Origin: Octopus sinensis
Taxonomy: Eukaryota
DNA: 64,000 nt
Reading direction: 5' to 3'
NCBI RefSeq assembly: GCF_006345805.1
Contig: NC_043010.1
Location: forward strand, 59,520,001-59,584,000
The notes under the pieces: model-generated
The model's database searches: none
What the model saw: only the letters and a program-made list of their open reading frames with translations
What the model was told of the DNA's origin: nothing
Program-made: the position numbers and the translations under genes
Shown: positions 1 through 64,000 of the stretch, in pieces
How the letters are laid out: each line of letters opens with the position of its first letter
How positions within the stretch are numbered: position 1 is the first letter of the stretch

Positions 1-1266
1 AATGGTGTTATTTATGGGTGCACAAACGATGTATTGAGACAGCATCAGAGTTATAGAGTAGGACTCAGTATACAGCAGATGTATGGGAGTAGTTAGCGTT
101 AAGAACAACCATAAAATATACTCTTTCAGATGGTTGGAGATTTTAGAAGTTGCTCATAGCTTTTGGTACCTAGATGACTTAACAAGCTGTGGAGGATCGT
201 GTTCTGAAAGTATGGTAAGCCAGAGTAAGAATGGAATGAAAGAGATGGTGAGACACTGTGCTGGTGAAGGTTCTTCTAACCACACAAACCCGGGAAAGAT
301 GAATGCAAAATGATGATGACAGTATAACTTAGGATTTGTTAAATATTATGTAGTGTATTTACTGGTGTGTAAGAAGTGGCTTTTTTCTTTCAGAAATTAC
401 TATAGTTGTATCCTATGACTAATGAACCAAGGATACGGATGCGAGACTGAGCATCATAGCTGCAAAGTACGTTGCTTGGGTTAAACTAATGACATCAGTT
501 ATTAGCTGTCAGGACACTGCAACTTAGGAAAATTCATAAATTTGCTAATGCTACACCTTATGTTTCATCCTGTGTACTAAGCTCTTATTACTGTCTTTCT
601 TTACTTGACTTTTTACTGCTTTCTGTCCCCTCTTTTACTCTATTCTGATGCAATAAGCACATTATTTAAAAGTTTGAAAAATAATTTTACAAAGCCATAC
701 TATTTCAATTGAATCATTTCTGTTCCAATAATTACCTGTTTTAGTATTTTCCATTAAAATCTTATAGAATTAATAGTTACAATCATTTGTTCCTACATAA
801 AATACAAAACTTACATGTGGTTTGGTTAAAATTACTTGTAGAAATGCATCAAAATTTAGTAACTACTATCTTGTATGTAGTTACAATTTAGGTGATCTAT
901 CTTAGTACTAGATATTAATGTGTTCACTTCAGAGAATTTATTGCCACTGCAATCTTAAGCATCATAATATATAAATAGTGCAGTTTTGAATCAGTTGGCC
1001 ATAATATGAATATCTAAGCTAAAATGAATGTGAAACAAAACGAAAAACAGACTTATAATAATATTGCATGATACTGTTAATTGGTCAGAAAAATCAAGTC
1101 CATACCTCATATTAATAATTGTGTTATACCTATGTTCTTTTCTAAGCGACTCTTACAATATGAACAATTTGATATTGTAGTATTTTGTTTTCATGAAAGG
1201 AAAGCAATTACTGAGTTTACTGCACTATATTCATTATTTCTTAATCTAAATAATTTTCTGTTTCAG

Positions 1267-3654
1267 ATAAGAAGATATATTTCCCATTATCCCTGCATAC
1301 TGCCAAGGACAGAAATGTTATTCCTATATGTTTTACTGTCTCTCTTTGACTGTTATTTAAGTGAAGATATCACATATCATGTTGAAGAAGAGAATAGCCC
1401 CTACCTATAGGGACATTGCTACTGACTTAAGAAATCAGACAGCTCCTTCTTAAAGAATAAGGATTTGATTACATTTAGTCAACTGCAACAAAAGGGAGAA
1501 CAGTTTTTTCAATGTGACTAAAACAGGTAAACTGTACACTGTTGAGACAATTGGATGCTGAGTCGTGTGTGGTTATGAGAAAATGTTTTGAAATCGTTAA
1601 AGTTGCTGTTTTCACATCCAAGACATTATGAAGATCTTAAAGATTAAAGTCATAATAGAAGACATCAATGACCACCAACCTGAGTTCCCCGAGAAAGAAA
1701 TCACCCTGCAATTTGAAGAAGAATATGGGAAAGGAAAACAAAATCCTGTACCTAACGCTATTGACAAAGATATAGGTTATCAAAACAGTTTAATTAGATA
1801 TGAGTTACATGGTCATACAAATCTTTTTTCATTATTTGTCTCTAAACAAGCTGATGGATTATCAACCTTAACAATTATTTTAGAAGAGAAATTAGACAGA
1901 GAAAAGAAGGACAATTACAATATTGAGGTCATCGCCAAAGATGGGGGAACTCCACCAAAACAATCTGTTTTAAATGTTAAAATATCTGTAAAAGATGAAA
2001 ATGACAACAGACCACAATTTTCTCAAAGTATCTACAATGTCTCTATAGAACATAAACATAAAAAGAATATTCCAGTAGTCACATTATCTGCCAGTGATTT
2101 AGATATTGGTAAGAATGGTAAAATATCTTTCTATTTTAGTAGAAAAACAGCTGAACAAACGAGGAAAAATTTCATGTTGGAAGAAGATACTGGAAAGTTA
2201 TTTTTATCAAAATCTTTAGGAAGTGGTAAGGAAGATATTTTAAAATTATATGTAGAAGCCAGGGATGATGGCATGCCTCCTCTGAGTTCCATAGCAACTG
2301 TTATGGTAAATGTCATCAACCAACAAAACAATCCCCAAATATTGATGTGAACTTTATTTCTACACAGAATCACAACACAGCTACCATTCTGGAAGACATC
2401 AAAGTTGGTAGTTTCATTGCTTATGTGATGGTCACTGACAATGATGTTGGACACAATGGACAGGTGAACTGTCATATCAAAGACGACACATTCAAACTAC
2501 AGTCAATGGGATCGAAGGAATATAAATTGTTCTAAAGAAAGCAGTAGACAGAGAGACACAGGAACATTATCACTTTACTGTGTCGTGTGAAGATAAAGGA
2601 TTACCTGCTCTGAAAACTGATAAAGATCTGTCAATCCAAGTGTTGGATGGAATGATGTAGAACCACACTTTACGAAAGACACATTCAAGTTCCTTACCTA
2701 TGAGAATGACAAGCTAATTTCCCTATTGGCTTTATCAATGCTACAGACCCAGATATGGTAAGGGAGGTGAATTGTCTTATACTCTGAGAATAAACAGCAA
2801 TATCGTCTGCCATTCCAGATTATCAACTCTGGCTTTATTTCAACAAACCAGTCTTTAGACAGAGAACACAGAGATTTCTATGAGTTGAGGTTTTTGTGAA
2901 AGACAATGGAAGCCCATCTCTGAATAACACAGTGAATGTTGAAGTGGAAGTATTGGATAGAAATGATAATGCTCCATATTTTACATTTCCTAGTGTTGAC
3001 CCTTTCACTCTTAATGTCCACTATCATCCGCAAAGTAAGAACGACATCACAGTTCTGAAAGCATCTGATATAGACAGTCACATGAATGCTTTTCTCAGGT
3101 ATGAAATCGTTTCAGGTAACGAGAGACAGTTTTATTTAAACTGGATTCGTTCACTGGTGTGTTATCTTACTCTCGCACAGTTTACCAAAATGATGCCGGA
3201 TCATATGAGCTTGAGTTTGTTGTGAAAGATAGTGGTACTCCAGTTCTGTCAGCAACACTAGTGTGTCTTTGACACTGACTGTTAGTAACAAGACGTCACC
3301 AATGTTCACAGCTGTGCACCTACCAAGTGATAACACAATAGATGCGACATTGTTGATTATCATTGTAGTAGCAGCTGTGAAGTATCTATAGCTATTGTGG
3401 TTTCTATAACCCTGTGTATTGTGAGATGTAACAATGTGAGAAATAGCTCATCTGAAAGAACAGCAGAAGAGAAACAGGCATACCAATGTCGCAATGAGAT
3501 GAGACAGTTGATCTATCAAGGTAACAACAGTGTACCTGTGATGTCAGGTAATCGAGGAGAGATGTCAGAGAGATATGGTCATTCGAGGAGCCATTACTAT
3601 CCTGAAGACTGGAAGACATCAACAATGAACAGAAGTTTACCAAAAAGTATGAAG
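1267..3654 (+). CDS. PCDH: Protocadherin P1 large exon (signal, EC1-EC6, TM, proximal tail); reading frame broken by many 1-nt indels, probably assembly errors
   Basis: Acceptor tttcag at 1261-1266, ATG 1315 (MLFLYVLLSLFDCYLSEDITY), ORF pieces 1628-2350, 2347-2535, 2896-3225 and 3397-3687 with DxNDN/LDRE cadherin motifs, donor AAG|gtatgt at 3654/3655. About 15 nt shorter than intact sisters with almost no substitutions in conserved blocks. Confidence 0.85.
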
Positions 3655-3867
3655 GTATGTTTTAAGATTCTGTTGATAATTCTATAATTATTTACTGAGT
3701 AATAATAAATGTTATTTATAGTCTTCATCTGTAACTTCCTCATATTTATTTTAATTCAGTAACACAAATGGCGATTCTTATTTCTATAAGACTTTGTAAA
3801 ATTTTTAAGGTAATTTATTTAATTAAAATTACATAAATAATGGAACAATTTTTTTCTCTAACAGCAG

Positions 3868-4018
3868 AAATACAGTCAACCCATTGAGGTGACATCTTAT
3901 GGAGACAGCAGACCATCTTCTAACTATCCCACTGACACACTGACCAGTCGTAAGAGCAGTGGACAGTGCTGGAGTGAACGGTCAAGCAGACAGTATGAAG
4001 AAATACCAGCAATGTCAG
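3868..4018 (+). CDS. PCDH: P1 cytoplasmic exon 3 (KYSQPIEVTSYG...RQYEEIPAMS)
   Basis: aacagcag acceptor (alternative start 3865), 151 nt, G|gt donor; near-identical exon in all 8 units. Confidence 0.9.
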
Positions 4019-4439
4019 GTAAAACAATTTCATTCATTCATGTTCGTCATTAATTTTATTATAATTTTATTTCTAGAATATCTAATTTTAACTGTTCTGA
4101 AATACTTTTTCGTTATTGATCATCATTAGCATTATTGCTCTTGTAATCAATGTTATCATCTTCTTGTTTGAATGCCCTTCCTATTGCCACTCACTTTGCA
4201 ATGTGTATTGGATGCCTTTTTTTGGCACCAGTGAGGTTTCCATGTAGCTTGCAAGACTAAGGTTCCCATTGACTGAGTGAGCCCACAGAAGAGGTGAAGG
4301 CAGCTCTACGCTCAGTGGTGAAAGGTGAGCATATGAGGGAAGACAGTGAAACAGATTTCTTGCTGCAGAGGAGATACATGGCTGCTCACATCATACAAGA
4401 ATGGCTGGGAGTAATCAGTGTATTCATCCACTCTGATCC

Positions 4440-4927
4440 TGCATATAATTATTGGGTCACTGATCTGATTATGATCTGAAAGGATCTTAGGGACGGTAAA
4501 ACACAACATATATTATATGGCAATGAAACATGGGTGCTGACAAAGAAATGATCCAAGTGGCTAAATGGGTGCTATACAAGAATGCTATGAATAGCCCCAA
4601 ATGTGAAATGGCAGCAATAGATGACAAATGAATGCTTTTATGGAGATCTGCGAAAAGTTAGCCAGAAGATCAGGCAAAGACAGCTGTGACTATTTGGTCA
4701 ATGTTTGTGCCACACTAAAGTGGAAGCATCCAAATTAGTCTTGTAGAACCCGTTTCATGGTGATGTAAGAAGAGGAAAACATTGTCACATTTACTTTGAC
4801 AACTTGATTGCAGACACTGGTCTGGAATATACCCAGGACCATGAGACAATGAAGATGGACCGAGAAGTGTGGCTGATGGACTTGGTTGCTATGGCCTGGG
4901 TTGGAACTCGGCCATAATAATAATAGT
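4440..4927 (+). mobile_element. Degenerate RTE-clade LINE 3' fragment
   Basis: From ~4510 reads ILYGNETWVLT..LNGCYTRML..YGDLRKVSQKIRQRQL..ASKLVL.NPFHG..RRGK..YFDNLIADTGL with stops, typical of the RTE ORF C-terminus; ends in (TAA)n. Confidence 0.8.
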
Positions 4928-5064
4928 AAACTTTTCTTTGTTAATTGTTATTTTATATCTTAATCAAATTAATGTAGCAAAAAGAGATTTGTTACTAATG
5001 TCACAGAATACCTATTGTCTGTATGAACTATGTAGTAAGTTTGGTTGATGTATATGTGTTTCAG

Positions 5065-5186
5065 GAATCTATGGTGGTGCCCCACCGGATGTATCAAGCA
5101 CCAGTGAGAGAGACCATTACCAAGACAGATATGTGAAACCTCCAGAGAGACAGTTACCTTCAACACCAGATGTTGTTGTCAGTTAA
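5065..5186 (+). CDS. PCDH: P1 terminal coding exon 4 (GIYGGAPPDV...RQLPSTPDVVVS*)
   Basis: tgtttcag acceptor, phase 1 matches the exon 3 donor, TAA at 5184-5186. Confidence 0.9.
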
Positions 5187-5609
5187 GTGAGACTGAGAGA
5201 GGAACACAACAGAAATAATATCACTTTCAACATTCACACAACATTTAAAACAACAGAAATATATTAGTTAGTAAATAATATTGCCCACGTATGACTGAAA
5301 ATTTTTCGTATGTGTGTCACACAATACATCATGTATATATATTTTGGGTTGAAAAATTTAACAACTTTAGATATGAAAAATCAATGTATAACACTGTATA
5401 GTAAGGCAAACGAAAGTTAAGAAAAATATTTTGATCAATTATAATTAGATGACTCCTTTGTTGAAGGACAATTCAGATTGAAAATATAAATTGAATTGTT
5501 CTGTATAACAATAATAAAGAAATAAATCAAATTATAAATCTTTACACTCAGAAAGTATATTATACATGGATTACATATCATTTTCAAATTTTCAGTGTAT
5601 ATCCTAATT

Positions 5610-6138
5610 GAGAGAGTTGGTTTAGAATTAGGTCAGACACACACACTAACTGTTATTGTCAATATTGTATTTACATTTTAAATTACACACACATTAACAA
5701 CATCAGCCATATTTTGTTAATATAACCTCTCTGTTCTAAGGATTTCTATGTCAGTCTCTCTCCACATCAGACATGTTGGTGTTATATAGACTTATCATGG
5801 CTGACTGTTAGTGGAGCTGATAGTTTGTTGTCCCTCTCTTTTCATTGTGAGGGAAAACACATCAAGTCTGAGTGAGGCTGGAGTAAGCATCACCCATCTC
5901 TCTTCCTCTCTCTGTCTCTCACTCACACCCATGCACACACTCACTAAACACCACCCATCCACAGAGGAAGACTTGAGAGGGAACTGCTGGTTCCCACTGA
6001 CTCACCACCAACACTATTCCATCAACATGAAGCCATTGTCACACCATAGCAGCAGTGACACAGACAACCATTAACAACAGAACATTGGGACCAAGTCACA
6101 GTTTATACAACAAAGGATTTTACACAATGAGGGTAAGT
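5610..6138 (+). promoter_or_regulatory. Conserved promoter core plus leader exon 1 of P2
   Basis: 127-nt core 5694-5820 with TATATAGA (5783) and TTAGT (5808-5812), CT/CA-rich segment, then a ~160-nt invariant block ending ATG AGG|GTAAGT (donor 6133). Recurs upstream of P2-P8. TSS inferred, not observed. Confidence 0.7.
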
Positions 6139-6984
6139 CTATTATTCCCTATTATTTGTCCAATGATGTGAAATGAATCATGTCATATACAGCTATATTG
6201 TAAAGCCAAAAGTAATATTCTAATGGTGGCCATATTAGATCTGTCTTTGTTCTCTCTTAGAAGTAAATTCATTAAGTTCTTATTTTTGAGTTTAATAACC
6301 GTTAACTGTAAATAACTTATTTATTGTAAGATACTGTATAATAGGTGATTTTATTTAATGTTACTTAATACTCAAGCAAAATATACTCTGTTACATTCGT
6401 TAAAGTCTAAAGTATTCACCTTTAACATTGTCTCATTTTAATGGAATTATGCACAAATATAAAGAAGAACAGGTTTCCTTTCTATAGTTTATTATTTGCT
6501 TAACTATACACTTGTTTATTCTAAGTGGATTAATTGTTCATGTATTAAATAAATGAGTGAAGTTATGAATAATCATTGTTTTAGTGAATTCTTATTGTGT
6601 AAGCATGTTTGCAAAATATTGAAATTGTAGTGAGACTTGACATAGATGTTATGAAAAATGGCATATATTATTTTTGAGAGGAGATTTATTGAATTGAAAA
6701 TGTCACACATATTTTATGATCTGTGTAGAATATATAAATCTGAATTGCTTAGCATTAAGCCTATGATATGGTGTCATTACTGTATAATATGGATTATAAT
6801 ATTGAACAGATTTAAATCTCTAATTTTATTAACAGAATGGGACTCATTAAAATTATGAAATTTTTACTATTCTTCGTTTAATACCCTAGTTGTGATATTG
6901 CTTTCAACATTGTCTTGATAAGATATTAGGTGTATACAGTAGAATTAAACTTTTTTCTACAATAAATTATGTAATTTCTATGAA

Positions 6985-7046
6985 GTGTGTGTGAGTGAGT
7001 GTGTTGTGTGTGTGTGAGTGAGTGTGTTGTGTGTGAGTGAGAATGT

Positions 7047-7081
<35 letters not shown>
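6985..7081. repeat. Compound (GT)n/(GAGT) microsatellite
   Basis: Direct reading; shorter sister copy at 13881-13941. Confidence 0.95.
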
Positions 7082-7083
<2 letters not shown>

Positions 7084-7589
7084 GAAGGGAGACAATTCTA
7101 AACTCCACTATTTCCGATGTAATCATTTCTGTTTCAATAATTCCTTGTTTTGGCATTTTTGTTTTTATTAAAATCTGATTCTAATTCAATAGTTATAGTT
7201 TTAAGTTTTCACATAAAATACATATCATACATGTTGTGGTTTGCTTCAGTTTTCTGTAGAAATCTATCTAAAATTGGTAACTACTATCTCATTTGCAGTT
7301 ACAATTTATGTCATCTATCTTAGTACTAGATATGAGCATGCTTACTTCAGACATTTATCTGAAATTACTGGCCTCTGCTATGTTAAATCTCGTCAGTTGA
7401 CCAAAATATAAATACTAGAATTTCTTCTGCGAGCTAAAATGAATGCTAAAATGTATAAAAAGAAAGTTAAAATAAATGTGCTAATGTAAATAGATCATTT
7501 CAAAAAACAATTCTACAAATACATCGTATTATAAATTGTGTAAGCTTTGTTCTTTTCAAGTGTCTGTTACAGTACAAACAAATTGATAT

Positions 7590-8010
7590 ATCCTACCCAC
7601 TGTACACAATCCTCTGTACCACTTATATACTCCTCCCTGTAGCTTTACTTCCTGACACAACATCATCGTCTCCTCTCCCTCTCTTCTCTTTTCCTAGCTA
7701 AAGTAGACATGTACATCCTCTACTGTAAGACACCTGTTTTTGTCCCTCTGTCATTCTCTAACATCTCACCACATGGAACAAAGCCACTTCCATCAATACT
7801 ACTTCTCCAACTCATTTGAGGGGTCTTGTCTTACTAGGTACTTGGTGACATCTAAGAACTACCCAGTATGCTCTAAAATAGTTGGTGTTAGGAAGGGCAT
7901 CTAGCTATTGGAACTATGTCAGAGCAGAAGGTTGAGCTTGGTGCAGTCTTTTGCCTTGCCACCTACTGTCAAGTCACCCAATCTATACTAACATGAAATG
8001 TGGATGTTAA
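7590..8010 (+). mobile_element. Degenerate interspersed repeat of the ggttggtgttaggaagggcatc...gatgat family (SINE/RTE-tail type)
   Basis: Shares motifs with 21010-21155, 61060-61345 and 63690-63965; duplicated at ~14450-14850. Confidence 0.55.
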
Positions 8011-8112
8011 ATGATATTGTTTTCATGAATGTAAAGGTAAAAAAAAAAAAAATTATTAAGTTTACTGGAGTCTATTCCCTTTTTGTTAATCTCCTAAATA
8101 ATTTTGTTTCAG

Positions 8113-10512
8113 ATGAACAAATTGTGTTCTCCTTATCCCTGGATACTGTCAAGAACAGAAATGTTATGTCTGTATGTATTACTGACTTTCTTTCACTTTT
8201 CCCTAAGTGAAGATATCACATACCATGTTGAAGAAGAGAATAGTCCCTATACCTATGTAGGGGACATTGCTACTGACTTACAGAAATCAGACAGCTCCTT
8301 AAAGAATAAGGATTTGATTACATTTAGTCAACTGCAACAAAAGGGAGAACAGTTGTTCAATGTGACAAGAACAGGCAAACTGTACACTGTTGAGACATTG
8401 GATGCTGAGTCTGTGTGTCGTTATGAGAAAGAATGTTTTGAAATCGTTAAAGTTGCTGTTCACAAATCCAAGACATTTATGAAGATCTTAAAGATTAAAG
8501 TCATAATAGAAGACATCAATGACCACCAACCTGAGTTTCCAACTGAAGAAGTCAACATTCAGTTTTCTGAAACAGATGGCAAAGGCACGAAAAGATCAAT
8601 ACCCAATGCTGTTGATAAAGATATGGGTTATCAAAATAATTTAATTAAGTATGAATTAAAAGAGGATAATGAACATTTCTCTTTATTAGTTGCCAAACAA
8701 GCTGATGGCATATCATCATTAGAAATTATTTTAGAAGATAAATTAGACAGAGAAAAGAAGGACAATTATGATATTGAGATCATTGCTAAAGATGGGGGAA
8801 CTCCACCAAAACAATCTGTTTTAAATGTGAAAATATCTGTAAAAGACGAAAATGATAACAGACCACAATTTTCTCAAAGTATCTACAATGTCTCTATTGA
8901 ACATAAACATAAAAAGAATATTCCAGTCGTCACATTATCTGCCAGTGATTTAGACATTGGCAGGAATGGTAAAATATCTTTCTATTTTAGTCAGAAAACT
9001 GATGAAACGATAAAAGAATACTTTCATTTAGATGAAAGTACTGGAAAGTTATTTCTTGAAAAACCTATAAATTTTGGTAAGAAAGAATCATTTAAATTAT
9101 ATGTGAAAGCCAAAGATAATGGAATTCCTCCTCTGAGTTCCATTGCAATAATTCAGATAAATGTTATCAACCAACACAACAATCCCCCAAATATTGATGT
9201 GAACTTTATTTCTACACAGAATCACAACACAGCTACCATTCTGGAAGACATCAAAGTTGGTAGTTTCATTGCTTATGTGATGGTCACTGACAATGATGTT
9301 GGACACAATGGACAGGTGAACTGTCATATCAAAGACGACACATTCAAACTACAGTCAATGGGATCGAAGGAATATAAAATAGTTCTAAAGAAAGCAGTAG
9401 ACAGAGAGACACAGGAACATTATCACTTTACTGTGTCGTGTGAAGATAAAGGATTACCTGCTCTGAAAACTGATAAAGATCTGTCAATCCAAGTGTTAGA
9501 TGTGAATGATGTAGAGCCACACTTTACGAAAGACACATTCAAGTTCCTTACCTATGAGAATGACAAAGCTAATTTCCCTATTGGCTTTATCAATGCTACA
9601 GACCCAGATATTGGTAAGGGAGGTGAATTGTCTTATTCTCTGAGAAATAAACAGCAATATCGTCTGCCATTCCAGATTATCAACTCTGGCTTTATTTCAA
9701 CAAACCAGTCTTTAGACAGAGAGCACAGAGATTTCTATGAGTTTGAGGTTTTTTGTGAAAGACAATGGAAGCCCATCTCTGAATAACACAGTGAATGTTG
9801 AAGTGGAAGTATTGGATAGAAATGATAATGCTCCATATTTTACATTTCCTAGTGTTGACCCTTTCACTCTTAATGTCCACTATCATCCGCAAAGTAAGAA
9901 CGACATCACAGTTCTGAAAGCATCTGATATAGACAGTCACATGAATGCTTTTCTCAGGTATGAAATCGTTTCAGGTAACGAGAGACAGTTATTTAAACTG
10001 GATTCGTTCACTGGTGTGTTATCTTACTCTCGCACAGTTTACCAAAATGATGCCGGATCATATGAGCTTGAGTTTGTTGTGAAAGACAGTGGTACTCCAG
10101 TTCTGTCAGCAACAACTAGTGTGTCTTTGACACTGACTGTTAGTAACAAGACGTCACCAATGTTCACAGCTGTGCACCTACCAAGTGATAACACCATAGA
10201 TGCGACATTGTTGATTATCATTGTAGAGCAGCTGTGATAGTATCTATAGCTATTGTGGTTTCTATAACCCTGTGTATTGTGAGATGTAACAATGTGAGAA
10301 ATAGCTCATCTGAAAGAACAGCAGAAGAGAAACAGGCATACCAATGTCGCAATGAGATGAGACAGTTGATCTATCAAGGTAACAACAGTGTACCTGTGAT
10401 GTCAGGTAATCGAGGAGAGATGTCAGAGAGATATGGTCATTCAAGGAGCCATTACTATCCTGAAGACTGGAAGACATCGACAATGAGCAGAAGTTTACCA
10501 AAAAGTATGAAG
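8113..10512 (+). CDS. PCDH: Protocadherin P2 large exon (EC1-EC6, TM); two 1-nt indels (T6 at 9749-9754; missing t near 10227), probably assembly errors
   Basis: ttttgtttcag acceptor, ORFs 8104-9786, 9737-10237 and 10234-10536 join into a full protocadherin; donor AAG|gtatgt 10512/10513. Confidence 0.92.
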
Positions 10513-10748
10513 GTATGTTTTAAGATTTTCTGTTGATAATTCTATAATTATTTACTGAATAATAATAAATGTTATTTATAGTCTTCATCTGTAACTTGTT
10601 AGGTTGTTTCTTTCTTCATATTTATTTTAGTTCAATAACCCAAATGGTGATTTTTATTATAGAATGCACAGATTTTATAAAATTTTTAATGTAATATATT
10701 TTTCAAAATTACAATGAGAGATGAAACAACTTTTTACTCTAACAGCAG

Positions 10749-10899
10749 AAATACAGTCAACCCATTGAGGTGACATCTTATGGAGACAGCAGACCATCTT
10801 CTAACTATCCCACTGACACATTGACCAGTCGTAAGAGTAGTGGACAGTGCTGGAGTGAGCGGTCAAGCAGACAGTATGAAGAAATACCAGCAATGTCAG
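10749..10899 (+). CDS. PCDH: P2 exon 3
   Basis: aacagcag acceptor (alt 10746), 151 nt, G|gt. Confidence 0.9.
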
Positions 10900-11329
10900 G
10901 TAGGATAACAATCTCATTCATTCTTGTTGTCATTAATTTTATTATAATTTTATTTCTAGAATATCTAATTTTAACTGTTCTGAAATACTTTTTCGTTATT
11001 GATCATCATTAGCATTATTGCTCTTGTAATCCTTGTTATCATCTTCTTGTTTGAATGCCCTTCCTATTGCCACTCACTTTGCAATGTGTATTGGATGCCT
11101 TTTTCATGGCACCAGTGAGGTTTCCATGTAGCTTGCAAAACTAAGGTTCCCATTGACTGAGTGAGCCCACAGAAGAGGTGAAGGCAGCTCTACGCTCAGT
11201 GGTGAAAGGTGAGCATATGAGGGAAGACAGTGAAACAGATTTCTTGCTGCAGAGGAGATACATGGCTGCTCACATCATACAAGAATGGCTGGGAGTAATC
11301 AGTGTATTCATCCAATCTGATCCTGCATA

Positions 11330-11812
11330 TAATTATTGGGTCACTGATCTGATTATGATCTGAAAGGATCTTAGGGTCGGTAAAACACAACATATATTAT
11401 ATGGCAGTGAAACTTGGGCGCTGACAAAGAAATGATCCAAGTGGCTAAATGGGTGCTATACAAGAATGCTATGAATAGCCCCAAATGTGAAATGGCAGCA
11501 ATAGATGACAAATGAATGCTTTTATGGAGACCTGCGAAAAGTTAGCGAGAAGATCAGGCAAAGACAGCTGTGACTATTTGGTCAATGTTTGTGCCACACT
11601 AAAGTGGAAGCATCCAAATTAGTCTTGTAGAACCCTTTTCATGGTGATGTAAGAAGAGGAAAACATTGTCACATTTACTTTGACAACTTGATTGCAGACA
11701 CTGGCCTGGAATATACCCAGGACCATGAGACAATGAAGATGGACCGAGAAGTGTGGCTGATGGACTTTGTTGCTATGGCCTGGGTTGGAACTCGGCCATA
11801 ATAATAATAGTA
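11330..11812 (+). mobile_element. RTE-clade LINE fragment (segmental-duplication copy of 4440-4927)
   Basis: Near-identical sequence at an offset of ~6.88 kb. Confidence 0.8.
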
Positions 11813-11948
11813 AACTTTTCTTTGTTAATTGTTATTTCATAGCTTAATCAAATTAATGTAACAAAAAGAGATTTGTTACTAATGTCACAGAATACCTATT
11901 GTCTGTATGAACTATGTAGTAAGTTTGGTTGATGTATATGTGTTTCAG

Positions 11949-12070
11949 GAATCTATGGTGGTGCCCCACCGGATGTATCAAGCACCAGTGAGAGAGACCA
12001 TTACCAAGACAGATATGTGAAACCTCCAGAGAGACAGTTACCTTCAACACCAGATGTTGTTGTCAGTTAA
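11949..12070 (+). CDS. PCDH: P2 terminal exon 4
   Basis: tgtttcag acceptor, 122 nt to TAA. Confidence 0.9.
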
Positions 12071-12490
12071 GTGAGACTGAGAAAGGAACACAACAGAAAT
12101 AATATCACCTTCAACATTCACACAACATTTAAAACAACAGAAATATGTTAGTTAGTAAATAATATTGCCCACATATGACTGAAATATTTTGTATGTGTGT
12201 CACACAATATATCATGTATATATATTTTGGGTTGAAAAATTTAACAACTTTAGATATGAACAATCAATGTATAACTGTATAGTAAGGCAAACCAAAGTTA
12301 AGAAAAATATTTTGATCAATTATAATTAGATGACTCCCTTGTTGAAGGACAATTCAGATTGAAAATATAAATTGAATTGTTCTGTATATCTATAATAACG
12401 TACTAAATCAAATTATAAATCTTTACACTCAGAAAGTATATTATACATGGATTACATATCATTTTCAAATTTTCAGTGTATATCCTAATG

Positions 12491-13035
12491 GAGAGAGTTG
12501 GTTTAGAAATAGGTCAGACATACACACACTAACTGTTATTGTCAATATTGTATTTACATTTTAAATTACACAAACATTAACAACATCAGCCATATTTTGT
12601 TAATATAACCTCTCTGTTCTAAGGATTTCTATGTCAGTCTCTCTCCACATCAGACATGTTGGTGTTATATAGACTTATCATGGCTGACTGTTAGTGGAGC
12701 TGATAGTTTGTTGTCCCTCTCTTTTCATTGTGAGGGAAAACACATCAAGTCTGAGTGAGGCTGGAGTAAGCATCACCCATCTCTCCTCCTCTCTCTGTCT
12801 GTTTGTCTCTCTCTCACTCACACCCATGCACACACTCACTAAACACCACCCATCCACAGAGGAAGACTTGAGAGGGAACTGCTGGTTCCCACTGACTCAC
12901 CACCAACACTATTCCATCAACATGAAGCCATTGTCACACCATAGCAGCAGTGACACAGACAACCATTAACAACAGAACATTGGGACCAAGTCACAGTTTA
13001 TACAACAAAGGATTTTACACACAATGAGGGTAAGT
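12491..13035 (+). promoter_or_regulatory. Promoter core plus leader exon 1 of P3
   Basis: Same conserved block; ATG AGG 13024-13029, GTAAGT at 13030. Confidence 0.7.
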
Positions 13036-14872
13036 CTATCATTCCCTATTATTTGTCCAATGATGTGAAATGAATCATGTCATATACAGCTATATTGTAA
13101 AGCCAAAAGTAATATTCTGATGGTGGCCATATTAGATCTGTCTTTGTTCTCTCTTAGAAGTAAATTCATTAAGTTCTTATTTTTGAGTTCAATAACCGTT
13201 AAATGTAAATAACTTATTTATTGTAAGATACTGTATAATAGGTGATTTTATTTAATGTTACTTAATACTCAAGCAAAATATACTCTGTTACATTCGTTAA
13301 AGTCTAAAGTATTCACCTTTAACATTGTCTCATTTTAATGGAATTATGCACAAATATAAAGAAGAACAGGTTTCCTTTCTATAGTTTATTATTTGCTTAA
13401 CACTACACTTGTTTATTCTAAGTGGATTAATTGTTCATGTATTAAATAAATGAGTGAAGTTATGAATAATCATTGTTTTAGTGAATTCTTATTGTGTAAG
13501 CATATTTGCAAAATATTGAAATTGTAGTGAGACTTGACATAGATGTTATGAAAAATGGCATATATTATTTTTGAGAGGAGATTTATTGAATTGAAAATGT
13601 CGCACATATTTTATGATCTGTGTAGAATATATAAATCTGAATTGCTTAGCATTAAGCCTATGATATGGTATCATTACTGTATAATATGGATTATAATATC
13701 GAACAGATTTAAATCTCTAATTTTATTAACAGAATGGGACTCATTAAAATTATGAAATTTTTACTATTCTTCGTTTAATACCCTAGTTATGATATTGCTT
13801 TCAACATTGTCTTGATATGATATAAGGTGTATACAGTAGAATTAAACTTTTTTCTACAATAAATTATGTAATTTCTATGAAGTGTGTGTGAGTGAGTGTG
13901 TGTGTGTGTGTGAGTGAGAATGTGTATGTGTGTGTGTGTGTGTTGAAGGGAGACAATTCTAAACTCCACTATTTCGGATGTAATCATTTCTGTTTCAGTA
14001 ATTCCTTGTTTTGGCATTTTTCTTTTTATTAAAATCTGATTCTAATTCAATAGTTATAGTTTTAAGTTTTCACATAAAATACATATCATACATGTTGTGG
14101 TTTGCTTCAGTTTTCCGTAGAAATCCATCTAAAATTGGTAACTACTATCTCATTTGCAGTTACAATTTATGTGATCTATCTTAGTACTAGATATGAGCGT
14201 GCTTACTTCAGACATTTATCTGAAATTAGTTGCCTCTGCTATGTTAAATCTCGTCAGTTGACCAAAATATAAATACTAGAATTTCTTCTGCGAGCTAAAA
14301 TGTATAAAAAGAAAGTTAAAATAAATGTGCTAATGTAAATAGATCATTTCAAAAAACAATTCTACAAATACATCGTATTATAAATTGTGTAAGCTTTGTT
14401 CTTTTCAAGTGTCTGTTACAGTACAAACAAATTGATGTGTCCTACCCACTGTACCCAATCCTCTGTACCAATTATATACTCCTCCCTGTAGCTTTACTTC
14501 CTGACACAACTTCATCATCTCCTCTCCCTCTCTTCTCTTTTCCTAGCTAAAGTAGACATGTACCTCCTCTACTGTAAGACACCTGTTTTTGTCCCTCTGT
14601 CATTCTCTAACCTCTCACCACATGGAACAAAGCCATTTCCATCAATACTACTTCTCCAACTCAGTTGAGGGGTCTTGTCTTACTAGGTACTTGGTGACAT
14701 CTAAGAACTACCCAGTATGCTCTAAAATGGTTGGTGTTAGGAAGGGCATCTAGCTATTGGAACTATGTCAGAGCAGATGGTTGAGCTTGGTGCAGTCTTC
14801 TGCCTTGCTACCTACTGTCAAGTACCAACATGAAATGTGGATGTTAAATGATAATGTTTTCATGAATGTAAA

Positions 14873-14907
<35 letters not shown>

Positions 14908-14956
14908 ACTGGAGTCTATTCACTTTTTGTTAATCTCCTAATTAATTTTGTTTCAG

Positions 14957-17358
14957 ATGAACAAATTGTGTTCTCCTTATCCCTGGATACTGTCAAGAAC
15001 AGAAATGTTATGTCTGTATGTATTACTGACTTTCTTTCACTTTTCCCTAAGTGAAGATATCACATACCATGTTGAAGAAGAGAATAGTCCCTATACCTAT
15101 GTAGGGGACATTGCTACAGACCTACAGAAATCAGACAGCTCCTTCTTAAAGAATAAGGATTTAATTACATTTAGTCAACTACAACAAAAGGGAGAACAGT
15201 TGTTCAATGTGACGAGAACAGGTAAACTGTACACTGTTGAGACATTGGATGCTGAGTCTGTGTGTAGTTATGAGAAAGAATGTTTTGAAATCGTTAAAGT
15301 TGCTGTTCACAAATCCAAGACATTTATGAAGATCTTAAAGATTAAAGTCATAATAGAAGACATCAATGACCACCAACCTGAGTTTCCAACTGAAGAAGTC
15401 AACATTCAGTTTTCAGAGAGAGATAGTAAAGGATCAAAACTATCAATACCCAATGCTGTTGATAAAGATATGGGTAATAAAAATAGTTTAATTAAGTATG
15501 AATTACATGACAACGAAGGGCAATTTTCATTAAGTGTTTCTAAAGAAGCAGATGGAATTTCCACTTTAGAAATTATTTTAGAAGATAAATTAGACAGAGA
15601 AAAGAAGGACAGTTACAATATTGAAGTCATTGCTAAAGATGGAGGAACTCCACCAAAACAATCTGTTTTAAATGTTAAAATATCTGTGGAAGATGAAAAT
15701 GATAATAAACCACAATTTTCTCAAAGTATCTACAATGTTTCTATAGAACATAAACATAAAAAGAATATTCCAGTAGTCACATTATCTGCCAATGACTTAG
15801 ATATTGGCAGGAATGGTAAAATATCTTTCTATTTTAGTCAGAAAACTGATGAAAAAATAAAAGAATACTTTCATTTAGATGAAAGTACTGGGAAGTTATT
15901 TCTTGAAAAGCCTATAAATTTTGGTAAGAAAGAATCATTTAAATTATATGTGAAAGCCAAAGATAATGGAATTCCTCCTCTGAGTTCCATTGCAATAATT
16001 CAGATAAATGTTATCAACCAACACAACAATCCCCCAAATATTGATGTGAACTTTATTTCTACACAGAATCACAACACAGCTACCATTCTGGAAGACATCA
16101 AAGTTGGTAGTTTCATTGCTTATGTGATGGTCACTGACAATGATGTTGGACACAATGGACAGGTGAACTGTCATATCAAAGACAACACATTCAAACTACA
16201 GTCAATGGGATCGAAGGAATATAAAATAGTTCTAAAGAAAGCAGTAGACAGAGAGACACAGGAACATTATCACTTTACTGTGTCGTGTGAAGATAAAGGA
16301 TTACCTGCTCTGAAAACTGATAAAGATCTGTCAATCCAAGTGTTGGATGTGAATGATGTAGAACCACACTTTACGAAAGACACATTCAAGTTCCTTACCT
16401 ATGAGAATGACAAAGCTAATTTCCCTATTGGCTTTATCAATGCTACAGACCCAGATATTGGTAAGGGAGGTGAATTGTCTTATTCTCTGAGAAATAAACA
16501 GCAATATCGTCTGCCATTCCAGATTATCAACTCTGGCTTTATTTCAACAAACCAGTCTTTAGACAGAGAACACAGAGATTTCTATGAGTTTGAGGTTTTG
16601 TGAAAGACAATGGAAGCCCATCTCTGAATAACACAGTGAATGTTGAAGTGGAAGTATTGGATAGAAATGATAATGCTCCATATTTTACATTTCCTAGTGT
16701 TGACCCTTTCACTCTTAATGTCCACTATCATCCGCAAAGTAAGAACGACATCACAGTTCTGAAAGCATCTGATATAGACAGTCACATGAATGCTTTTCTC
16801 AGGTATGAAATCGTTTCAGGTAACGAGAGACAGTTATTTAAACTGGATTCGTTCACTGGTGTGTTATCTTACTCTCGCACAGTTTACCAAAATGATGCCG
16901 GATCATATGAGCTTGAGTTTGTTGTGAAAGACAGTGGTACTCCAGTTCTGTCAGCAACAACTAGTGTGTCTTTGACACTGACTGTTAGTAACAAGACGTC
17001 ACCAATGTTCACAGCTGTGCACCTACCAAGTGATAACACCATAGATGCGACATTGTTGATTATCATTGTAGTAGCAGCTGTGATAGTATCTATAGCTATT
17101 GTGGTTTCTATAACCCTGTGTATTGTGAGATGTAACAATGTGAGAAATAGCTCATCTGAAAGAACAGCAGAAGAGAAACAGGCATACCAATGTCGCAATG
17201 AGATGAGACAGTTGATCTATCAAGGTAACAACAGTGTACCTGTGATGTCAGGTAATCGAGGAGAGATGTCAGAGAGATATGGTCACTCGAGGAGCCATTA
17301 CTATCCTGAAGATTGGAAGACGTCAACAATGAGCAGAAGTCTTCAAAAGTCCACAAAG
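14957..17358 (+). CDS. PCDH: Protocadherin P3 large exon; one 1-nt deletion (T4 at 16596-16599), probably an assembly error
   Basis: ORFs 14948-16603 and 16600-17403; acceptor tttcag 14956; donor AAG|gtaagt 17358/17359. Confidence 0.93.
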
Positions 17359-18227
17359 GTAAGTCTTATTCCAATTATCAATCTTGCAGTATATAGCATT
17401 TAATTAAAAATGATCAAGTTTATTAATTTATATCAGAATCACTGTTCCTTGATGATTGGTAGTATTTAATTTCCAAATGTATTTAATATGAAATATGCCA
17501 TGTTGAAAAATTACTTTTGTGATGTATTGATGAGAAATACATTTTGCCCTGCGCATGTTACAAGTTATTTGATGTTTAATGAATCTCTAGCAATTCTACC
17601 ACAACAAGAATCAAAGATGCTTTCATACGTTGTAGGTTATGAATCTCTTTAATCACAGTCAAAAATGAGTAGACTTAGTAATGAGTTGACATAGATATTG
17701 TTGAAATTGTTTACAGCTATGTGCACTGTCTGAGTGAGAATTCAAGGTATATAGCGTGTGTGCATGTGTAGGTTCAAATAGGGTAATAGGAAACAATTGA
17801 CTGAGAATTGGAAGTTGTCTTGATATTTTTCAGTTTTCTCACTTTATATAAAGTTAAGTTAATCCTTTAATGCCTCTGTTTCAATTCATCTCATGATAAA
17901 TGTATCTGGACGTTAATAGTAGACAATTACGGTTTTGATTCTTTATCGAATATGTACACTTCTTTTAATATGGAGTGATCACTAATTTCACTAGTGTCAT
18001 CATTGAGTTTTTAGTAATTTCTCTCTTGTTTTATCTTGGAACATTGTCATATTTCAAATAAATTACCTTGTATAAGCCTGTGTTACATTTTACTAATTGA
18101 AGTGATAAATGCACAAGCTGCCCTATTTTATCAGACAGAAACTATTTTATTCAATATTAGATATAGGACTGTCAGTCATAAATGTTATCTGTATAATATG
18201 TCTTGTTACTATTGTATTTTACAGCAG

Positions 18228-18378
18228 AAATACAGTCAACCCATTGAGGTGACATCTTATGGAGACAACAGACCATCTTCTCACTATCCCACTGACACAT
18301 TGACCAGTCGTAAGAGCAGTGGACAGTGCTGGAGTGAGCGGTCAAGTAGACAGTATGAAGAAATACCAGCAATGTCAG
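18228..18378 (+). CDS. PCDH: P3 exon 3
   Basis: ttttacagcag acceptor (alt 18225), 151 nt. Confidence 0.9.
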
Positions 18379-18677
18379 GTACAACACTTTCGTTTACCTA
18401 TCTTAATTGGTATATTTGTCATTTTCCCCAATGATATCTTTTGGAGTGAGCCCTAAACGAACACTATGATAATTTTATTTATTAGTTTAATTGTCATTTG
18501 ATGTGCTGAAGTTTGTACAGATCTATTGTATAGTGAGGTATTAATCCCTGTATAATAGTTGTTTTGTAGATTATTGCATAGAAGAGAAGAGAATATTGAC
18601 CAAAGCCTGTCAGTAAATACTTATTGTCTTTATGTACCATACGATAAGTTCAGTTGATGTATATATGTGTGTTTCAG

Positions 18678-18799
18678 GAATCTATGGTGGTGCCCCACCC
18701 GATGTATCAAGCACCAGTGAGAGAGACCATTACCAAGACAGATATGTGAAACCTCCAGAGAGACAGTTACCTTCAACACCAGATGTTGTTGTCAGTTAA
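18678..18799 (+). CDS. PCDH: P3 terminal exon 4
   Basis: gtttcag acceptor, 122 nt to TAA. Confidence 0.9.
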
Positions 18800-18998
18800 G
18801 TGAGACTGAGAAAGGAACACAACAGAAATAATATCACCTTCAACATTCACACAACATTTAAGACAACAGAAATATATTAGTTAGTAAATAATATTGCCCA
18901 CATATGACTGAATATCTTTGTATGTGTTTGAGACAAAGTATTTGAAATGTGTACATCTGGGGTAGGTTTCTGCAGATAAAACTGATATAGCATCAATT

Positions 18999-19122
18999 AA
19001 TAATAATAATAATAATAGTAATAATAATAATTGTGTACAGTGCTCAGGTGCACTACAACTCATCTAAAGTGTATATATAATCAGGTGTAGTTTCGGCGGA
19101 TTTCTGAAAGCATGAGGGCCTT
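18999..19122 (-). mobile_element. Severely 5'-truncated CR1-like LINE 3' end with (TTA)n tail
   Basis: Matches 47161-47277; absent from the duplicated sister region near 27360. Confidence 0.8.
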
Positions 19123-19342
19123 GTTCTGATTAATCAATTCACAACACTCTATTGTTAGGTAAACGAAAGGTAAATGCAATATTGGAAGAAATCATTGATA
19201 TATATTCCTCCCAGTGAAGTAAAGTTTGACATTAAAAAATGTTTTCAAGAAATTAATATCAACAACTTTATGATGTAAAATGCCTCCATTACATTTTAAA
19301 TATAAATATAGTTTACATGGCAGCCTTAAATTTGCTAAAAAG

Positions 19343-19869
19343 GAGATTTAGTTTAGAATTAGGTCAGACACACACTAACTGTTATTGTCAATATTGTATT
19401 TACATTTTAAATTACACACACATTAACAACATCAGCCATATTTTGTTAATATAACCTCTCTGTTCTAAGGATTTCTATGTCAGTCTCTCTCCACATCAGA
19501 CATGTTGGTGTTATATAGACTTATCATGGCTGACTGTTAGTGGAGCTGATAGTTTGTTGTCCCTCTCTTTTCATTGTGAGGGAAAACACATCAAGTGTGA
19601 GTGAGGCTGGAGTGAGCATCACCCATCTCTCTTCCTCTCTCTGTCTCTCACTCACACCCATGCACACACTCACTAAACACCACACATCCACAGAGGAAGA
19701 CTTGAGAGGGAACTGCTGGTTCCCACTGACTCACCACCAACACTATTCCATCAACATGAAGCCATTGTCACACCATAGCAGCAGTGACACAGACAACCAT
19801 TAACAACAGAACATTGGGACCAAGTCACAGTTTATACAACAAAGGATTTTACACACAATGAAGGTAAGT
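19343..19869 (+). promoter_or_regulatory. Promoter core plus leader exon 1 of P4
   Basis: Conserved block; ATG AAG 19858-19863, GTAAGT at 19864. Confidence 0.7.
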
Positions 19870-20459
19870 TTATTGTTCAATATTATTTATTCAAATTACG
19901 TGAAATAATGATTTCATATGTAGCCTTCCTGTAATATCAAAATATAATATTCTGATGGTGGCCATATTAGATCTGTGTCAGTTCATATTGAATGTCTTCT
20001 TTTCAGACATGGCTGTTGAATATTTTGATAACAGCTCTAGGAAAAGAAAAACTGTTTAGGAATATAATGTCCATTATTTCAATATACTATATTTTTAATG
20101 TTCCCAGGTTTTCATGTACTTGTTTCCTTATTCTTATCTAGTTTCTTCTAAATGATTGTGTACTGATAAATTGATACAGACATTTTATAGGAATTTCTCT
20201 GAAATATCTCGGTGGCAGACTATTTCCATATGTATGAAATTATAGTAATAATATAATAAAATATATTATAAAACTAACATTTGACTGTGTAGTAACAAGA
20301 AAGAAAAGTATGAATAAAAATTGATATGGATATTGTTGTATGTATTTTTATGTGTTTTATGATGTTTAAGTGTGTGTGTGTGTGTTTGTTTGTCTAAATA
20401 CATTAATTGGTTAATTTCTGTATATCTCGTCTTGTATCATTATTACTTCTTTCATTTAA

Positions 20460-20661
20460 GGCAGGGAACTGGCTGAATCATTAGCATGCCAGATGAAATG
20501 CTTAGTGGCATTTTGGCTGTCTTTACATTCTGAGTTCAATTTCCACCAAGGCCAACATTACCCTTCATCTTAATGGGGTCAGTTATACAAGTGCCACTTG
20601 AACACTGGGGTTGATGTAAATGACTAGCTCCCTATCCCCAAATTTCAGGCCCTGTGCCTAC
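20460..20661 (+). mobile_element. SINE (ggcgagctggcagaat...cctttcatcc...gataaa family)
   Basis: Same family at 28707, 44274, 50888, 57170, 61779 and 62022. Confidence 0.75.
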
Positions 20662-21009
20662 AATAGTAAAGATTATTAGTCCTTACATTTATAAATTTCA
20701 GATTCATCTACCTAGGATTATTTCTAAGCTAATGAACCATACCTGATGTGTGAAACCTAAAAAATTATTGGTATGATATTCATCATAATCGGATATTTTA
20801 AAAAATGTCATCTTAAGCATGTCCTTTATTAATTTAGTGTAGGGTTGTTTTACAAAATTTAAGAAATAGTCACTTGTAAATTTTTGTAAAGTTATACACT
20901 AATTACTTATAGAACTATATTTTTTGAAGGTTAAGACAGGAATATGTCACATCATTAAATATAGTTTTATCAGGAATTAGTGTAGAATGTAACTTCCAAA
21001 AAAATTACA

Positions 21010-21155
21010 AGTGGTTGGTGTTAGGAAGGGCATCCAGCTGTAAAAATTCTGCCTAAACAGTCACAGAAGTCTGGTGCAGGCTCTTGTGGTACCATCCCAC
21101 CTGTGCTAGCATGGAAGATGGACGTTATAAACGATGATGATGATAATGATGATGA
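21010..21155 (+). mobile_element. SINE/RTE-tail repeat ending in (GAT)n
   Basis: ggttggtgttaggaagggcatccagctgt...gctagcatggaagatggacgt...(gat)n; sister at 29378-29520. Confidence 0.7.
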
Positions 21156-22482
21156 TATCCTTGCCATTACTATGTTATTGCAATATAACTGGAACTGAAT
21201 GATAGATACTGTAATATAAAAAGGCCATATTGATTGATAATGATTTAATTTTATGGTTGAAAAGTGAATATTTGTTTGGTTTCCATAACTTCATTTCACT
21301 AAATGACTTTTCTAAATTTGTCATTTAAATAGCTTCTAGTTTATATCTTCTCTTTTCTGGAATATCTGCTTCTTAATATTATCATAGTGTTATGTGAATG
21401 ATGACCAGATGTCCATCTTTGGTGCCATTATAACCGTCAGACAACTTGTATGTGGTTTGAATTTATATTTTGTTTTTCATCTCTTCTGTTTTATTAGAAT
21501 TGTTGTAACCACATATTCCTGTCTTCAACTTTACCCTTTCCATGTCTGACAATGGTTTCCTGACTATTACATTATTTGTAGTATACTAATATTTTTTAAA
21601 CAATGTCACATCAACAAATATAGTTTTATCAGTAATTAATGTACAATAAAACAACAGAACAACATTGAATTTATTGCACACATGCACAAATACACTCTTC
21701 CCCACTTATGTATTCTACTGTGTTCTTGTGAATTACGTCGAGTTATTTGCAGAACGGCGTTACCGATAATTATTTTACATATATTTACATTTTCATTCGG
21801 GGACCAAAGAAATAAGAGAAACTCAATGCAAAATAATTTCGTTTGCTGGTGGTAATCCTGTTCAAGGGAGCGAACTCAATTTCGGCTGTATAACTGAAGG
21901 AAACATTATTTTCCCATTAGGCTATAAACAAAATGTTTAATTATTTTGTCATATTTTATAATTCTTCGTGAAGTATGTAATGTCTATGTTGAAGTGTCAG
22001 CAACTTGTATAATTTTTTTTTAATCAGTTAATTATTTTGAGAGTATGGGAATATGGTGGTTATTATCTTTATGAAGTTTGGACAATTGGAGCAGTTTTAT
22101 AATGAATATAACTTTGAACAATATTCTATAAGATTAATTACAATTAATTATTAGAATAAGAAACTGGGCTGTTTAAGTAGTCACAAGTTATCTGCCTTAT
22201 GAGAAGAACCTGTTAAATCATATGAATTAATTGTCCAAATTATTGCCTTCTCATTATTATTGCAAAGACAATTCCAGATAAGTAAAGATCTTCAACTTGC
22301 CATAAAATATATGGCAGACAATGTATATTTAGTGAGCAGTAAGTTCCCCCTGGGATACTTTACTTCAGTCCTACTTTTGGTATGTTTTCTTATTAGAAGG
22401 AGATTATTTATTCATTACTAAAATAGTTTTCACAAAATATTTTAAATTTCTTCCCATTACAAGCTATCTATTTATTTTACAG

Positions 22483-24885
22483 ATTAATAATGTGAATCTG
22501 CCAAATTCCTGGACATCACGACCAGAGATGCTGTTGTGTCTCTGTATTTTATTGACTTTTTCTCATTGTTATTCAAGTGAAGATATCACATATCATGTTG
22601 AAGAAGAGAATAGTCCCTATACCTATGTAGGGGACATTGCTACTGACCTACAGAAATCAGACAGCTCCTTCTTAAAGAATAAGGATTTAATTACATTTAG
22701 TCAACTACAACAAAAGGGAGAACAGTTGTTCAATGTGACGAGAACAGGTAAACTGTACACTGTTGAGACATTGGATGCTGAGTCTGTGTGTAGTTATGAG
22801 AAAGAATGTTTTGAAATCGTTAAAGTTGCTGTTCACAAATCCAAGACATTTATGAAGATCTTAAAGATTAAAGTCATAATAGAAGACATCAATGACCACC
22901 AACCTGAGTTTCCAACTGAAGAAGTCAACATCCAATTTTCAGAGAGAGATGGTAAAGGATCAAAACTATCAATACCCAATGCTGTTGATAAAGATATGGG
23001 TTATAAAAATAGTTTAATTACATATGAATTAAAAAAGGAAGATCAGTATTTCTCTTTACTAGTTGCCAAACATACTAATGGAATATTAACATTGGGAATT
23101 ATTTTAGAAGAGAAATTAGACAGAGAAAAGAAGGACAGTTACAATATTGAAGTCATTGCTAAAGATGGAGGAACTCCACCAAAAGAATCTGTTTTAAATG
23201 TTAAAATATCTGTAAGAGATGAAAATGATAATACACCTCTCTTTTCGCAAAGTATTTACAATGTCTCTATTGAACATAAACATAAAAAGAATATTCCAGT
23301 CGTCACATTATCTGCCAGTGATTTAGATATTGGCAGGAATGGTAAAATATCATATTACTTTGCCAGGAAAACTGCTGAGAAAATGAAGAGACATTTTAAT
23401 TTAGATGAAAATACTGGGAAATTATATTTAGCTACATCTTCAGAAATTGATAAGGATGAATCTTTAAAATTATACATTGAAGCCAGAGATGATGGCAGTC
23501 CTCCACTGAGCTCCGTAGCAATAATTCAGATAAATGTTATCAATGAACACAACAATCCCCCAAATATTGATGTGAATTTTATTTCTACACAGAATCACAA
23601 CACAGCTACCATTCTGGAAGACATCAAAGTTGGTAGTTTCATTGCTTATGTGATGGTCACTGACAATGATGTTGGACACAATGGACAGGTGAACTGTCAT
23701 ATCAAAGACAACACATTCAAACTACAGTCAATGGGATCGAAGGAATATAAAATAGTTCTAAAGAAAGCAGTAGACAGAGAGACACAGGAACATTATCACT
23801 TTACTGTGTCGTGTGAAGATAAAGGATTACCTGCTCTGAAAACTGATAAAGATCTGTCAATCCAAGTGTTGGATGTGAATGATGTAGAACCACACTTTAC
23901 GAAAGACACATTCAAGTTCCTTACCTATGAGAATGACAAAGCTAATTTCCCTATTGGCTTTATCAATGCTACAGACCCAGATATTGGTAAGGGAGGTGAA
24001 TTGTTTTATTCTCTGAGAAATAAACAGCAATATCGTCTGCCATTCCAGATTATCAACTCTGGCTTTATTTCAACAAACCAGTCTTTAGACAGAGAACACA
24101 GAGATTTCTATGAGTTTGAGGTTTTTGTGAAAGACAATGGAAGCCCATCTCTGAATAACACAGTGAATGTTGAAGTGGAAGTATTGGATAGAAATGATAA
24201 TGCTCCATATTTTACATTTCCTAGTGTTGACCATTTCACTCTTAATGTCCACTATCATCCGCAAAGTAAGAACGACATCACAGTTCTGAAAGCATCTGAT
24301 ATAGACAGTCACATGAATGCTTTTCTCAGGTACGAAATCGTTTCAGGTAACGAGAGACAGTTATTTAAACTGGATTCGTTCACTGGTGTGTTATCTTACT
24401 CTCGCACAGTTTACCAAAATGATGCCGGATCATATGAGCTTGAGTTTGTTGTGAAAGACAGTGGTACTCCAGTTCTGTCAGCAACAACTAGTGTGTCTTT
24501 GACACTGACTGTTAGTAACAAGACGTCACCAATGTTCACAGCTGTGCACCTACCAAGTGATAACACAATAGATGCGACATTGTTGATTATCATTGTAGTA
24601 GCAGCTGTGATAGTATCTATAGCTATTGTGGTTTCTATAACCCTGTGTATTGTGAGATGTAACAATGTGAGAAATAGCTCATCTGAAAGAACAGCAGAAG
24701 AGAAACAGGCATACCAATGTCGCAATGAGATGAGACAGTTGATCTATCAAGGTAACAACAGTGTACCTGTGATGTCAGGTAATCGAGGAGAGATGTCAGA
24801 CAGATACGGTCATTCGAGGAGCCATTACTATCCTGAAGACTGGAAGACATCGACAATGAGCAGATCACTTCAGAAGTCTACAAAG
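22483..24885 (+). CDS. PCDH: Protocadherin P4 large exon, intact (EC1 22579-22911, EC2 22912-23244, EC3 23245-23568, then EC4-EC6, TM)
   Basis: 817-aa ORF 22492-24945; acceptor ttttacag 22482; signal ATG 22528; EC1 Cys-X5-Cys (CSYEKEC); donor AAG|gtaagc 24885/24886; exon length 2403 (multiple of 3). Confidence 0.97.
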
Positions 24886-26552
24886 GTAAGCCTTATTTGG
24901 ATTGAGTGTTTGTTAGTAGTTAATGTTCAATTAAGAAGTATTTGAATAGAAGACATCGACAGTGAACTGAAGTTTGCCAAAAAGCATGAAAATATGTATT
25001 AATCTTCTATTTCGGTATTCTCTTAAATCTCCTCTGGATAACAACTTCATTTATACTTTTAGTGTAATCTTTATATTTTCATAAATATAGTTTTAGATAT
25101 TATTTCCATAATTATTATCCAACAATGTCTGTATAACATTATCAATTGTGTATTTCATCTGTTTTGTTTGGTTTTGAAGTATTCAGTGTTCTTCAACGTA
25201 TGTCTTAAAGAAACTTTCCATGGATGAAATCCTGTGACTTGTAACTCTTCAAACAAAACACATATATTAAGTTTGTGACATCAATTATGTTTATAGTATT
25301 AGAGCTGCTTCTAATTCAGAATTTAGTTTCAGTTTATTTTGTACTCTTTTAGAATTATGAGTTAAGAGTAGAAATTGTTATTTCTGGTATGTTATGTTGC
25401 TCATCTACACCAGTCTGCGATATTTTATTATTGTTTGACTGTAACGACATTCAATATTTAAATAAATCATTACACTGGCATATAAATATACAAGTTTTTT
25501 TTTTCTGTTGCATAAGGGTTTGGTCCAGATGTAGGGCCTGTGTCCTTGACCCTCACAATTGAGGTTAATGTAGCTTATTCTCTTGAATAATTAATTACTA
25601 GTATAAAACAGCTGGAGAAGTATGGGAATAGAGTGAATTTCAGTGGGGAAGATGTTCTGAGGCAGAAAGATTAAGTGGTTGTTGTAGGGTACAGAAAGGC
25701 TGGCAATACGATTGACTAGAGGAGAAGAGATGAGTAAGCTGAGTCGCCCAGGGTGGGACCTCTGAGAGTCGAGGCTTCTGTAAGTGAAGGTAGAAAAGCA
25801 GAGTCAAAGTGATATGGTCCATCAATATATGGAGATGCAACATAACTGGAAGAATGAACATATAGATTGTGGCTATCCTGTCCTTTTTCTAAAAATAATG
25901 GATCTAAGACCACTACTTCTTGTAAGGAAACAAAGAATATTTTGTGAGTGTTTTAGGTTGAATAGAAGCTTCTTGAGTTGTGTTTGTGTGAAGTTTTTAT
26001 CAAAATCCTCGAATCTAATGATCTCACATGCCTTGACCTATAAAGCTGAAATGTTATCACTGCTACTTCACACACAAACATCCTTGATTTTTAATTAATG
26101 TTAAATAGTTAATATTTCATGAGGTATCCTCCTTTCTTGGCAATAATTTATCATTATGGCACTTATTTCTTCTCGTCAATAGATGTGTAGTTATAATTAT
26201 CTAAAATCTCTGAGCTACCTTCTGCATCTTAGTGTTGACTTGAAAAATTTTCAAACAATGTTTCTTTTAGTGATCAGTGAAGACTCACTAAGCAATGCAC
26301 TAACCTCTGCGTCTGAGATGTTCCTTCTCATTTCTTCTTCTCTTACCACTGCCATGGACTCTTTCTATGAATAGCTTGCTGAAAATGAAAACTCATTCCA
26401 GTCTCAAAACTTTTACTGTGGTCTCCTCTCCCATATCTCACACTAACCTTTTTCCCTAACCTTTACACCCCAAAACAGTAAGCATCCAGAATTCCCAAAT
26501 GTTTTTCTTGGACAAATCAAGTCATTGTTGTTTTTGTTTTCTTTAACAGCAG

Positions 26553-26703
26553 AAATACAGTCAACCCATTGAGGTGACATCTTATGGAGACAACAGACCA
26601 TCTTCTCACTATCCCACTGACACACTGGCCAGTCGTAAGAGCAGTGGACAGTGCTGGAGTGAGCGGTCAAGCAGACAGTATGAAGAAATACCAGCAATGT
26701 CAG
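26553..26703 (+). CDS. PCDH: P4 exon 3
   Basis: tttaacagcag acceptor (alt 26550), 151 nt. Confidence 0.9.
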
Positions 26704-27042
26704 GTAAAACAATTTCATTTATCCATCTTAATTGGTGTGTTTATCATTTATCCCATTGATATATCCGGGAGTGAAGTCTAAACAAACACTAGGATTTTGA
26801 GGACTTCCAAAATGTTATTTCTAATAGTTTTATCACTATGAATTAAATTTATAGATTAAAAGTGTAAATCTCTTTTTATTTATTAGTTAATTGTCACGTA
26901 ATATGCTCAACATTGTATAGGTCTAATCGTATAGTGAGGTATTAATCCCTTTATAATAGTTATTTTGTAGAGCATTTAATATGAAAGAAGGAAAAGTTGA
27001 CTAAAGTCAATCGTTGAATACCCATTGATATATATGTTTCAG

Positions 27043-27164
27043 GAATCTATGGTGGTGCCCCACCCGATGTATCAAGCACCAGTGAGAGAGACCATTATCA
27101 AGACAGATATGTGAAACCTCCAGAGAGACAGTTACCTTCAACACCAGATGTTGTTGTCAGTTAA
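27043..27164 (+). CDS. PCDH: P4 terminal exon 4
   Basis: gtttcag acceptor, 122 nt to TAA. Confidence 0.9.
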
Positions 27165-27587
27165 GTGAGACTGAGAAAGGAACACAACAGAAATAATATC
27201 ACCTTCAACATTCACACAACATTTAAAACAACAGAAATATTTTAGTTAGTAAATAATATTGGCAACATATGACTGAATATCTTTGTATGTGTTTCAGACA
27301 AAGTATTTGAAATGTGTACATCTGGGGCAGGTTTCTGCAGATAAAAACTGATATAACATCAATTGTTCTGATTAATCAATTCACAACACTCTATTGTTAG
27401 GTAAACGAAAGGAGGTAAATGCAATATTGGAAGAAATCACTGATATATATTCCTCCCAGTGAAGTAAAGTTTGACATTAAAAAATGTTTTCAAGCAATAA
27501 ATATCAACAACTTTATGATGTAAAATGCCTCCATTACATTTTAAATATAAATATAGTTTACATGGCAGCCTTAAATTTGCTAAAAAG

Positions 27588-28116
27588 GAGATTTAGTTTA
27601 GAATTAGGTCAGACACACACACACTAACTGTTATTGTCAATATTGTATTTACATTTTAAATTACACACACATTAACAACATCAGCCATATTTTGTTAATA
27701 TAACCTCTCTGTTCTAAGGATTTCTATGTCAGTCTCTCTCCACATCAGGCATGTTGGTGTTATATAGACTTATCATGGCTGACTGTTAGTGGAGCTGATA
27801 GTTTGTTGTCCCTCTCTTTTCATTGTGAGGGAAAACACATCAAGTGTGAGTGAGGCTGGAGTGAGCATCACCCATCTCTCTTCCTCTCTCTGTCTCTCAC
27901 TCACACCCATGCACACACTCACTAAACACCGCACATCCACAGAGGAAGACTTGAGAGGGAACTGCTGGTTCCCACTGACTCACCACCAACACTATTCCAT
28001 CAACATGAAGCCATTGTCACACCATAGCAGCAGTGACACAGACAACCATTAACAACAGAACATTGGGACCAAGTCACAGTTTATACAACAAAGGATTTTA
28101 CACAATGAAGGTAAGT
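27588..28116 (+). promoter_or_regulatory. Promoter core plus leader exon 1 of P5
   Basis: Conserved block; ATG AAG 28105-28110, GTAAGT at 28111. Confidence 0.7.
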
Positions 28117-28706
28117 TTATTGTTCAATATTATTTATTCAAATTACGTGAAATAATGATTTCATATGTAGCCTTCTTGTAATATGAAAATATAATATTCT
28201 GATGGTGGCCATATTAGATCTGTGTCAGTTCATATTGAATGTCTTCTTTTCAGACATGGCTGTTGAATATTTTGATAACAGCTCTAGGAAAAGAAAAACT
28301 GTTTAGGAATATAATGTCCATTATTTCAATATACTATATTTTTAATGTTCCCAGGTTTTCATGTACTTGTTTCCTTATTCTTATCTAGTTTCTTCTAAAT
28401 GATTGTGTACTGATAAATTGATACAGACGCTTTATAGGAATTTCTCTGAAATATCTCGGTGGCAGACTATTTCCATATGTATGAAATTATAGTAATAATA
28501 TAATAAAATATATTATAAAACTAACATTTGACTGTGTAGTAACAAGAAAGAAAAGTATGAATAAAAATTGATATGGATATTGTTGTATGTATTTTTATGT
28601 GTTTTATGATGTTTAAGTGTGTGTGTGTGTGTTTGTTTGTCTAAATACATTAATTGGTTAATTTCTGTATATCTCGTCTTGTATCATTATTACTTCTTTC
28701 ATTTAA

Positions 28707-28909
28707 GGCAGGGAACTGGCTGAATCATTAGCATGCCAGATGAAATGCTTAGTGGCATTTTGGCTGTCTTTACATTCTGAGTTCAATTTCCACCAAGGCC
28801 AACATTACCCTTCATCTTAATGGGGTCAGTTATACAAGTGCCACTTGAACACTGGGGTTGATGTAAATGACTAGCTCCCTATCCCCAAATTTCAGGCCCT
28901 GTGCCTACA
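28707..28909 (+). mobile_element. SINE, duplicated copy of 20460-20661
   Basis: Near-identical at an offset of ~8.25 kb. Confidence 0.75.
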
Positions 28910-30842
28910 ATAGTAAAGATTATTAGTCCTTCCATTTATAAATTTCAAATTCATCTACCTAGGATTCTTTCTAGGCTAATGAACCACACCTGATGTGTGA
29001 AACCTAAAAAATTATTGGTATGATATTCATCATAATCGGATATTTTAAAAAATGTCATCTCAAGCATGTCCTCTATCAATTTAGTGTAGAGTTGTTTTAC
29101 AAAATTTTTAAAAAATAGTCACTTGTAATTTTTTGTGAAGTTATATTATACACTAATTACTTATAGAACCATATTTGTTGATCTGACATCGTTTAAAAGA
29201 TATTAGTATACAACACATAATGTTACATCCATGAAAAAGCATTGTCAGACAGAGGCATCAATGTCATGTAGCATTGGGGCATGGAACAGGTAAAGGTTAA
29301 GACAGGAATATGTCACATCAATAAATATAGTTTTACCAAGCTTTAGTGTAGAATGTAACTTCCAAAAAAATTACAAGTGGTTGGTGTTAGAAAGGGCATC
29401 CATCTGTAAAAATCCTGCCTAAACAGTCACAGAAGTCTGGTGCAGGCTCTTGTGGTACCATCCCACCCGTGCTAGCATGGAAGATGGACGTTATAAACGA
29501 TGATGAGGATGATGATATCATCCTTGCCATTACTATGTTATTGCAATATAACTGGAACTGAATGATAGATATTGTAATATAAAAAGGCCATATTGATTGA
29601 TTATGATTCAATTTGATGGTTGAAAAGTGAATATTTGTTTGGTTTCCATAACTTCATTTCACTAAATGACTTTTCTAAATTTGTCATTTAAATAGCTTCT
29701 AGTTTATATCTTCTCTTTTCTGGAATATCTGCTTCTTAATATTATCATAGTGTTTTGTGAATGATGACCAGATGTCCATCTTTGGTGCCATTATAATCGT
29801 CAGACAAATTGTATGTGGTTTGAATTTATATTTTGTTTTTCATCTCTTCTGTTCTAGCAGAATTGTTGTAACCACATATTCCTGCCTTAAACTTTACCCT
29901 TTCCATGTCTGACAGTGGTTTCCTGAATACTACATTATTTGTAGTATACTAATATTTTTTAAACAATGTCACATCAACAAATATAGTTTTATCAGTAATT
30001 AATGTATAATTTAACAACAAAATAACATTGAATTTATTGCACACATGCACAAATACACTCTTGCCCACTTATGTATTCTACTGTGTTCTTGTGAATTACG
30101 TCGAGTTATTTGCAGAACGGCGTTACCGATAATTATTTTACATATATTTACATTTTCATTCGGGGACCAAAGAAATAAGAGAAACTCAATGCAAAATAAT
30201 TTCGTTTGCTGGTGGTAATCCTGTTCAAGGGAGCGAACTCAATTTAGGCTGTATAACTGAAGGAAACATTATTTTCCTATTAGGCTATAAACAAAACGTT
30301 TAATTATTTTGTCATATTTTATAATTTTTCGTGAAGTCTGTAATGTCTATGTTCAAGTGTCAGCACCTTGTATAATTTTTTTTTAATCAGTTAATTATTT
30401 TGAGAGTATGGGAATATGGTGGTTATTATCTTTATGAAGTTTGGCAAATTGGAGCAGTTTTATAATGAATGTAACTTTGAACAATATTCTATAAGATTAA
30501 TTACAAATTAATTATTAGAATAAGAAACTGGGCTGTTTAAGTAGTCACAAGTTATATGCCTTATGAGAAGAACCTGTTAAATCATATGAATTAATTGTCC
30601 AAAATATTGCCTTCTCATTATTATTGCAAAGACAATTCCAGATAAGTAAAGATCTTCAACTTGCCGTAAAATATATGGCAGACAATATATTTAGTGAGCA
30701 GTAAGTTCCCCCTGGGATACTTTACTTCAGTCCTACTTTTGGTGTATTCTTATAAGAAGGAGATTATTTATTCATTACTAAAATAGTCTTTCACAAATTT
30801 TTTTTATTTCTTCCCACTACAAGCTATCTATTTATTTTACAG

Positions 30843-33245
30843 ATTAATAATGTGAATCTACCAAATTCCTGGACATCACGACCAGAGATGCTGTTGTGTC
30901 TCTGTATTTTATTGACATTTTCTCATTGTTATTCAAGTGAAGATATCACTTACCACGTTGAAGAAGAGAATAGTCCCTATACCTATATAGGGGACATTGC
31001 TACTGACTTACAGAAAGCAGACAGCTCCTTCTTAAAGAATAAGGATTTGATTACATTTAGTCAACTGCAACAAAAGGGAGAACAGTTGTTCAATGTGACG
31101 AGAACAGGTAAACTGTACACTGTTGAGACATTGGATGCTGAGTCTGTGTGTAGTTATGAGAAAGAATGTTTTGAAATCGTTAAAGTTGCTGTTCACAAAT
31201 CCAAGACATTTATGAAGATCTTAAAGATTAAAGTCATAATAGAAGACATCAATGACCACCAGCCTGAATTTCCAACTGAAGAAGTCAATATTCAATTTTC
31301 TGAAACAGATGGCAAAGGCACGAAGAGATCAATACAAAATGCTGTTGATAAAGATATGGGTTATAAAAATAGTTTAATTAAGTATGAATTAAAAAAGGAA
31401 AATCAGTATTTCTCTTTACTAGTTGCAAAACATACTAATGGAATATCAAGATTGGGAATTATTTTAGAAGATAAATTAGACAGAGAAACAAAAGACAGCT
31501 ACAATATTGAAGTCATTGCTAAAGATGGGGGAACTCCACCAAAACAATCTATTTTAAATGTTAAAATATCTGTGGAAGATGAAAATGATAACACACCTCT
31601 CTTTTCGCAAACTATCTACAATGTCTCTATAGAACATAAACATAAAAAGAATATTCCAGTAGTCACATTATCTGCCAGTGATTTAGATATTGGCAGGAAT
31701 GGTAAAATATCATATTACTTTGCCAGGAAAACTGCTGAGAAAATGAAGAGACATTTTAATTTAGATGAAAATACTGGGAAATTATATTTAGCTACATCTT
31801 CAGAAATTGATAAGGATGAGTCTTTAAAATTATACATTGAAGCCAGTGATGATGGCAGTCCTCCGCTGAGCTCTGTAGCAATAATTCAGATAAATGTCAT
31901 CAATGAACACAACAATCCCCCAAATATTGATGTGAATTTTATTTCTACACAGAATCACAACACAGCCACCATTCTGGAAGACATCAAAGTTGGTAGTTTC
32001 ATTGCTTATGTGATGGTCACTGATGATGATGTTGGACACAATGGAGAGGTGAACTGTCATATCAAAGACGACACATTCAAACTACAGTCAATGGGATCGA
32101 AGGAATATAAAATAGTTCTAAAGAAAGCAGTAGACAGAGAGACACAGGAACATTATCACTTTACTGTGTCGTGTGAAGATAAAGGATTACCTGCTCTGAA
32201 AACTGATAAAGATCTGTCAATCCAAGTGTTGGATGTGAATGATGTAGAACCACACTTTACGAAAGACACATTCAAGTTCCTTACCTATGAGAATGACAAA
32301 GCTAATTTCCCTATTGGCTTTATCAATGCTACAGACCCAGATATTGGTAAGGGAGGTGAATTGTCTTATTCTCTGAGAAATAAACAGCAATATCGTCTGC
32401 CATTCCAGATTATCAACTCTGGCTTTATTTCAACAAACCAGTCTTTAGACAGAGAACACAGAGATTTCTATGAGTTTGAGGTTTTTGTGAAAGACAATGG
32501 AAGCCCATCTCTGAATAACACAGTGAATGTTGAAGTGGAAGTATTGGATAGAAATGATAATGCTCCATATTTTACATTTCCTAGTGTTGACCCTTTCACT
32601 CTTAATGTCCACTATCATCCGCAAAGTAAGAACGACATCACAGTTCTGAAAGCATCTGATATAGACAGTCACATGAATGCTTTTCTCAGGTATGAAATCG
32701 TTTCAGGTAACGAGAGACAGTTATTTAAACTGGATTCGTTCACTGGTGTGTTATCTTACTCTCGCACAGTTTACCAAAATGATGCCGGATCATATGAGCT
32801 TGAGTTTGTTGTGAAAGACAGTGGTACTCCAGTTCTGTCAGCAACAACTAGTGTGTCTTTGACACTGACTGTTAGTAACAAGACGTCACCAATGTTCACA
32901 GCTGTGCACCTACCAAGTGATAACACAATAGATGCGACATTGTTGATTATCATTGTAGTAGCAGCTGTGATAGTATCTATAGCTATTGTGGTTTCTATAA
33001 CCCTGTGTATTGTGAGATGTAACAATGTGAGAAATAGCTCATCTGAAAGAACAGCAGAAGAGAAACAGGCATACCAATGTCGCAATGAGATGAGACAGTT
33101 GATCTATCAAGGTAACAACAGTGTACCTGTGATGTCAGGTAATCGAGGAGAGATGTCAGACAGATATGGTCATTCGAGAAGCCATTACTATCCTGAAGAC
33201 TGGAAGACGTCAACAATGAGTCGGACACTTCAGAAGTCTACAAAG
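30843..33245 (+). CDS. PCDH: Protocadherin P5 large exon, intact
   Basis: 817-aa ORF 30852-33305; acceptor 30842; ATG 30888; donor 33245/33246. Confidence 0.97.
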
Positions 33246-34914
33246 GTAAGCTTTATTTGGATTGAGTGTTTGTTAGTAGTTAATGTTCAATTAAGAACTA
33301 TATAAATAAAAGACACCGACAGTGAACTGAAGTTTGCCAAAAAGCATGAAAATATGTATTAATCTTCTATTTCGGTATTCTCTTGAATCTCCTCTGGATA
33401 ACAACTTCATTTATACTTTTAGTGTAATCTTTATATTTTCATAAATATAGTTTTAGATATTATTTCCATAATTATTATCCAACAATGTCTGTATAACATT
33501 ATCAATTGTGTATTTCATCTGTTTTGTTTGGTTTTGAAGTATTCAGTGTTCTTCAACGTATGTCTTAAAGAAACTTTCCATGGATGAAATCCTGTGACTT
33601 GTAACTCTTCAAACAAAACACATTTATTAAGTTTGTGACATCAATTATGTTTATAGTATTAGAGCTGCTTCTAATTCAGAATTTAGTTTTAGTTTATTTT
33701 GTACTCTTTTAGAATTATGTGTTTAGTGTAGAAATTGTTATTTCTGGTATGTTATGTTGCTCATCTACACCAAATGTCTGTGATATTTTATTATTATTTG
33801 ACTGTAACGACATTCAATATTTATATAAATCATTACACTGGCATATAAATATACAAGTTTTTTTTTCTGTTGCATAAGGGTTTTTACCAGATGTAGGGAC
33901 TTACTCCTTGACCATCACAATTGAGGTTAATGTAGCTTATTCTCTTGAATAATTAATTACTAGTATAAAACAGCTGGAGAAGTATGGGAATAGAGTGAAT
34001 TTCAGTGGGGAAGATGTTCTGAGGCAGAAAGATTAAGTGGTTGTTGTAGGGTACAGAAAGGCTGGCAATACGATTGACTAGAGGAGAAGAGATGAGTAAG
34101 CTGAGTCGCCCAGGGTGGGACCTCTGAGAGTCGAGGCTTCTGTAAGTGAAGGTAGAAAAGCAGAGTCAAAGTGATATGGTTCATCAATATATGGAGATGC
34201 AACGTAACTGGAAACGTGAATTTATAGATTGTGGCTATCCTGTCCTTTTTCTAAAAATAATGGATCTAAGACCACTACTTCTTGTAAGGAAACAAAGAAT
34301 ATTTTGTGAGTGTTTTAGGTTGAATAGAAGCTTCTTGAGTTGTGTTTGTGTGAAGTTTTTATCAAAATCCTCGAATCTAATGATCTCACATGCCTTGACC
34401 TATAAAGCTGAAATGTTATCACTGCTACTTCACACACAAACATCCTTGATTTTTAATTAATGTTAAATAGTTAATATTTCATGAGGTATCCTCCTTTCTT
34501 GGCAATAATTTATCATTATGGCACTTATTTCTTCTCGTCAATAGATGTGTAGTTATAATTATCTAAAATCTCTGAGCTACCTTCTGCATCTTAGTGTTGA
34601 CTTGAAAAATTTTCAAACAATGTTTCTTTTAGTGATCAGTGAAGACTCACTAAGCAATGCACTAACCTCTGCGTCTGAGATGTTCCTTCTCATTTCTTCT
34701 TCTCTTACCACTGCCATGGACTCTTTCTATGAATAGCTTGCTGAAAATGAAAACTCATTCCAGTCTCAAAACTTTTACTGTGGTCTCCTCTCCCATATCT
34801 CACACTAACCTTTTTCCCTAACCTTTACACCCCAAAACAGTAAGCATCCAGAATTCCCAAATGTTTTTCTTGGACAAATCAAGTCATTGTTGTTTTTGTT
34901 TTCTTTAACAGCAG

Positions 34915-35065
34915 AAATACAGTCAACCCATTGAGGTGACATCTTATGGAGACAACAGACCATCTTCTCACTATCCCACTGACACACTGGCCAGTCGTAA
35001 GAGCAGTGGACAGTGCTGGAGTGAGCGGTCAAGCAGACAGTATGAAGAAATACCAGCAATGTCAG
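34915..35065 (+). CDS. PCDH: P5 exon 3
   Basis: aacagcag acceptor (alt 34912), 151 nt. Confidence 0.9.
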
Positions 35066-35404
35066 GTAAAACATTCACATTTACCTATGTTATTTGGTGT
35101 GTTTATCATTTATCCCATTGATATGTCTGGGAGTGAAGTCTAAACAAACACTAGGATTTTGAGGACTTCCAAAATGTTATTTCTAATAGTTTTATCACTA
35201 TGAATTAAATTTATAAATTAAAAGTGTAAATCTCTTTTTATTTATTAGTTAATTGTCACGTAATATGCTCAAGATTGTATAGGTCTAATCGTATAGTGAG
35301 GTATTAATCTCTTTATAATAGTTATTTTGTAGAGCACTTAATATAAAAGAAGGAACTGTTGACTAAAGTCAATCGTTGAATACCCATTGATATATATGTT
35401 TCAG

Positions 35405-35526
35405 GAATCTATGGTGGTGCCCCACCCGATGTATCAAGCAGCAGTGAGAGAGACCATTACCAAGACAGATATGTGAAACCTCCAGAGAGACAGTTACCTT
35501 CAACACCAGATGTTGTTGTCAGTTAA
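35405..35526 (+). CDS. PCDH: P5 terminal exon 4
   Basis: tttcag acceptor, 122 nt to TAA. Confidence 0.9.
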
Positions 35527-35910
35527 GTGAGACTGAGAAAGGAACACAACAGAAATAATATCACCTTCAACATTCACACTACATTTAAAAGCAACAGAAA
35601 TATATTAGTTAGTTAATAATATTGCCAACATATGACTGAATATCTTTGTATGTTTCAGACAATAATTTTACAGCTTAGGTAAGAGGAATACATTTATAGC
35701 TCTGTTAGGTAAACTAAAGATAAAGGAATGACTAAGAAAATATAGATTGACATTTTTACTCGTGAAATACAATTTAAAATTGAAAATATTTTAAGCAACA
35801 AATATAAGACAATTGTATAACATATATTTGAGTAGTAAAATGATGATATTACATTTTAAAAATAATACTTTATTTCACAGTTTTGATTTCTCCATTTTAC
35901 ATTCTAAATG

Positions 35911-36491
35911 GGAGAATTAATTTAGAACTAGGTCAGACAGACACTAACTGTTATTGTCAATATTGTATTTACATTTTAAATTACACACACATTAACAACA
36001 TCAGCCATATTTTGTTAATATAACCTCTCTGTTCTAAGGATTTCTATGTCAGTCTCTCTCCACATCAGACATGTTGGTGTTATATAGACTTATCATGGCT
36101 GACTGTTAGTGGAGCTGATAGTTTGTTGTCCCTCTCTTTCCTTTCTTTGTGGAGGGGAAAGGCAACATTTAGTGAGGCTAGAGAAAGCATTACTTCTGAG
36201 GCAACATCTAAGTGAGGCTAGAGAAAGCATTACTGATGAGTGAGGCTAGAGTAAGCATCACTCATATACTCCTCTCTCTCATACACATACACACTCACTA
36301 AACACCACCCATCCACAAAGGAAGACTGAGAGGGAACTGCTGGTTCCTACTGACTCACCACCAACACTATTCCATCAACATGAAGCCATTGTCACACCAT
36401 AGCAGCAGTGACACAGACAACCATTAACAACAGAACATTGGGACCAAGTCACAGTTTATACAACAAAGGATTTTACACAATGAAGGTAAGT
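35911..36491 (+). promoter_or_regulatory. Promoter core plus leader exon 1 of P6
   Basis: Conserved block with an internal duplicated agtgaggctagagaaagcattact segment; ATG AAG 36480-36485, GTAAGT at 36486. Confidence 0.7.
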
Positions 36492-37399
36492 TTGTTATTC
36501 CATATTATTTATCCACTTGTGTGTAATAATGATTTCATATATAACCATATTATATTATCAAAATGTAACGTTCTAATGGTGGCCATATTAGATCTGTTTG
36601 TTCTCATTTAATGTCTTTATGAGTTGGTTATGGAAAAGATTGTGAAAAACAGAGAGTGAAGTGAGTGTGTTCAATCCTTGTCACTAGCATTCTGCTCAAA
36701 GCATATTCTCTTATCTTTTGTGTTTTCACACTGTTTATCTTGTCTGCCTTTTTTATTTCATTTTTACTTCATCTATCACTCAGACATTGTATGGCTTTAG
36801 AACATCCTACATGTATAGAAGGGACTGCCTCTGATATATATATATATATATATATTCATTGCAATTCATGTTCATATAAGAAATTTTAATTAAGAAAAAG
36901 AATATTAGTTAGAAACCATTATTACTTTTGTGATAGTATATTGTGTGTGTGTGTGTGTGTTTAGTCTTGGGTGGATGCAAATGTTCATTGCTTTGCGTGA
37001 GTTATTGATGAGTATAGTTTTGTATTCACTTCTTTTGTTCAGTCACTGAACAGTATTCATGATGTAATATTTCATATTGGTTGTCTATGAAATGTGTTTA
37101 ACAAATTCAATGTACAAGTATGGCCAATGTTGATCAGTAAATGATTGTTTTTAGTTTACATACTTAATATGTTTTCAGCAATAACCCAGAAGTGTTTCTA
37201 ACATTTTCTAGTATGTTCTTTGATCATTGTCATCATGTTTTTATTAACATTCACTTTTCCATGTTTGTATGGGTCAGAAAATGTTTATTGAGTCAGATTT
37301 TCTATGGACTAATGCCCTTCCTGTTGCCAAACCTCACCTATTTCCAAATAAGGTAATATTTACTGTTGGCCAGACATGTTTTAATAGATGATTGGAAAG

Positions 37400-37637
37400 A
37401 ACCTCACTGCTTGTATAACAGTGTCACTCTTTTACAACTGTCACGTAATACAAAGAGAGGGAGAGACACTTACACACACGATGGGTTTCTTTCATTCAGT
37501 TTCTGTCTACCAAATCCATTTGCAAGCATTTGGTCAGACTGCAGCTATAGTAGAAGACACTTGTCTAAGATGCCGTGCAGTGGGACTGAACCCAAACCCA
37601 TGTGATTGGGAAGCAAACTTCTTAATCACACAACCAA
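37400..37637 (-). mobile_element. tRNA-head SINE (tggttgtgtg...gggttcagtcccactgc...caagtgtcttctac)
   Basis: Reverse complement has A/B-box-like head followed by SINE body; degenerate + strand relative at ~57700-57960. Confidence 0.65.
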
Positions 37638-38503
37638 GCTTATACCTTGTTTTAATCAAAATTTGTTAATTTAGTAAATCCATTAGGAATACCTGGTATT
37701 AAAACTGCATGAAGAGTATTGATTTGGTAATTATTCCTTGTTATCTGTTCCAGTGTGAATCTTTATCTGTTGATTGTTTTTTTAATGATGGTAATGTACC
37801 ACTATATGAAAAATTATGGGATGGTCATGGTTGGAATGCTTTGATCATAATTTTGCTCAAGAAGTGCTGACATAGATTTACACAAAAATAATTTAGTCTA
37901 TCACAGATAACAAACATTCACCTGCAGATCGCTAAAAAGGTTGTCTCCAAATATTTGATGCATATTTCAGAATAATTAATTTCAGATACATTCATTAAGT
38001 ATTTATATTAGATTTTTTCTACATAATTTTATTTCATTTTCAGTTATAGGACGCAATTAATTGTAAATCTGTTGATTATTTAATTATTGTCAAATTTACA
38101 TTAGGTGGCTTTATTTAAAATTATTAGTTTGACGTTTAAACAGGTATATGCCATTCTCTCATACCTATCAAGTTTAAAGTAATCAGCTAAGTCTTACTCA
38201 CCTTACTAAACGAATGTTTTCTTTACTTCTGGTCTAATTTGTTGTAAGACTTTTTTCTTCAATAAACAGATGAGTCAAGTAATGGACAGTATTATGTTAT
38301 AGAATTCTTTTGTTCATAATTTCTTTAGAATTTAGTGCTATTGACAGGAATTATTTCTTGGAGTTGAGTTAAAGCGATTTGGCTTAGTATCTTAAACTGA
38401 TCAATAACTAACCACCAGGTAGCATATCATTACTATTTAATAATCTTAGAAACTTCATTGTCCGATTTCACGTGTATTTTTAAAAATTCATGAACATATA
38501 ATT

Positions 38504-38604
38504 ATTGCACTTTCTGAAACTGGTTAATACATTTTGATAATGCTTTGTATATATATATATATATATAGCATTATCACAAATGTATTAACCAGATTCTGAA
38601 AGTG

Positions 38605-38643
<39 letters not shown>

Positions 38644-38702
38644 AGCACACACACAAGCACACACACAAGCACACACACACACACACACATAAACACACAC
38701 AC
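38504..38702. repeat. Imperfect 41-bp inverted repeat around (TA)n, followed by (TA)n/(CA)n tracts
   Basis: attgcactttctgaaactggttaatacattttgataatgct ... agcattatcacaaatgtattaaccagattctgaaagtgcaat. Confidence 0.85.
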
Positions 38703-39271
38703 ACCTGTGCGTACGTAAAGTACATAACTAAGCATATTTTCATTGATAATTGCTCGACTTAAAATTGTTTGTCATGTTTAAGGGAAATAACTCAAAGTTC
38801 CATAAAATATTTGTATTTTGACCTGTAAAAATATTGATGCGAAGTTAGATTCCATTGTAAAATGAGAGTCAAAATATCAATTATGATCTTGCCCACAATT
38901 CACGTTTCTCATCTTTAATTAATTTACTTCAAAATTAGGCAGATTAATATTTGTTTGAGAGTACTTATCTGGAAATAAGTGCCACTTTTACTCTTTAAGT
39001 CTTCAGAAATTCTATGAATCATTGAATCTTAATATACATAATTAAATTTGGTGAGAATTGGTCATATAATTCTTGTCCACTTGTACATGATATTAAGAAG
39101 AGTAGCATTGCTGCTCTTCATTGAAAATATTTTTATGAATGAAATAAAGAAAAGAAACTTGGTTTGCAAATCCATACATTTCTTATTGATATGAGATACA
39201 TATTTTTTGTTTCAGGTTTAATTTTACAAACCACCTTTTTCCTGGACACTGTGTTAATATCAAGTTCAGAA

Positions 39272-41629
39272 ATGTTGCTATTTCTCTGTGTTTTACTGAC
39301 TTTCTTCCACTGTTATCTAAGTGAAGATATCACATACCATGTTGAAGAAGAGAATAGTCCCTACACCTATGTAGGGGACATTGCTACTGACTTACAGAAA
39401 TCAGACAGCTCCTTCTTAAAGAATAAGGATTTAATTACATTTAGTCAACTGCAACAAAAGGGAGAACAGTTGTTCAATGTGACGAGAACAGGTAAACTGT
39501 ACACTGTTGAGACATTGGATGCTGAGTCTGTGTGTAGTTATGAGAAAGAATGTTTTGAAATCGTTAAAGTTGCTGTTCACAAATCCAAGACATTTATGAA
39601 GATCTTAAAGATTAAAGTCATAATAGAAGACATCAATGACCACCAACCTGAGTTTACTCAGAAAGAAATTACTCTACATTTTAGGGAAGGAGATGGTAAA
39701 GGTATGAAGAAACCCATACCTAATGCTATTGACAAAGATATGAGTCCAGAAAACAACTTAATTACTTATGAATTAAAAAAAGATAATGGACATTTTTCTT
39801 TATCAGTTTCTAAACAAACTGATGAAATATCAACGTTAAGAATTATTTTAGAAGAGAAATTAGACAGAGAAAAGAAGGACAATTATGATATTGAAGTCAT
39901 TGCTAAAGATGGAGGAAACCCACCAAAACAATCTGTTTTAAATGTGAAAATATCTGTGGAAGATGAAAATGATAATGCACCACAATTTTCTCAAAGTATC
40001 TACAATGTCTCTATTGAACATAAACATAAAAAGAATATTCCAGTAGTCACATTATTAGCCAATGATTTAGATATTGGCAGGAATGGTAAAATATCATATT
40101 ACTTTGCCAGGAAAACTACTGAGAAAGTGAAGAGACATTTTAATTTAGATGAAAATACTGGGAAATTATATTTAGCTACATCTTCAGAAATTGATAAAGA
40201 AGAGTCTTTTAAAATATACATTGAAGCCAGAGATGATGGCACACCTCCTCTGAGTTCCATAGCAACGGTTATAGTAAATGTCATCAACCAACACAACAAT
40301 CCCCCAAATATTGATGTGAATTTTATTTCTACACAGAATCACAACACAGCTACCATTCTGGAAGACATCAAAGTTGGTAGTTTCATTGCTTATGTGATGG
40401 TCACTGACAACGATGTTGGACACAATGGACAGGTGAACTGTCATATCAAAGACGACACATTCAAACTACAGTCAATGGGATCGAAGGAATATAAAATAGT
40501 TCTAAAGAAAGCAGTAGACAGAGAGACACAGGAACATTATCACTTTACTGTGTCGTGTGAAGATAAAGGATTACCTGCTCTGAAAACTGATAAAGATCTG
40601 TCAATCCAAGTGTTGGATGTGAATGATGTAGAACCACACTTTACGAAAGACACATTCAAGTTCCTTACCTATGAGAATGACAAAGCTAATTTCCCTATTG
40701 GCTTTATCAATGCTACAGACCCAGATATTGGTAAGGGAGGTGAATTGTCTTATTCTCTGAGAAATAAACAGCAATATCGTCTGCCATTCCAGATTATCAA
40801 CTCTGGCTTTATTTCAACAAACCAGTCTTTAGACAGAGAACACAGAGATTTCTATGAGTTTGAGGTTTTTGTGAAAGACAATGGAAGCCCATCTCTGAAT
40901 AACACAGTGAATGTTGAAGTGGAAGTATTGGATAGAAATGATAATGCTCCATATTTTACATTTCCTAGTGTTGACCCTTTCACTCTTAATGTCCACTATC
41001 ATCCGCAAAGTAAGAACGACATCACAGTTCTGAAAGCATCTGATATAGACAGTCACATGAATGCTTTTCTCAGGTATGAAATCGTTTCAGGTAACGAGAG
41101 ACAGTTATTTAAACTGGATTCGTTCACTGGTGTGTTATCTTACTCTCGCACAGTTTACCAAAATGATGCTGGATCATATGAGCTTGAGTTTGTTGTGAAA
41201 GACAGTGGTACTCCAGTTCTGTCAGCAACAACTAGTGTGTCTTTGACACTGACTGTTAGTAACAAGACGTCACCAATGTTCACAGCTGTGCACCTACCAA
41301 GTGATAACACAATAGATGCGACATTGTTGATTATCATTGTAGTAGCAGCTGTGATAGTATCTATAGCTATTGTGGTTTCTATAACCCTGTGTATTGTGAG
41401 ATGTAACAATGTGAGAAATAGCTCATCTGAAAGAACAGCAGAAGAGAAACAGGCATACCAATGCCGCAATGAGATGAGACAGTTGATCTATCAAGGTAAC
41501 AACAGTGTACCTGTGATGTCAGGTAATCGAGGAGAGATGTCAGACAGATATGGTCATTCGAGGAGCCATTACTATCCTGAAGACTGGAAGACAGCAACGA
41601 TGAACAGAACACTTCAGAAGTCTACAAAG
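39272..41629 (+). CDS. PCDH: Protocadherin P6 large exon coding part, intact (exon acceptor at 39215/39216)
   Basis: 830-aa ORF 39164-41656; signal ATG 39272 (MLLFLCVLLTFFHCYLSEDITY); 2358 nt to donor AAG|gtaagc, same as P4, P5 and P8. Confidence 0.97.
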
Positions 41630-42269
41630 GTAAGCCTTATTTTGATTGACTATTAGATGGCACCATGTTTACATGAAAGTTACTTTCCTCTTTGGAAATT
41701 TAAGAATACTGTTTGCTGTCCAAATGCTTTTGGTTTAGATTAGCTCTGAAGAATTTACTGATATGGTGCAGAGATGACAAATGCCTTCTGTTTCTTGTTC
41801 AAATCCAAGAGAATCCCTATTAGGAGTATCAAGGGTTCATTCATACACTGTAGAGCATCAGTGACTTAATTAACCATTGTACGTTCTTACCATTTGTCAA
41901 TAGAATCTTTGCTAATTTTATGAAGACTATTGATATAGCAGTTCAGATGCCTCCAGGCTTGTATGGCAATTATACAGACACATGCACAATATGAATTTGT
42001 AGTATAACTAATAAAGGAAGATGTAAAAATTCCATGGACACTATTTGCTTTTTCAGAGTGAGCTATAAAATAATGATTTGTGATGTGTCTAATTTTAGTT
42101 AACTTGTTCTAGTTAGGTGCTCATATGGGCAGTTAGGAAGAATAGCTTGTTAATAGTATATTATTACATACATGTACCCATCAATATTTAAGAATTAGCT
42201 ATGTAACAGGTTCACATTTATAAATGATACCATTACAATATATTTTGTTGCTATTGTATTTTCCAGCAG

Positions 42270-42420
42270 AAATACAGTCAACCAATAGAGGTGACATCTT
42301 ATGGAGACAACAGACCATCTTCTCACTATCCCACTGACACACTGGCCAGTCGTAAGAGCAGTGGACAGTGCTGGAGTGAGCGGTCAAGTAGACAGTATGA
42401 AGAAATACCAGCAATGTCAG
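42270..42420 (+). CDS. PCDH: P6 exon 3
   Basis: ttccagcag acceptor (alt 42267), 151 nt. Confidence 0.9.
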
Positions 42421-43658
42421 GTAGAACACTCTCAGCCATTTGCATTTGTTATTAATTTCATTATCATGTCTCTCATTCTTGAAGTCACTCTCATGAAACT
42501 CTTTAATCTGTTAATTAATATAAAATTCGTATCCTGAATTCTAATCATGATTTTTTAGAAACAGCCTTTGTGACATTATGTAATGTATTCTCCTTAAAAT
42601 ATATCAACTAATCACGACATAGAAAGCTGTAAGGAAACTTTTAGAAATACCAATATATACTTAAAGTGACAATATAATACTTTATACATACACACCAAAT
42701 CTCCCTGTACAAAGCAAAGATGTATAGAGGACCTCCCCTATATTACATACTGTCATTGACTTAAACATGTATCCTGTTGCTCAACTCGCTGTAATCTATT
42801 CAAAAGTTATTGTGAATGCAATTTACATAATATAAAATGTCATTAGGTGGTTATCACAGTATTGTCCAGAATTAACTCTAAACACTGAAAAAAACAGAAA
42901 ACATTTACATGATCTGAACTATGTTTATATTTCACAAAATATCTTCAAGAACCTAACATTAGGAACATTTACAAGAGTATTCAATTCTTATTCATATTCT
43001 GGTAGTTATAAGTACACAGTTTACAGGAATCTAAAAAGGTATTGCACTTTTTTCTACAAAATATGGTGTTTGTTCCATTCAGCTAAGTGTTAGGGACATA
43101 AATTATTAAACTGATGCGGAAATACAAATTGATAAAATGACTTTTATAAAATCTGTCTATATGAATACAAAAATATTTTGGATATGGGTTTTGTTGTGAG
43201 TGACATTTCTTTGTATATTATTTATACTACATTTTCATATTTACACTATATTTATATATTATTTATGTATTTATTTATTATTTACACTAAGTTTTGTAAC
43301 TTATCCCTTGTGATGAATCTCCTTCAAATTCAGATATATATCTACTCACCTTGTCAAGTTCTTAATTTCATATATTTTAACCTGGTCCAGTATTTTCATC
43401 ATTAGTCCCTTGTTTTTCATTATGTACAATTAGTTGTTCATCACAATATACAGGTAATTGTGGTGTGATTTATAATACTTTTTGAAACTAATGGAGCAGA
43501 ACTATTTAATTAAAATCAGTAAACAACATAATATATTGTACAATTAAAACACATCTAAATTTCTTTTAAAGGTTTGACAGTTTTTTTCCCTGACATAAAA
43601 TACCTACTGACTATGTGACTTATTCAATACATTTATTTGATATATATGTGTGTTTCAG

Positions 43659-43780
43659 GAATCTATGGTGGTGCCCCACCCGATGTATCAAGCACCAGTG
43701 AGAGAGACCATTACCAAGACAGATATGTGAAACCTCCAGAGAGACAGTTACCTTCAACACCAGATGTTGTTGCCAGTTAA
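43659..43780 (+). CDS. PCDH: P6 terminal exon 4 (ends DVVAS*)
   Basis: tgtttcag acceptor, 122 nt to TAA. Confidence 0.9.
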
Positions 43781-44273
43781 GTTAACACAACAGAAATAAT
43801 ATCACCTTCAACATTCACACAACATTTAAAACAGCAGAAATATATTAGTTACATCATGATATTGCTTTCATATGACTGAATTCCTTTCTATGCATTTCAA
43901 ACTATACATATTATAAATAAATCTTTGGAAGGTTTTTACAGATGAAAAAAATAACCATCAGTTATAGGCATGAAAAGTTTCAATCAAAATATAACTCTCT
44001 GTAATTACATAAACTTAGGTAAGATTAACATTTTTGGAAATTTTAAAATAAATTTTTCTCTTGGTAAAAATAAAATTTAAAAGTAAAAATGCTTTTGAAA
44101 ATGTGTTATTAATGAGTTATTAATTAAATTTTAGGATGTGAGGAAATATCAGCCCATGCCAGCATGGAAAGTAGATGTTAAGTGATGATGATGATGACAG
44201 TTTACATGTATATTCCATATAAATCTTGAATAAGGATTATATTACATGGTAATATTTTAGGAAATAAATAAGA

Positions 44274-44490
44274 CAGTGAGCTGGCAGAATTATTAGCACA
44301 CCAGGTGAAATGTTTAGCAACATTTTGTCCATCTTTGCATACTGAGTTCAGATTTCATCCCGGTCGACTTTACCTTTCATCCTTTCAGGGTTGATAAAAT
44401 AAGTACTAGTGGAGTACTCGGGTCCATGCAGTTGAGTTACTCTCTCACCCCAAATTGCTAGCCTTGTACGAAAATTTGAGACCAATATTT
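44274..44490 (+). mobile_element. SINE between the P6 3' end and the P7 promoter
   Basis: gagctggcagaatt...acctttcatcctttcaggggttgataaaataagtac. Confidence 0.75.
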
Positions 44491-44551
44491 CAGGAAATAT
44501 AATTTATTTACTATACATATCAGTACATCTTTAAAGTTTCAAATCCTGATT

Positions 44552-45092
44552 GAGAGAGTTAGTTTAGAATTAGGTCAGACACACTATTATCATCAATATT
44601 CTGTTTATATTTTAAATTACACACATTAACAACATCAGCCATATTTTGTTAATATAACCTCTCTGTTTTAAGTATTTCTATGTCAGTCTCTCTCCACATC
44701 AGACATGTTGGTGTTATATAGACTTATCATGGCTGACTGTTAGTGGAGCTGATAGTTTGTTGTCCCTCACTTTTCTTTGTGAGGGAAAACACAACACCAA
44801 ATCTGAGTGAGGCTGGAGTAAGCATCACCCATCACTCTTCCCCTCTTTCTCTCTCTCTCTCTCTCTCACTCACTTACATGCATACACACACATACACTAA
44901 ACACCACACATCCACAGAGGAAGACTGAGAGGGAACTGCTGGTTCCCACTGACTCACCACCAACACTATTCCATCAACATGAAGCCATTGTCACACCATA
45001 GCAGCAGTGACACAGACAACCATTAACAACAGAACATTGGGACCAAGTCACAGTTTATACAACAAAGGATTTTACACACAATGAAGGTAAGT
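44552..45092 (+). promoter_or_regulatory. Promoter core plus leader exon 1 of P7
   Basis: Conserved block; ATG AAG 45081-45086, GTAAGT at 45087. Confidence 0.7.
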
Positions 45093-46419
45093 TTGTTATT
45101 CCATATTATTTATTCAAATTATGTGAAATAATGATTTCATTTATAACTGTATTGTAGCCTCAAAATGTAATATTGTAATGGTGGCCATATTAGATTTGTG
45201 TTATTTCTCATTAGTTTTCCTTTCCATCATGGCAATCAAGGATTTCCTTTATAGAAACAACATTTAATATGAAGAATATATGTTCAAACTTACATAATTA
45301 ATTTTCTTCATAATTATATATCCTTATTATCTTCATTCACTTGTTATGAGTATTATATCTCATTCTGTTCCTAGGAAATGAGGCCATTAGATATTTAGTC
45401 TTTGTATTTATAAATTATTGCACATAATAATCATTTAACTATATTAAGTAGTATAGCATTTCTCTATTAAATTTCACAAATTACATAATAATACAGTTAT
45501 TAATAATTCTGGCTGCTTCCTGTATTAGTGTCTATCTGTGTTTTTACTTGACTATGTGTTCTTATCTGTGTCTTTGTGTGTAATGAATAAAATATATCTG
45601 GTTGTTAATTTCATCTTGAGCATTATTTTCAGAAAGGTTAGTTTTATTCCATCTTGAGAAGGATAGAAAAAATGAGTACATTTGTTAAGATATTTATTTG
45701 ATTTAAAATATTAGCAGTGACGAACTATATAGAACATTAATATCAATAGCTTGGTAATTTAATTTCTTCATGAGATATTTATAATTTATTCAACTGTTAT
45801 TCTAAGTCTGTCATAGTGTTGCAGTCATATAACAATTAACAAATTAAATGTTCTTTATGTGCATAACAGAGATTTAAATTGAAATAAACAAATGCAATTA
45901 CTCTTTATATCCTATAGATTTATTATTTCACTGTAAATTTGTTATTTTCAAACAAATTTCTGTGTAAAAATTACGTTTTTTCTGCATCATGGTGCTATAT
46001 TAATGACTGGAGATCAATCTCTTATAACACTACTGTCATCAAGGCTGAACCAAGTAATAAAATATATGTTTCTAATTAACTTGTAATGAAAGCAGATATC
46101 CGAATGACATATTTTGTATTAAATAGATTAGAAATTTTTTATCAATTGAGGAAAGAATGTTACCTGATTTCTGTCTTGTGTAGTAGAAAGGTGAACATTT
46201 CAAGTTTTGAGTCATTTAAAGTAGAAAGAAATTAATTCTGAATCAATCATAAATCATCTCCCTCCTACCCCTGTCCCTCCTCATATACACACAGAGGACA
46301 TTCAGCCTAGATTCGACAGTTTGCATAAAAGGTAAAGAAAACAATATCCCCTCCAAAAATAAAAGTATTTTAAAAACATCAAAAAACATCAACCATGGCT
46401 CAGAGATAACAGTTTACTT

Positions 46420-47060
46420 GAAGTAGCTGCTGCCTTTAGCTTTCACCTTGGCTCTGGAACTTGGCCCATGTGTTCCTCATTGCGTCCTGGGAAGATCTTT
46501 GGACACTTCCTTCATTTTGACTCACACATACTAATCCATGGGATTTCAATTAGGAGACCAGAAATTGGGGCTGGTGAAGTCATAGAAATTCTCAGACAAC
46601 CATTTCTGACCCTTTCTGAAAGTACGGCAAGGATCCGAATCCTGCTGCTACACACATGGCCTTTCAACAGCAACTCTCTCCAACCAGGTATTGACCACAG
46701 CCTGCAGCAGCTTCACATAGCCTTCTGAATTGAGTCTAAGGCCCTGTTCAGATTTGTGGGGATGAATTCTGGCATGTGGTCACAGTCAGAACGCTTGCAG
46801 TGTACCTTCCTGCTGGCCTTGGCTTCATAGCCTCCATTGCAGCTTGCTATGTTGTGTCTGCAGCCTTTACACTTTCCACAAAGCATTGAATAACCATGAT
46901 GACATCAGCATTTTGACACCCGGCATGAATCATCATGAGATGGGTAACTCTTTTCCCGTATTCAGATGGTTTCGGTTCCTCCATGTCAGCTAACTTTATC
47001 TCAAGTAAAACTCTGATCTCTTTGCTCTCCACTACTGTCAACTGTTCATCAATACATTAA
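46420..47060 (-). mobile_element. Tc1/mariner-superfamily transposase relic
   Basis: Minus strand reads GLRLNSEGYVKLLQAVVNTWLERV..RPCV*QQDSDPC..QKWLSENFYDF..NFWSPN*.NPMD*YV, matching the catalytic-domain pattern QQD.AP.H..W...WP.SPDLNP.D. Confidence 0.75.
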
Positions 47061-47142
47061 GCTGTTCCTGAAAAAAGGAGACAAAAAGAATTGTCAAATT
47101 TAGCCTGAATTCTCTGTATATAATCAGTATATAATATGGATT

Positions 47143-47621
47143 CATCATCATCATCATCATAATAATAATAATAATAATAATAATTGTGTACAGTGCTCAG
47201 GTGCACTACAACTCATCTAAAGTGTATATATAATCAGGTGTAGTTTCGGCAGATTTCGGAAAGCATGAGGGCCTTAAAGGATGCAGTGTCATGGCAGTCA
47301 ACAACTGACGCAGGCAGTTTATTCCATGCTTCAGCAACTCTGAGCATGAAAAAATGTTTCCGAAAGTCATGGGAGCTGTGTTGTTTTCTGACTTTGTAGG
47401 CATGTCCACGTGTGTTAGACACATGGAGATCAAAAAGGTGTTCAGTGTTGTTGTTGGTGAGGTGGTTGATAAACTTGTGGGTGTTTACCAAGTCCGTCGC
47501 CAGACGCCGGAGCTTCACTGAATCCATGCCCAGGGAAGCAAGGCGCTCAGAATATGGTAGGTGTCTGATGGAGGGTATGCGTTTGGTTGCACGTCTCTGG
47601 ACAGATTCCAGGAGGTCATGT
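47143..47621 (-). mobile_element. 5'-truncated CR1/L2-like LINE (ORF2 C-terminus, 3' UTR, (TTA)n/(ATG)n tail)
   Basis: ORF 47234-47527: TRGHAYKVRK..RKHFF..RVAEAWNKLP..VV...SFK, a characteristic CR1-group ORF2 end. Confidence 0.85.
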
Positions 47622-48280
47622 TAAAATAATTCTGTTACAAAATACATGGCAGAATTTCTTTCGTGTATCATAAAGTTATACTTATTCTATAAAGATAGTT
47701 TGAAATGTTATTTTCCATATCTCTAGATGGTAAAAATAATATAAAAATAATACTGTAGTCTCGTTATGGTGAATGAAACTAAGGGAACTAACTCTAAATT
47801 TTTTATGAACTGAATGTGTATAAAAATGTTTTATATCCCGTTTTGTTACACTATTGTTTTCTGTTATGTTTTTATCTCCAGTAATCAATTTGTTCCTCCG
47901 TTGGAACCATGTTTTTGTTCATACGCACTGGAGTTAACAAACTATACTCACTAGTCTTATTTGAGCCTTCAGCTTCATTGAGTGTGACATTCACACAAAA
48001 AATTTTGTTTCCCTATTTATCTTTAGTTAGTGAGCAATAAAATTCAGTCTCAAAAAATAAAAGTCTAATTGCTGTAGTAACCTCAACTGAATCAATGTTT
48101 TATATGAAAAAAAATACAAAAAAAAGTGTGATATTTTTGTTTGCTAAAACATGAAAATTTCCTGAAGTGTGAAATTCCAAACAGTATATCTTCACCCCTC
48201 TAAATGGATGGAGCCACAGAAATCAACAACATCCCATACACTGCTGCAATATAGTTTGTATGTATCTATGACAATATGAG

Positions 48281-50532
48281 CAGGGAGTGGCAAAAAACCT
48301 TTACTAGTACATTGAGGAAAGCAAGTAAAGTGGTTGATGTCATGTTTATCCCTGGAGCCACAAAATCTGCCATTCATTCTAACTAAAATAATTTAACCTC
48401 CCATTGCATGTAATGTCATTTATGGCACATGCTATGTCGTTAATGACATTTGTATGTCATTAAATGTGTAGGTAATATCAACATTATTGCATCAGGGGAC
48501 GTTTTTATATTATTACCAGTTTCAAATAGGCCAGGCTGTGTCTTACCTCTGGTAACTATTTTGATTATATAAAGCAACAGCTTTCAACATTTTTTTCATT
48601 CCATTTACCTCCTGACAACATTTTGAAAGTAAATTTACCTCTGTACTTTTTCGTTCAGTAATTGGAATTTCTACTTTCACTGTAGTAAATTATCTGATAA
48701 AGAGGAAATTAAAAAAAAAACTAGTTTTTAAACATTAAGTTCAAATAACTGTATCAGTACAACTAGAACATAACTATTACTTAATTTATTTATGGATTAA
48801 GAATAATGGATATTAGAACCTAACACAGTATTTTTAAATTACCAGACAACCCATTAATAACAAAATAATTAACAAGTATACAATTCAGGTTGTTAACCCT
48901 CTTGTGACACCCAGGCTGATTGATTGGCCCAAGTGTGATACCAGCTGAAAGGACTTTGAAGTTGATTCATTGGCCTTATCAAACCAACGTTTTGAAGTGT
49001 AATAGCCAATCAGAGATCATCTTTCGGTAGATATAAAACTATATAATATGTATGGTTTTACATACTAATAAAGTAGCTTTAGGTACTTTATCCTTTGTTT
49101 TCTACTTGCACCCTTCAATTTCAATCTTAACAGAAAAAAAATTTGGTCTTTTTGGCTACACATACTAAAGCCCCATGTCTGAAAAGGGTTAAGTCCAAAG
49201 TGGTAGAAAGGAAAATACTTGTATTTCTTCACAAAATAGACCTACTTTAAATTTTTTCTCAGCTTCAGGTTTTTGAAAATTATAATTGGAAAGAAAATTT
49301 GTACAGATCCAGAATCTGCAAATGGGTAGACAAAATTCACACACTGGAAGAACATTTACCTTAGTTTGAGGGATGACTTTAAAGCAAAACACAAAGTTTT
49401 TCTTACACAATATGAAAAGGTGCCCATTCTTAGCCTTTTCCCCATATTTCTGAAATGCAGTGCTAATATTAACATTAGCAGTTGAAGCATTCATCTTACA
49501 ATTCTCATCAAAGAGAAAAACTGTCATGAGAAATATAAACTTCTGAATTAGAGTCTTTTAATGCTTTTTCAATAGAAATAAATGTTAATAATGTAGCTGC
49601 AACTAAATCCGGTTTGAAAGCAGTTTAATTGTTGGCTAAGAAAGGAGAATTATTTACTGATGGTATGTCTAGAAAATGGGATTTAGAGAGTTGAAGACAA
49701 AAGAAACAATATGCTGTGTTGTTTCTTATAGAGACAACACAACTTGTTGAAGACAAGACTTCCAGCTTTTGTTGGCTCTTAACGAATGAACAGATGTATC
49801 TGACAGTTTGGTTATGATATTGTTCATTCAGAGAATTAATGTTAACTTTGAAATGATAGAAAATCTAACTTCAGTGAGCACCATGCATGGAAAAAACTAT
49901 TGATAAAGACATTTTCAATGAAATAGAGAAGTGGGGTCTGATTTGGAAACATTAACCTTTTTTCACTTCCAGCTCATTACTTGAATCACTTTTTTGGTTG
50001 TATTTCTTCTAAAGCAAATTCAGATGAAGATGTAAATTCAGATAAAAGTGTTTCAAATTCAATTTATCAGTATTAGTGGAGAACTTCTCTTAGATCTTGA
50101 AATGAACAAGAACAAAAGGGAAAACTTAATTATTTTAATGAATCACTCTCAGGCAATTTATACACTGCTTTAAAACCCAGGGTTGGCTTTCAGTATTTTG
50201 GCACAATCTAATTGCATGAAAAGACCATTTAAAAAAATGTTGTATGTTAAATCCATGTATAGGTCAGTGTTACATGATCACCACTCGCAGTCAGTTTTGA
50301 TCACAGGAACCACAAAATTTTAACCCAAAACTGAATATATTTTGTCCTTTCTTCACCCCCCCCCCCAAAAAAAAGAACTTCAAAAAGTGAATGTAGAAGT
50401 TGTAAGTAAATATTTCTATCATGTCTCCACAGCCATGTATGATCATGGTTACATATCTTTATATTTACCTTGGCCACGAAAACTCAAAAATATTTCCAAT
50501 TTGGCCTACCTTCAAAAAGTTTACTGATCCCT
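48281..50532 (+). mobile_element. Degenerate hAT (SPIN/Charlie/GTF2IRD2-like) transposon relic
   Basis: ~49780-49930 reads LLALNE*TDVSD..ILFIQRINVNFEMIENL..MHG..DIFNEI, like the hAT motif FSLALDESTD.SD..QL.IFIR; possible decayed TIRs cagggagtggcaaa (48281) and aaagtttactgatccct (50516-50532); ends uncertain. Confidence 0.55.
48893..49192. mobile_element. TTAA-flanked piggyBac-type MITE nested in the hAT relic
   Basis: ttaa|CCCTCTTGTGAC ... GTCTGAAAAGGG|ttaa; TIRs match 9 of 12. Confidence 0.45.
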
Positions 50533-50887
50533 ACTCTTAACTATTATCTCATGGAAATATGTCAAGTGTAATGATATTAGAATTGTTAATATCAAAAGGA
50601 GCCATATGATATTGTTTTTATGAATTTTGTTCTAGGCTTGATGTGTTCTATATTTTGTGTTAGGATTGACTTTAAATGATGGAAATCTTTTCATCTGAAA
50701 GATTATTTGATTCTCTGAGACTTCATTGGTACAATGTTGTCAGCATCTTTCAATTACTTTTTGACACTGAGGTGTTGTTAAAACTCGTCATTTAGATGGT
50801 TCAGGATCTTTTAGTGATTGATACCAATATATTTGGAGCATTTGACTTTAAAACTTTTTTACAATGTTTTTCATATGTGAAATAATG

Positions 50888-51097
50888 GTTTCATATTTCA
50901 GCACAGGTCCAGCAATTTCAGGGGTGTGGAGGTTAAGTCACTTGTGTCGACCCCAGTACTCAACTGGTACTTATTTTATTGACCCCAGGGAGGAAAGGCA
51001 AAGTTGACCTTTGTGGAATTTGAACTCAGAATATGATGAATGAAATGCTGCTGAGCATTTCGCCTGGCTTGCTAACCATTCCACCTGTTTGCCACCT
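50888..51097 (-). mobile_element. SINE (reverse orientation)
   Basis: Reverse complement of the gagctggcagaat family. Confidence 0.75.
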
Positions 51098-51157
51098 TGC
51101 TATGTGAAATAATGACATTAAAATGTTTGTTCGTAATTCAGTTATGATGTTCTGATA

Positions 51158-51430
51158 AAGATTATAAAGGTATTAATATAATTTTAGAAAACTGTGTAGT
51201 CCCTTTGTCATGAGTTCATTCATTCAGTAATGGTGTTCTACTGGACTTTACCATCATGTCTAAATTCTATATCCAGAACACACCTGTCGCTCCAGGAGCG
51301 ACAGGTGTGTTCTGGATATAGAATTTAGACATGATGGTAAAGTCCAGTAGAACACCATTACTGAATGAATGAACTCATGACAAAGGGACTACACAGTTTT
51401 CTAAAATTATATTAATACCTTTATAATCTT
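51158..51430. repeat. Perfect palindrome: 136-bp arms, 1-nt spacer at 51294
   Basis: 51158-51293 is the exact reverse complement of 51295-51430 (centre cgctcc-a-ggagcg). Confidence 0.97.
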
Positions 51431-51725
51431 AGTATAATGGTAGTATACAGGCCTATATGTTCTTATGTAAATATATACATCCATAGATTTTCACCAGAAA
51501 TACTATTTCTCTTTTCCACCTGTGATTCTCATTTCAGGTCATAGACTATTATTTCCACCTGTAATTAGTATATCCTTAACAGATCCATGTAATCAATGTG
51601 TATTCATACAATCTGTGATTTCTAACAATAATTATGATTTCTAAGGCATCTTCTCACTTTCAAAACATTTTTCTGTTTCAGATCAACAATTTAATATCAA
51701 CACTTTAATACCATCAAAAGCAGAG

Positions 51726-54082
51726 ATGTTGTTACACCTGTGTGTTTTGCTGACTTTCTTCCACTGTTCCCTAAGTGAAGATATCACATTCCATGTTAAA
51801 GAGGAGAATATTCCTCATACGTATGTAGGGGACATTGCTACTGACTTACAGAAATCAGACAGCTCCTTCTTAAAGAATAAGGATTTGATTACATTTAGTC
51901 AACTACAACAAAAGGGAGAACAGTTGTTCAATGTGACGAGAACAGGTAAACTGTACACTGTTGAGACATTGGATGCTGAGTCTGTGTGTAGTTATGAGAA
52001 AGAATGTTTTGAAATCGTTAAAGTAGCTGTTCACAAATCCAAGACATTTATGAAGATCTTAAAGATTAAAGTCATAATAGAAGACTTCAATGACCACCAA
52101 CCTGAGTTTCCTCAGAAAGAAATTACTTTGCAGTTTGGTGAAGGTGATGGTAAAGGTATGAAGAAAACTATCCCAGGAGCTATTGACAAAGATATTGGAT
52201 ACCAGAACAGCTTAATTACATATGAACTAAGAAATGATGATAAATATTTTTCCTTATCAGTCTCCAAAGAAGCTGATGGTTTATCATCATTAGAAATTAT
52301 TTTAGAAGAGAAATTAGACAGAGAAAAGAAAGACAACTACAATATTGAGGTCATTGCTAAAGATGGAGGAACTCCACCAAAACAATCTGTTTTAAATGTG
52401 AAAATATCTGTGGAAGATGAAAATGATAATAAACCAGAATTTTCTCAAAGTATCTACAATGTCTCTATTAAACATAAACATAAAAAGAATATTCCAGTTG
52501 TCACATTATCTGCCAGTGATTTAGATATTGGCAGGAATGGTAAAATATCTTTCTATTTTAGTAGAAAAACTCCTGATAAAATTAGGAATAATTTTGTATT
52601 AAAGGAAAACACTGGTGTGTTGTATTTAGCTAAACAATTACAAATTGGTAAGGAAGAATCATATAATTATACATTGAAGCAAGGGATGAAGGCAACCCTC
52701 CTCTCAGTTCCATTGCAACTGTTATGGTAAATGTCATCAATGAACACAACAATCCCCCAAATATTGATGTGAATTTTATTTCTACACAGAATCACAACAC
52801 AGCTACCATTCTGGAAGACATCAAAGTTGGTAGTTTCATTGCTTATGTGATGGTCACTGACAATGATGTTGGACACAATGGACAGGTGAACTGTCATATC
52901 AAAGACGACACATTCAAACTACAGTCAATGGGATCGAAGGAATATAAAATAGTTCTAAAGAAAGCAGTAGACAGAGAGACACAGGAACATTATCACTTTA
53001 CTGTGTCGTGTGAAGATAAAGGATTACCTGCTCTGAAAACTGATAAAGATCTGTCAATCCAAGTGTTGGATGTGAATGATGTAGAACCACACTTTACGAA
53101 AGACACATTCAAGTTCCTTACCTATGAGAATGACAAAGCTAATTTCCCTATTGGCTTTATCAATGCTACAGACCCAGATATTGGTAAGGGAGGTGAATTG
53201 TCTTATTCTCTGAGAAATAAACAGCAATATCGTCTGCCATTCCAGATTATCAACTCTGGCTTTATTTCAACAAATCAGTCTTTAGACAGAGAACACAGAG
53301 ATTTCTATGAGTTTGAGGTTTTTGTGAAAGACAATGGAAGCCCATCTCTGAATAACACAGTGAATGTTGAAGTGGAAGTATTGGATAGAAATGATAATGC
53401 TCCATATTTTACATTTCCTAGTGTTGACCATTTCACTCTTAATGTTCACTATCATCCGCAAAGTAAGAACGACATCACAGTTCTGAAAGCATCTGATATA
53501 GACAGTCACATGAATGCTTTTCTCAGGTATGAAATCGTTTCAGGTAACGAGAGACAGTTATTTAAACTGGACTCGTTCACTGGTGTGTTATCTTACTCTC
53601 GCACAGTTTACCAAAATGATGCCGGATCATATGAGCTTGAGTTTGTTGTGAAAGACAGTGGTACTCCAGTTCTGTCAGCAACAACTAGTGTGTCTTTGAC
53701 ACTGACTGTTAGTAACAAGACGTCACCAATGTTCACAGCTGTGCACCTACCAAGTGATAACACAATAGATGCGACATTGTTGATTATCATTGTAGTAGCA
53801 GCTGTGATAGTATCTATAGCTATTGTGGTTTCTATAACCCTGTGTATTGTGAGATGTAACAATGTGAGAAATAGCTCATCTGAAAGAACAGCAGAAGAGA
53901 AACAGGCATACCAATGTCGCAATGAGATGAGACAGTTGATCTATCAAGGTAACAACAGTGTACCTGTGATGTCAGGTAATCGAGGAGAGATGTCAGACAG
54001 ATATGGTCATTCGAGGAGCCATTACTATCCTGAAGACTGGAAGACATCAACAATGAGCAGATCACTTCAAAAGTCTACAAAG
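51726..54082 (+). CDS. PCDH: Protocadherin P7 large exon (acceptor 51681/51682); one 1-nt deletion near 52665, probably an assembly error
   Basis: ORFs 51726-52730 and 52724-54124 overlap; tataattatac versus expected tataaattatac; ATG to donor is 2357 nt versus 2358 in intact copies. Confidence 0.93.
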
Positions 54083-54425
54083 GTAAGCTTTACTTGGATT
54101 TACTATTTGTTAGTTTATGTTTAATTAAGAAGTATATGACTGGAAGACATCAACAATGAACAGAACTTTACCAAAAAGCATGAAGGTGTGTGGTAATAGT
54201 CTCTGTTGATAATCTTATAATTATTTACTGAATAGTGGTTTTAAATGTTAGTTATATTCTTAGTCTGTAAATTTTAGAGTTTGTTTCTTCATACTTAGTT
54301 TAAACCAGTAACATCAATGATGATTGATATCATTATATATAATATATAATTCTTGGATTTCGTAAAATTTTATATTCTATTAAAATTGCAATGCGACATG
54401 AAATAATTTGTTTCTCTAACAGCAG

Positions 54426-54576
54426 AAATACAGCCAACCCATTGAAGTAACATCTTATGGAGACAACAGACCGTCTTCTCACTATCCCACTGACACATTG
54501 AACAGTCGTAAGAGCAGTGGACAGTGCTGGAGTGAGCGGTCAAGTAGACAGTATGAAGAAATACCAGCAATGTCAG
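54426..54576 (+). CDS. PCDH: P7 exon 3
   Basis: aacagcag acceptor (alt 54423), 151 nt. Confidence 0.9.
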
Positions 54577-55139
54577 GTAAAACAATTTGTTTCATTCATA
54601 CTTGTTATTGATTTAGTTTCATTGTAGACAACATGCAAAGGTAATGTGTTTTACCAACCCATCTAAGATATTAGTATTTCCAAATAAGGACTGAATCAGG
54701 TTTTTATGTTTGTTATTAACAATGTTACAATAGTTTAATTTTCAATATGTCTAAAATTTCAGCAATTCACAAAACACCATTATTTCTAGGTTTATTTATA
54801 TGTTTATCACTGTTATTACAGCTGGTTACTTTTGTTTCTAAACAATTTTATAGGCTCTATTTCAATCCAGTAATATACCAAATTCAGAGATATTATCATT
54901 CAACTAAACTGAGTTAAATTTATTTTCATCCTACATCAAACCATTCAGTCATTGATTTGCTTATGGTGTTCAAGGTTCTTAGAGAGAGCCATAAGAAACC
55001 TTTAAATGATTATTATTTTCTGTGTTAGTCCAGTGAATGTAGCGGACTAAAGATTGAATATAATGTCAGTAAATACTTATTGTCTCAGGGAACTATGTTG
55101 TAAGTTTGGTTGATGTGTGTATATATATATCTGTTTCAG

Positions 55140-55261
55140 GAATCTATGGTGGTGCCCCACCCGATGTATCAAGCACCAGTGAGAGAGACCATTACCAAGA
55201 CAGATATGTGAAACCTCCAGAGAGACAGTTACCTTCAACACCAGATGTTGTTGCCAGTTAA
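55140..55261 (+). CDS. PCDH: P7 terminal exon 4 (ends DVVAS*)
   Basis: tgtttcag acceptor, 122 nt to TAA. Confidence 0.9.
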
Positions 55262-55676
55262 GTTAACACAACAGAAATAATATCACCTTCAACATTCACA
55301 CAATATTTAAAAACAACAGAAATATATTAGTTAGTTAAAAGCATTGACTGCCTTTGACTGAATATCTTCTTGTGAATTTCACTATGTGCACACACACACA
55401 CACACATTTATAGGGATAGTTTCTTTAGATGAACAACTGAGCAGCTTTAGAAATAGACAATCGGTGTGTAACAACGTATAGCTAGGTAAACCAGAGTTAA
55501 GAGAAATATTCATAAAAAATTATATTCAGGCGATTCCCCTGGTAAAATAGAGTTTGATCCAAAAAATGTAAATTTAATCATGATTTAAATAAATAGTAAA
55601 TAAAATATTAAATGTTTATGTATTTTACTTGGATTATATGTCATTGTTAGATTTTCAAAATATATTCTAAAAGGTT

Positions 55677-55989
55677 TAGGTAAAAATTAGGTCGAGCATA
55701 CATAAAATGCTATTGCCAACATTGTGTCTATATTTTAAATTACACACACTTTAACAACATCAGCCATATTTTGTTAATATAACCTCTCTGTTCAAAGGAT
55801 TTCTATGTCAGTCTCTCTCCACATCAGACATGTTGGTGTTATATAGACTTATCATGGCTGACTGTTAGTGGAGCTGAGAGTGTGTGTTCTCTCACTACTC
55901 TGTCTTTGTGTGTGAGAGGCAACATCTAGTCTGAGAGAGGCTGTAGTAAGCATCACCCATCCTACTCCTCCTCCTCCCTTTCACACACA

Positions 55990-56024
<35 letters not shown>

Positions 56025-56219
56025 TATACATCACACATCCAGAAAGGAAGACTGAGAGGGAACTGCTGGTTCCCACTGACTCACCACCAACACTATTCCA
56101 TCAACATGAAGCCATTGTCACACCATAGCAGCAGTGACACAGACAACCATTAACAACAGAACATTGGGACCAAGTCACAGTTTATACAACAAAGGATTTT
56201 ACACACAATGAAGGTAAGT
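55677..56219 (+). promoter_or_regulatory. Promoter core plus leader exon 1 of P8
   Basis: Core from 55752 and invariant 3' block retained despite diverged flanks; ATG AAG 56208-56213, GTAAGT at 56214. Confidence 0.7.
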
Positions 56220-57169
56220 TTGTTATTCCTTATTATTTATCCACTTATGTGACATAATAATTTAACATATCACCAGGTTGTAGCCTCAAAATGTAATATT
56301 CTGATGGTGGCCATATTAAATCTGTCTTATTTCTCATTTAATGTCTTCGTTTCCATCATGGCTTTCAAGGATTTTGTGAGAAATATTTAAGGTAAAGAAA
56401 ATATGTTCAGCTTTAGTATTTTACAACATTTTTCTTTCCAAGGCATTTGTTGTCAGCTTTCATAATATATGTCTTATATTTTAACATTGCACATAATTCT
56501 TATTTAATCACTAATTCACATATTGCAACATGTTAAGAACTTTAGATAACAGGTCAGTGATATTCCTGATATTTCAATAATTTCCTGATGGAAAGGGTTT
56601 TGAAATCTATTTCGTAACATTCAATGTGATCTACTTGCAGTGCTGTGAATGGATAAAGTATATTGATGTACTTAATGCTATTGACTGTTATTCAAATGCA
56701 TTTCCTTTACCTGTCACGTATTTTCTTTTGTAACATCGATTTCCTTGTTGTAATTCTTTATGGTTAAAACATGGAAGGGTCATGGCTGAAATACCTTAGA
56801 TCAAAGTCTACTCTAGTTTAATTTTGTTTTGAACTAAAAGGAACAATTAAATACAATTCTGTTATATCATGCGTTTGCTGGTTGTATTAAAAATAAGCAT
56901 GATATTTAAACAAAAAAATATTATTATTATTTGTTAAATTCAAATCACTCAACTAAATTCTTCATTTAGCATAATGAAATCTTATTGCGGAAAAAGTTTT
57001 TTTCACATTTGATTTAATATTTTAATCAGACTTATACAAATGATTGTCATAAATAAAGTTTCAAGAAAGCAGCAAGCTGCTTGTGTAACAAGTACTTAAT
57101 GATGTTTTACTAAATTCCTTTTCTTTAAGGAATCATCCTAGATGTTAATATTTGAACTTGATTTAAGTC

Positions 57170-57372
57170 AGCAAGCTGGCCAAATCGTTAGCACACTGGA
57201 CAAAATGCTAAATGACATTTCAACCCTCTTTATGTTCAAATTCCGCCAAGGTCGACTCTACTTTCCATCCTTTAAGGGTTGATAAAATAAGGACCAGCTG
57301 AGTGCTGGAGTTGATGTAATTTCTTTACCTTGTCCCTCAAAATTGCTGGCCTTGTGTCAACATTTGAAACTA
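57170..57372 (+). mobile_element. SINE in P8 intron 1
   Basis: gcaagctggccaaatcgttagcac...ctttccatcctttaagggttgataaaataagg. Confidence 0.7.
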
Positions 57373-58046
57373 GTATTATAACTTGATTTGAGTTAGAGCT
57401 TTACATAAAACACAATATGCTGTTTAGAGGAGTAGAGTTATTAAACAGAAAATCTCAATATCAAATGTCGATCAGTATAGAGTAGGAATGTGAATTTGTG
57501 AATGGTAATAAACAGATATATGTTTTATCATGACCGTTTTTAATATGGAACATGATATTTGAGAATTTCATCCATAGTTTTACAAAAATACTCAATGGAA
57601 AATATCTCACAACACTTACCAAATATATCATTAGTCTAGATGGACAAGTTCTTAGTTGTGATGACAATTTTCATTCCAGCTTTACAGAGTATTACAATAT
57701 AGGTGCAGGCATGACTGTGCTTAAGAAGCTCATTTCTCTTGAGTTCCGTTCCACTGTGCAAGAACTTGGGCAAGTGTTTTCTTCTATCGTCCCATGTTCA
57801 TCAATGACTTGTGAGTAAATGAGGGAGGTGGAAACTGCATGGTAACTTGTTGTGTGTGTTTGTCCTCCTCACACTCGTTGACAATTACTGCTGGTAGATT
57901 CTTCTGACTAAACCATCAAAAGGATGTGTCTCATCATGGCCGAAGTCCAATGACTGAAACATGATATAGCTTTGTTTTTTTTGACACAGGTACTTACTGT
58001 GTAATATGTAGTATATTCTCAAGGGAGATAACTCGTTTTGATATTT

Positions 58047-58273
58047 AACCCTTTAGCCTCCAGATTGCTCTGTCAAATGTATTGCTTATTTATTCACATT
58101 ATCTTGAATTAATCATGCATTATCTTGTAGCTTTGAGATTTTTATGATATAATTGCTTATTAGTTTTGATGGACATTGTAGAGTAGGTGTGAGAGGCCAA
58201 ATCTGACTGGTTTGAACCTAAAACAAGTTGAATATTTAGGTCAGAGATGGCTGGTTTGAATGCTAAACGTTTA
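58047..58273. mobile_element. Putative MITE
   Basis: Imperfect TIRs taaccctttagcctcca / tgaatgctaaacgttta. Confidence 0.45.
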
Positions 58274-58504
58274 AATAAATTTTTGCCTTACATCCTCCAT
58301 TAAAATCTGATATTAATTAGTTACAAGTTATTTTAATATCTCACGTCAAAGACGACTAATATATATTGGAGCTTAACTTGATATTATTTAGCTGTTGTAT
58401 TCCTATATTGTTTTCAGAAAAATAAAACAATCAGACATAGTTTACCAAACTGCATTAATATTTTAACGTTTGTTTCAGATTTGGTATTAGAAGCCATCTT
58501 AACA

Positions 58505-60892
58505 ATGTCTACTATATTAACATCAGGACCAGAGATGTTGTTACACCTGTGTGTTTTACTGACTTTCTTCCACTGTTCCCGAAGTGAAGACATCACATAC
58601 CATGTTAAAGAAGAGAATAGTCCCTACACCTATGTAGGGGACATTGCCGCTGACTTACAGAAATCAGACAGCTCCTTCTTAAAGAATAAGGATTTAATTA
58701 CATTTAGTCAACTGCAACAAAAGGGAGAACAATTGTTCAATGTGACGAGAACAGGTAAACTGTACACTGTTGAGACATTGGATGCTGAGTCTGTGTGTAG
58801 TTATGAGAAAGAATGTTTTGAAATCGTTAAAGTTGCTGTTCACAAATCGAAGACATTTATGAAGATCTTAAAGATTAAAGTCATAATAGAAGACATCAAT
58901 GACCACCAACCTGAGTTTCCAACTGAAGAGGTCAGCATTCAGTTTTCTGAAACAGATGGTAAAGGCACGAAAAGATCAATAGAAAATGCTATTGATAAAG
59001 ATGTTGGATATCAGAACAGTTTAATTAATTACGAATTAAAAAACAATAAAAACCATTTCTCTTTATTAGTTTCCAAAAGAGCAGATGGAATTTCAAAATT
59101 AGGAATTATTTTAGAAGACAAATTAGACAGAGAAGCAAAAGATATTTACAATATTGAAGTCATTGGTAAAGATGGGGGAACTCCACCAAAACAATCTGTT
59201 TTAAATGTTAAAATATCGGTAGAAGATGAAAATGATAATAAACCACAATTTTCCCAAAGTATCTACAATGTTTCTATCGAACATAAACATAAAAAGAATA
59301 TTCCAGTAGTTACATTATCTGCCAGTGATTTAGATATTGGCAGGAATGGTAAAATATCTTTCTATTTTAGCCCCAAAACAGATGAGAAAATGAGAAGACA
59401 TTTTAATCTGGATGATAAAACTGGTGAAATATTTTTAATAAAACCTATACTGTTTGGTAAAGAAGATTATTTTAAACTGTATGTAGAAGCTGAAGATAAA
59501 GGTATGCCTCCTCTAAGTTCTATAGCCACTATTATGGTAAATGTTATCAACCAGCAGAACAATCCTCCAAATATTGATGTGAATTTTATTTCTACACAGA
59601 ATCACAACACAGCCACCATTCTGGAAGACATCAAAGTTGGTAGTTTCATTGCTTATGTGATGGTCACTGACAACGATGTTGGACACAATGGACAGGTGAA
59701 CTGTCATATCAAAGATGACACATTCAAACTACAGTCAATGGGATCGAAGGAATATAAAATAGTTCTAAAGAAAGCAGTAGACAGAGAGACACAGGAACAT
59801 TATCACTTTACTGTGTCGTGTGAAGATAAAGGATTACCTGCTCTGAAAACTGATAAAGATCTGTCAATCCAAGTGTTGGATGTGAATGATGTAGAACCAC
59901 ACTTTACGAAAGACACATTCAAGTTCCTTACCTATGAGAATGACAAAGCTAATTTCCCTATTGGCTTTATCAATGCTACAGACCCAGATATTGGTAAGGG
60001 AGGTGAATTGTCTTATTCTCTGAGAAATAAACAGCAATATCGTCTGCCATTCCAGATTATCAACTCTGGCTTTATTTCAACAAACCAGTCTTTAGACAGA
60101 GAACACAGAGATTTCTATGAGTTTGAGGTTTTTGTGAAAGACAATGGAAGCCCATCTCTGAATAACACAGTGAATGTTGAAGTAGAAGTATTGGATAGAA
60201 ATGATAATGCTCCATATTTTACATTTCCTAGTGTTGACCCTTTCACTCTTAATGTCCACTATCATCCGCAAAGTAAGAACGACATCACAGTTCTGAAAGC
60301 ATCTGATATAGACAGTCACATGAATGCTTTTCTCAGGTATGAAATCGTTTCAGGTAACGAGAGACAGTTATTTAAACTGGATTCGTTCACTGGTGTGTTA
60401 TCTTACTCTCGCACAGTTTACCAAAATGATGGCGGATCATATGAGCTTGAGTTTGTTGTGAAAGACAGTGGTACTCCAGTTCTGTCAGCAACAACTAGTG
60501 TGTCTTTGACACTTACTGTTAGTAACAAGACGTCACCAATGTTCACAGCTGTGCACCTACCAAGTGATAACACAATAGATGCGACATTGTTGATTATCAT
60601 TGTAGTAGCAGCTGTGATAGTATCTATAGCTATTGTGGTTTCTATAACCCTGTGTATTGTGAGATGTAACAATGTGAGAAATAGCTCATCTGAAAGAACA
60701 GCAGAAGAGAAACAGGCATACCAATGTCGCAATGAGATGAGACAGTTGATCTATCAAGGTAACAACAGTGTACCTGTGATGTCAGGTAATCGAGGAGAGA
60801 TGTCAGAGAGATATGGTCATTCGAGGAGCCATTACTATCCTGAAGACTGGAAGACATCAACAATGAACCGGACACTGCAGAAGTCTACAAAG
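58505..60892 (+). CDS. PCDH: Protocadherin P8 large exon coding part, intact (acceptor 58478/58479; in-frame ATGs at 58505 and 58535)
   Basis: 818-aa ORF 58481-60937; 2358 nt from ATG 58535 to donor AAG|gtaagc. Confidence 0.97.
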
Positions 60893-61059
60893 GTAAGCTT
60901 TATTTGGATTGACTGTTTCTTTGTAGTTAATGTTTAATTAAGAATTATATGACTGGAAGATATCAGTAGTGAGCAGATGTCTTCAGAAAGCCATAAATAA
61001 GGTATGTGTTAAGATTCTCTATTGATAATCTAATATTTTACTGAATAATGGTATTAAAT

Positions 61060-61345
61060 GTTTGCCAGCCTCGCCTGGCCCCGTGCCGGTGACACGTAAA
61101 AGCACCATCGGTTCGTGGCCGTTTGCCAGCTCTGTCTGGCACCTGTGCGGGTGGCACGTAAAAAGCACCCACTACACTCACGGAGTGGTTGGCGTTAGGA
61201 AGGGCATCCAGCTGTAGAAACACTGCCAGATCTGACTGGGCCTGATGAAGCCTTCCAGCTTCACAGACCCCAGTTGAACCGTCCAACCCATGCTAGCATT
61301 GAGAACGGACGCTAAATGATGATGATGATGATGATGATGATGAAA
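61060..61345 (+). mobile_element. Young SINE/RTE-tail repeat with (GAT)n tail in P8 intron 2
   Basis: CpG-rich; ggcgttaggaagggcatccagctgtagaaac...cccatgctagcattg...ggacgctaaat(gat)n. Confidence 0.8.
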
Positions 61346-61512
61346 CGTAACTTGTAAATGTTTAACTTTCTTCATATTGATTTTACGCCAATAACATATA
61401 ATGATGATTGATATCAATATTTTATAAAGCATAGATTTTGTAAACTTTTCAAGATAATATGTTATATTAAAATTGCAATAAGACATAAAACAATTTGTTT
61501 TTTTAACAGCAG

Positions 61513-61663
61513 AAATACAGTCAACCGATTGAGGTGACATCTTATGGAGACAACAGACCATCTTCTCACTATCCCACCGACACATTGACCAGTCGTAAGA
61601 GCAGTGGACAGTGCTGGAGTGAGCGGTCAAGTAGACAGTATGAAGAAATTCCAGCAATGTCAG
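61513..61663 (+). CDS. PCDH: P8 exon 3 (exon 4 not seen; presumably beyond 64000)
   Basis: ttttaacagcag acceptor (alt 61510), 151 nt, G|gt. Confidence 0.9.
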
Positions 61664-61778
61664 GTAAAAAAAACTTATCCATTCATGTTTTGTTATTAAT
61701 TTCATTATGATTATTTAATTTTCAGAATGTTTTGTTTCAGTAACTCAGGTGCAATCTGTCATTACTTCTATTAATATT

Positions 61779-61990
61779 CTTTCCTACTCTAGGCACAAGG
61801 CCCGAAATTTTTGGGGAGGGGGCCACTCGATTAGATCGACCCCAGTACCCAACTGGTACTTAGTTTATCAACTCCGAAAGGATGAAAGGCAAAGTTGACC
61901 TCGGCAGAATTTGAGCTCAGAATGTAAAGACAGACGAAATACCACTAAGCATTTCGCCCGGTGTGCTAACGTTTCTGCCAGCTTGCTGCC
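61779..61990 (-). mobile_element. SINE, reverse orientation, flanked by the 17-bp direct repeat ttacttctattaatatt
   Basis: Repeat at 61762-61778 and 61991-62007. Confidence 0.8.
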
Positions 61991-62021
61991 TTACTTCTAT
62001 TAATATTTCCTTATTAGTTAA

Positions 62022-62214
62022 GGTGGCAAGCTGGCAGAATCATTAGCATGCTGGGCAAAATGCTTAGCAGCATTTCATCCATCTTTACATCCTGAGTTCA
62101 AATTCCACCTAGGTCGACTTTGCATTTCATCCTTTTGGGGTCGATAAAATAATTACTAAAGGGTCAATGTAAATGACTTGCCCCTCCCCTGAACTTGTGC
62201 CGAAATTTGAAACC
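62022..62214 (+). mobile_element. SINE, forward orientation, flanked by aatatttccttatt
   Basis: Repeat at 62002-62015 and 62215-62228. Confidence 0.8.
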
Positions 62215-63689
62215 AATATTTCCTTATTGGTCATTGTTATAAGTTAGTTATTACCTTATTTTACTACCATTTTCTCATTGAGTCTCCTACTCCACAAGTA
62301 ACTTTCACAGGGAGATAATTCACTTGTAATCATCGAGATAAAAACCTTTCAAGTCTCTCTGTTTTGTTACCTATAATTCAACATACAAATTTCTCTGAAT
62401 CATCTAGTTATATTTAGAGATATTTCACTTTTAAAATGTGAGAAATAGCTTTGAACATATCAGTGAGTCATTTACTTAAACATAGATCCAAATTTTATCT
62501 TTCCTATGCTCTTTAATAGTTTTGTGAATAAAATATCAACGACGTGAATTATCACAGGTAATTGTTGAAGTTTATTGCAGAAATATCTGTCCAAAGTATT
62601 AAGGAAACATTCATATATTACCTAGTTATTTATATTTCATAAAACTATTTTAAAACTATTTATACTGTACCTGAGCACTGTGTACAATAATTACATTATT
62701 ATTGTTATTTTACCTGGATGGATGTGGCATGATGAATTTTTCCAACTTGGTACTTTTATGACCAGTTGGATGTTGATTAATGAGTGTACTGGAAGATTTC
62801 AACAAGACATTGAAAGAAATTAAACGTTCCTGGCAGAGCTAAACTTGTTGTCAATCTCCTGGCCATATATTACTGAAAACACTGGTTCTTGTCTGATCAT
62901 TGAAGTTAAACAAAATCAATCTTGATTAGTAATTAGGTAGGAGATGATTTGGGAAACTTAGGTGCCTTAAGCCACAAAGAAAGACAGAAAGTAGTGTGTA
63001 TGTAGTCCCATGATTTGCTACAAACAATTGCTGCATCTCCCTCAAATAACACCTTAAAATATGGTAAAATTGTTAGATAATGTAGCCCTCAATATATACT
63101 TTTCCTAAATATTTCATTGAATTTCTCTATATAGTTAGAAATATGAATTTATGTATTGATTTATGGATTTGTTATTGTATCTGTATAATAACATCAGGTG
63201 TTTCCACGAATGATAATCATCTAATATTCTACCATTGACGGAGCAGAACAAAATCATCGAAATATAATGTGATTAGATAATATTTCATGTGATCACATAT
63301 TTCACATGACTGACCAGATTATCGATTGTTGTTACACATCCCTGATCACAATGTGCTTTGTGTTGTTTTAGCCTTCAAGTGATGCCACCCTGCTGATTGA
63401 AAGCAGACTGGAGCAATATGAAATGAAGTGTTTTACTCAAGAACACAACTTGCTACCCAGTTAGGGAATTAAGCCTATGATGTAAGGCCACATACCTAGT
63501 GGTTAGGGTATAGTAAACCTAAAATAAAAATACATTTTAGTTCTGTGTGAGGAATTTGTATGATAAATTATTATAAATTGAAGGGACTGGCATTTTCTAC
63601 TCAAATGCAACACATATCTGACACAAGATCTTCTCTTCCAATACTCCCTTCCCTCTAAAATTCCTTGTCTTGCAAGATGCTTGGTGACC

Positions 63690-63965
63690 CTGCTGGTGCT
63701 GGTACCATGTAAAAAGCATCTAGACCACACTGTAAAGTGGTTGGCATTTGGAAGGACATCCAGCTGTAAAAATCAAGCTGAAACTGACCTTACCTGTGCT
63801 AGTGCCGCCTGAAAAGCATTGAGTCCACTCTGAAGAATGGTTGGTGCTAGGAAGGGCATGCAGACACAGCAACCTGGGTTAGTCTTCTACCTGGCCAGCT
63901 TGTCAACCATCCTACCCATGCATGCATGGAAGACAGACATTAAACAATAATGATGATGATGATGG

Positions 63966-64000
<35 letters not shown>
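63690..64000 (+). mobile_element. SINE/RTE-tail repeat with (GAT)n tail followed by (TA)n
   Basis: Same family motifs as 61060-61345. Confidence 0.7.

Follow-up and report, generated by a model that had tools for sequence, protein, structure and literature searches.

Do neighbouring protocadherin genes of an octopus array exchange short tracts of their EC2 and EC3 domains, and if so, by what kind of process? We analyzed 64,000 nucleotides of the Octopus sinensis chromosome sequence (NC_043010.1, positions 59,520,001 to 59,584,000; hereafter the window), which form part of a protocadherin tandem array. The window contains eight protocadherin genes of the three-exon type, denoted P1 to P8, all on the forward strand. 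Judged from their sequence, they are predicted to encode members of the cadherin superfamily with six EC repeats, a transmembrane segment and a short tail. Their relatives bear the Pfam domains PF00028 and PF08266 and are named protocadherin, and the top matches among solved structures were protocadherins aligned over EC1-EC4 (6vg1, 1.5e-88; gamma-A9, 5szn, 5e-80). The comparisons reported here were drawn from germline assemblies.

Exon 1 of P2 (8104..10512) extends from the leader through the cytoplasmic start; indels break its reading frame in two places, 9749 (a T6 run) and 10226 (loss of 1 nt). Exon 1 of P3 (14948..17358) has one frameshift, at a T4 run at 16595, and those of P4 (22492..24885) and P5 (30852..33245) have intact reading frames. 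P1 exon 1 (1206..3654) is a copy degraded by numerous 1-nt indels and forms the first unit of a 6845-bp repeat; its orthologue in Octopus vulgaris, V0, is intact. Exons 2 and 3 were located 3' of exon 1 in P1-P7, as in P3 (18225..18796, with exon 2 at 18225-18380 and exon 3 at 18680-18796). In P8, exon 2 was located, but no exon 3 was seen up to the window end. Shared constant exons of the vertebrate type were ruled out because each paralogue has its own pair of exons 2 and 3 (P1-P7; exon 2 in P8).

P2 and P3, and likewise P4 and P5, had been described as sisters on the basis of their introns. This was borne out for P4 and P5, which are whole-unit duplicates (19121-27301 vs 27363-35662, 97-98% identical), but not for P2 and P3, whose introns are unlike (intron 1, 234 vs 867 nt; intron 2, 1050 vs 300 nt). 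The introns of P2 are common to P1, and the 3' end of its exon 1 (LPKSMK) is P1-like. P2 and P3 are sisters, yet by their common 5' flank and exon 1, which lie within the 6845-bp repeat (1206-10494 vs 8051-17340); the repeat stops where P3 exon 1 ends. In EC2 the sisters diverge by 18% and 7-8% per 200 nt, compared with 1-4% in noncoding flanks, and the dS of the whole domain was 0.47 for P2-P3 and 0.33 for P4-P5. Sister genes differ throughout EC2, and the patch described next is not their sole difference.

We found the predicted two-form EC2 patch at the positions and in the genes originally given. The T form, TCTGAAACAGATGGCAAAGGCACGAA(A/G)AGA, begins at 8566 in P2 and 31299 in P5, and occurs with one mismatch at 58946 in P8. 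The R form, TCAGAGAGAGAT(A/G)GTAAAGGATCAAAACTA, begins at 15413 in P3 and 22939 in P4. No match to either form was found in shuffled sequence. The two forms differ at 9-10 of 27 nt, and at least four of these differences (TCT/TCA, GAA/GAG, GGC/GGT and GGC/GGA) are silent and track the patch form, in agreement with the co-segregation of synonymous sites noted before. The patch reads SETDGKGTKRS in P2 (8566..8598), SERDSKGSKLS in P3 (15413..15445) and, with GGT, SERDGKGSKLS in P4 (22939..22971, the minimal converted tract); that of P5 (31299..31331) is of T type. Private synonymous states were found in P2 (GGC..AAA), P5 (GGC..AAG) and P8 (GGT..AAA), and P3 and P4 differ by AGT vs GGT. Because each copy has such a private state, no patch is a mere duplicate of the one in another gene of the window. 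A third, G-type patch is present in P6 (exon 1, 39164..41629), with a C core in EC3, and in P7 (51726..54082, with one frameshift at 52664), with an H core. P8 (58481..60892) combines its T patch with a D'-type core.

The EC3 cores follow the sister grouping. As the translations confirm, the core is of type B in P2 (8979..9172) and P3 (15826..16019) and of type C in P4 (23352..23545) and P5 (31712..31905). Of 93 informative sites among P2-P5, 73 supported (P2,P3)(P4,P5), 16 supported (P2,P5)(P3,P4) and 4 the remaining arrangement. Of the 16, nine follow one another without interruption in alignment columns 531-557 (P2 8568-8594), and a run as long was seen in 0 of 200,000 shuffles of site order (p about 5e-6). 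The patch thus pairs P2 with P5 and P3 with P4 against the sister grouping, as the original prediction held. The geometry is that of a non-crossover: (P2,P3)(P4,P5) is the grouping both of the leader (columns 150-162) with the 5' flank and of the sequence from the EC3 core to the 3' flank, and the patch between them groups as (P2,P5)(P3,P4).

A single tree for all sites, named beforehand as the counter-case to exchange, was rejected by the PHI statistic both for the eight genes (0.344 vs 0.485+-0.012 under permutation, p<5e-4) and for P2-P5 (0.189 vs 0.379+-0.018, p<5e-4). PHI was more than 10 SD below the permutation mean, and 47% of informative site pairs were incompatible. Linkage disequilibrium among 17 paralogues fell to background within about 25-100 nt, a decay that multiple hits exaggerate at dS about 0.5. 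The Hudson-Kaplan Rm was 13 for P2-P5 and 44 for P2-P8 and is used only qualitatively because multiple hits at this dS inflate it. The proposal that paralogues exchange short tracts therefore stood as regards exchange, the lack of a single tree and the short blocks, but, tested as a conversion fragment, the sharing between P2 and P5 did not reach significance (p=0.09).

The divergence of the genes is partitioned sharply by domain. Values of dS were 0.11 in EC1, 0.54 in EC2, 0.51 in EC3, 0.04 in EC4, 0.013 in EC5 and 0.023 in EC6, an approximately 40-fold ratio between highest and lowest (0.54 vs 0.013); dN in EC2 was 0.14. EC1 and the segment from EC4 to the cytoplasmic start are homogenised, and EC2-EC3 are diverged mosaics. 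The EC4-EC6 block (23563..24580 in P4) has a mean difference of 0.4-1.1% in every paralogue, and just beyond exon 1 the sequence differs by about 45%. The same profile was repeated in genes V1-V5 of O. vulgaris, which come from an independent assembly.

Our strongly favoured explanation is that the array evolves in concert by ordinary germline ectopic recombination, with EC2-EC3 reshuffled in short tracts. Interlocus gene conversion and unequal crossing-over between misaligned neighbours would drive the concerted evolution. EC1 and the part from EC4 through the cytoplasmic start, kept near-identical, may serve as homology anchors for exchange. In the diverged EC2-EC3, only tracts of tens to about 100 nt would be fixed, and each gene would therefore be a mosaic of a few old segment types. 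The two-by-two set of patch and core would require at least two exchange events. R would be an old alternative form: P3 would have received it with the flanking sequence included, and the tract that entered P4 would have measured 27-85 nt (or at most about 355 nt). If vertebrate protocadherins are a guide, homophilic binding specificity is probably determined by EC2 and EC3, and new EC2/EC3 combinations may for this reason be kept by selection. Nothing in the pattern points to a purpose or to a mechanism dedicated to diversification, and a tandem array undergoing ectopic recombination yields such a pattern; the label of a germline module-shuffling diversifier is thus not upheld.

The ancestry of the patches can be read in part from O. 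vulgaris. V0 and V1 are collinear with P1 and P2 at 96%, and the sequence downstream of V1 matches that of P4. V1 is orthologous to P2/P3 on its 5' side and to P4/P5 in its body. P5 has 0 differences from V1 across the patch; in P4, the patch has 10 differences from V1 and 1 from P3. For the T patch shared by P2 and P5, the best reading is descent from one ancestral gene, which survives as the single O. vulgaris gene V1. The R patch would then be the derived state in P3 and P4. P3 is identical to V3 over columns 475-600, including the patch and its flanks. V1 itself has been altered, being P8-like in columns 562-612. With O. vulgaris and the unplaced contigs included, overlapping exchanges and copy-number differences were too many for an event-by-event history of P2-P5 to be separated.

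The length of the exchanged tract was the weaker part of the predicted 33-nt micro-tract. Short blocks are supported by the linkage decay and by the mosaic structure of one EC3 core type described below, but 33 nt is no more than a minimum, since the four genes do not differ in the flanking sequence. P4 has flanking markers of the C lineage, A at 22935 and CA at 23021-23022. If these are trusted, the R tract of P4 would be 27-85 nt long; otherwise it may reach about 355 nt. Both the transfer direction and the limits of the tract would depend on these three marker bases, the rest of the flanks being uninformative.

The longer tract is a possible, if rather unlikely, account in its own right: one conversion of about 355 nt (P4 22648-23001, P3 15122-15475) between the adjacent P3 and P4, plus three point changes, would leave no micro-tract, and the 33-nt patch would be simply the sole variable stretch inside. 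P3 and P4 do adjoin, and P3 is nearest to P4 over columns 210-570. A run-length fragment test modelled on that of Sawyer found P3 and P4 identical over columns 236-520 (31 polymorphic sites, p=0.0002) and again over columns 543-591 (26 sites, p=0.0014); 3 mismatches separate the two runs. However, the near-identity of all copies in EC1 inflates the first run, and we did not rely on it. The EC1 markers C-A-A also occur in V1 and may reflect ancestry, and at 22935, 6 nt 5' of the patch, P4 has the A of P5 and V1, in which P3 differs.

Re-assortment of the reshuffled segments extends beyond the window. Across three Octopus species, T and R were each found paired with B, C, D and E cores. The E-type core is itself a C/B/D mosaic in blocks of 25-60 nt. 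The middle segment of EC2 in P3 (15476..15565) has its nearest sequence at 13-18 differences per 50-60 nt; as no close relative of it was found in the window or the compared loci, its donor lies elsewhere, and some EC2 donors are outside the window. We also compared two unplaced contigs (VCDQ01002615.1 and VCDQ01002625.1), in which frameshifts are present. One unplaced contig locus (L003) aligns collinearly with a chromosome locus (L004) at 94-99%. Both have the same E core, but the patch is R on the contig and T on the chromosome; the two loci are candidate alleles. P0132, a gene with a G patch and a B core, was considered as the occupant of the P5 position on an unplaced contig and was rejected: the DNA at that position (Sa1) is V2-like with a G patch and an F core, and P0132 is the next gene upstream.

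The T, R and G patches also occur in proteins of O. bimaculoides and Argonauta hians, the R patch being shared by V3, O. bimaculoides and Argonauta. This leads to a more far-reaching reading, which we regard as tentative and on balance doubtful. The three cassettes, as types of the EC2 segment at the A-B loop, would predate the Octopus-Argonauta split, short-tract conversion would re-pair them with EC3 cores, and selection would keep new homophilic specificities. Such a system would be an evolutionary diversifier resembling the MHC in a neuronal recognition family of an invertebrate, with a partition into EC1/EC4 'affinity' and EC2/EC3 'specificity' convergent on that of vertebrates. In MHC class I and II genes, short-tract ('micro') conversion shuffles motifs, and old motifs of tens of nucleotides re-assort in the recognition region together with their silent sites. 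De novo conversion events have been observed directly there, whereas the octopus events are known from comparative inference, and the MHC is a different protein family with a different function. Insect Dscam1, likewise a homophilic neuronal receptor, also pairs variable recognition modules combinatorially. It differs in that Dscam1 pairs its modules by alternative splicing in each cell, while the octopus combinations are fixed in separate germline genes over evolutionary time.

That the patch and core pairings are chimeras of assembly or polishing, made by reads mis-assigned between paralogues, is very improbable. The genes are indeed about 99% identical over 1.2 kb, homopolymer indels are present (the same T5 run is T6 in P2 and T4 in P3), and the unplaced contigs contain frameshifts. 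Against this, every patch copy has a private synonymous state, the block of nine mismatches is within long-read reach of unique EC2 sequence, and exact matches to the patch-plus-flank haplotypes of P5 and P3 are present in the independent O. vulgaris assembly, which also has the same mosaic statistics. When the P4 reading frame was looked up exactly in public assemblies, no independent record of it was found, and a search of proteins for independent contigs joining R and B, with the EC2-EC3 fragment of P3 as query, returned only 13 distant short proteins.

Still less credence is given to a dedicated or programmed diversifier that would swap cassettes on purpose, whether by breaks targeted to the EC2 loop or by somatic conversion in neurons. 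In its favour, the types of cassette are old and the T/R alternative appears on four EC3 backgrounds with apparently equal borders, but mosaic breakpoints are scattered throughout EC2-EC3, no signal sequences or bank of donor pseudogenes came to light, and sharp patch borders are expected in any case because the flanks of T and R carriers are identical and tract ends leave no trace. Parallel substitution under selection without exchange is effectively refuted, even though the patch is a surface loop of a domain that likely sets specificity and EC2 dN is appreciable, since at least four synonymous differences co-vary with the replacements, P3 equals V3 and P5 equals V1 at every site, and the discordant sites are clustered to the degree given above.

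The exchange that we favour is ordinary gene conversion, of which the two-by-two set is one small case. It has known counterparts in the protocadherin clusters of vertebrates, where dS likewise reaches its minimum in EC5/EC6 and its maximum in EC2/EC3 (Noonan et al. 2004; Wu 2005; as summarised in PMC4978886). Both systems consist of tandem paralogues with homogenised membrane-proximal and cytoplasmic parts and diverse specificity domains, a resemblance that is convergent because the protocadherin expansions are independent. They differ in that vertebrate variable exons splice to shared constant exons, whereas the octopus genes have their own exons 2 and 3 (PMC9068888). In addition, the octopus EC2-EC3 are re-assorted in short blocks, whereas those of vertebrates are described as escaping conversion. 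Conversion has previously been proposed for near-identical clustered protocadherin copies in the octopus clade (2022, PMC9068888; Styfhals et al. 2019, PMC6339937). Those studies concern the same gene family and clade, but without domain-resolved or tract-level analysis; neither the split between EC1/EC4-6 and EC2-3 nor the re-assortment of patch and core was found in the searchable literature.

Homogenisation of EC1 and EC4-6 and diversity of EC2-EC3 in both lineages suggests that octopus protocadherins recognise one another by the same antiparallel EC1-4 contact as their vertebrate counterparts, with specificity in EC2/EC3. P2-P5 provide natural patch and core swaps for testing specificity. 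Octopod protocadherin expansions have been dated to 65 and 8-14 Ma (PMC9795677); such dates and whole-sequence gene trees are unreliable here because conversion removes divergence from the greater part of the gene and scrambles it in what is left. The RefSeq gene models of the array are fused or truncated: XP_029645412.2 joins P4, which makes up its first half, to P5, and XP_036365285.1 starts with P6 and P7.

The forward strand of the window carries eight tandem large protocadherin exons, each ~2.4 kb (P1-P8), anchored by a conserved EDITYHV motif near the start of the first cadherin repeat (EC1) at 1363, 8209, 15053, 22579, 30939, 39323, 51777, and 58586. Protocadherins were also the best solved-structure matches, with EC1-EC4 as the aligned region. 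Each of the eight copies is followed 3' by its own 156-nt exon 2 (QKYSQPIEV...), and P1-P7 have their own exon 3 (IYGGAPPDV...); none was found for P8 up to the window end. Because each copy has its own downstream exons, these are complete three-exon genes rather than variable exons feeding shared constant exons. RefSeq models were found to fuse neighbouring genes at 22492-35523 and 39164-60937. XP_029645412.2 (68.4-Mb chromosome CM016872.1) corresponds exactly to a P4-P5 fusion, and XP_036365285.1 joins P6, an internally spliced P7, and the 5' part of P8 to a remainder that looks like the body of one further gene. Protocadherin family counts from that annotation will therefore be off.

Divergence among P2-P8 was strongly domain-dependent, with mean dS of 0.11 in EC1, 0.54 in EC2, 0.51 in EC3, 0.04 in EC4, 0.013 in EC5, 0.023 in EC6, and 0.105 at the TM-cytoplasmic start. 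The copies differ by ~45% just outside exon 1, so the near-identity of EC1 and EC4-EC6 reflects homogenisation, not recent duplication. Five genes of O. vulgaris (V1-V5, locus L002), from an independent assembly, showed the same profile (EC2 21%, EC3 19%, EC5 0.0%). The octopus array has the same domain-wise dS signature as vertebrate clustered protocadherins, for which gene conversion was inferred from dS that peaks in EC2/EC3 and is lowest in EC5/EC6 (PMC4978886). In vertebrates, homophilic specificity is encoded by EC2/EC3 and non-selective affinity comes from EC1/EC4 (PMC5001838). Between O. sinensis and O. vulgaris, the positional counterparts P6/V4 and P7/V5 diverge by 6-9% in EC2-EC3, against ~3-4% in noncoding flanks and 0-0.3% in EC5; the variable domains thus outpace neutral flanks even between sister species.

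The original prediction described P2-P5 as a 2x2 set, in which short-tract exchange between paralogues paired a ~33-nt EC2 patch, T (SETDGKGTKR-like) or R (SERD[S/G]KGSKL-like), with an EC3 core of type B or C. Both patch forms are present at the predicted sites, while shuffled sequence yields zero such matches. Of 27 nt, 9-10 distinguish T from R, and at least 4 of these differences are silent, so that synonymous sites go with the patch form. The cores are likewise as described (B in P2/P3, C in P4/P5). Of the informative sites among P2-P5, 73 favour (P2,P3)(P4,P5), 16 favour (P2,P5)(P3,P4), and 4 the remaining grouping. At the patch, nine of the 16 are consecutive, a run that arose in 0 of 200,000 shuffles of site order.

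Recombination between paralogues is shown by PHI (eight genes: 0.344 vs permutation mean 0.485+-0.012; P2-P5 alone: 0.189 vs 0.379+-0.018; both p<5e-4), by incompatibility of 47% of informative site pairs, and by a non-crossover geometry: the leader and the EC3 core onward group (P2,P3)(P4,P5), and only the intervening stretch departs. Per 200 nt, EC2 diverges by 18% between P2 and P3 and 7-8% between P4 and P5, far more than the noncoding flanks of the same sister pairs (1-4%), indicating that the EC2 differences were imported, not accumulated. Sisterhood by introns was correct for P4/P5, which are whole-unit duplicates (97-98% identical), but failed for P2/P3 (introns 234/1050 nt vs 867/300 nt). 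P2 shares its introns with P1, and its 5' flank and exon 1 with P3, within a 6845-bp repeat (1206-10494 vs 8051-17340). The repeat ends where P3 exon 1 ends, and the end of P2 exon 1 (LPKSMK) is like that of P1. This border and the LPKSMK match are the footprint of an unequal crossover.

Comparison with O. vulgaris bears on the ancestry of the patches. V0 (locus L005) and V1 are collinear with P1 and P2 (96% over 10.5 kb), and the sequence downstream of V1 is like that of P4. V1 combines a P2/P3 leader, a T patch with zero differences from that of P5, P4-like EC2, and a C core. The simplest reading is thus that the T patch shared by P2 and P5 came down from a single V1-like ancestor, reaching P2 with its 5' half and P5 with its body. 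Consistent with single-ancestor descent, the run common to P2 and P5 did not reach significance as a conversion fragment (p=0.09). R is derived: P4 has 10 patch differences from V1 and one from P3. P4 keeps C-lineage bases at 22935 (A, 6 nt upstream of the patch) and 23021-23022 (CA, downstream), limiting its tract to 27-85 nt. Should these three bases instead have changed later or stem from patchy mismatch repair, the whole ~355 nt of P3-P4 identity could have been transferred; V1, however, has the EC1 markers of this stretch too, and they may be ancestral. Under either reading, at least two exchange events are needed for the 2x2 set.

Painting, in which every gene was assigned its nearest relative in sliding windows, revealed EC2-EC3 as a mosaic of ~50-150-nt blocks. 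P3 has zero differences from V3 over alignment columns 475-600, patch included; beyond these lie a segment without a relative in hand, a P4/V2-like segment, and P2-like sequence from the EC3 core on. The closest relative of P2 EC2 is a gene elsewhere on the chromosome (C1, locus L004, with its counterpart Hb2 on unplaced contig VCDQ01002625.1). Across 17 paralogues, r2 falls from 0.28 at <=10 nt to a background of 0.09-0.10 past ~100 nt. Within the E-type core of C1 and Hb2 (columns 955-1075), blocks of 25-60 nt resemble three other types, namely C at AEKMKR, B at YFHLDKSTGK, and D at IFL..SLEVDTKNSLKLYIEA; this core is thus a mosaic too. Painting, linkage disequilibrium, and the E core point to exchange in short blocks; for the EC2 patch itself, short-tract exchange is only partly supported.

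The patch types are old, since proteins of O. bimaculoides and Argonauta hians also contain T, R, and a third form, G (GEGDGKGMKK). In three Octopus species, T was paired with B (P2), C (P5, V1), D (O. bimaculoides), and E (C1), and R with B (P3), C (P4, O. bimaculoides), D (V3), and E (Hb2). On VCDQ01002625.1, whose sequence runs collinear with the chromosome (94-99%), R stands in place of the chromosomal T, with an E core in both; this difference may be a segregating tract. A second unplaced contig, VCDQ01002615.1, matches window 26440-50315 with zero mismatches at 37.1-44.3 kb and 46.7-48.8 kb and 2-4% elsewhere, and has a single gene with G patch and F core (V2-like) at the place of P4 and P5. 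The contrast suggests that haplotypes differ in copy number and cassette type, or that the contig is an assembly duplicate.

The pairings of P2, P3, and P4 are known only from the assembly, but an assembly artefact is unlikely, since each copy of the patch is distinct at silent sites, so that none was copied from another window gene, and the patch-plus-flank haplotypes of P3 and P5 recur in O. vulgaris. The exchange mechanism is ordinary, and nothing in the analysis indicates that a dedicated diversifier is at work. For cephalopod protocadherin arrays, earlier work raises conversion in general terms only (PMC6339937, PMC9068888), and our literature search found no domain-level or tract-level account of it. 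The convergent domain partition and the short-block shuffling within EC2-EC3 are useful additions.

Several copies have broken frames. P1 exon 1 (1206-3654) differs from the other copies by >15 single-base indels and repeatedly falls out of frame, while the orthologous O. vulgaris sequence (L005, anchor motif MKILKIKV at 5464) is open through 250 translated codons, from the EC1 end into EC4; P1 exon 1 is a pseudogene, or else its sequence was poorly polished. P2, P3, and P7 carry one or two 1-nt frame-breaking indels apiece (P2 9749, 10226; P3 16595; P7 52664). Two of these fall in one T5 run, read as T6 in P2 and T4 in P3, a pattern more suggestive of homopolymer error in long reads than of two separate mutations. 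Frame-breaking indels may be assembly errors because frameshifts also occur on unplaced contigs of the same assembly.

A ~650-nt block, 85-95% identical between copies, lies at 5601-6254, 12482-13151, 19343-19976, 27588-28223, 44543-45209, and 55672-56376, ~0.4-0.8 kb 3' of the exon-3 coding end (VVS/VAS C-terminus) of P1, P2, P3, P4, P6, and P7; none was seen after P5, whose duplication unit stops at 35662. The block probably represents a repeat or a 3' UTR common to these genes. The minus-strand reading frame at 61178-61705 (175 aa, nine consecutive histidines), antisense to P8 exon 2, is probably spurious. In the unusually long P6-P7 spacer, a 97-aa minus-strand frame (47234-47527) resembles, by eye, the C-terminal end of a non-LTR retrotransposon protein and could account for the 12.5-kb spacing.

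Follow-up and report, generated by a model that had tools for sequence, protein, structure and literature searches.

Eight protocadherin copies (P1-P8) stand in tandem on the forward strand of the stretch of Octopus sinensis DNA analysed here (64,000 nucleotides of contig NC_043010.1, positions 59,520,001 to 59,584,000; hereafter the window), and they raise the question of why genes so alike over most of their length should differ so strongly in parts of EC2 and EC3. A sequence-only reading of the locus had taken the near-invariance of EC1 and EC4-EC6 as an interface footprint, and the diversity of EC2 and EC3 as an antiparallel self-recognition code. We find that the array undergoes mosaic concerted evolution through gene conversion and unequal crossing-over, and that the copies differ almost only in two blocks because gene conversion rewrites the remainder to one shared sequence. 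It is quite probable that this process, together with retention of the two blocks as the binding identity of each isoform, accounts for the locus as a whole.

An array of complete three-exon genes

The window is part of a larger head-to-tail array on an O. sinensis chromosome, in which 40 or more protocadherin genes share one strand; 31 of them entered the family analysis. The mature N-terminus EDITY of P1-P8 lies at 1363, 8209, 15053, 22579, 30939, 39323, 51777 and 58586, respectively. Each unit is a complete three-exon gene and not a variable exon, with its own exons 2 and 3 following each of P1-P7; P8 has its own exon 2 in the window and exon 3 beyond the window end (Table 1). The vertebrate-type layout of many variable first exons with shared constant exons is absent from P1-P8, in agreement with Albertin et al., 2022 (PMC9068888), and what lies 5' of each copy is intergenic DNA rather than an intron.

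The encoded proteins are protocadherins, as had been proposed. Pfam detects Cadherin_2 (PF08266, 2.2e-12), which is EC1, and Cadherin (PF00028, 2.6e-70, five stretches), and there are therefore six EC domains; these are followed in the copies by a single TM-like segment, LLIIIVVAAVIVSIAIVV, and a cytoplasmic tail. Annotated relatives are 876-889 aa long. Open reading frames in the spacers of the window gave no Pfam domain matches. Frameshifts or indels occur in four of the eight copies, with 16 small indels in P1 and one or two frameshifts in each of P2, P3 and P7; those of P1 mark either a pseudogene or unpolished assembly. A P6 copy with 99.96% identity is present on contig C10512.

Octopus and squid protocadherin arrays have been described earlier (Albertin et al., 2015, as cited in PMC6339937 and PMC4978886; Styfhals et al., 2019, PMC6339937; Albertin et al., 2022, PMC9068888), and the present genes are of the same family and the same type of chromosomal super-cluster, with head-to-tail multi-exonic genes. 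In the literature searched we found no domain-resolved analysis of these arrays, and no description for cephalopod arrays of EC2/EC3 variable blocks, synonymous profiles, cross-species tests of concerted evolution or cassette shuffling.

Table 1. Features of the protocadherin units, in positions of the window
Feature	Position	Strand	Remarks
P1 exon 1 (signal peptide, EC1-6, TM, proximal cytoplasmic)	1315..3654	+	16 small indels
P1 variable blocks	about 1682-1888, 2129-2332	+	
P2 exon 1	8161..10512	+	two frameshifts, one in-frame 3-nt deletion
P2 variable blocks	8533-8739, 8980-9183	+	
P3 exon 1	15005..17358	+	single frameshift, in T run
P3 variable blocks	15380-15586, 15827-16030	+	
P4 exon 1, intact	22528..24885	+	ATG 22528, mature N-terminus 22579
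P4 exon 1 donor	after 24885	+	AAG/GTAAGC
P4 EC1 core	22640..22880	+	class A homogenised (dS about 0-0.15); strongly diverged between classes
P4 EC2 variable block, strands A-E, mature aa 110-178	22906..23112	+	dS 0.85, dN/dS 0.27, mosaic of shuffled cassettes
P4-vs-P5 short conversion patch	22929..22977	+	14 clustered differences
P4 conserved island (EC2 E-F loop to strand G, linker, EC3 strands A-C)	23113..23352	+	partly homogenised, dS 0.26
P4 EC3 variable block, Phe-X10-Phe loop to strand G, mature aa 259-326	23353..23556	+	dS 0.83, dN/dS 0.25
P4 EC4-EC6, TM, proximal cytoplasmic region	23557..24785	+	identity decay over the exon's last ~100 nt
P4 exon 2 (QKYSQPIEV...)	26550..26705	+	94-100% identity across 8 units, own copy each
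P4 exon 3 with stop (IYGGAPPD...DVVVS)	27045..27164	+	98-100% identity across units
P5 exon 1, intact	30888..33245	+	variable blocks 31266-31472, 31713-31916
P6 exon 1, intact	39272..41629	+	variable blocks 39650-39856, 40097-40300
P7 exon 1	51726..54082	+	one frameshift; variable blocks 52104-52310, 52551-52753; clear O. bimaculoides counterpart
P8 exon 1, intact	58535..60892	+	variable blocks 58913-59119, 59360-59563
P8 exon 2	61510-61665	+	

Two sub-domain blocks of diversity

With P4 as reference, variation is packed into two blocks, 22906-23112 and 23353-23556, as had been noticed at about 22912-23115 and 23350-23550. The diversity lies in EC2 and EC3, as proposed, but in sub-domain blocks (EC2 strands A-E and EC3 strands C-G) rather than in the whole domains, and the conserved LDRE...NGKIS island reported between them is confirmed at 80 residues. 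Among P2-P8, 80 of 137 columns vary inside the blocks versus 36 of 631 outside (odds ratio 23, Fisher p = 7e-43). The mean differences per pair are 2.8/109 residues in EC1, 21.9/69 in the EC2 block, 6.5/80 in the island, 23.1/68 in the EC3 block and 2.1/334 in EC4-6.

P2 and P3 differ by 17 amino acids in the EC2 block, 6 in the island and 1 in the EC3 block, and P4 and P5 by 9, 5 and 1; earlier by-eye counts (about 22 and 2, and about 13 and 2, for the two blocks) had caught the pattern but overstated the figures. The non-coding DNA of P4 and P5 is 95-100% identical, and the EC2 block is the exception with 89%. The near-identity of these flanks had also been recognised, although their upstream part had been mistaken for intron. 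In total, 14 gene pairs combine the same EC3 block with different EC2 blocks, P2/P3 and P4/P5 among them.

Variable sites were placed by secondary-structure element, not residue by residue on a dimer interface, and on this scale the most variable elements are the EC2 C-D loop and the EC3 E-F loop, both outside the canonical interface elements. The blocks also take in the EC2 D-E loop and the EC3 C-D (Phe-X10-Phe) loop, which form subtype-specific contacts in vertebrate dimers (PMC7082078, PMC5001838). EC3 strand A, a canonical interface element, is invariant, and the blocks are contiguous stretches of DNA whose borders disregard structural faces.

Mosaic concerted evolution of the array

Synonymous divergence follows the same blocks. 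Among class A genes, dS is 0.10 in EC1, 0.85 in the EC2 block, 0.26 in the island, 0.83 in the EC3 block, 0.044 in EC4, 0.005 in EC5 and 0.048 in EC6, and the sliding profile agrees; low dS in EC5, EC6 and the cytoplasmic region together with high dS in EC2/EC3 is the pattern of region-restricted gene conversion. Between class A and class B, dS is 1.2-2.2 in EC1-3 and 0.006-0.06 in EC4-6. No fewer than 40 array genes match a 647-nt EC4-EC5 probe (23554-24200) at 99% or more of its nucleotides, and in most unit pairs the non-coding DNA is unalignable, yet the coding blocks are 96-100% identical. P2 is itself a chimeric unit, with an upstream flank like that of P3 and downstream introns like those of P1. 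The two kinds of block also differ in GC3, which is 0.35-0.39 where sequence is homogenised and 0.23-0.28 in the variable blocks.

The homogeneity is also species-specific. For EC4-6 and TM, genes of O. sinensis compared with one another have a dS of 0.02-0.05, as do those of a record labelled Argonauta hians, versus 0.19-0.24 between the two; in the variable blocks dS reaches about 1 or higher whether genes of one species or of both are compared. From EC4 to the cytoplasmic region, paralogues are 4-10 times closer within species than between, unlike in the variable blocks, and species-specific EC4 residues are common to all paralogues of that species. As synonymous sites are frozen too and homogeneity is species-specific, the cause is gene conversion and not protein-level constraint alone. 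Part of the low between-species dS of EC4-6 could reflect synonymous constraint; cephalopod protocadherins have been reported as enriched in RNA editing (bioRxiv 10.1101/714394). Gene conversion or recent duplication has already been suggested for the likeness of octopus and squid array genes (Albertin et al., 2015, as cited; PMC9068888; PMC6339937).

In every gene, the region from EC4 through the cytoplasmic region is homogenised, and exons 2 and 3 less completely, whereas the EC2 A-E and EC3 C-G blocks escape homogenisation and keep old paralogue lineages (dS about 0.85). EC1 is kept identical by conversion inside each gene class. It had been considered a universal invariant, but its invariance is confined to one gene class, and other array genes with the same EC4-6 have a diverged EC1 (dN 0.18, dS about 2). 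Conversion mediated by cDNA was considered, since exons are homogenised and introns are not, and was rejected as unsupported because identity tapers across the final ~100 nt of exon 1, with no step at the splice junction.

Two simpler origins of the near-identity can be set against these data. If repeats had been collapsed, or polished to a consensus, during long-read assembly, EC4-6 could look homogenised without being so, and long-read-typical indel errors in P1-P3 and P7 and the O. bimaculoides assembly gaps that fall exactly in the EC4-6 block point that way. An artefact is nevertheless extremely improbable: the same homogeneity appears in the independent gap-free assembly labelled Argonauta hians and in annotated O. 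vulgaris and O. bimaculoides proteins, copy-specific SNPs remain inside the block, and the units carry distinct flanks. Some recent duplication did happen: identity is 95-100% for P4/P5 and, in P2/P3, for their upstream flanks. As a general explanation, however, a very recent burst of duplication from a single ancestor, with faster mutation afterwards in the two blocks alone, is contradicted and highly unlikely. Introns and spacers of most unit pairs cannot be aligned, the blocks have diverged at synonymous sites too and share lineages with O. bimaculoides, and classes with EC1-3 dS above 1 have EC4-6 in common; a burst holds for the P4/P5 pair only.

Diversifying selection had been expected in the blocks. 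Their dN/dS is instead 0.25-0.30 (pooled Nei-Gojobori), an outcome that the earlier reading had itself named as telling against it, and no positive selection was found in them by pooled Nei-Gojobori, sliding-window or parsimony site-count analysis, the power of which is limited by synonymous saturation and recombination; the best nominal p values of the site counts, 0.035 and 0.041 among about 140 sites, did not survive multiple testing. Between O. sinensis and O. bimaculoides the blocks are conserved (dN/dS 0.06-0.18, two O. bimaculoides genes only). For P7 and its counterpart, dN is 0.019 and dS 0.34 in the EC3 block, and dN is 0.052 and dS 0.29 in the EC2 block, compared with a dN of about 0.21-0.23 among paralogues. 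On these two genes, conservation is isoform-specific, as paralogues vary and orthologues are conserved. Each block lineage is under purifying, not positive, selection, with counterparts recognisable in O. bimaculoides. Argonauta-labelled genes were also considered as orthologues; their blocks are similar at the type level only (dS 0.5-1.5) and they were therefore left out of this comparison.

These results bear on the interpretation that EC1 and EC4-6 are fixed by protein constraint (an EC1:EC4 clamp and promiscuous cis contacts) while diversifying selection for a self-recognition code drives EC2 and EC3 apart. The amino-acid pattern fits it, the EC1 G strand and the EC4 B strand are kept family-wide, and vertebrates offer a precedent (PMC5001838). 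It is improbable all the same, and its evolutionary part is already contradicted. Synonymous sites are frozen like replacement sites (dS 0.005-0.10 versus 0.85), homogeneity is species-specific, EC1 differs between classes with the same EC4, no site in the blocks has dN/dS significantly above 1, and the youngest duplicates differ by imported cassettes rather than new mutations. The interface footprint originally seen in the frozen domains is thus not upheld. Before amino-acid invariance in a tandem family is taken as interface constraint, synonymous sites should be checked.

Inside the blocks, recombination shuffles existing sequence. The PHI test is significant in the EC2 (p < 0.001) and EC3 (p = 0.005) blocks, and a matrix of cassette types contains shuffled combinations. 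In the patch 22929-22977, the state of P4 is common to P3 and array genes L007 and L027, and that of P5 is mostly common to P2, P8 and L019. Short conversion tracts therefore move pre-existing cassettes among genes without erasing diversity, which gives every gene a unique combination. The C-terminal two-thirds of the EC2 block co-varies with the EC3 block (Mantel r 0.24-0.50), in line with the covariation that had been anticipated; common ancestry of two unconverted remnants can explain it.

A purely neutral DNA-level mosaic, in which early-diverged blocks became refractory to conversion, similar ones were homogenised and no recognition code is involved, must also be weighed. As the blocks are contiguous and ignore structural faces, and EC3 strand A is invariant, a DNA-level cause without selection for diversity is possible, and divergence itself blocking conversion is a possible one. 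The gradual taper of identity at tract ends and the conversion signature in GC3 fit as well. This explanation is unlikely, however, because neutral drift predicts dN/dS near 1 and the blocks are under purifying selection and conserved between species, because conversion does occur inside them but shuffles rather than homogenises, and because the same two domains are spared in the independently expanded vertebrate clusters (PMC4978886).

The pattern of restricted diversity is already known from those vertebrate clustered protocadherins (alpha, beta and gamma), which like the octopus genes are tandem six-EC genes with a dS peak in EC2/EC3 and a minimum in EC5/EC6 (PMC4978886). Region-restricted gene conversion was reported there by Noonan (2004) and Wu (2005), as cited in PMC4978886, and, along with EC2/EC3 diversity, by Etlioglu (2016; PMC4978886). 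Mouse alpha isoform identities (EC1 96%, EC2 69%, EC3 59%, EC4 85%, EC5 98%; PMC4978886) give a profile nearly equal to that of the octopus array, although octopus isoforms often share the EC3 block, in contrast to the low mean EC3 identity of mouse alpha. In vertebrates, the escape of EC2/EC3 from conversion has been put down to their role in setting homophilic specificity (PMC4978886). The octopus expansion is independent of the vertebrate one and differs in its complete three-exon genes with own C-terminal exons, as opposed to variable exons with shared constant exons (PMC9068888). Also, homogenisation goes further in octopus (99% or more of nucleotides identical in at least 40 genes, across classes), the spared blocks are sub-domain in extent, and positive selection was not detected, unlike in vertebrate clusters.

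Proposed binding identity and the dimer model

The AlphaFold2 model of EC1-4 (pLDDT 85) retrieves with Foldseek a top 46 consisting entirely of delta-2, delta-1 or clustered protocadherin EC1-4/EC1-6 structures (E = 1e-44 to 1e-37, TM 0.55-0.72). The best PDB match by sequence and fold is 6vg1 (E = 1.5e-88, TM about 0.68), and the nearest solved relatives by both measures are delta-2 and clustered EC1-4 fragments, for both of which antiparallel EC1-EC4 dimers are reported (PMC7082078). The delta-2 protocadherins (Pcdh8, 10, 17, 18, 19), the best PDB matches, share six ECs with the octopus genes. Their antiparallel EC1-4 dimer has a conserved hydrophobic core between EC1 G strand and EC4 B strand and variable EC2 D-E and EC3 C-D loops (Harrison et al., 2020, PMC7082078; Cooper et al., 2016, PMC5115871). 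Unlike the octopus genes, which form an array, delta protocadherins are scattered singly through the genome; cis interaction has not been detected in them (PMC7082078), and some of their binding is heterophilic.

The conserved EC4 leucine of delta-2 is replaced by tyrosine at the aligned octopus position: in the HMMER alignment, Pcdh10 Leu362 corresponds to Tyr357 and Val359 to Phe354, each at least 90% conserved among 93 octopod protocadherins. On the EC1 side, an approximate mapping through Pcdh8.1 points to Ile94, within the invariant KILKIKV strand, as the probable partner. At these core positions (Leu88/Leu362 in Pcdh10), character seems to be kept and residue identity is not. Both strands are conserved across the family, and the EC1 G strand is conserved as protein between classes despite high or saturated dS in two of three class comparisons.

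The EC2:EC3 code inferred for the locus is a published model. EC2/EC3 specificity combined with a non-selective hydrophobic EC1/EC4 affinity was proposed for vertebrates by Nicoludis (2016; PMC5001838), and the octopus variable elements include its EC3 Phe-X10-Phe and EC2 beta4-beta5 (D-E) loops; Goodman (2016; PMC5106212) disputes it, with specificity spread over all of EC1-4, self-interacting central residues included. We found no octopus protocadherin binding data in the literature searched. An antiparallel EC2:EC3 specificity model is plausible for the octopus copies. Isoforms would pair in trans as antiparallel EC1-4 dimers like those of delta and clustered protocadherins, with the variable blocks setting the binding identity of each isoform. 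The blocks may persist through selection against conversions that erase or mismatch them. The common EC1, EC4-6 and cytoplasmic regions would provide one scaffold and one signalling route for all isoforms; any putative cis contact would be non-selective, since EC5-6 is identical in all of them. The promiscuous cis pairing proposed for the locus would have no parallel in the delta protocadherins, which are just as near to the octopus genes as the clustered ones. The 14 EC3-sharing pairs argue against a strictly complementary EC2:EC3 code: with purely EC2:EC3' contacts and the same EC3 block, a heterodimer would equal the average of two homodimers, and hence allow no discrimination.

A more specific, tentative possibility is that identities are modular, with a conversion-constant scaffold (EC1, EC4-6 and tail), a freely shuffled EC2 A-strand cassette and a co-inherited, possibly co-adapted pair of EC2 B-E and EC3 C-G cassettes. 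If so, the array would amount to a system that shuffles cassettes over evolutionary time, with an origin separate from the vertebrate one, and P2/P3 and P4/P5 would either show that EC2 changes alone re-code recognition or mark groups of cross-reactive isoforms. These pairs, identical outside one block, are natural chimeras, and they make directly testable both the disputed sufficiency of EC2:EC3 for specificity and the homophily of cephalopod protocadherins.

Two large-brained animal lineages expanded their protocadherins independently, and the octopus reached the domain architecture of the vertebrate clusters with a different gene structure. In both, diversity is restricted to EC2/EC3 on an otherwise homogenised scaffold. 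The presence of the same architecture in octopus and vertebrates strengthens the view of EC2/EC3 as the seat of protocadherin identity, and the view that gene conversion and selection together shape such arrays.

Gene copies and variable windows

The window carries eight copies of a ~2.36-kb ORF (P1-P8, numbered 5' to 3'), all on the + strand and head-to-tail; at the protein level they match best to Octopus sinensis models named "protocadherin beta-15-like". In the product of P4, the coordinate reference, a first cadherin domain of the protocadherin type is followed by five cadherin repeats, a TM segment and then a short cytoplasmic part. The exon 1 frame terminates at a consensus donor (AAG/GTAAG). 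Each of P1-P7 has a 156-nt exon 2 and a 117-nt exon 3 of its own downstream, which encode the C-terminal 90 residues of annotated relatives; P8 likewise has an exon 2 of its own, and exon 3 of P8, not found between exon 2 and the window end, lies beyond that end. Because each copy has its own C-terminal exons, these are eight complete three-exon genes, in agreement with the cephalopod architecture stated by Albertin et al. (2022; PMC9068888), and variable exons feeding shared constant exons are ruled out.

P4, P5, P6 and P8 are intact. The indels of P1 and the frameshifts of P2, P3 and P7 may mark pseudogenes within a homogenised array or local uncorrected long-read errors. An unplaced 27-kb contig (C10512; loci L002 and L015) bears a 99.96% identical copy of P6 with one frameshift, and a second array gene whose closest match, locus L023, reaches only 96.6%; the contig probably represents an alternative haplotype or a part of the array that was wrongly separated.

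Several non-coding features accompany the genes. A full-length 5S rRNA match (Rfam RF00001, 48.3 bits vs a gathering score of 38) lies ~1.2 kb downstream of P8 exon 2, at the expected position of P8 intron 2, and is possibly a 5S-derived insertion lengthening that intron. A ~600-bp block, 92-100% identical in all unit pairs, lies 0.5-1.1 kb after each exon-3 stop within unalignable spacer; it may be 3'UTR sequence that has been homogenised, or else a regulatory element, common to the units, that serves the next gene. The P6-P7 spacer is ~4 kb longer than the others; its three ORFs have no Pfam matches, and the extra DNA is probably a degenerate repeat insertion.

Mapped on a codon alignment, variable columns among P2-P8 are concentrated in two blocks of exon 1, the EC2 and EC3 windows (80/137 vs 36/631 elsewhere; odds ratio 23, p = 7e-43). 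This confirms the two divergent blocks around a conserved island that the sequence-only reading had described, as sub-domain stretches and not as whole domains. On an AlphaFold2 model (pLDDT 85) used for strand assignment, the EC2 window covers EC2 strands A-E, the island EC2 strands F-G and EC3 strands A-C, and the EC3 window the stretch from the EC3 Phe-X10-Phe loop through strand G. Between P2 and P3 there are 17 residue differences in the EC2 window, 6 in the island and 1 in the EC3 window; for P4 vs P5 the counts are 9, 5 and 1. P4 and P5 are 95-100% identical all along their non-coding DNA and only 89% in the EC2 window.

Features of the window (P4 coordinates for exon 1 segments)
Feature	Position	Strand	Remarks
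P1	1315-3654	+	16 small indels vs paralogues, many outside homopolymers
P2	8161-10512	+	one or two frameshifts
P3	15005-17358	+	one or two frameshifts
P7	51726-54082	+	one or two frameshifts
EC2 window	22906-23112	+	mature residues 110-178
Island		+	LDRE to NGKIS, 80 residues, between the windows
EC3 window	23353-23556	+	mature residues 259-326
P4/P5 patch	22929-22977		14 clustered differences
Residue 213	~23215-23217		before DENDN linker: E, K or R
Residue 219	~23233-23235		after DENDN linker: R, K, A, P, T or L (nominal p = 0.035, replacement excess)
~600-bp block	19411-19922		equivalent in every unit
P6-P7 spacer	43781-51700
Spacer ORF	46363-46728	+	ORF call
Spacer ORF	47234-47620	-	ORF call
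Spacer ORF	49189-49557	-	ORF call
5S rRNA match	62855-62973	+

Homogenised blocks and shuffled cassettes

Synonymous sites follow the same profile as the protein, both in P2-P8 and in 24 class A genes (array genes with an EC1 like that of P4).

Synonymous divergence (dS) along exon 1
Segment	P2-P8	24 class A genes
EC1	0.11	0.10
EC2 window	0.70	0.85
Island	0.26	0.26
EC3 window	0.72	0.83
EC4	0.04	0.044
EC5	0.013	0.005
EC6	0.018	0.048

A sliding profile (15-codon window) shows two sharp dS peaks >1 over a near-zero background. Introns and spacers are unalignable for most unit pairs, and chimeric units occur, P2 being like P3 upstream and like P1 downstream. Searching with a 647-nt EC4-EC5 probe recovers at least 40 copies with >=99% identity, all on one strand between 59.47 and 59.87 Mb of the contig. 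Five genes of a second class and two singletons are anciently diverged from class A in EC1-EC3 (dS 1.2-2.2), with EC4-EC6 at a dS of only 0.006-0.06; thus the EC1 that the sequence-only reading regarded as frozen is invariant only within a class. A gap-free locus in a record labelled Argonauta hians holds three neighbouring genes with the same structure of windows and homogenised blocks. For EC4-6 and TM, dS is 0.02-0.05 within O. sinensis and within this record and 0.19-0.24 between them; in the windows it is ~1 or more within and between species alike. At the protein level, species-specific EC4 residues are common to all the Argonauta-labelled paralogues.

As judged from these comparisons, the array pattern is the classical signature of concerted evolution. 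Near-identical EC4-6 could in principle be an assembly artefact, which is unlikely because independent assemblies and other species display the same pattern. Constraint combined with diversifying selection, as originally proposed, gives way to mosaic concerted evolution, synonymous sites being frozen too. GC3 in exon 1 of array genes (22528-24885 in P4) is 0.35-0.39 in the homogenised blocks vs 0.23-0.28 across the two windows and the island, which fits GC-biased gene conversion.

When cassettes from 33 genes were clustered at 6% nucleotide distance, with the windows split in thirds, EC4 formed a single type, the EC2 window 23-25 types per third and the EC3 window 17-21. Single cassettes are common to non-adjacent genes in differing combinations, and the PHI test detects recombination (p < 0.001 in the EC2 window, 0.005 in the EC3 window); both windows are mosaics. 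In P4 and P5, the youngest duplicate pair, the P4 state of the patch recurs in P3 and loci L007 and L027, and the P5 state mostly in P2, P8 and L019; the patch is thus a short conversion tract importing an existing cassette, not new mutations. Across the 31 non-redundant genes, every EC2-window and every EC3-window protein sequence is unique.

Selection and the proposed recognition code

The site-wise dN/dS comparison suggested by the sequence-only reading did not bear out diversifying selection. Pooled dN/dS reaches 0.25-0.30 in the windows, against 0.05-0.15 outside them, with a local maximum of ~0.5 in the sliding profile. When synonymous and replacement changes were counted by parsimony on trees of the segments, no site was significantly above neutral after multiple testing, and the most variable sites change at roughly the regional synonymous rate. 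Given a conservative method and saturated, recombinant data, positive selection at a minority of window sites is possible but demonstrated at none. Between P7 and its O. bimaculoides counterpart, dN is 0.019 in the EC3 window (dS 0.34) and 0.052 in the EC2 window (dS 0.29); a second O. bimaculoides gene has the EC3 cassette of loci L012, L026 and L027 (dN 0.012-0.024). Compared with typical window dN between paralogues (0.21-0.23), these low values indicate isoform-specific conservation, the vertebrate criterion for nominating specificity determinants (PMC5001838, PMC5106212). At the O. bimaculoides locus L031 (CM046614.1, 2,479,753-2,503,032), N-gaps fall exactly across the homogenised EC4-EC6 block, so the proteins annotated there (models of 646 and 1102 aa) come out truncated or fused.

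The nearest solved structures by sequence and fold are EC1-4 fragments of delta-2 and clustered protocadherins, for which antiparallel EC1:EC4/EC2:EC3 dimers have been reported (PMC7082078, PMC5115871, PMC5001838). The EC4 B strand is near-invariant among 93 octopod protocadherins, the conserved Pcdh10 Leu362 aligning to octopus Tyr357, and the protein sequence of the EC1 G strand is conserved across classes, two of the three class comparisons showing high or saturated dS. These observations make a conserved EC1:EC4 contact credible.

There are points for and against the proposed placement of variable residues at the EC2:EC3 interface. The EC2 D-E and EC3 C-D loops, which make subtype-specific contacts in vertebrates (PMC7082078, PMC5001838), fall within the variable blocks, and interface elements listed in the literature have higher mean entropy than the rest (0.72 vs 0.52, p = 0.006). 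However, the most variable elements, the EC2 C-D and EC3 E-F loops, are not canonical interface elements, and interface strand A of EC3 is invariant. In pairwise distance, the C-terminal two-thirds of the EC2 window correlates with the EC3 window (Mantel r 0.24-0.50) and not with the intervening island, and the N-terminal third is uncoupled from EC3. The co-variation could reflect co-adaptation or, equally, common descent of two remnants that escaped conversion.

The EC3 window is common to both members of fourteen gene pairs, P2/P3 and P4/P5 among them, that differ at 8-28 residues in EC2; pairwise gene comparison found no reverse case. Under a code based only on EC2 and the partner's EC3, we infer that a P2:P3 heterodimer would have one P2-type and one P3-type interface, with the average stability of the homodimers. 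Vertebrate dimers have self-interacting residues close to the two-fold axis (PMC5106212), and residues of this kind could restore discrimination. Residues 213 and 219, rare variable positions of the island, flank the EC2-EC3 DENDN linker; in vertebrate dimers the linker region lies near this axis and is a site of known self-interacting specificity residues (PMC5106212). Delta protocadherins have shown no cis multimers (PMC7082078), and promiscuous cis multimers of octopus isoforms would be pure extrapolation. An EC2:EC3 self-recognition code may be considered a reasonable analogy, with these specific difficulties attached.

Comparison with vertebrate clusters

In vertebrate clusters, EC1 and EC5 are near-identical, EC2/EC3 are diverse and dS is lowest in EC5/6 (PMC4978886); the published explanation is that gene conversion is excluded from EC2/EC3 (Etlioglu, 2016; PMC4978886), and Noonan (2004) and Wu (2005) are cited there for both profile and explanation. 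Nicoludis et al. (2016; PMC5001838) assigned specificity to EC2/EC3 and non-selective affinity to EC1/EC4, a model disputed by Goodman et al. (2016; PMC5106212). For octopus protocadherin arrays, the searched literature yielded no domain-resolved analysis and no binding study. The octopus family, which expanded independently and has a different gene architecture, has the same domain profile. The array thus adds a further example of a known phenomenon and is not a new kind of system; it is of interest chiefly for its convergence with vertebrates and for the natural chimeras that it makes available to experiments.

Follow-up and report, generated by a model that had tools for sequence, protein, structure and literature searches.

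A conserved YEEIP motif in the cytoplasmic tails of octopod protocadherins as a candidate phosphotyrosine docking site

An array of eight protocadherin genes

The window, as the whole stretch of 64,000 nucleotides of Octopus sinensis DNA analysed here will be called (NC_043010.1, positions 59,520,001 to 59,584,000), contains eight tandem repeat units on the + strand at a spacing of 6.8-12.5 kb. Each unit is one protocadherin gene that has a separate large exon for its ectodomain and a separate pair of small exons for its tail. The coding sequence modelled for copy 4 joins 22528-24885, 26550-26703 and 27043-27164 and gives a protein of 877 residues in which Pfam recognises six Cadherin domains (E 5e-70) and a Cadherin_2 domain; with six EC repeats and a non-classical cadherin organisation, the genes of the window are protocadherins. 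In this model the cytoplasmic tail comprises 171 residues, the last 91 of which are encoded by the two small exons. The first coding exon of copy 4 ends at a GT donor that follows AAG at 24885, and the penultimate coding exon is preceded by a tandem CAG-CAG (NAGNAG) acceptor at 26547-26552, which is in agreement with the presence in the databases of isoforms with and without a glutamine (877 and 876 amino acids). The splice junctions STK/QKY and AMS/GIY likewise match the database gene models P0001 and P0004. The features of the array that concern the tail are as follows.

22528-24885, + strand: copy 4, large first coding exon, encoding the signal peptide, six cadherin repeats, the transmembrane segment and the first ~80 cytoplasmic residues (from the open reading frame, its translation and Pfam)
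26550-26703, + strand: copy 4, penultimate coding exon, 51 codons plus 1 nt, ending in SGQCWSERSSRQYEEIPAMS, with QYEEIP at 26676-26693
27043-27164, + strand: copy 4, last coding exon, encoding GIYGGAPPDVSSTSERDHYQDRYVKPPERQLPSTPDVVVS followed by the stop codon, with YVKP (YxxP) at 27108-27119 and RQLPSTP at 27126-27146
27165-27300, + strand: copy 4, proximal 3'UTR tract, as invariant among copies as coding sequence, a gene-conversion tract
3865-4018, + strand: copy 1, penultimate exon, YEEI at 3994-4005
5065-5186, + strand: copy 1, last exon, RQLPSTP at 5148-5168
10746-10899, + strand: copy 2, penultimate exon, YEEI at 10875-10886
11949-12070, + strand: copy 2, last exon, RQLPSTP at 12032-12052
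18225-18378, + strand: copy 3, penultimate exon, YEEI at 18354-18365
18678-18799, + strand: copy 3, last exon, RQLPSTP at 18761-18781
34912-35065, + strand: copy 5, penultimate exon, YEEI at 35041-35052
35405-35526, + strand: copy 5, last exon, RQLPSTP at 35488-35508
42267-42420, + strand: copy 6, penultimate exon, YEEI at 42396-42407
43659-43780, + strand: copy 6, last exon, RQLPSTP at 43742-43762, protein ending DVVAS
54423-54576, + strand: copy 7, penultimate exon, YEEI at 54552-54563
55140-55261, + strand: copy 7, last exon, RQLPSTP at 55223-55243, protein ending DVVAS
61510-61663, + strand: copy 8, penultimate exon, YEEI at 61639-61650, with the Ile codon ATT rather than ATA

No last exon was found for copy 8 in the 2337 nt that remain up to the end of the window. 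Copies 1, 2, 3 and 7 carry frameshifts, and the possibility that they are pseudogenes with intact tails was considered and rejected: the frameshifts are nearly all of 1 nt, many of them in short runs of one base, and the reference frame contains no stop codon. Assembly error is thus more likely than pseudogenisation. The best database relatives of the window genes are octopod protocadherins of O. sinensis (up to 95% identical), O. vulgaris, O. bimaculoides and Argonauta hians, and the same tail recurs in further copies at other places in the arrays of O. bimaculoides and O. sinensis and in Argonauta. One O. sinensis model runs from a large exon into the tail of the gene that follows; with tails that are nearly identical this model is ambiguous.

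Two short motifs near the end of the tail had been singled out in an initial annotation of this DNA as a pair of docking sites for Src-family kinases. Nucleotides 26676-26693 (CAGTATGAAGAAATACCA) encode QYEEIP and nucleotides 27126-27146 encode RQLPSTP, the latter as part of PPERQLPSTP, which begins at 27117. A six-frame scan of the window found YEEI eight times, on the + strand only, each time within SGQCWSERSSRQYEEIPAMS and followed by a GT donor, and RQLPSTP seven times. This bears out the claim that all eight copies end the exon concerned with QYEEIP and that all seven visible last exons contain PPERQLPSTP. The distance between the motifs, given as about 35 residues, is 36 from the tyrosine to the arginine in the 877-residue copy 4 model. 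The exons had been numbered 3 and 4, but only three coding exons are seen, with an intron of ~210-235 nt before the YEEI exon in copies 1 and 2, so that this numbering would be possible only with an untranslated 5' exon; the motifs lie in the penultimate and last coding exons. The tail had also been called invariant, which is nearly so, although five of its last 91 residues vary among copies. The tyrosine of YVKP in the last exon had gone unmentioned.

The YEEIP motif is C-terminal to the transmembrane segment and thus cytoplasmic. From an alignment of 30 sequences AlphaFold2 models the tail as disordered (mean pLDDT 55, pTM 0.17). Tail residues 17-36 form a juxtamembrane helix in this prediction, the sole structural element, and YEEIP has no predicted secondary structure. 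Modest local increases in pLDDT are present at the YEEIP block and at the YVKPPERQLPSTP block, and such increases in a predicted model are typical of linear motifs that fold upon binding. The 171-residue tail matches no Pfam family at E<=1, vertebrate cadherin-tail models included. Among the motif classes checked, readings of the tail as containing ITAM, ITIM, Grb2 (YxN), PI3K (YxxM), WIRS, PP1 or PTB (NPxY) sites were ruled out on sequence. The copy 4 tail contains no phenylalanine, which makes both WIRS (Phi-x-[TS]-F-x-x) and [RK][VI]xF impossible, and there is no PP1 motif. RQLPSTP matches the class I SH3 consensus ([RK]xxPxxP, in its Src-type form RxLPxxP).

Homogenisation within the array and conservation beyond it

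Eight copies in one array are not eight independent observations. The per-site synonymous (pS) and non-synonymous (pN) differences among the window copies are unevenly distributed along the gene:

EC1: pS 0.20, pN 0.03
EC2-3: pS 0.32, pN 0.10
EC4 region: pS 0.11, pN 0.04
EC5-6: pS 0.023, pN 0.002
Penultimate exon: pS 0.12, pN 0.013 (pN/pS ~0.1)
Last exon: pS 0.028, pN 0.008

For about 115-150 nt past the stop codon the 3'UTR varies no more among the copies than the coding sequence does. This same proximal tract has diverged from its counterpart in Argonauta, and also between Argonauta copies, which indicates that the last exon and the proximal UTR are homogenised within the species of the window. 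The seven copies of RQLPSTP are therefore close to a single observation. Gene conversion has been proposed earlier for cephalopod protocadherins (PMC9068888) and the homogenised last exon and UTR are consistent with it. As a side observation, this homogenised stretch (SSTSERD, ...VRLRKE) is closer to O. sinensis than to one O. bimaculoides stretch (SSTIERD). The array is young, and the invariance of the motifs within the window is weak evidence, being mostly the product of recent duplication and gene conversion (last exon pS 0.03). The penultimate exon provides better evidence of motif conservation than the last exon. On both of its sides the introns cannot be aligned between most copies and yet the exon is kept, and copy 8 carries its synonymous ATA to ATT change inside the motif itself, at the isoleucine of YEEI.

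Further evidence came from comparison across the family. The comparison set consisted of the best 120 octopod protocadherin cluster representatives (O. bimaculoides, O. sinensis, O. vulgaris and Argonauta hians), which are 50-95% identical overall. At the homologous position, where the corresponding exon ends, Y[DE]E[IL]P is present in 81 of the 120, and a further nine have Y-E-E/T-I/L without the proline. Three retain an acidic-acidic-L-P core without the tyrosine (CEELP, KEELP and FDDLP). The remaining 27 lack the motif and are mostly short isoforms, members of an 'ERRPPSVLLLP' subfamily whose proteins stop after the large exon, and one YQTSEYSNY clade. YEEIP is thus conserved in other protocadherin subfamilies, a check that the initial annotation had called for. 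When 50 non-redundant tails were compared, the YEEIP columns held 2.9-3.4 bits against at most 1.9 bits in the flanks, and just three single residues elsewhere in the tail equalled them; in the same tails E at +1, E at +2, I at +3 and P at +4 are each conserved at 69-83%, with the tyrosine and the proline at 83% each. The extended family pattern reads [QHP]-Y-E-E-I-P-[AG]-[MVL].

The comparison of copy 4 with three Argonauta genes gave a pS of ~0.2 in EC5-6, in the transmembrane region and in the tail exons, which is probably true species divergence. Against this background pN is 0 in the two 20-codon blocks SGQCWSERSSRQYEEIPAMS and HYQDRYVKPPERQLPSTPDV, so that both motif blocks are without amino-acid change, while the linker that joins them is variable between Octopus and Argonauta. 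The positional conservation across the family, together with the absence of change in Argonauta at a pS of ~0.2, leads us to conclude from sequence comparison that YEEIP is a real, selected short linear motif in a predicted disordered tail. Two of the searches have a limited bearing on this. Searches with the tail alone picked up a handful of short proteins only and failed to recover full-length ones that have this tail; they seem to favour proteins of similar length. A profile search over all proteins, with a profile built from near-identical sequences, gave octopod matches only and is uninformative for squid.

RQLPSTP has a narrower distribution. Octopus and Argonauta both retain it in the subfamily to which the window genes belong, with the close variants RQLPTTP, RQLPATP, RKLPSPP and KQLPITP. 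In the nearest paralogues, P0054 and P0057, the prolines are lost (RQLSLTP and KQLSLTQ) from flanks that are still recognisable (YQDRFLKPLERQLSLTP and YQERDLKPHDKQLSLTQ), and loss of the motif from kept flanks is the pattern that the initial annotation had itself set against its proposal. Other subfamilies mostly stop shortly past a core D-x-Y-[VLM]-x-P (DTYLQPT, DSYMKPFL and ETYLEPV, each followed by the stop codon), and this YxxP-type tyrosine, YVKP in the window, is the more ancient part of the last exon. In a long-tailed subfamily the place of RQLPSTP is taken by Y-A-K-P-L-P-A-L-P-K, and in several subfamilies the large exon ends in RRLPPVP or RKLPPVP, against RSLQKSTK in the window genes. 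SH3 binding may therefore be a recurring theme of the family, but the specific pairing that had been proposed is not a family property. RxLPxxP is missing from the last exon of most YEEIP-bearing subfamilies and the two motifs are not co-conserved on family tails. The paired SH3 and SH2 model is thus supported only in part: YEEIP is widely conserved, and RQLPSTP is confined to a subfamily. Nor can it be said that every isoform would engage both domains, as most YEEIP subfamilies are without the SH3 motif, about a quarter of the representatives are without YEEIP, and annotated isoforms of one paralogue skip the motif exon altogether.

Candidate partners of the motif

The interpretation that we rank first, and hold tentatively, is that YEEIP is a phosphotyrosine docking site for an SH2 domain of Src type. 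The functional core, which closes the penultimate exon and lies in the disordered cytoplasmic tail, would be [QHP]-Y-E-E-I-P-[AG]-[MVL]. Following homophilic engagement or clustering of the ectodomains the tyrosine would be phosphorylated, and the resulting pY-E-E-I would attract an SH2 protein, most probably a kinase of the Src family, the SH2 domain of which prefers exactly this sequence. Many different ectodomains could in this way be coupled to a single tyrosine-kinase output. The last exon of the window subfamily adds two candidate sites, D-R-Y-V-K-P (YxxP) and E-R-Q-L-P-S-T-P (class I SH3); these would be auxiliary, and by bipartite SH3 and SH2 engagement could strengthen or prolong association with the kinase, as a subfamily addition and no family-wide requirement. 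The tail as a whole may be regarded as a 'constant region' kept alike by purifying selection on the protein across species and by gene conversion of the DNA within the array. Src-family kinases are general in animals. Aplysia neurons express Src1 and Src2, with Src2 active in growth cones (PMC6727743), and pYEEI(P) peptides serve as standard ligands and activators of Src-family SH2 domains. The residues E-E-I at +1 to +3 are kept as a Src-type SH2 ligand requires. Several features of the motif argue in the other direction. The residue at -1 (Q, H or P) is not one preferred by Src kinase domains, and phosphorylation may therefore depend on another kinase. P at +4, A or G at +5 and a hydrophobic residue at +6 are conserved beyond the known requirements of Src SH2 domains, which leaves room for another reader. 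The CEELP, KEELP and FDDLP forms are without the tyrosine, and one clade and several short isoforms are without the motif.

It is possible, though unlikely, that the unphosphorylated tyrosine acts as part of a YxxPhi sorting signal, read by the mu2 subunit of AP-2 (or by AP-1 or AP-3), which would control endocytosis and the level of the protein at the surface, with phosphorylation serving only as an off-switch. In vertebrates, endolysosomal trafficking exerts strong control over the clustered protocadherins by way of their cytoplasmic domains. Y-x-x-I is the sole match to YxxPhi that a regular-expression search returns in the 171-residue tail, the tyrosine and the hydrophobic residue at +3 are kept best of all positions, and YDEI, YEEL and YETL, which occur as variants, would still fit. 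The constraint on the remaining positions is harder to reconcile with such a signal: +1, +2 and +4 are free in YxxPhi whereas E, E and P are here conserved at 72-83%, far beyond what the pattern needs, and acidic residues at +1 and +2 are not a preference of mu2. Sorting and SH2 functions are mutually compatible.

The conservation that runs past the Src SH2 footprint, from +4 through +6, would fit if Y-E-E-I-P-[AG]-[MVL] is read by some other protein, either a module that does not depend on phosphotyrosine (for instance an Atg8/LC3 pocket of LIR type, or a lineage-specific adaptor) or a different SH2 domain of similar specificity (for instance that of Fes/Fer, Syk/Shark, Tec or Shc), a reading to which we would give about the same low weight as to sorting. 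LIR motifs follow the pattern [WFY]xx[LIV] in acidic or serine-rich surroundings. The acidic-acidic-L-P core without tyrosine in P0125 and the replacement of Y by F in P0124 (FDDLP) would be tolerable on this reading, the latter for an LIR in particular, and the 20-residue blocks that are invariant between Octopus and Argonauta at both motifs are larger than a docking site of four residues needs. The tyrosine, however, is with the proline the most conserved residue of the block (83% each), E-E-I is what textbooks give as optimal for SH2 domains of the Src family, and patterns of LIR type are very degenerate. Degeneracy is a general caution here, since chance pattern matches are many in any disordered tail of 170 residues. 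That the motifs, RQLPSTP in particular, are such matches in a young homogenised array and have no docking function is the least probable reading overall, negligible for YEEIP and substantial for RQLPSTP. From rough residue frequencies, by our own estimate and with no tool, RxxPxxP is expected by chance in ~5% of such tails (~1/20) and YEEIP in ~1e-4. The low pS of 0.028 in the last exon, the neighbouring 3'UTR that is equally invariant within the species and diverged in Argonauta, and the lost prolines of P0054 and P0057 would all fit chance for RQLPSTP. Its block is nevertheless invariant between Octopus and Argonauta, its variants persist, and class I motifs are found in other subfamilies at the same or another position (KPLPALP, RRLPPVP). 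For YEEIP the family-wide positional conservation and the pN of 0 across species lead to rejection of chance.

Comparison with known systems and significance

The preferred reading of YEEIP as a Src-type SH2 site is based on its likeness to the pY-E-E-I ligand, a phosphopeptide derived from the middle-T of hamster polyomavirus that is a standard ligand of the Src, Lck and Fyn SH2 domains and an activator of these kinases. The octopus core Y-E-E-I-P is identical to it and the window adds the same Q at -1, which makes the octopus motif a candidate by sequence. It differs in being conserved on to +4 through +6, so that its partner could be another SH2 domain or no SH2 domain at all. YxxPhi sorting signals share with the octopus motif the Y at 0, the I or L at +3 and the position in a cytoplasmic tail, but the constraint on E, E and P is foreign to them.

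For the window subfamily, in which both motifs occur, the closest arrangement is that of FAK and p130Cas, cytoplasmic scaffolds in which an R-x-L-P-S-x-P class I motif and a Src-type tyrosine lie a few tens of residues apart in one disordered segment. FAK has the Src SH3 site ERALPSIPK close to Y397, with the SH3 ligand segment at 363-375, and p130Cas has RPLPSPP in its Src-binding domain. ERQLPSTP of octopus is very close to ERALPSIP of FAK, and yet the order is reversed, with the octopus tyrosine 36 residues N-terminal to the PxxP and the FAK PxxP before Y397. In p130Cas also the PxxP comes before the tyrosine. The octopus carrier is moreover a transmembrane adhesion receptor rather than a scaffold, and its two motifs, in contrast to such a bipartite site, are not co-conserved across the family.

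The clustered protocadherins alpha and gamma of vertebrates likewise carry a common cytoplasmic tail on diversified ectodomains, and likewise have EC2-3 as the most diverged part and a homogenised membrane-proximal part. An association of Pcdh-alpha (CNR) with Fyn has been reported (Kohmura 1998, as cited in PMC6339937), and convergence with it had been proposed for the octopus genes. This has no basis in sequence: the octopus tail matches no Pfam tail family, contains neither a WIRS nor a PP1 motif and shows no similarity to the vertebrate tails, and octopus protocadherin tails are without the CM1-3 motifs (PMC6339937). The genetic arrangement differs as well, in that octopus has no shared constant exons and the tail exons of each gene are kept alike by conversion and selection (PMC9068888).

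One further observation concerns the tyrosine itself. The O. vulgaris protein P0006 (QBA31128.1), derived from a transcript in a transcriptome-based study (PMC6339937), reads GQCEELPGM where its genome-derived counterparts (O. vulgaris/O. sinensis, O. bimaculoides and Argonauta) read GQYEELPGM. Only one of 852 residues differs between P0006 and the genome-derived O. vulgaris/O. sinensis protein, and this change, Y843C, falls on the motif tyrosine. A change of tyrosine to cysteine always requires A to G, so that Y843C fits the signature of A-to-I editing, a process for which enrichment in cephalopod protocadherins has been reported. The change was seen only once, and a polymorphism or an error of assembly could account for it. 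For a window paralogue, RNA folding of the YEEI exon with 97 nt of the downstream intron was no better than that of shuffled sequences (z = 0.18) and gave no local support for a duplex of the editing type. That most octopod protocadherins share one YEEIP switch which recruits a Src-type kinase, is maintained by concerted evolution rather than by shared exons and can be erased by A-to-I editing is a conjecture that we regard as a long shot. If the editing at Y843C were real it would constitute a post-transcriptional off-switch for the YEEIP site, and if the tyrosine is an editing target it would link two hallmarks of cephalopods, the expansion of the protocadherins and recoding.

A search of the literature that could be searched found no paper that brings YEEI and protocadherins together. 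The published list of octopus-specific motifs has entries of EC1, EC5, EC6, TM and PP1 type only, and, by an account of earlier work, no analogy to vertebrate intracellular motifs had been seen in octopus protocadherins (PMC6339937). The supplements of Albertin 2022 contain nothing about protocadherin tails. The type of motif is well known, and its conservation in octopod protocadherins is unreported in the searchable literature. YEEIP, common to the majority of genes in a family that exceeds 100, provides a concrete and cheap experimental handle on the intracellular signalling of cephalopod protocadherins. With it comes the suggestion that the expansion in octopus arrived at the vertebrate scheme of 'variable outside, constant inside' along another genetic route.

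Tyrosine and proline motifs of the tail

The octopod protocadherins share a core of the form D-x-Y-[VLM]-x-P in the last exon, conserved family-wide and represented in the window by YVKP. Tyrosine motifs of the YxxP type are ligands of Crk/Nck/Abl-type SH2 domains. Judged by its sequence, the core is a motif of this type, of the kind suited to such domains, and a candidate site. It predates RQLPSTP, the class I SH3 consensus that follows it in the window's genes, and in many subfamilies the tail terminates directly after it.

The tyrosine of the penultimate exon (YEEIP in the window) was compared in a paralog outside the window that carries the YEEL(P) version. The transcript-derived O. vulgaris protein P0006 (QBA31128.1) and the genome-derived protein (P0015/P0018/P0019) show one difference in 852 residues, Y843C, and this falls on the tyrosine of the motif. 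Since a Tyr-to-Cys replacement requires an A>G change, Y843C may reflect A-to-I RNA editing of the candidate docking tyrosine; alternatively it may be a SNP or an assembly error.

Other octopod subfamilies carry R-x-L-P at the end of the large exon, and in several of them the site matches the class I SH3 consensus perfectly (RRLPPVP, RKLPPVP), whereas in the window's genes Q replaces the proline (RSLQKSTK).

Positions of the motifs in the window (+ strand)
27108-27119, YVKP, with the corresponding sites of the six remaining last exons
26679-26681, codon homologous to the Y843 site
24850-24885, large-exon end, ...TSTMSRSLQKSTK, homologous sites compared across octopod subfamilies

Outside the window, the members of a long-tailed octopod subfamily (P0105, P0125, P0132, P0137, P0141-P0143) have in common a highly conserved module at the C-terminus, NDVIDLKS.R...WNLP.RNSFTSYAKPLPA.PK, in which a strict WIRS match is absent.

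Large exons and array repeat

The DNA encoding cadherin repeats EC5-EC6 is 99-100% identical in seven copies. Synonymous differences per site among the window copies are 0.023 here as against 0.32 in EC2-3, a contrast that, at the level of sequence, has the pattern of gene conversion and is similar to that of the vertebrate clustered protocadherins.

EC5-EC6 segment, exon-1 codons ~500-680 of each copy (examples, + strand)
9751-10050
16596-16895
24123-24422
32483-32782
40867-41166
53320-53619
60130-60429

Frameshifting indels were found in four large exons, nearly all of 1 nt and many within short base runs.

Frameshifting indels (+ strand)
1316-3381, copy 1, 17 indels
9749 and 10227, copy 2, 2 indels
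16596, copy 3, 1 indel
52665, copy 7, 1 indel

No stop codons occur in the reference frame of these four exons, and uncorrected errors of a long-read assembly seem a likelier source of the frameshifts than true pseudogenisation.

A short repeat (about 75-81% identity) occurs within introns and between the genes of the array, in both orientations, and its inverted pair suggests that it is MITE-like.

Short repeat
61772-62158, inverted pair
near 20457-20678, 28704-28925, 44263-44408, 50947-51098 and 57164-57320, related copies

Splicing and tail isoforms

The penultimate exon is preceded by a tandem CAG|CAG (NAGNAG) acceptor.

26547-26552, + strand, NAGNAG acceptor, with the homologous acceptors

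Forms with and without the glutamine are both present among the database proteins of O. sinensis and Argonauta (877 and 876 aa; KSTKQKYSQP and KSTKKYSQP). At an O. sinensis locus (L005, 10001-24688), one annotated isoform, P0024 (889 aa), takes its large exon from upstream and its tail exons from the gene that follows downstream, and a read-through model of 2561 aa covers the same interval. Such joining is either splicing onto tails further downstream, as in vertebrates, or an artefact that arises because the tail exons are nearly identical. In the P0006 paralog, annotated or assembled isoforms (P0016, P0017, P0021, P0022) lack the YEEL exon, which is skipped in two ways, by ending after the large exon or by use of an alternative 3' exon (...CST*). 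The tail with the motif may be optional in some paralogs.
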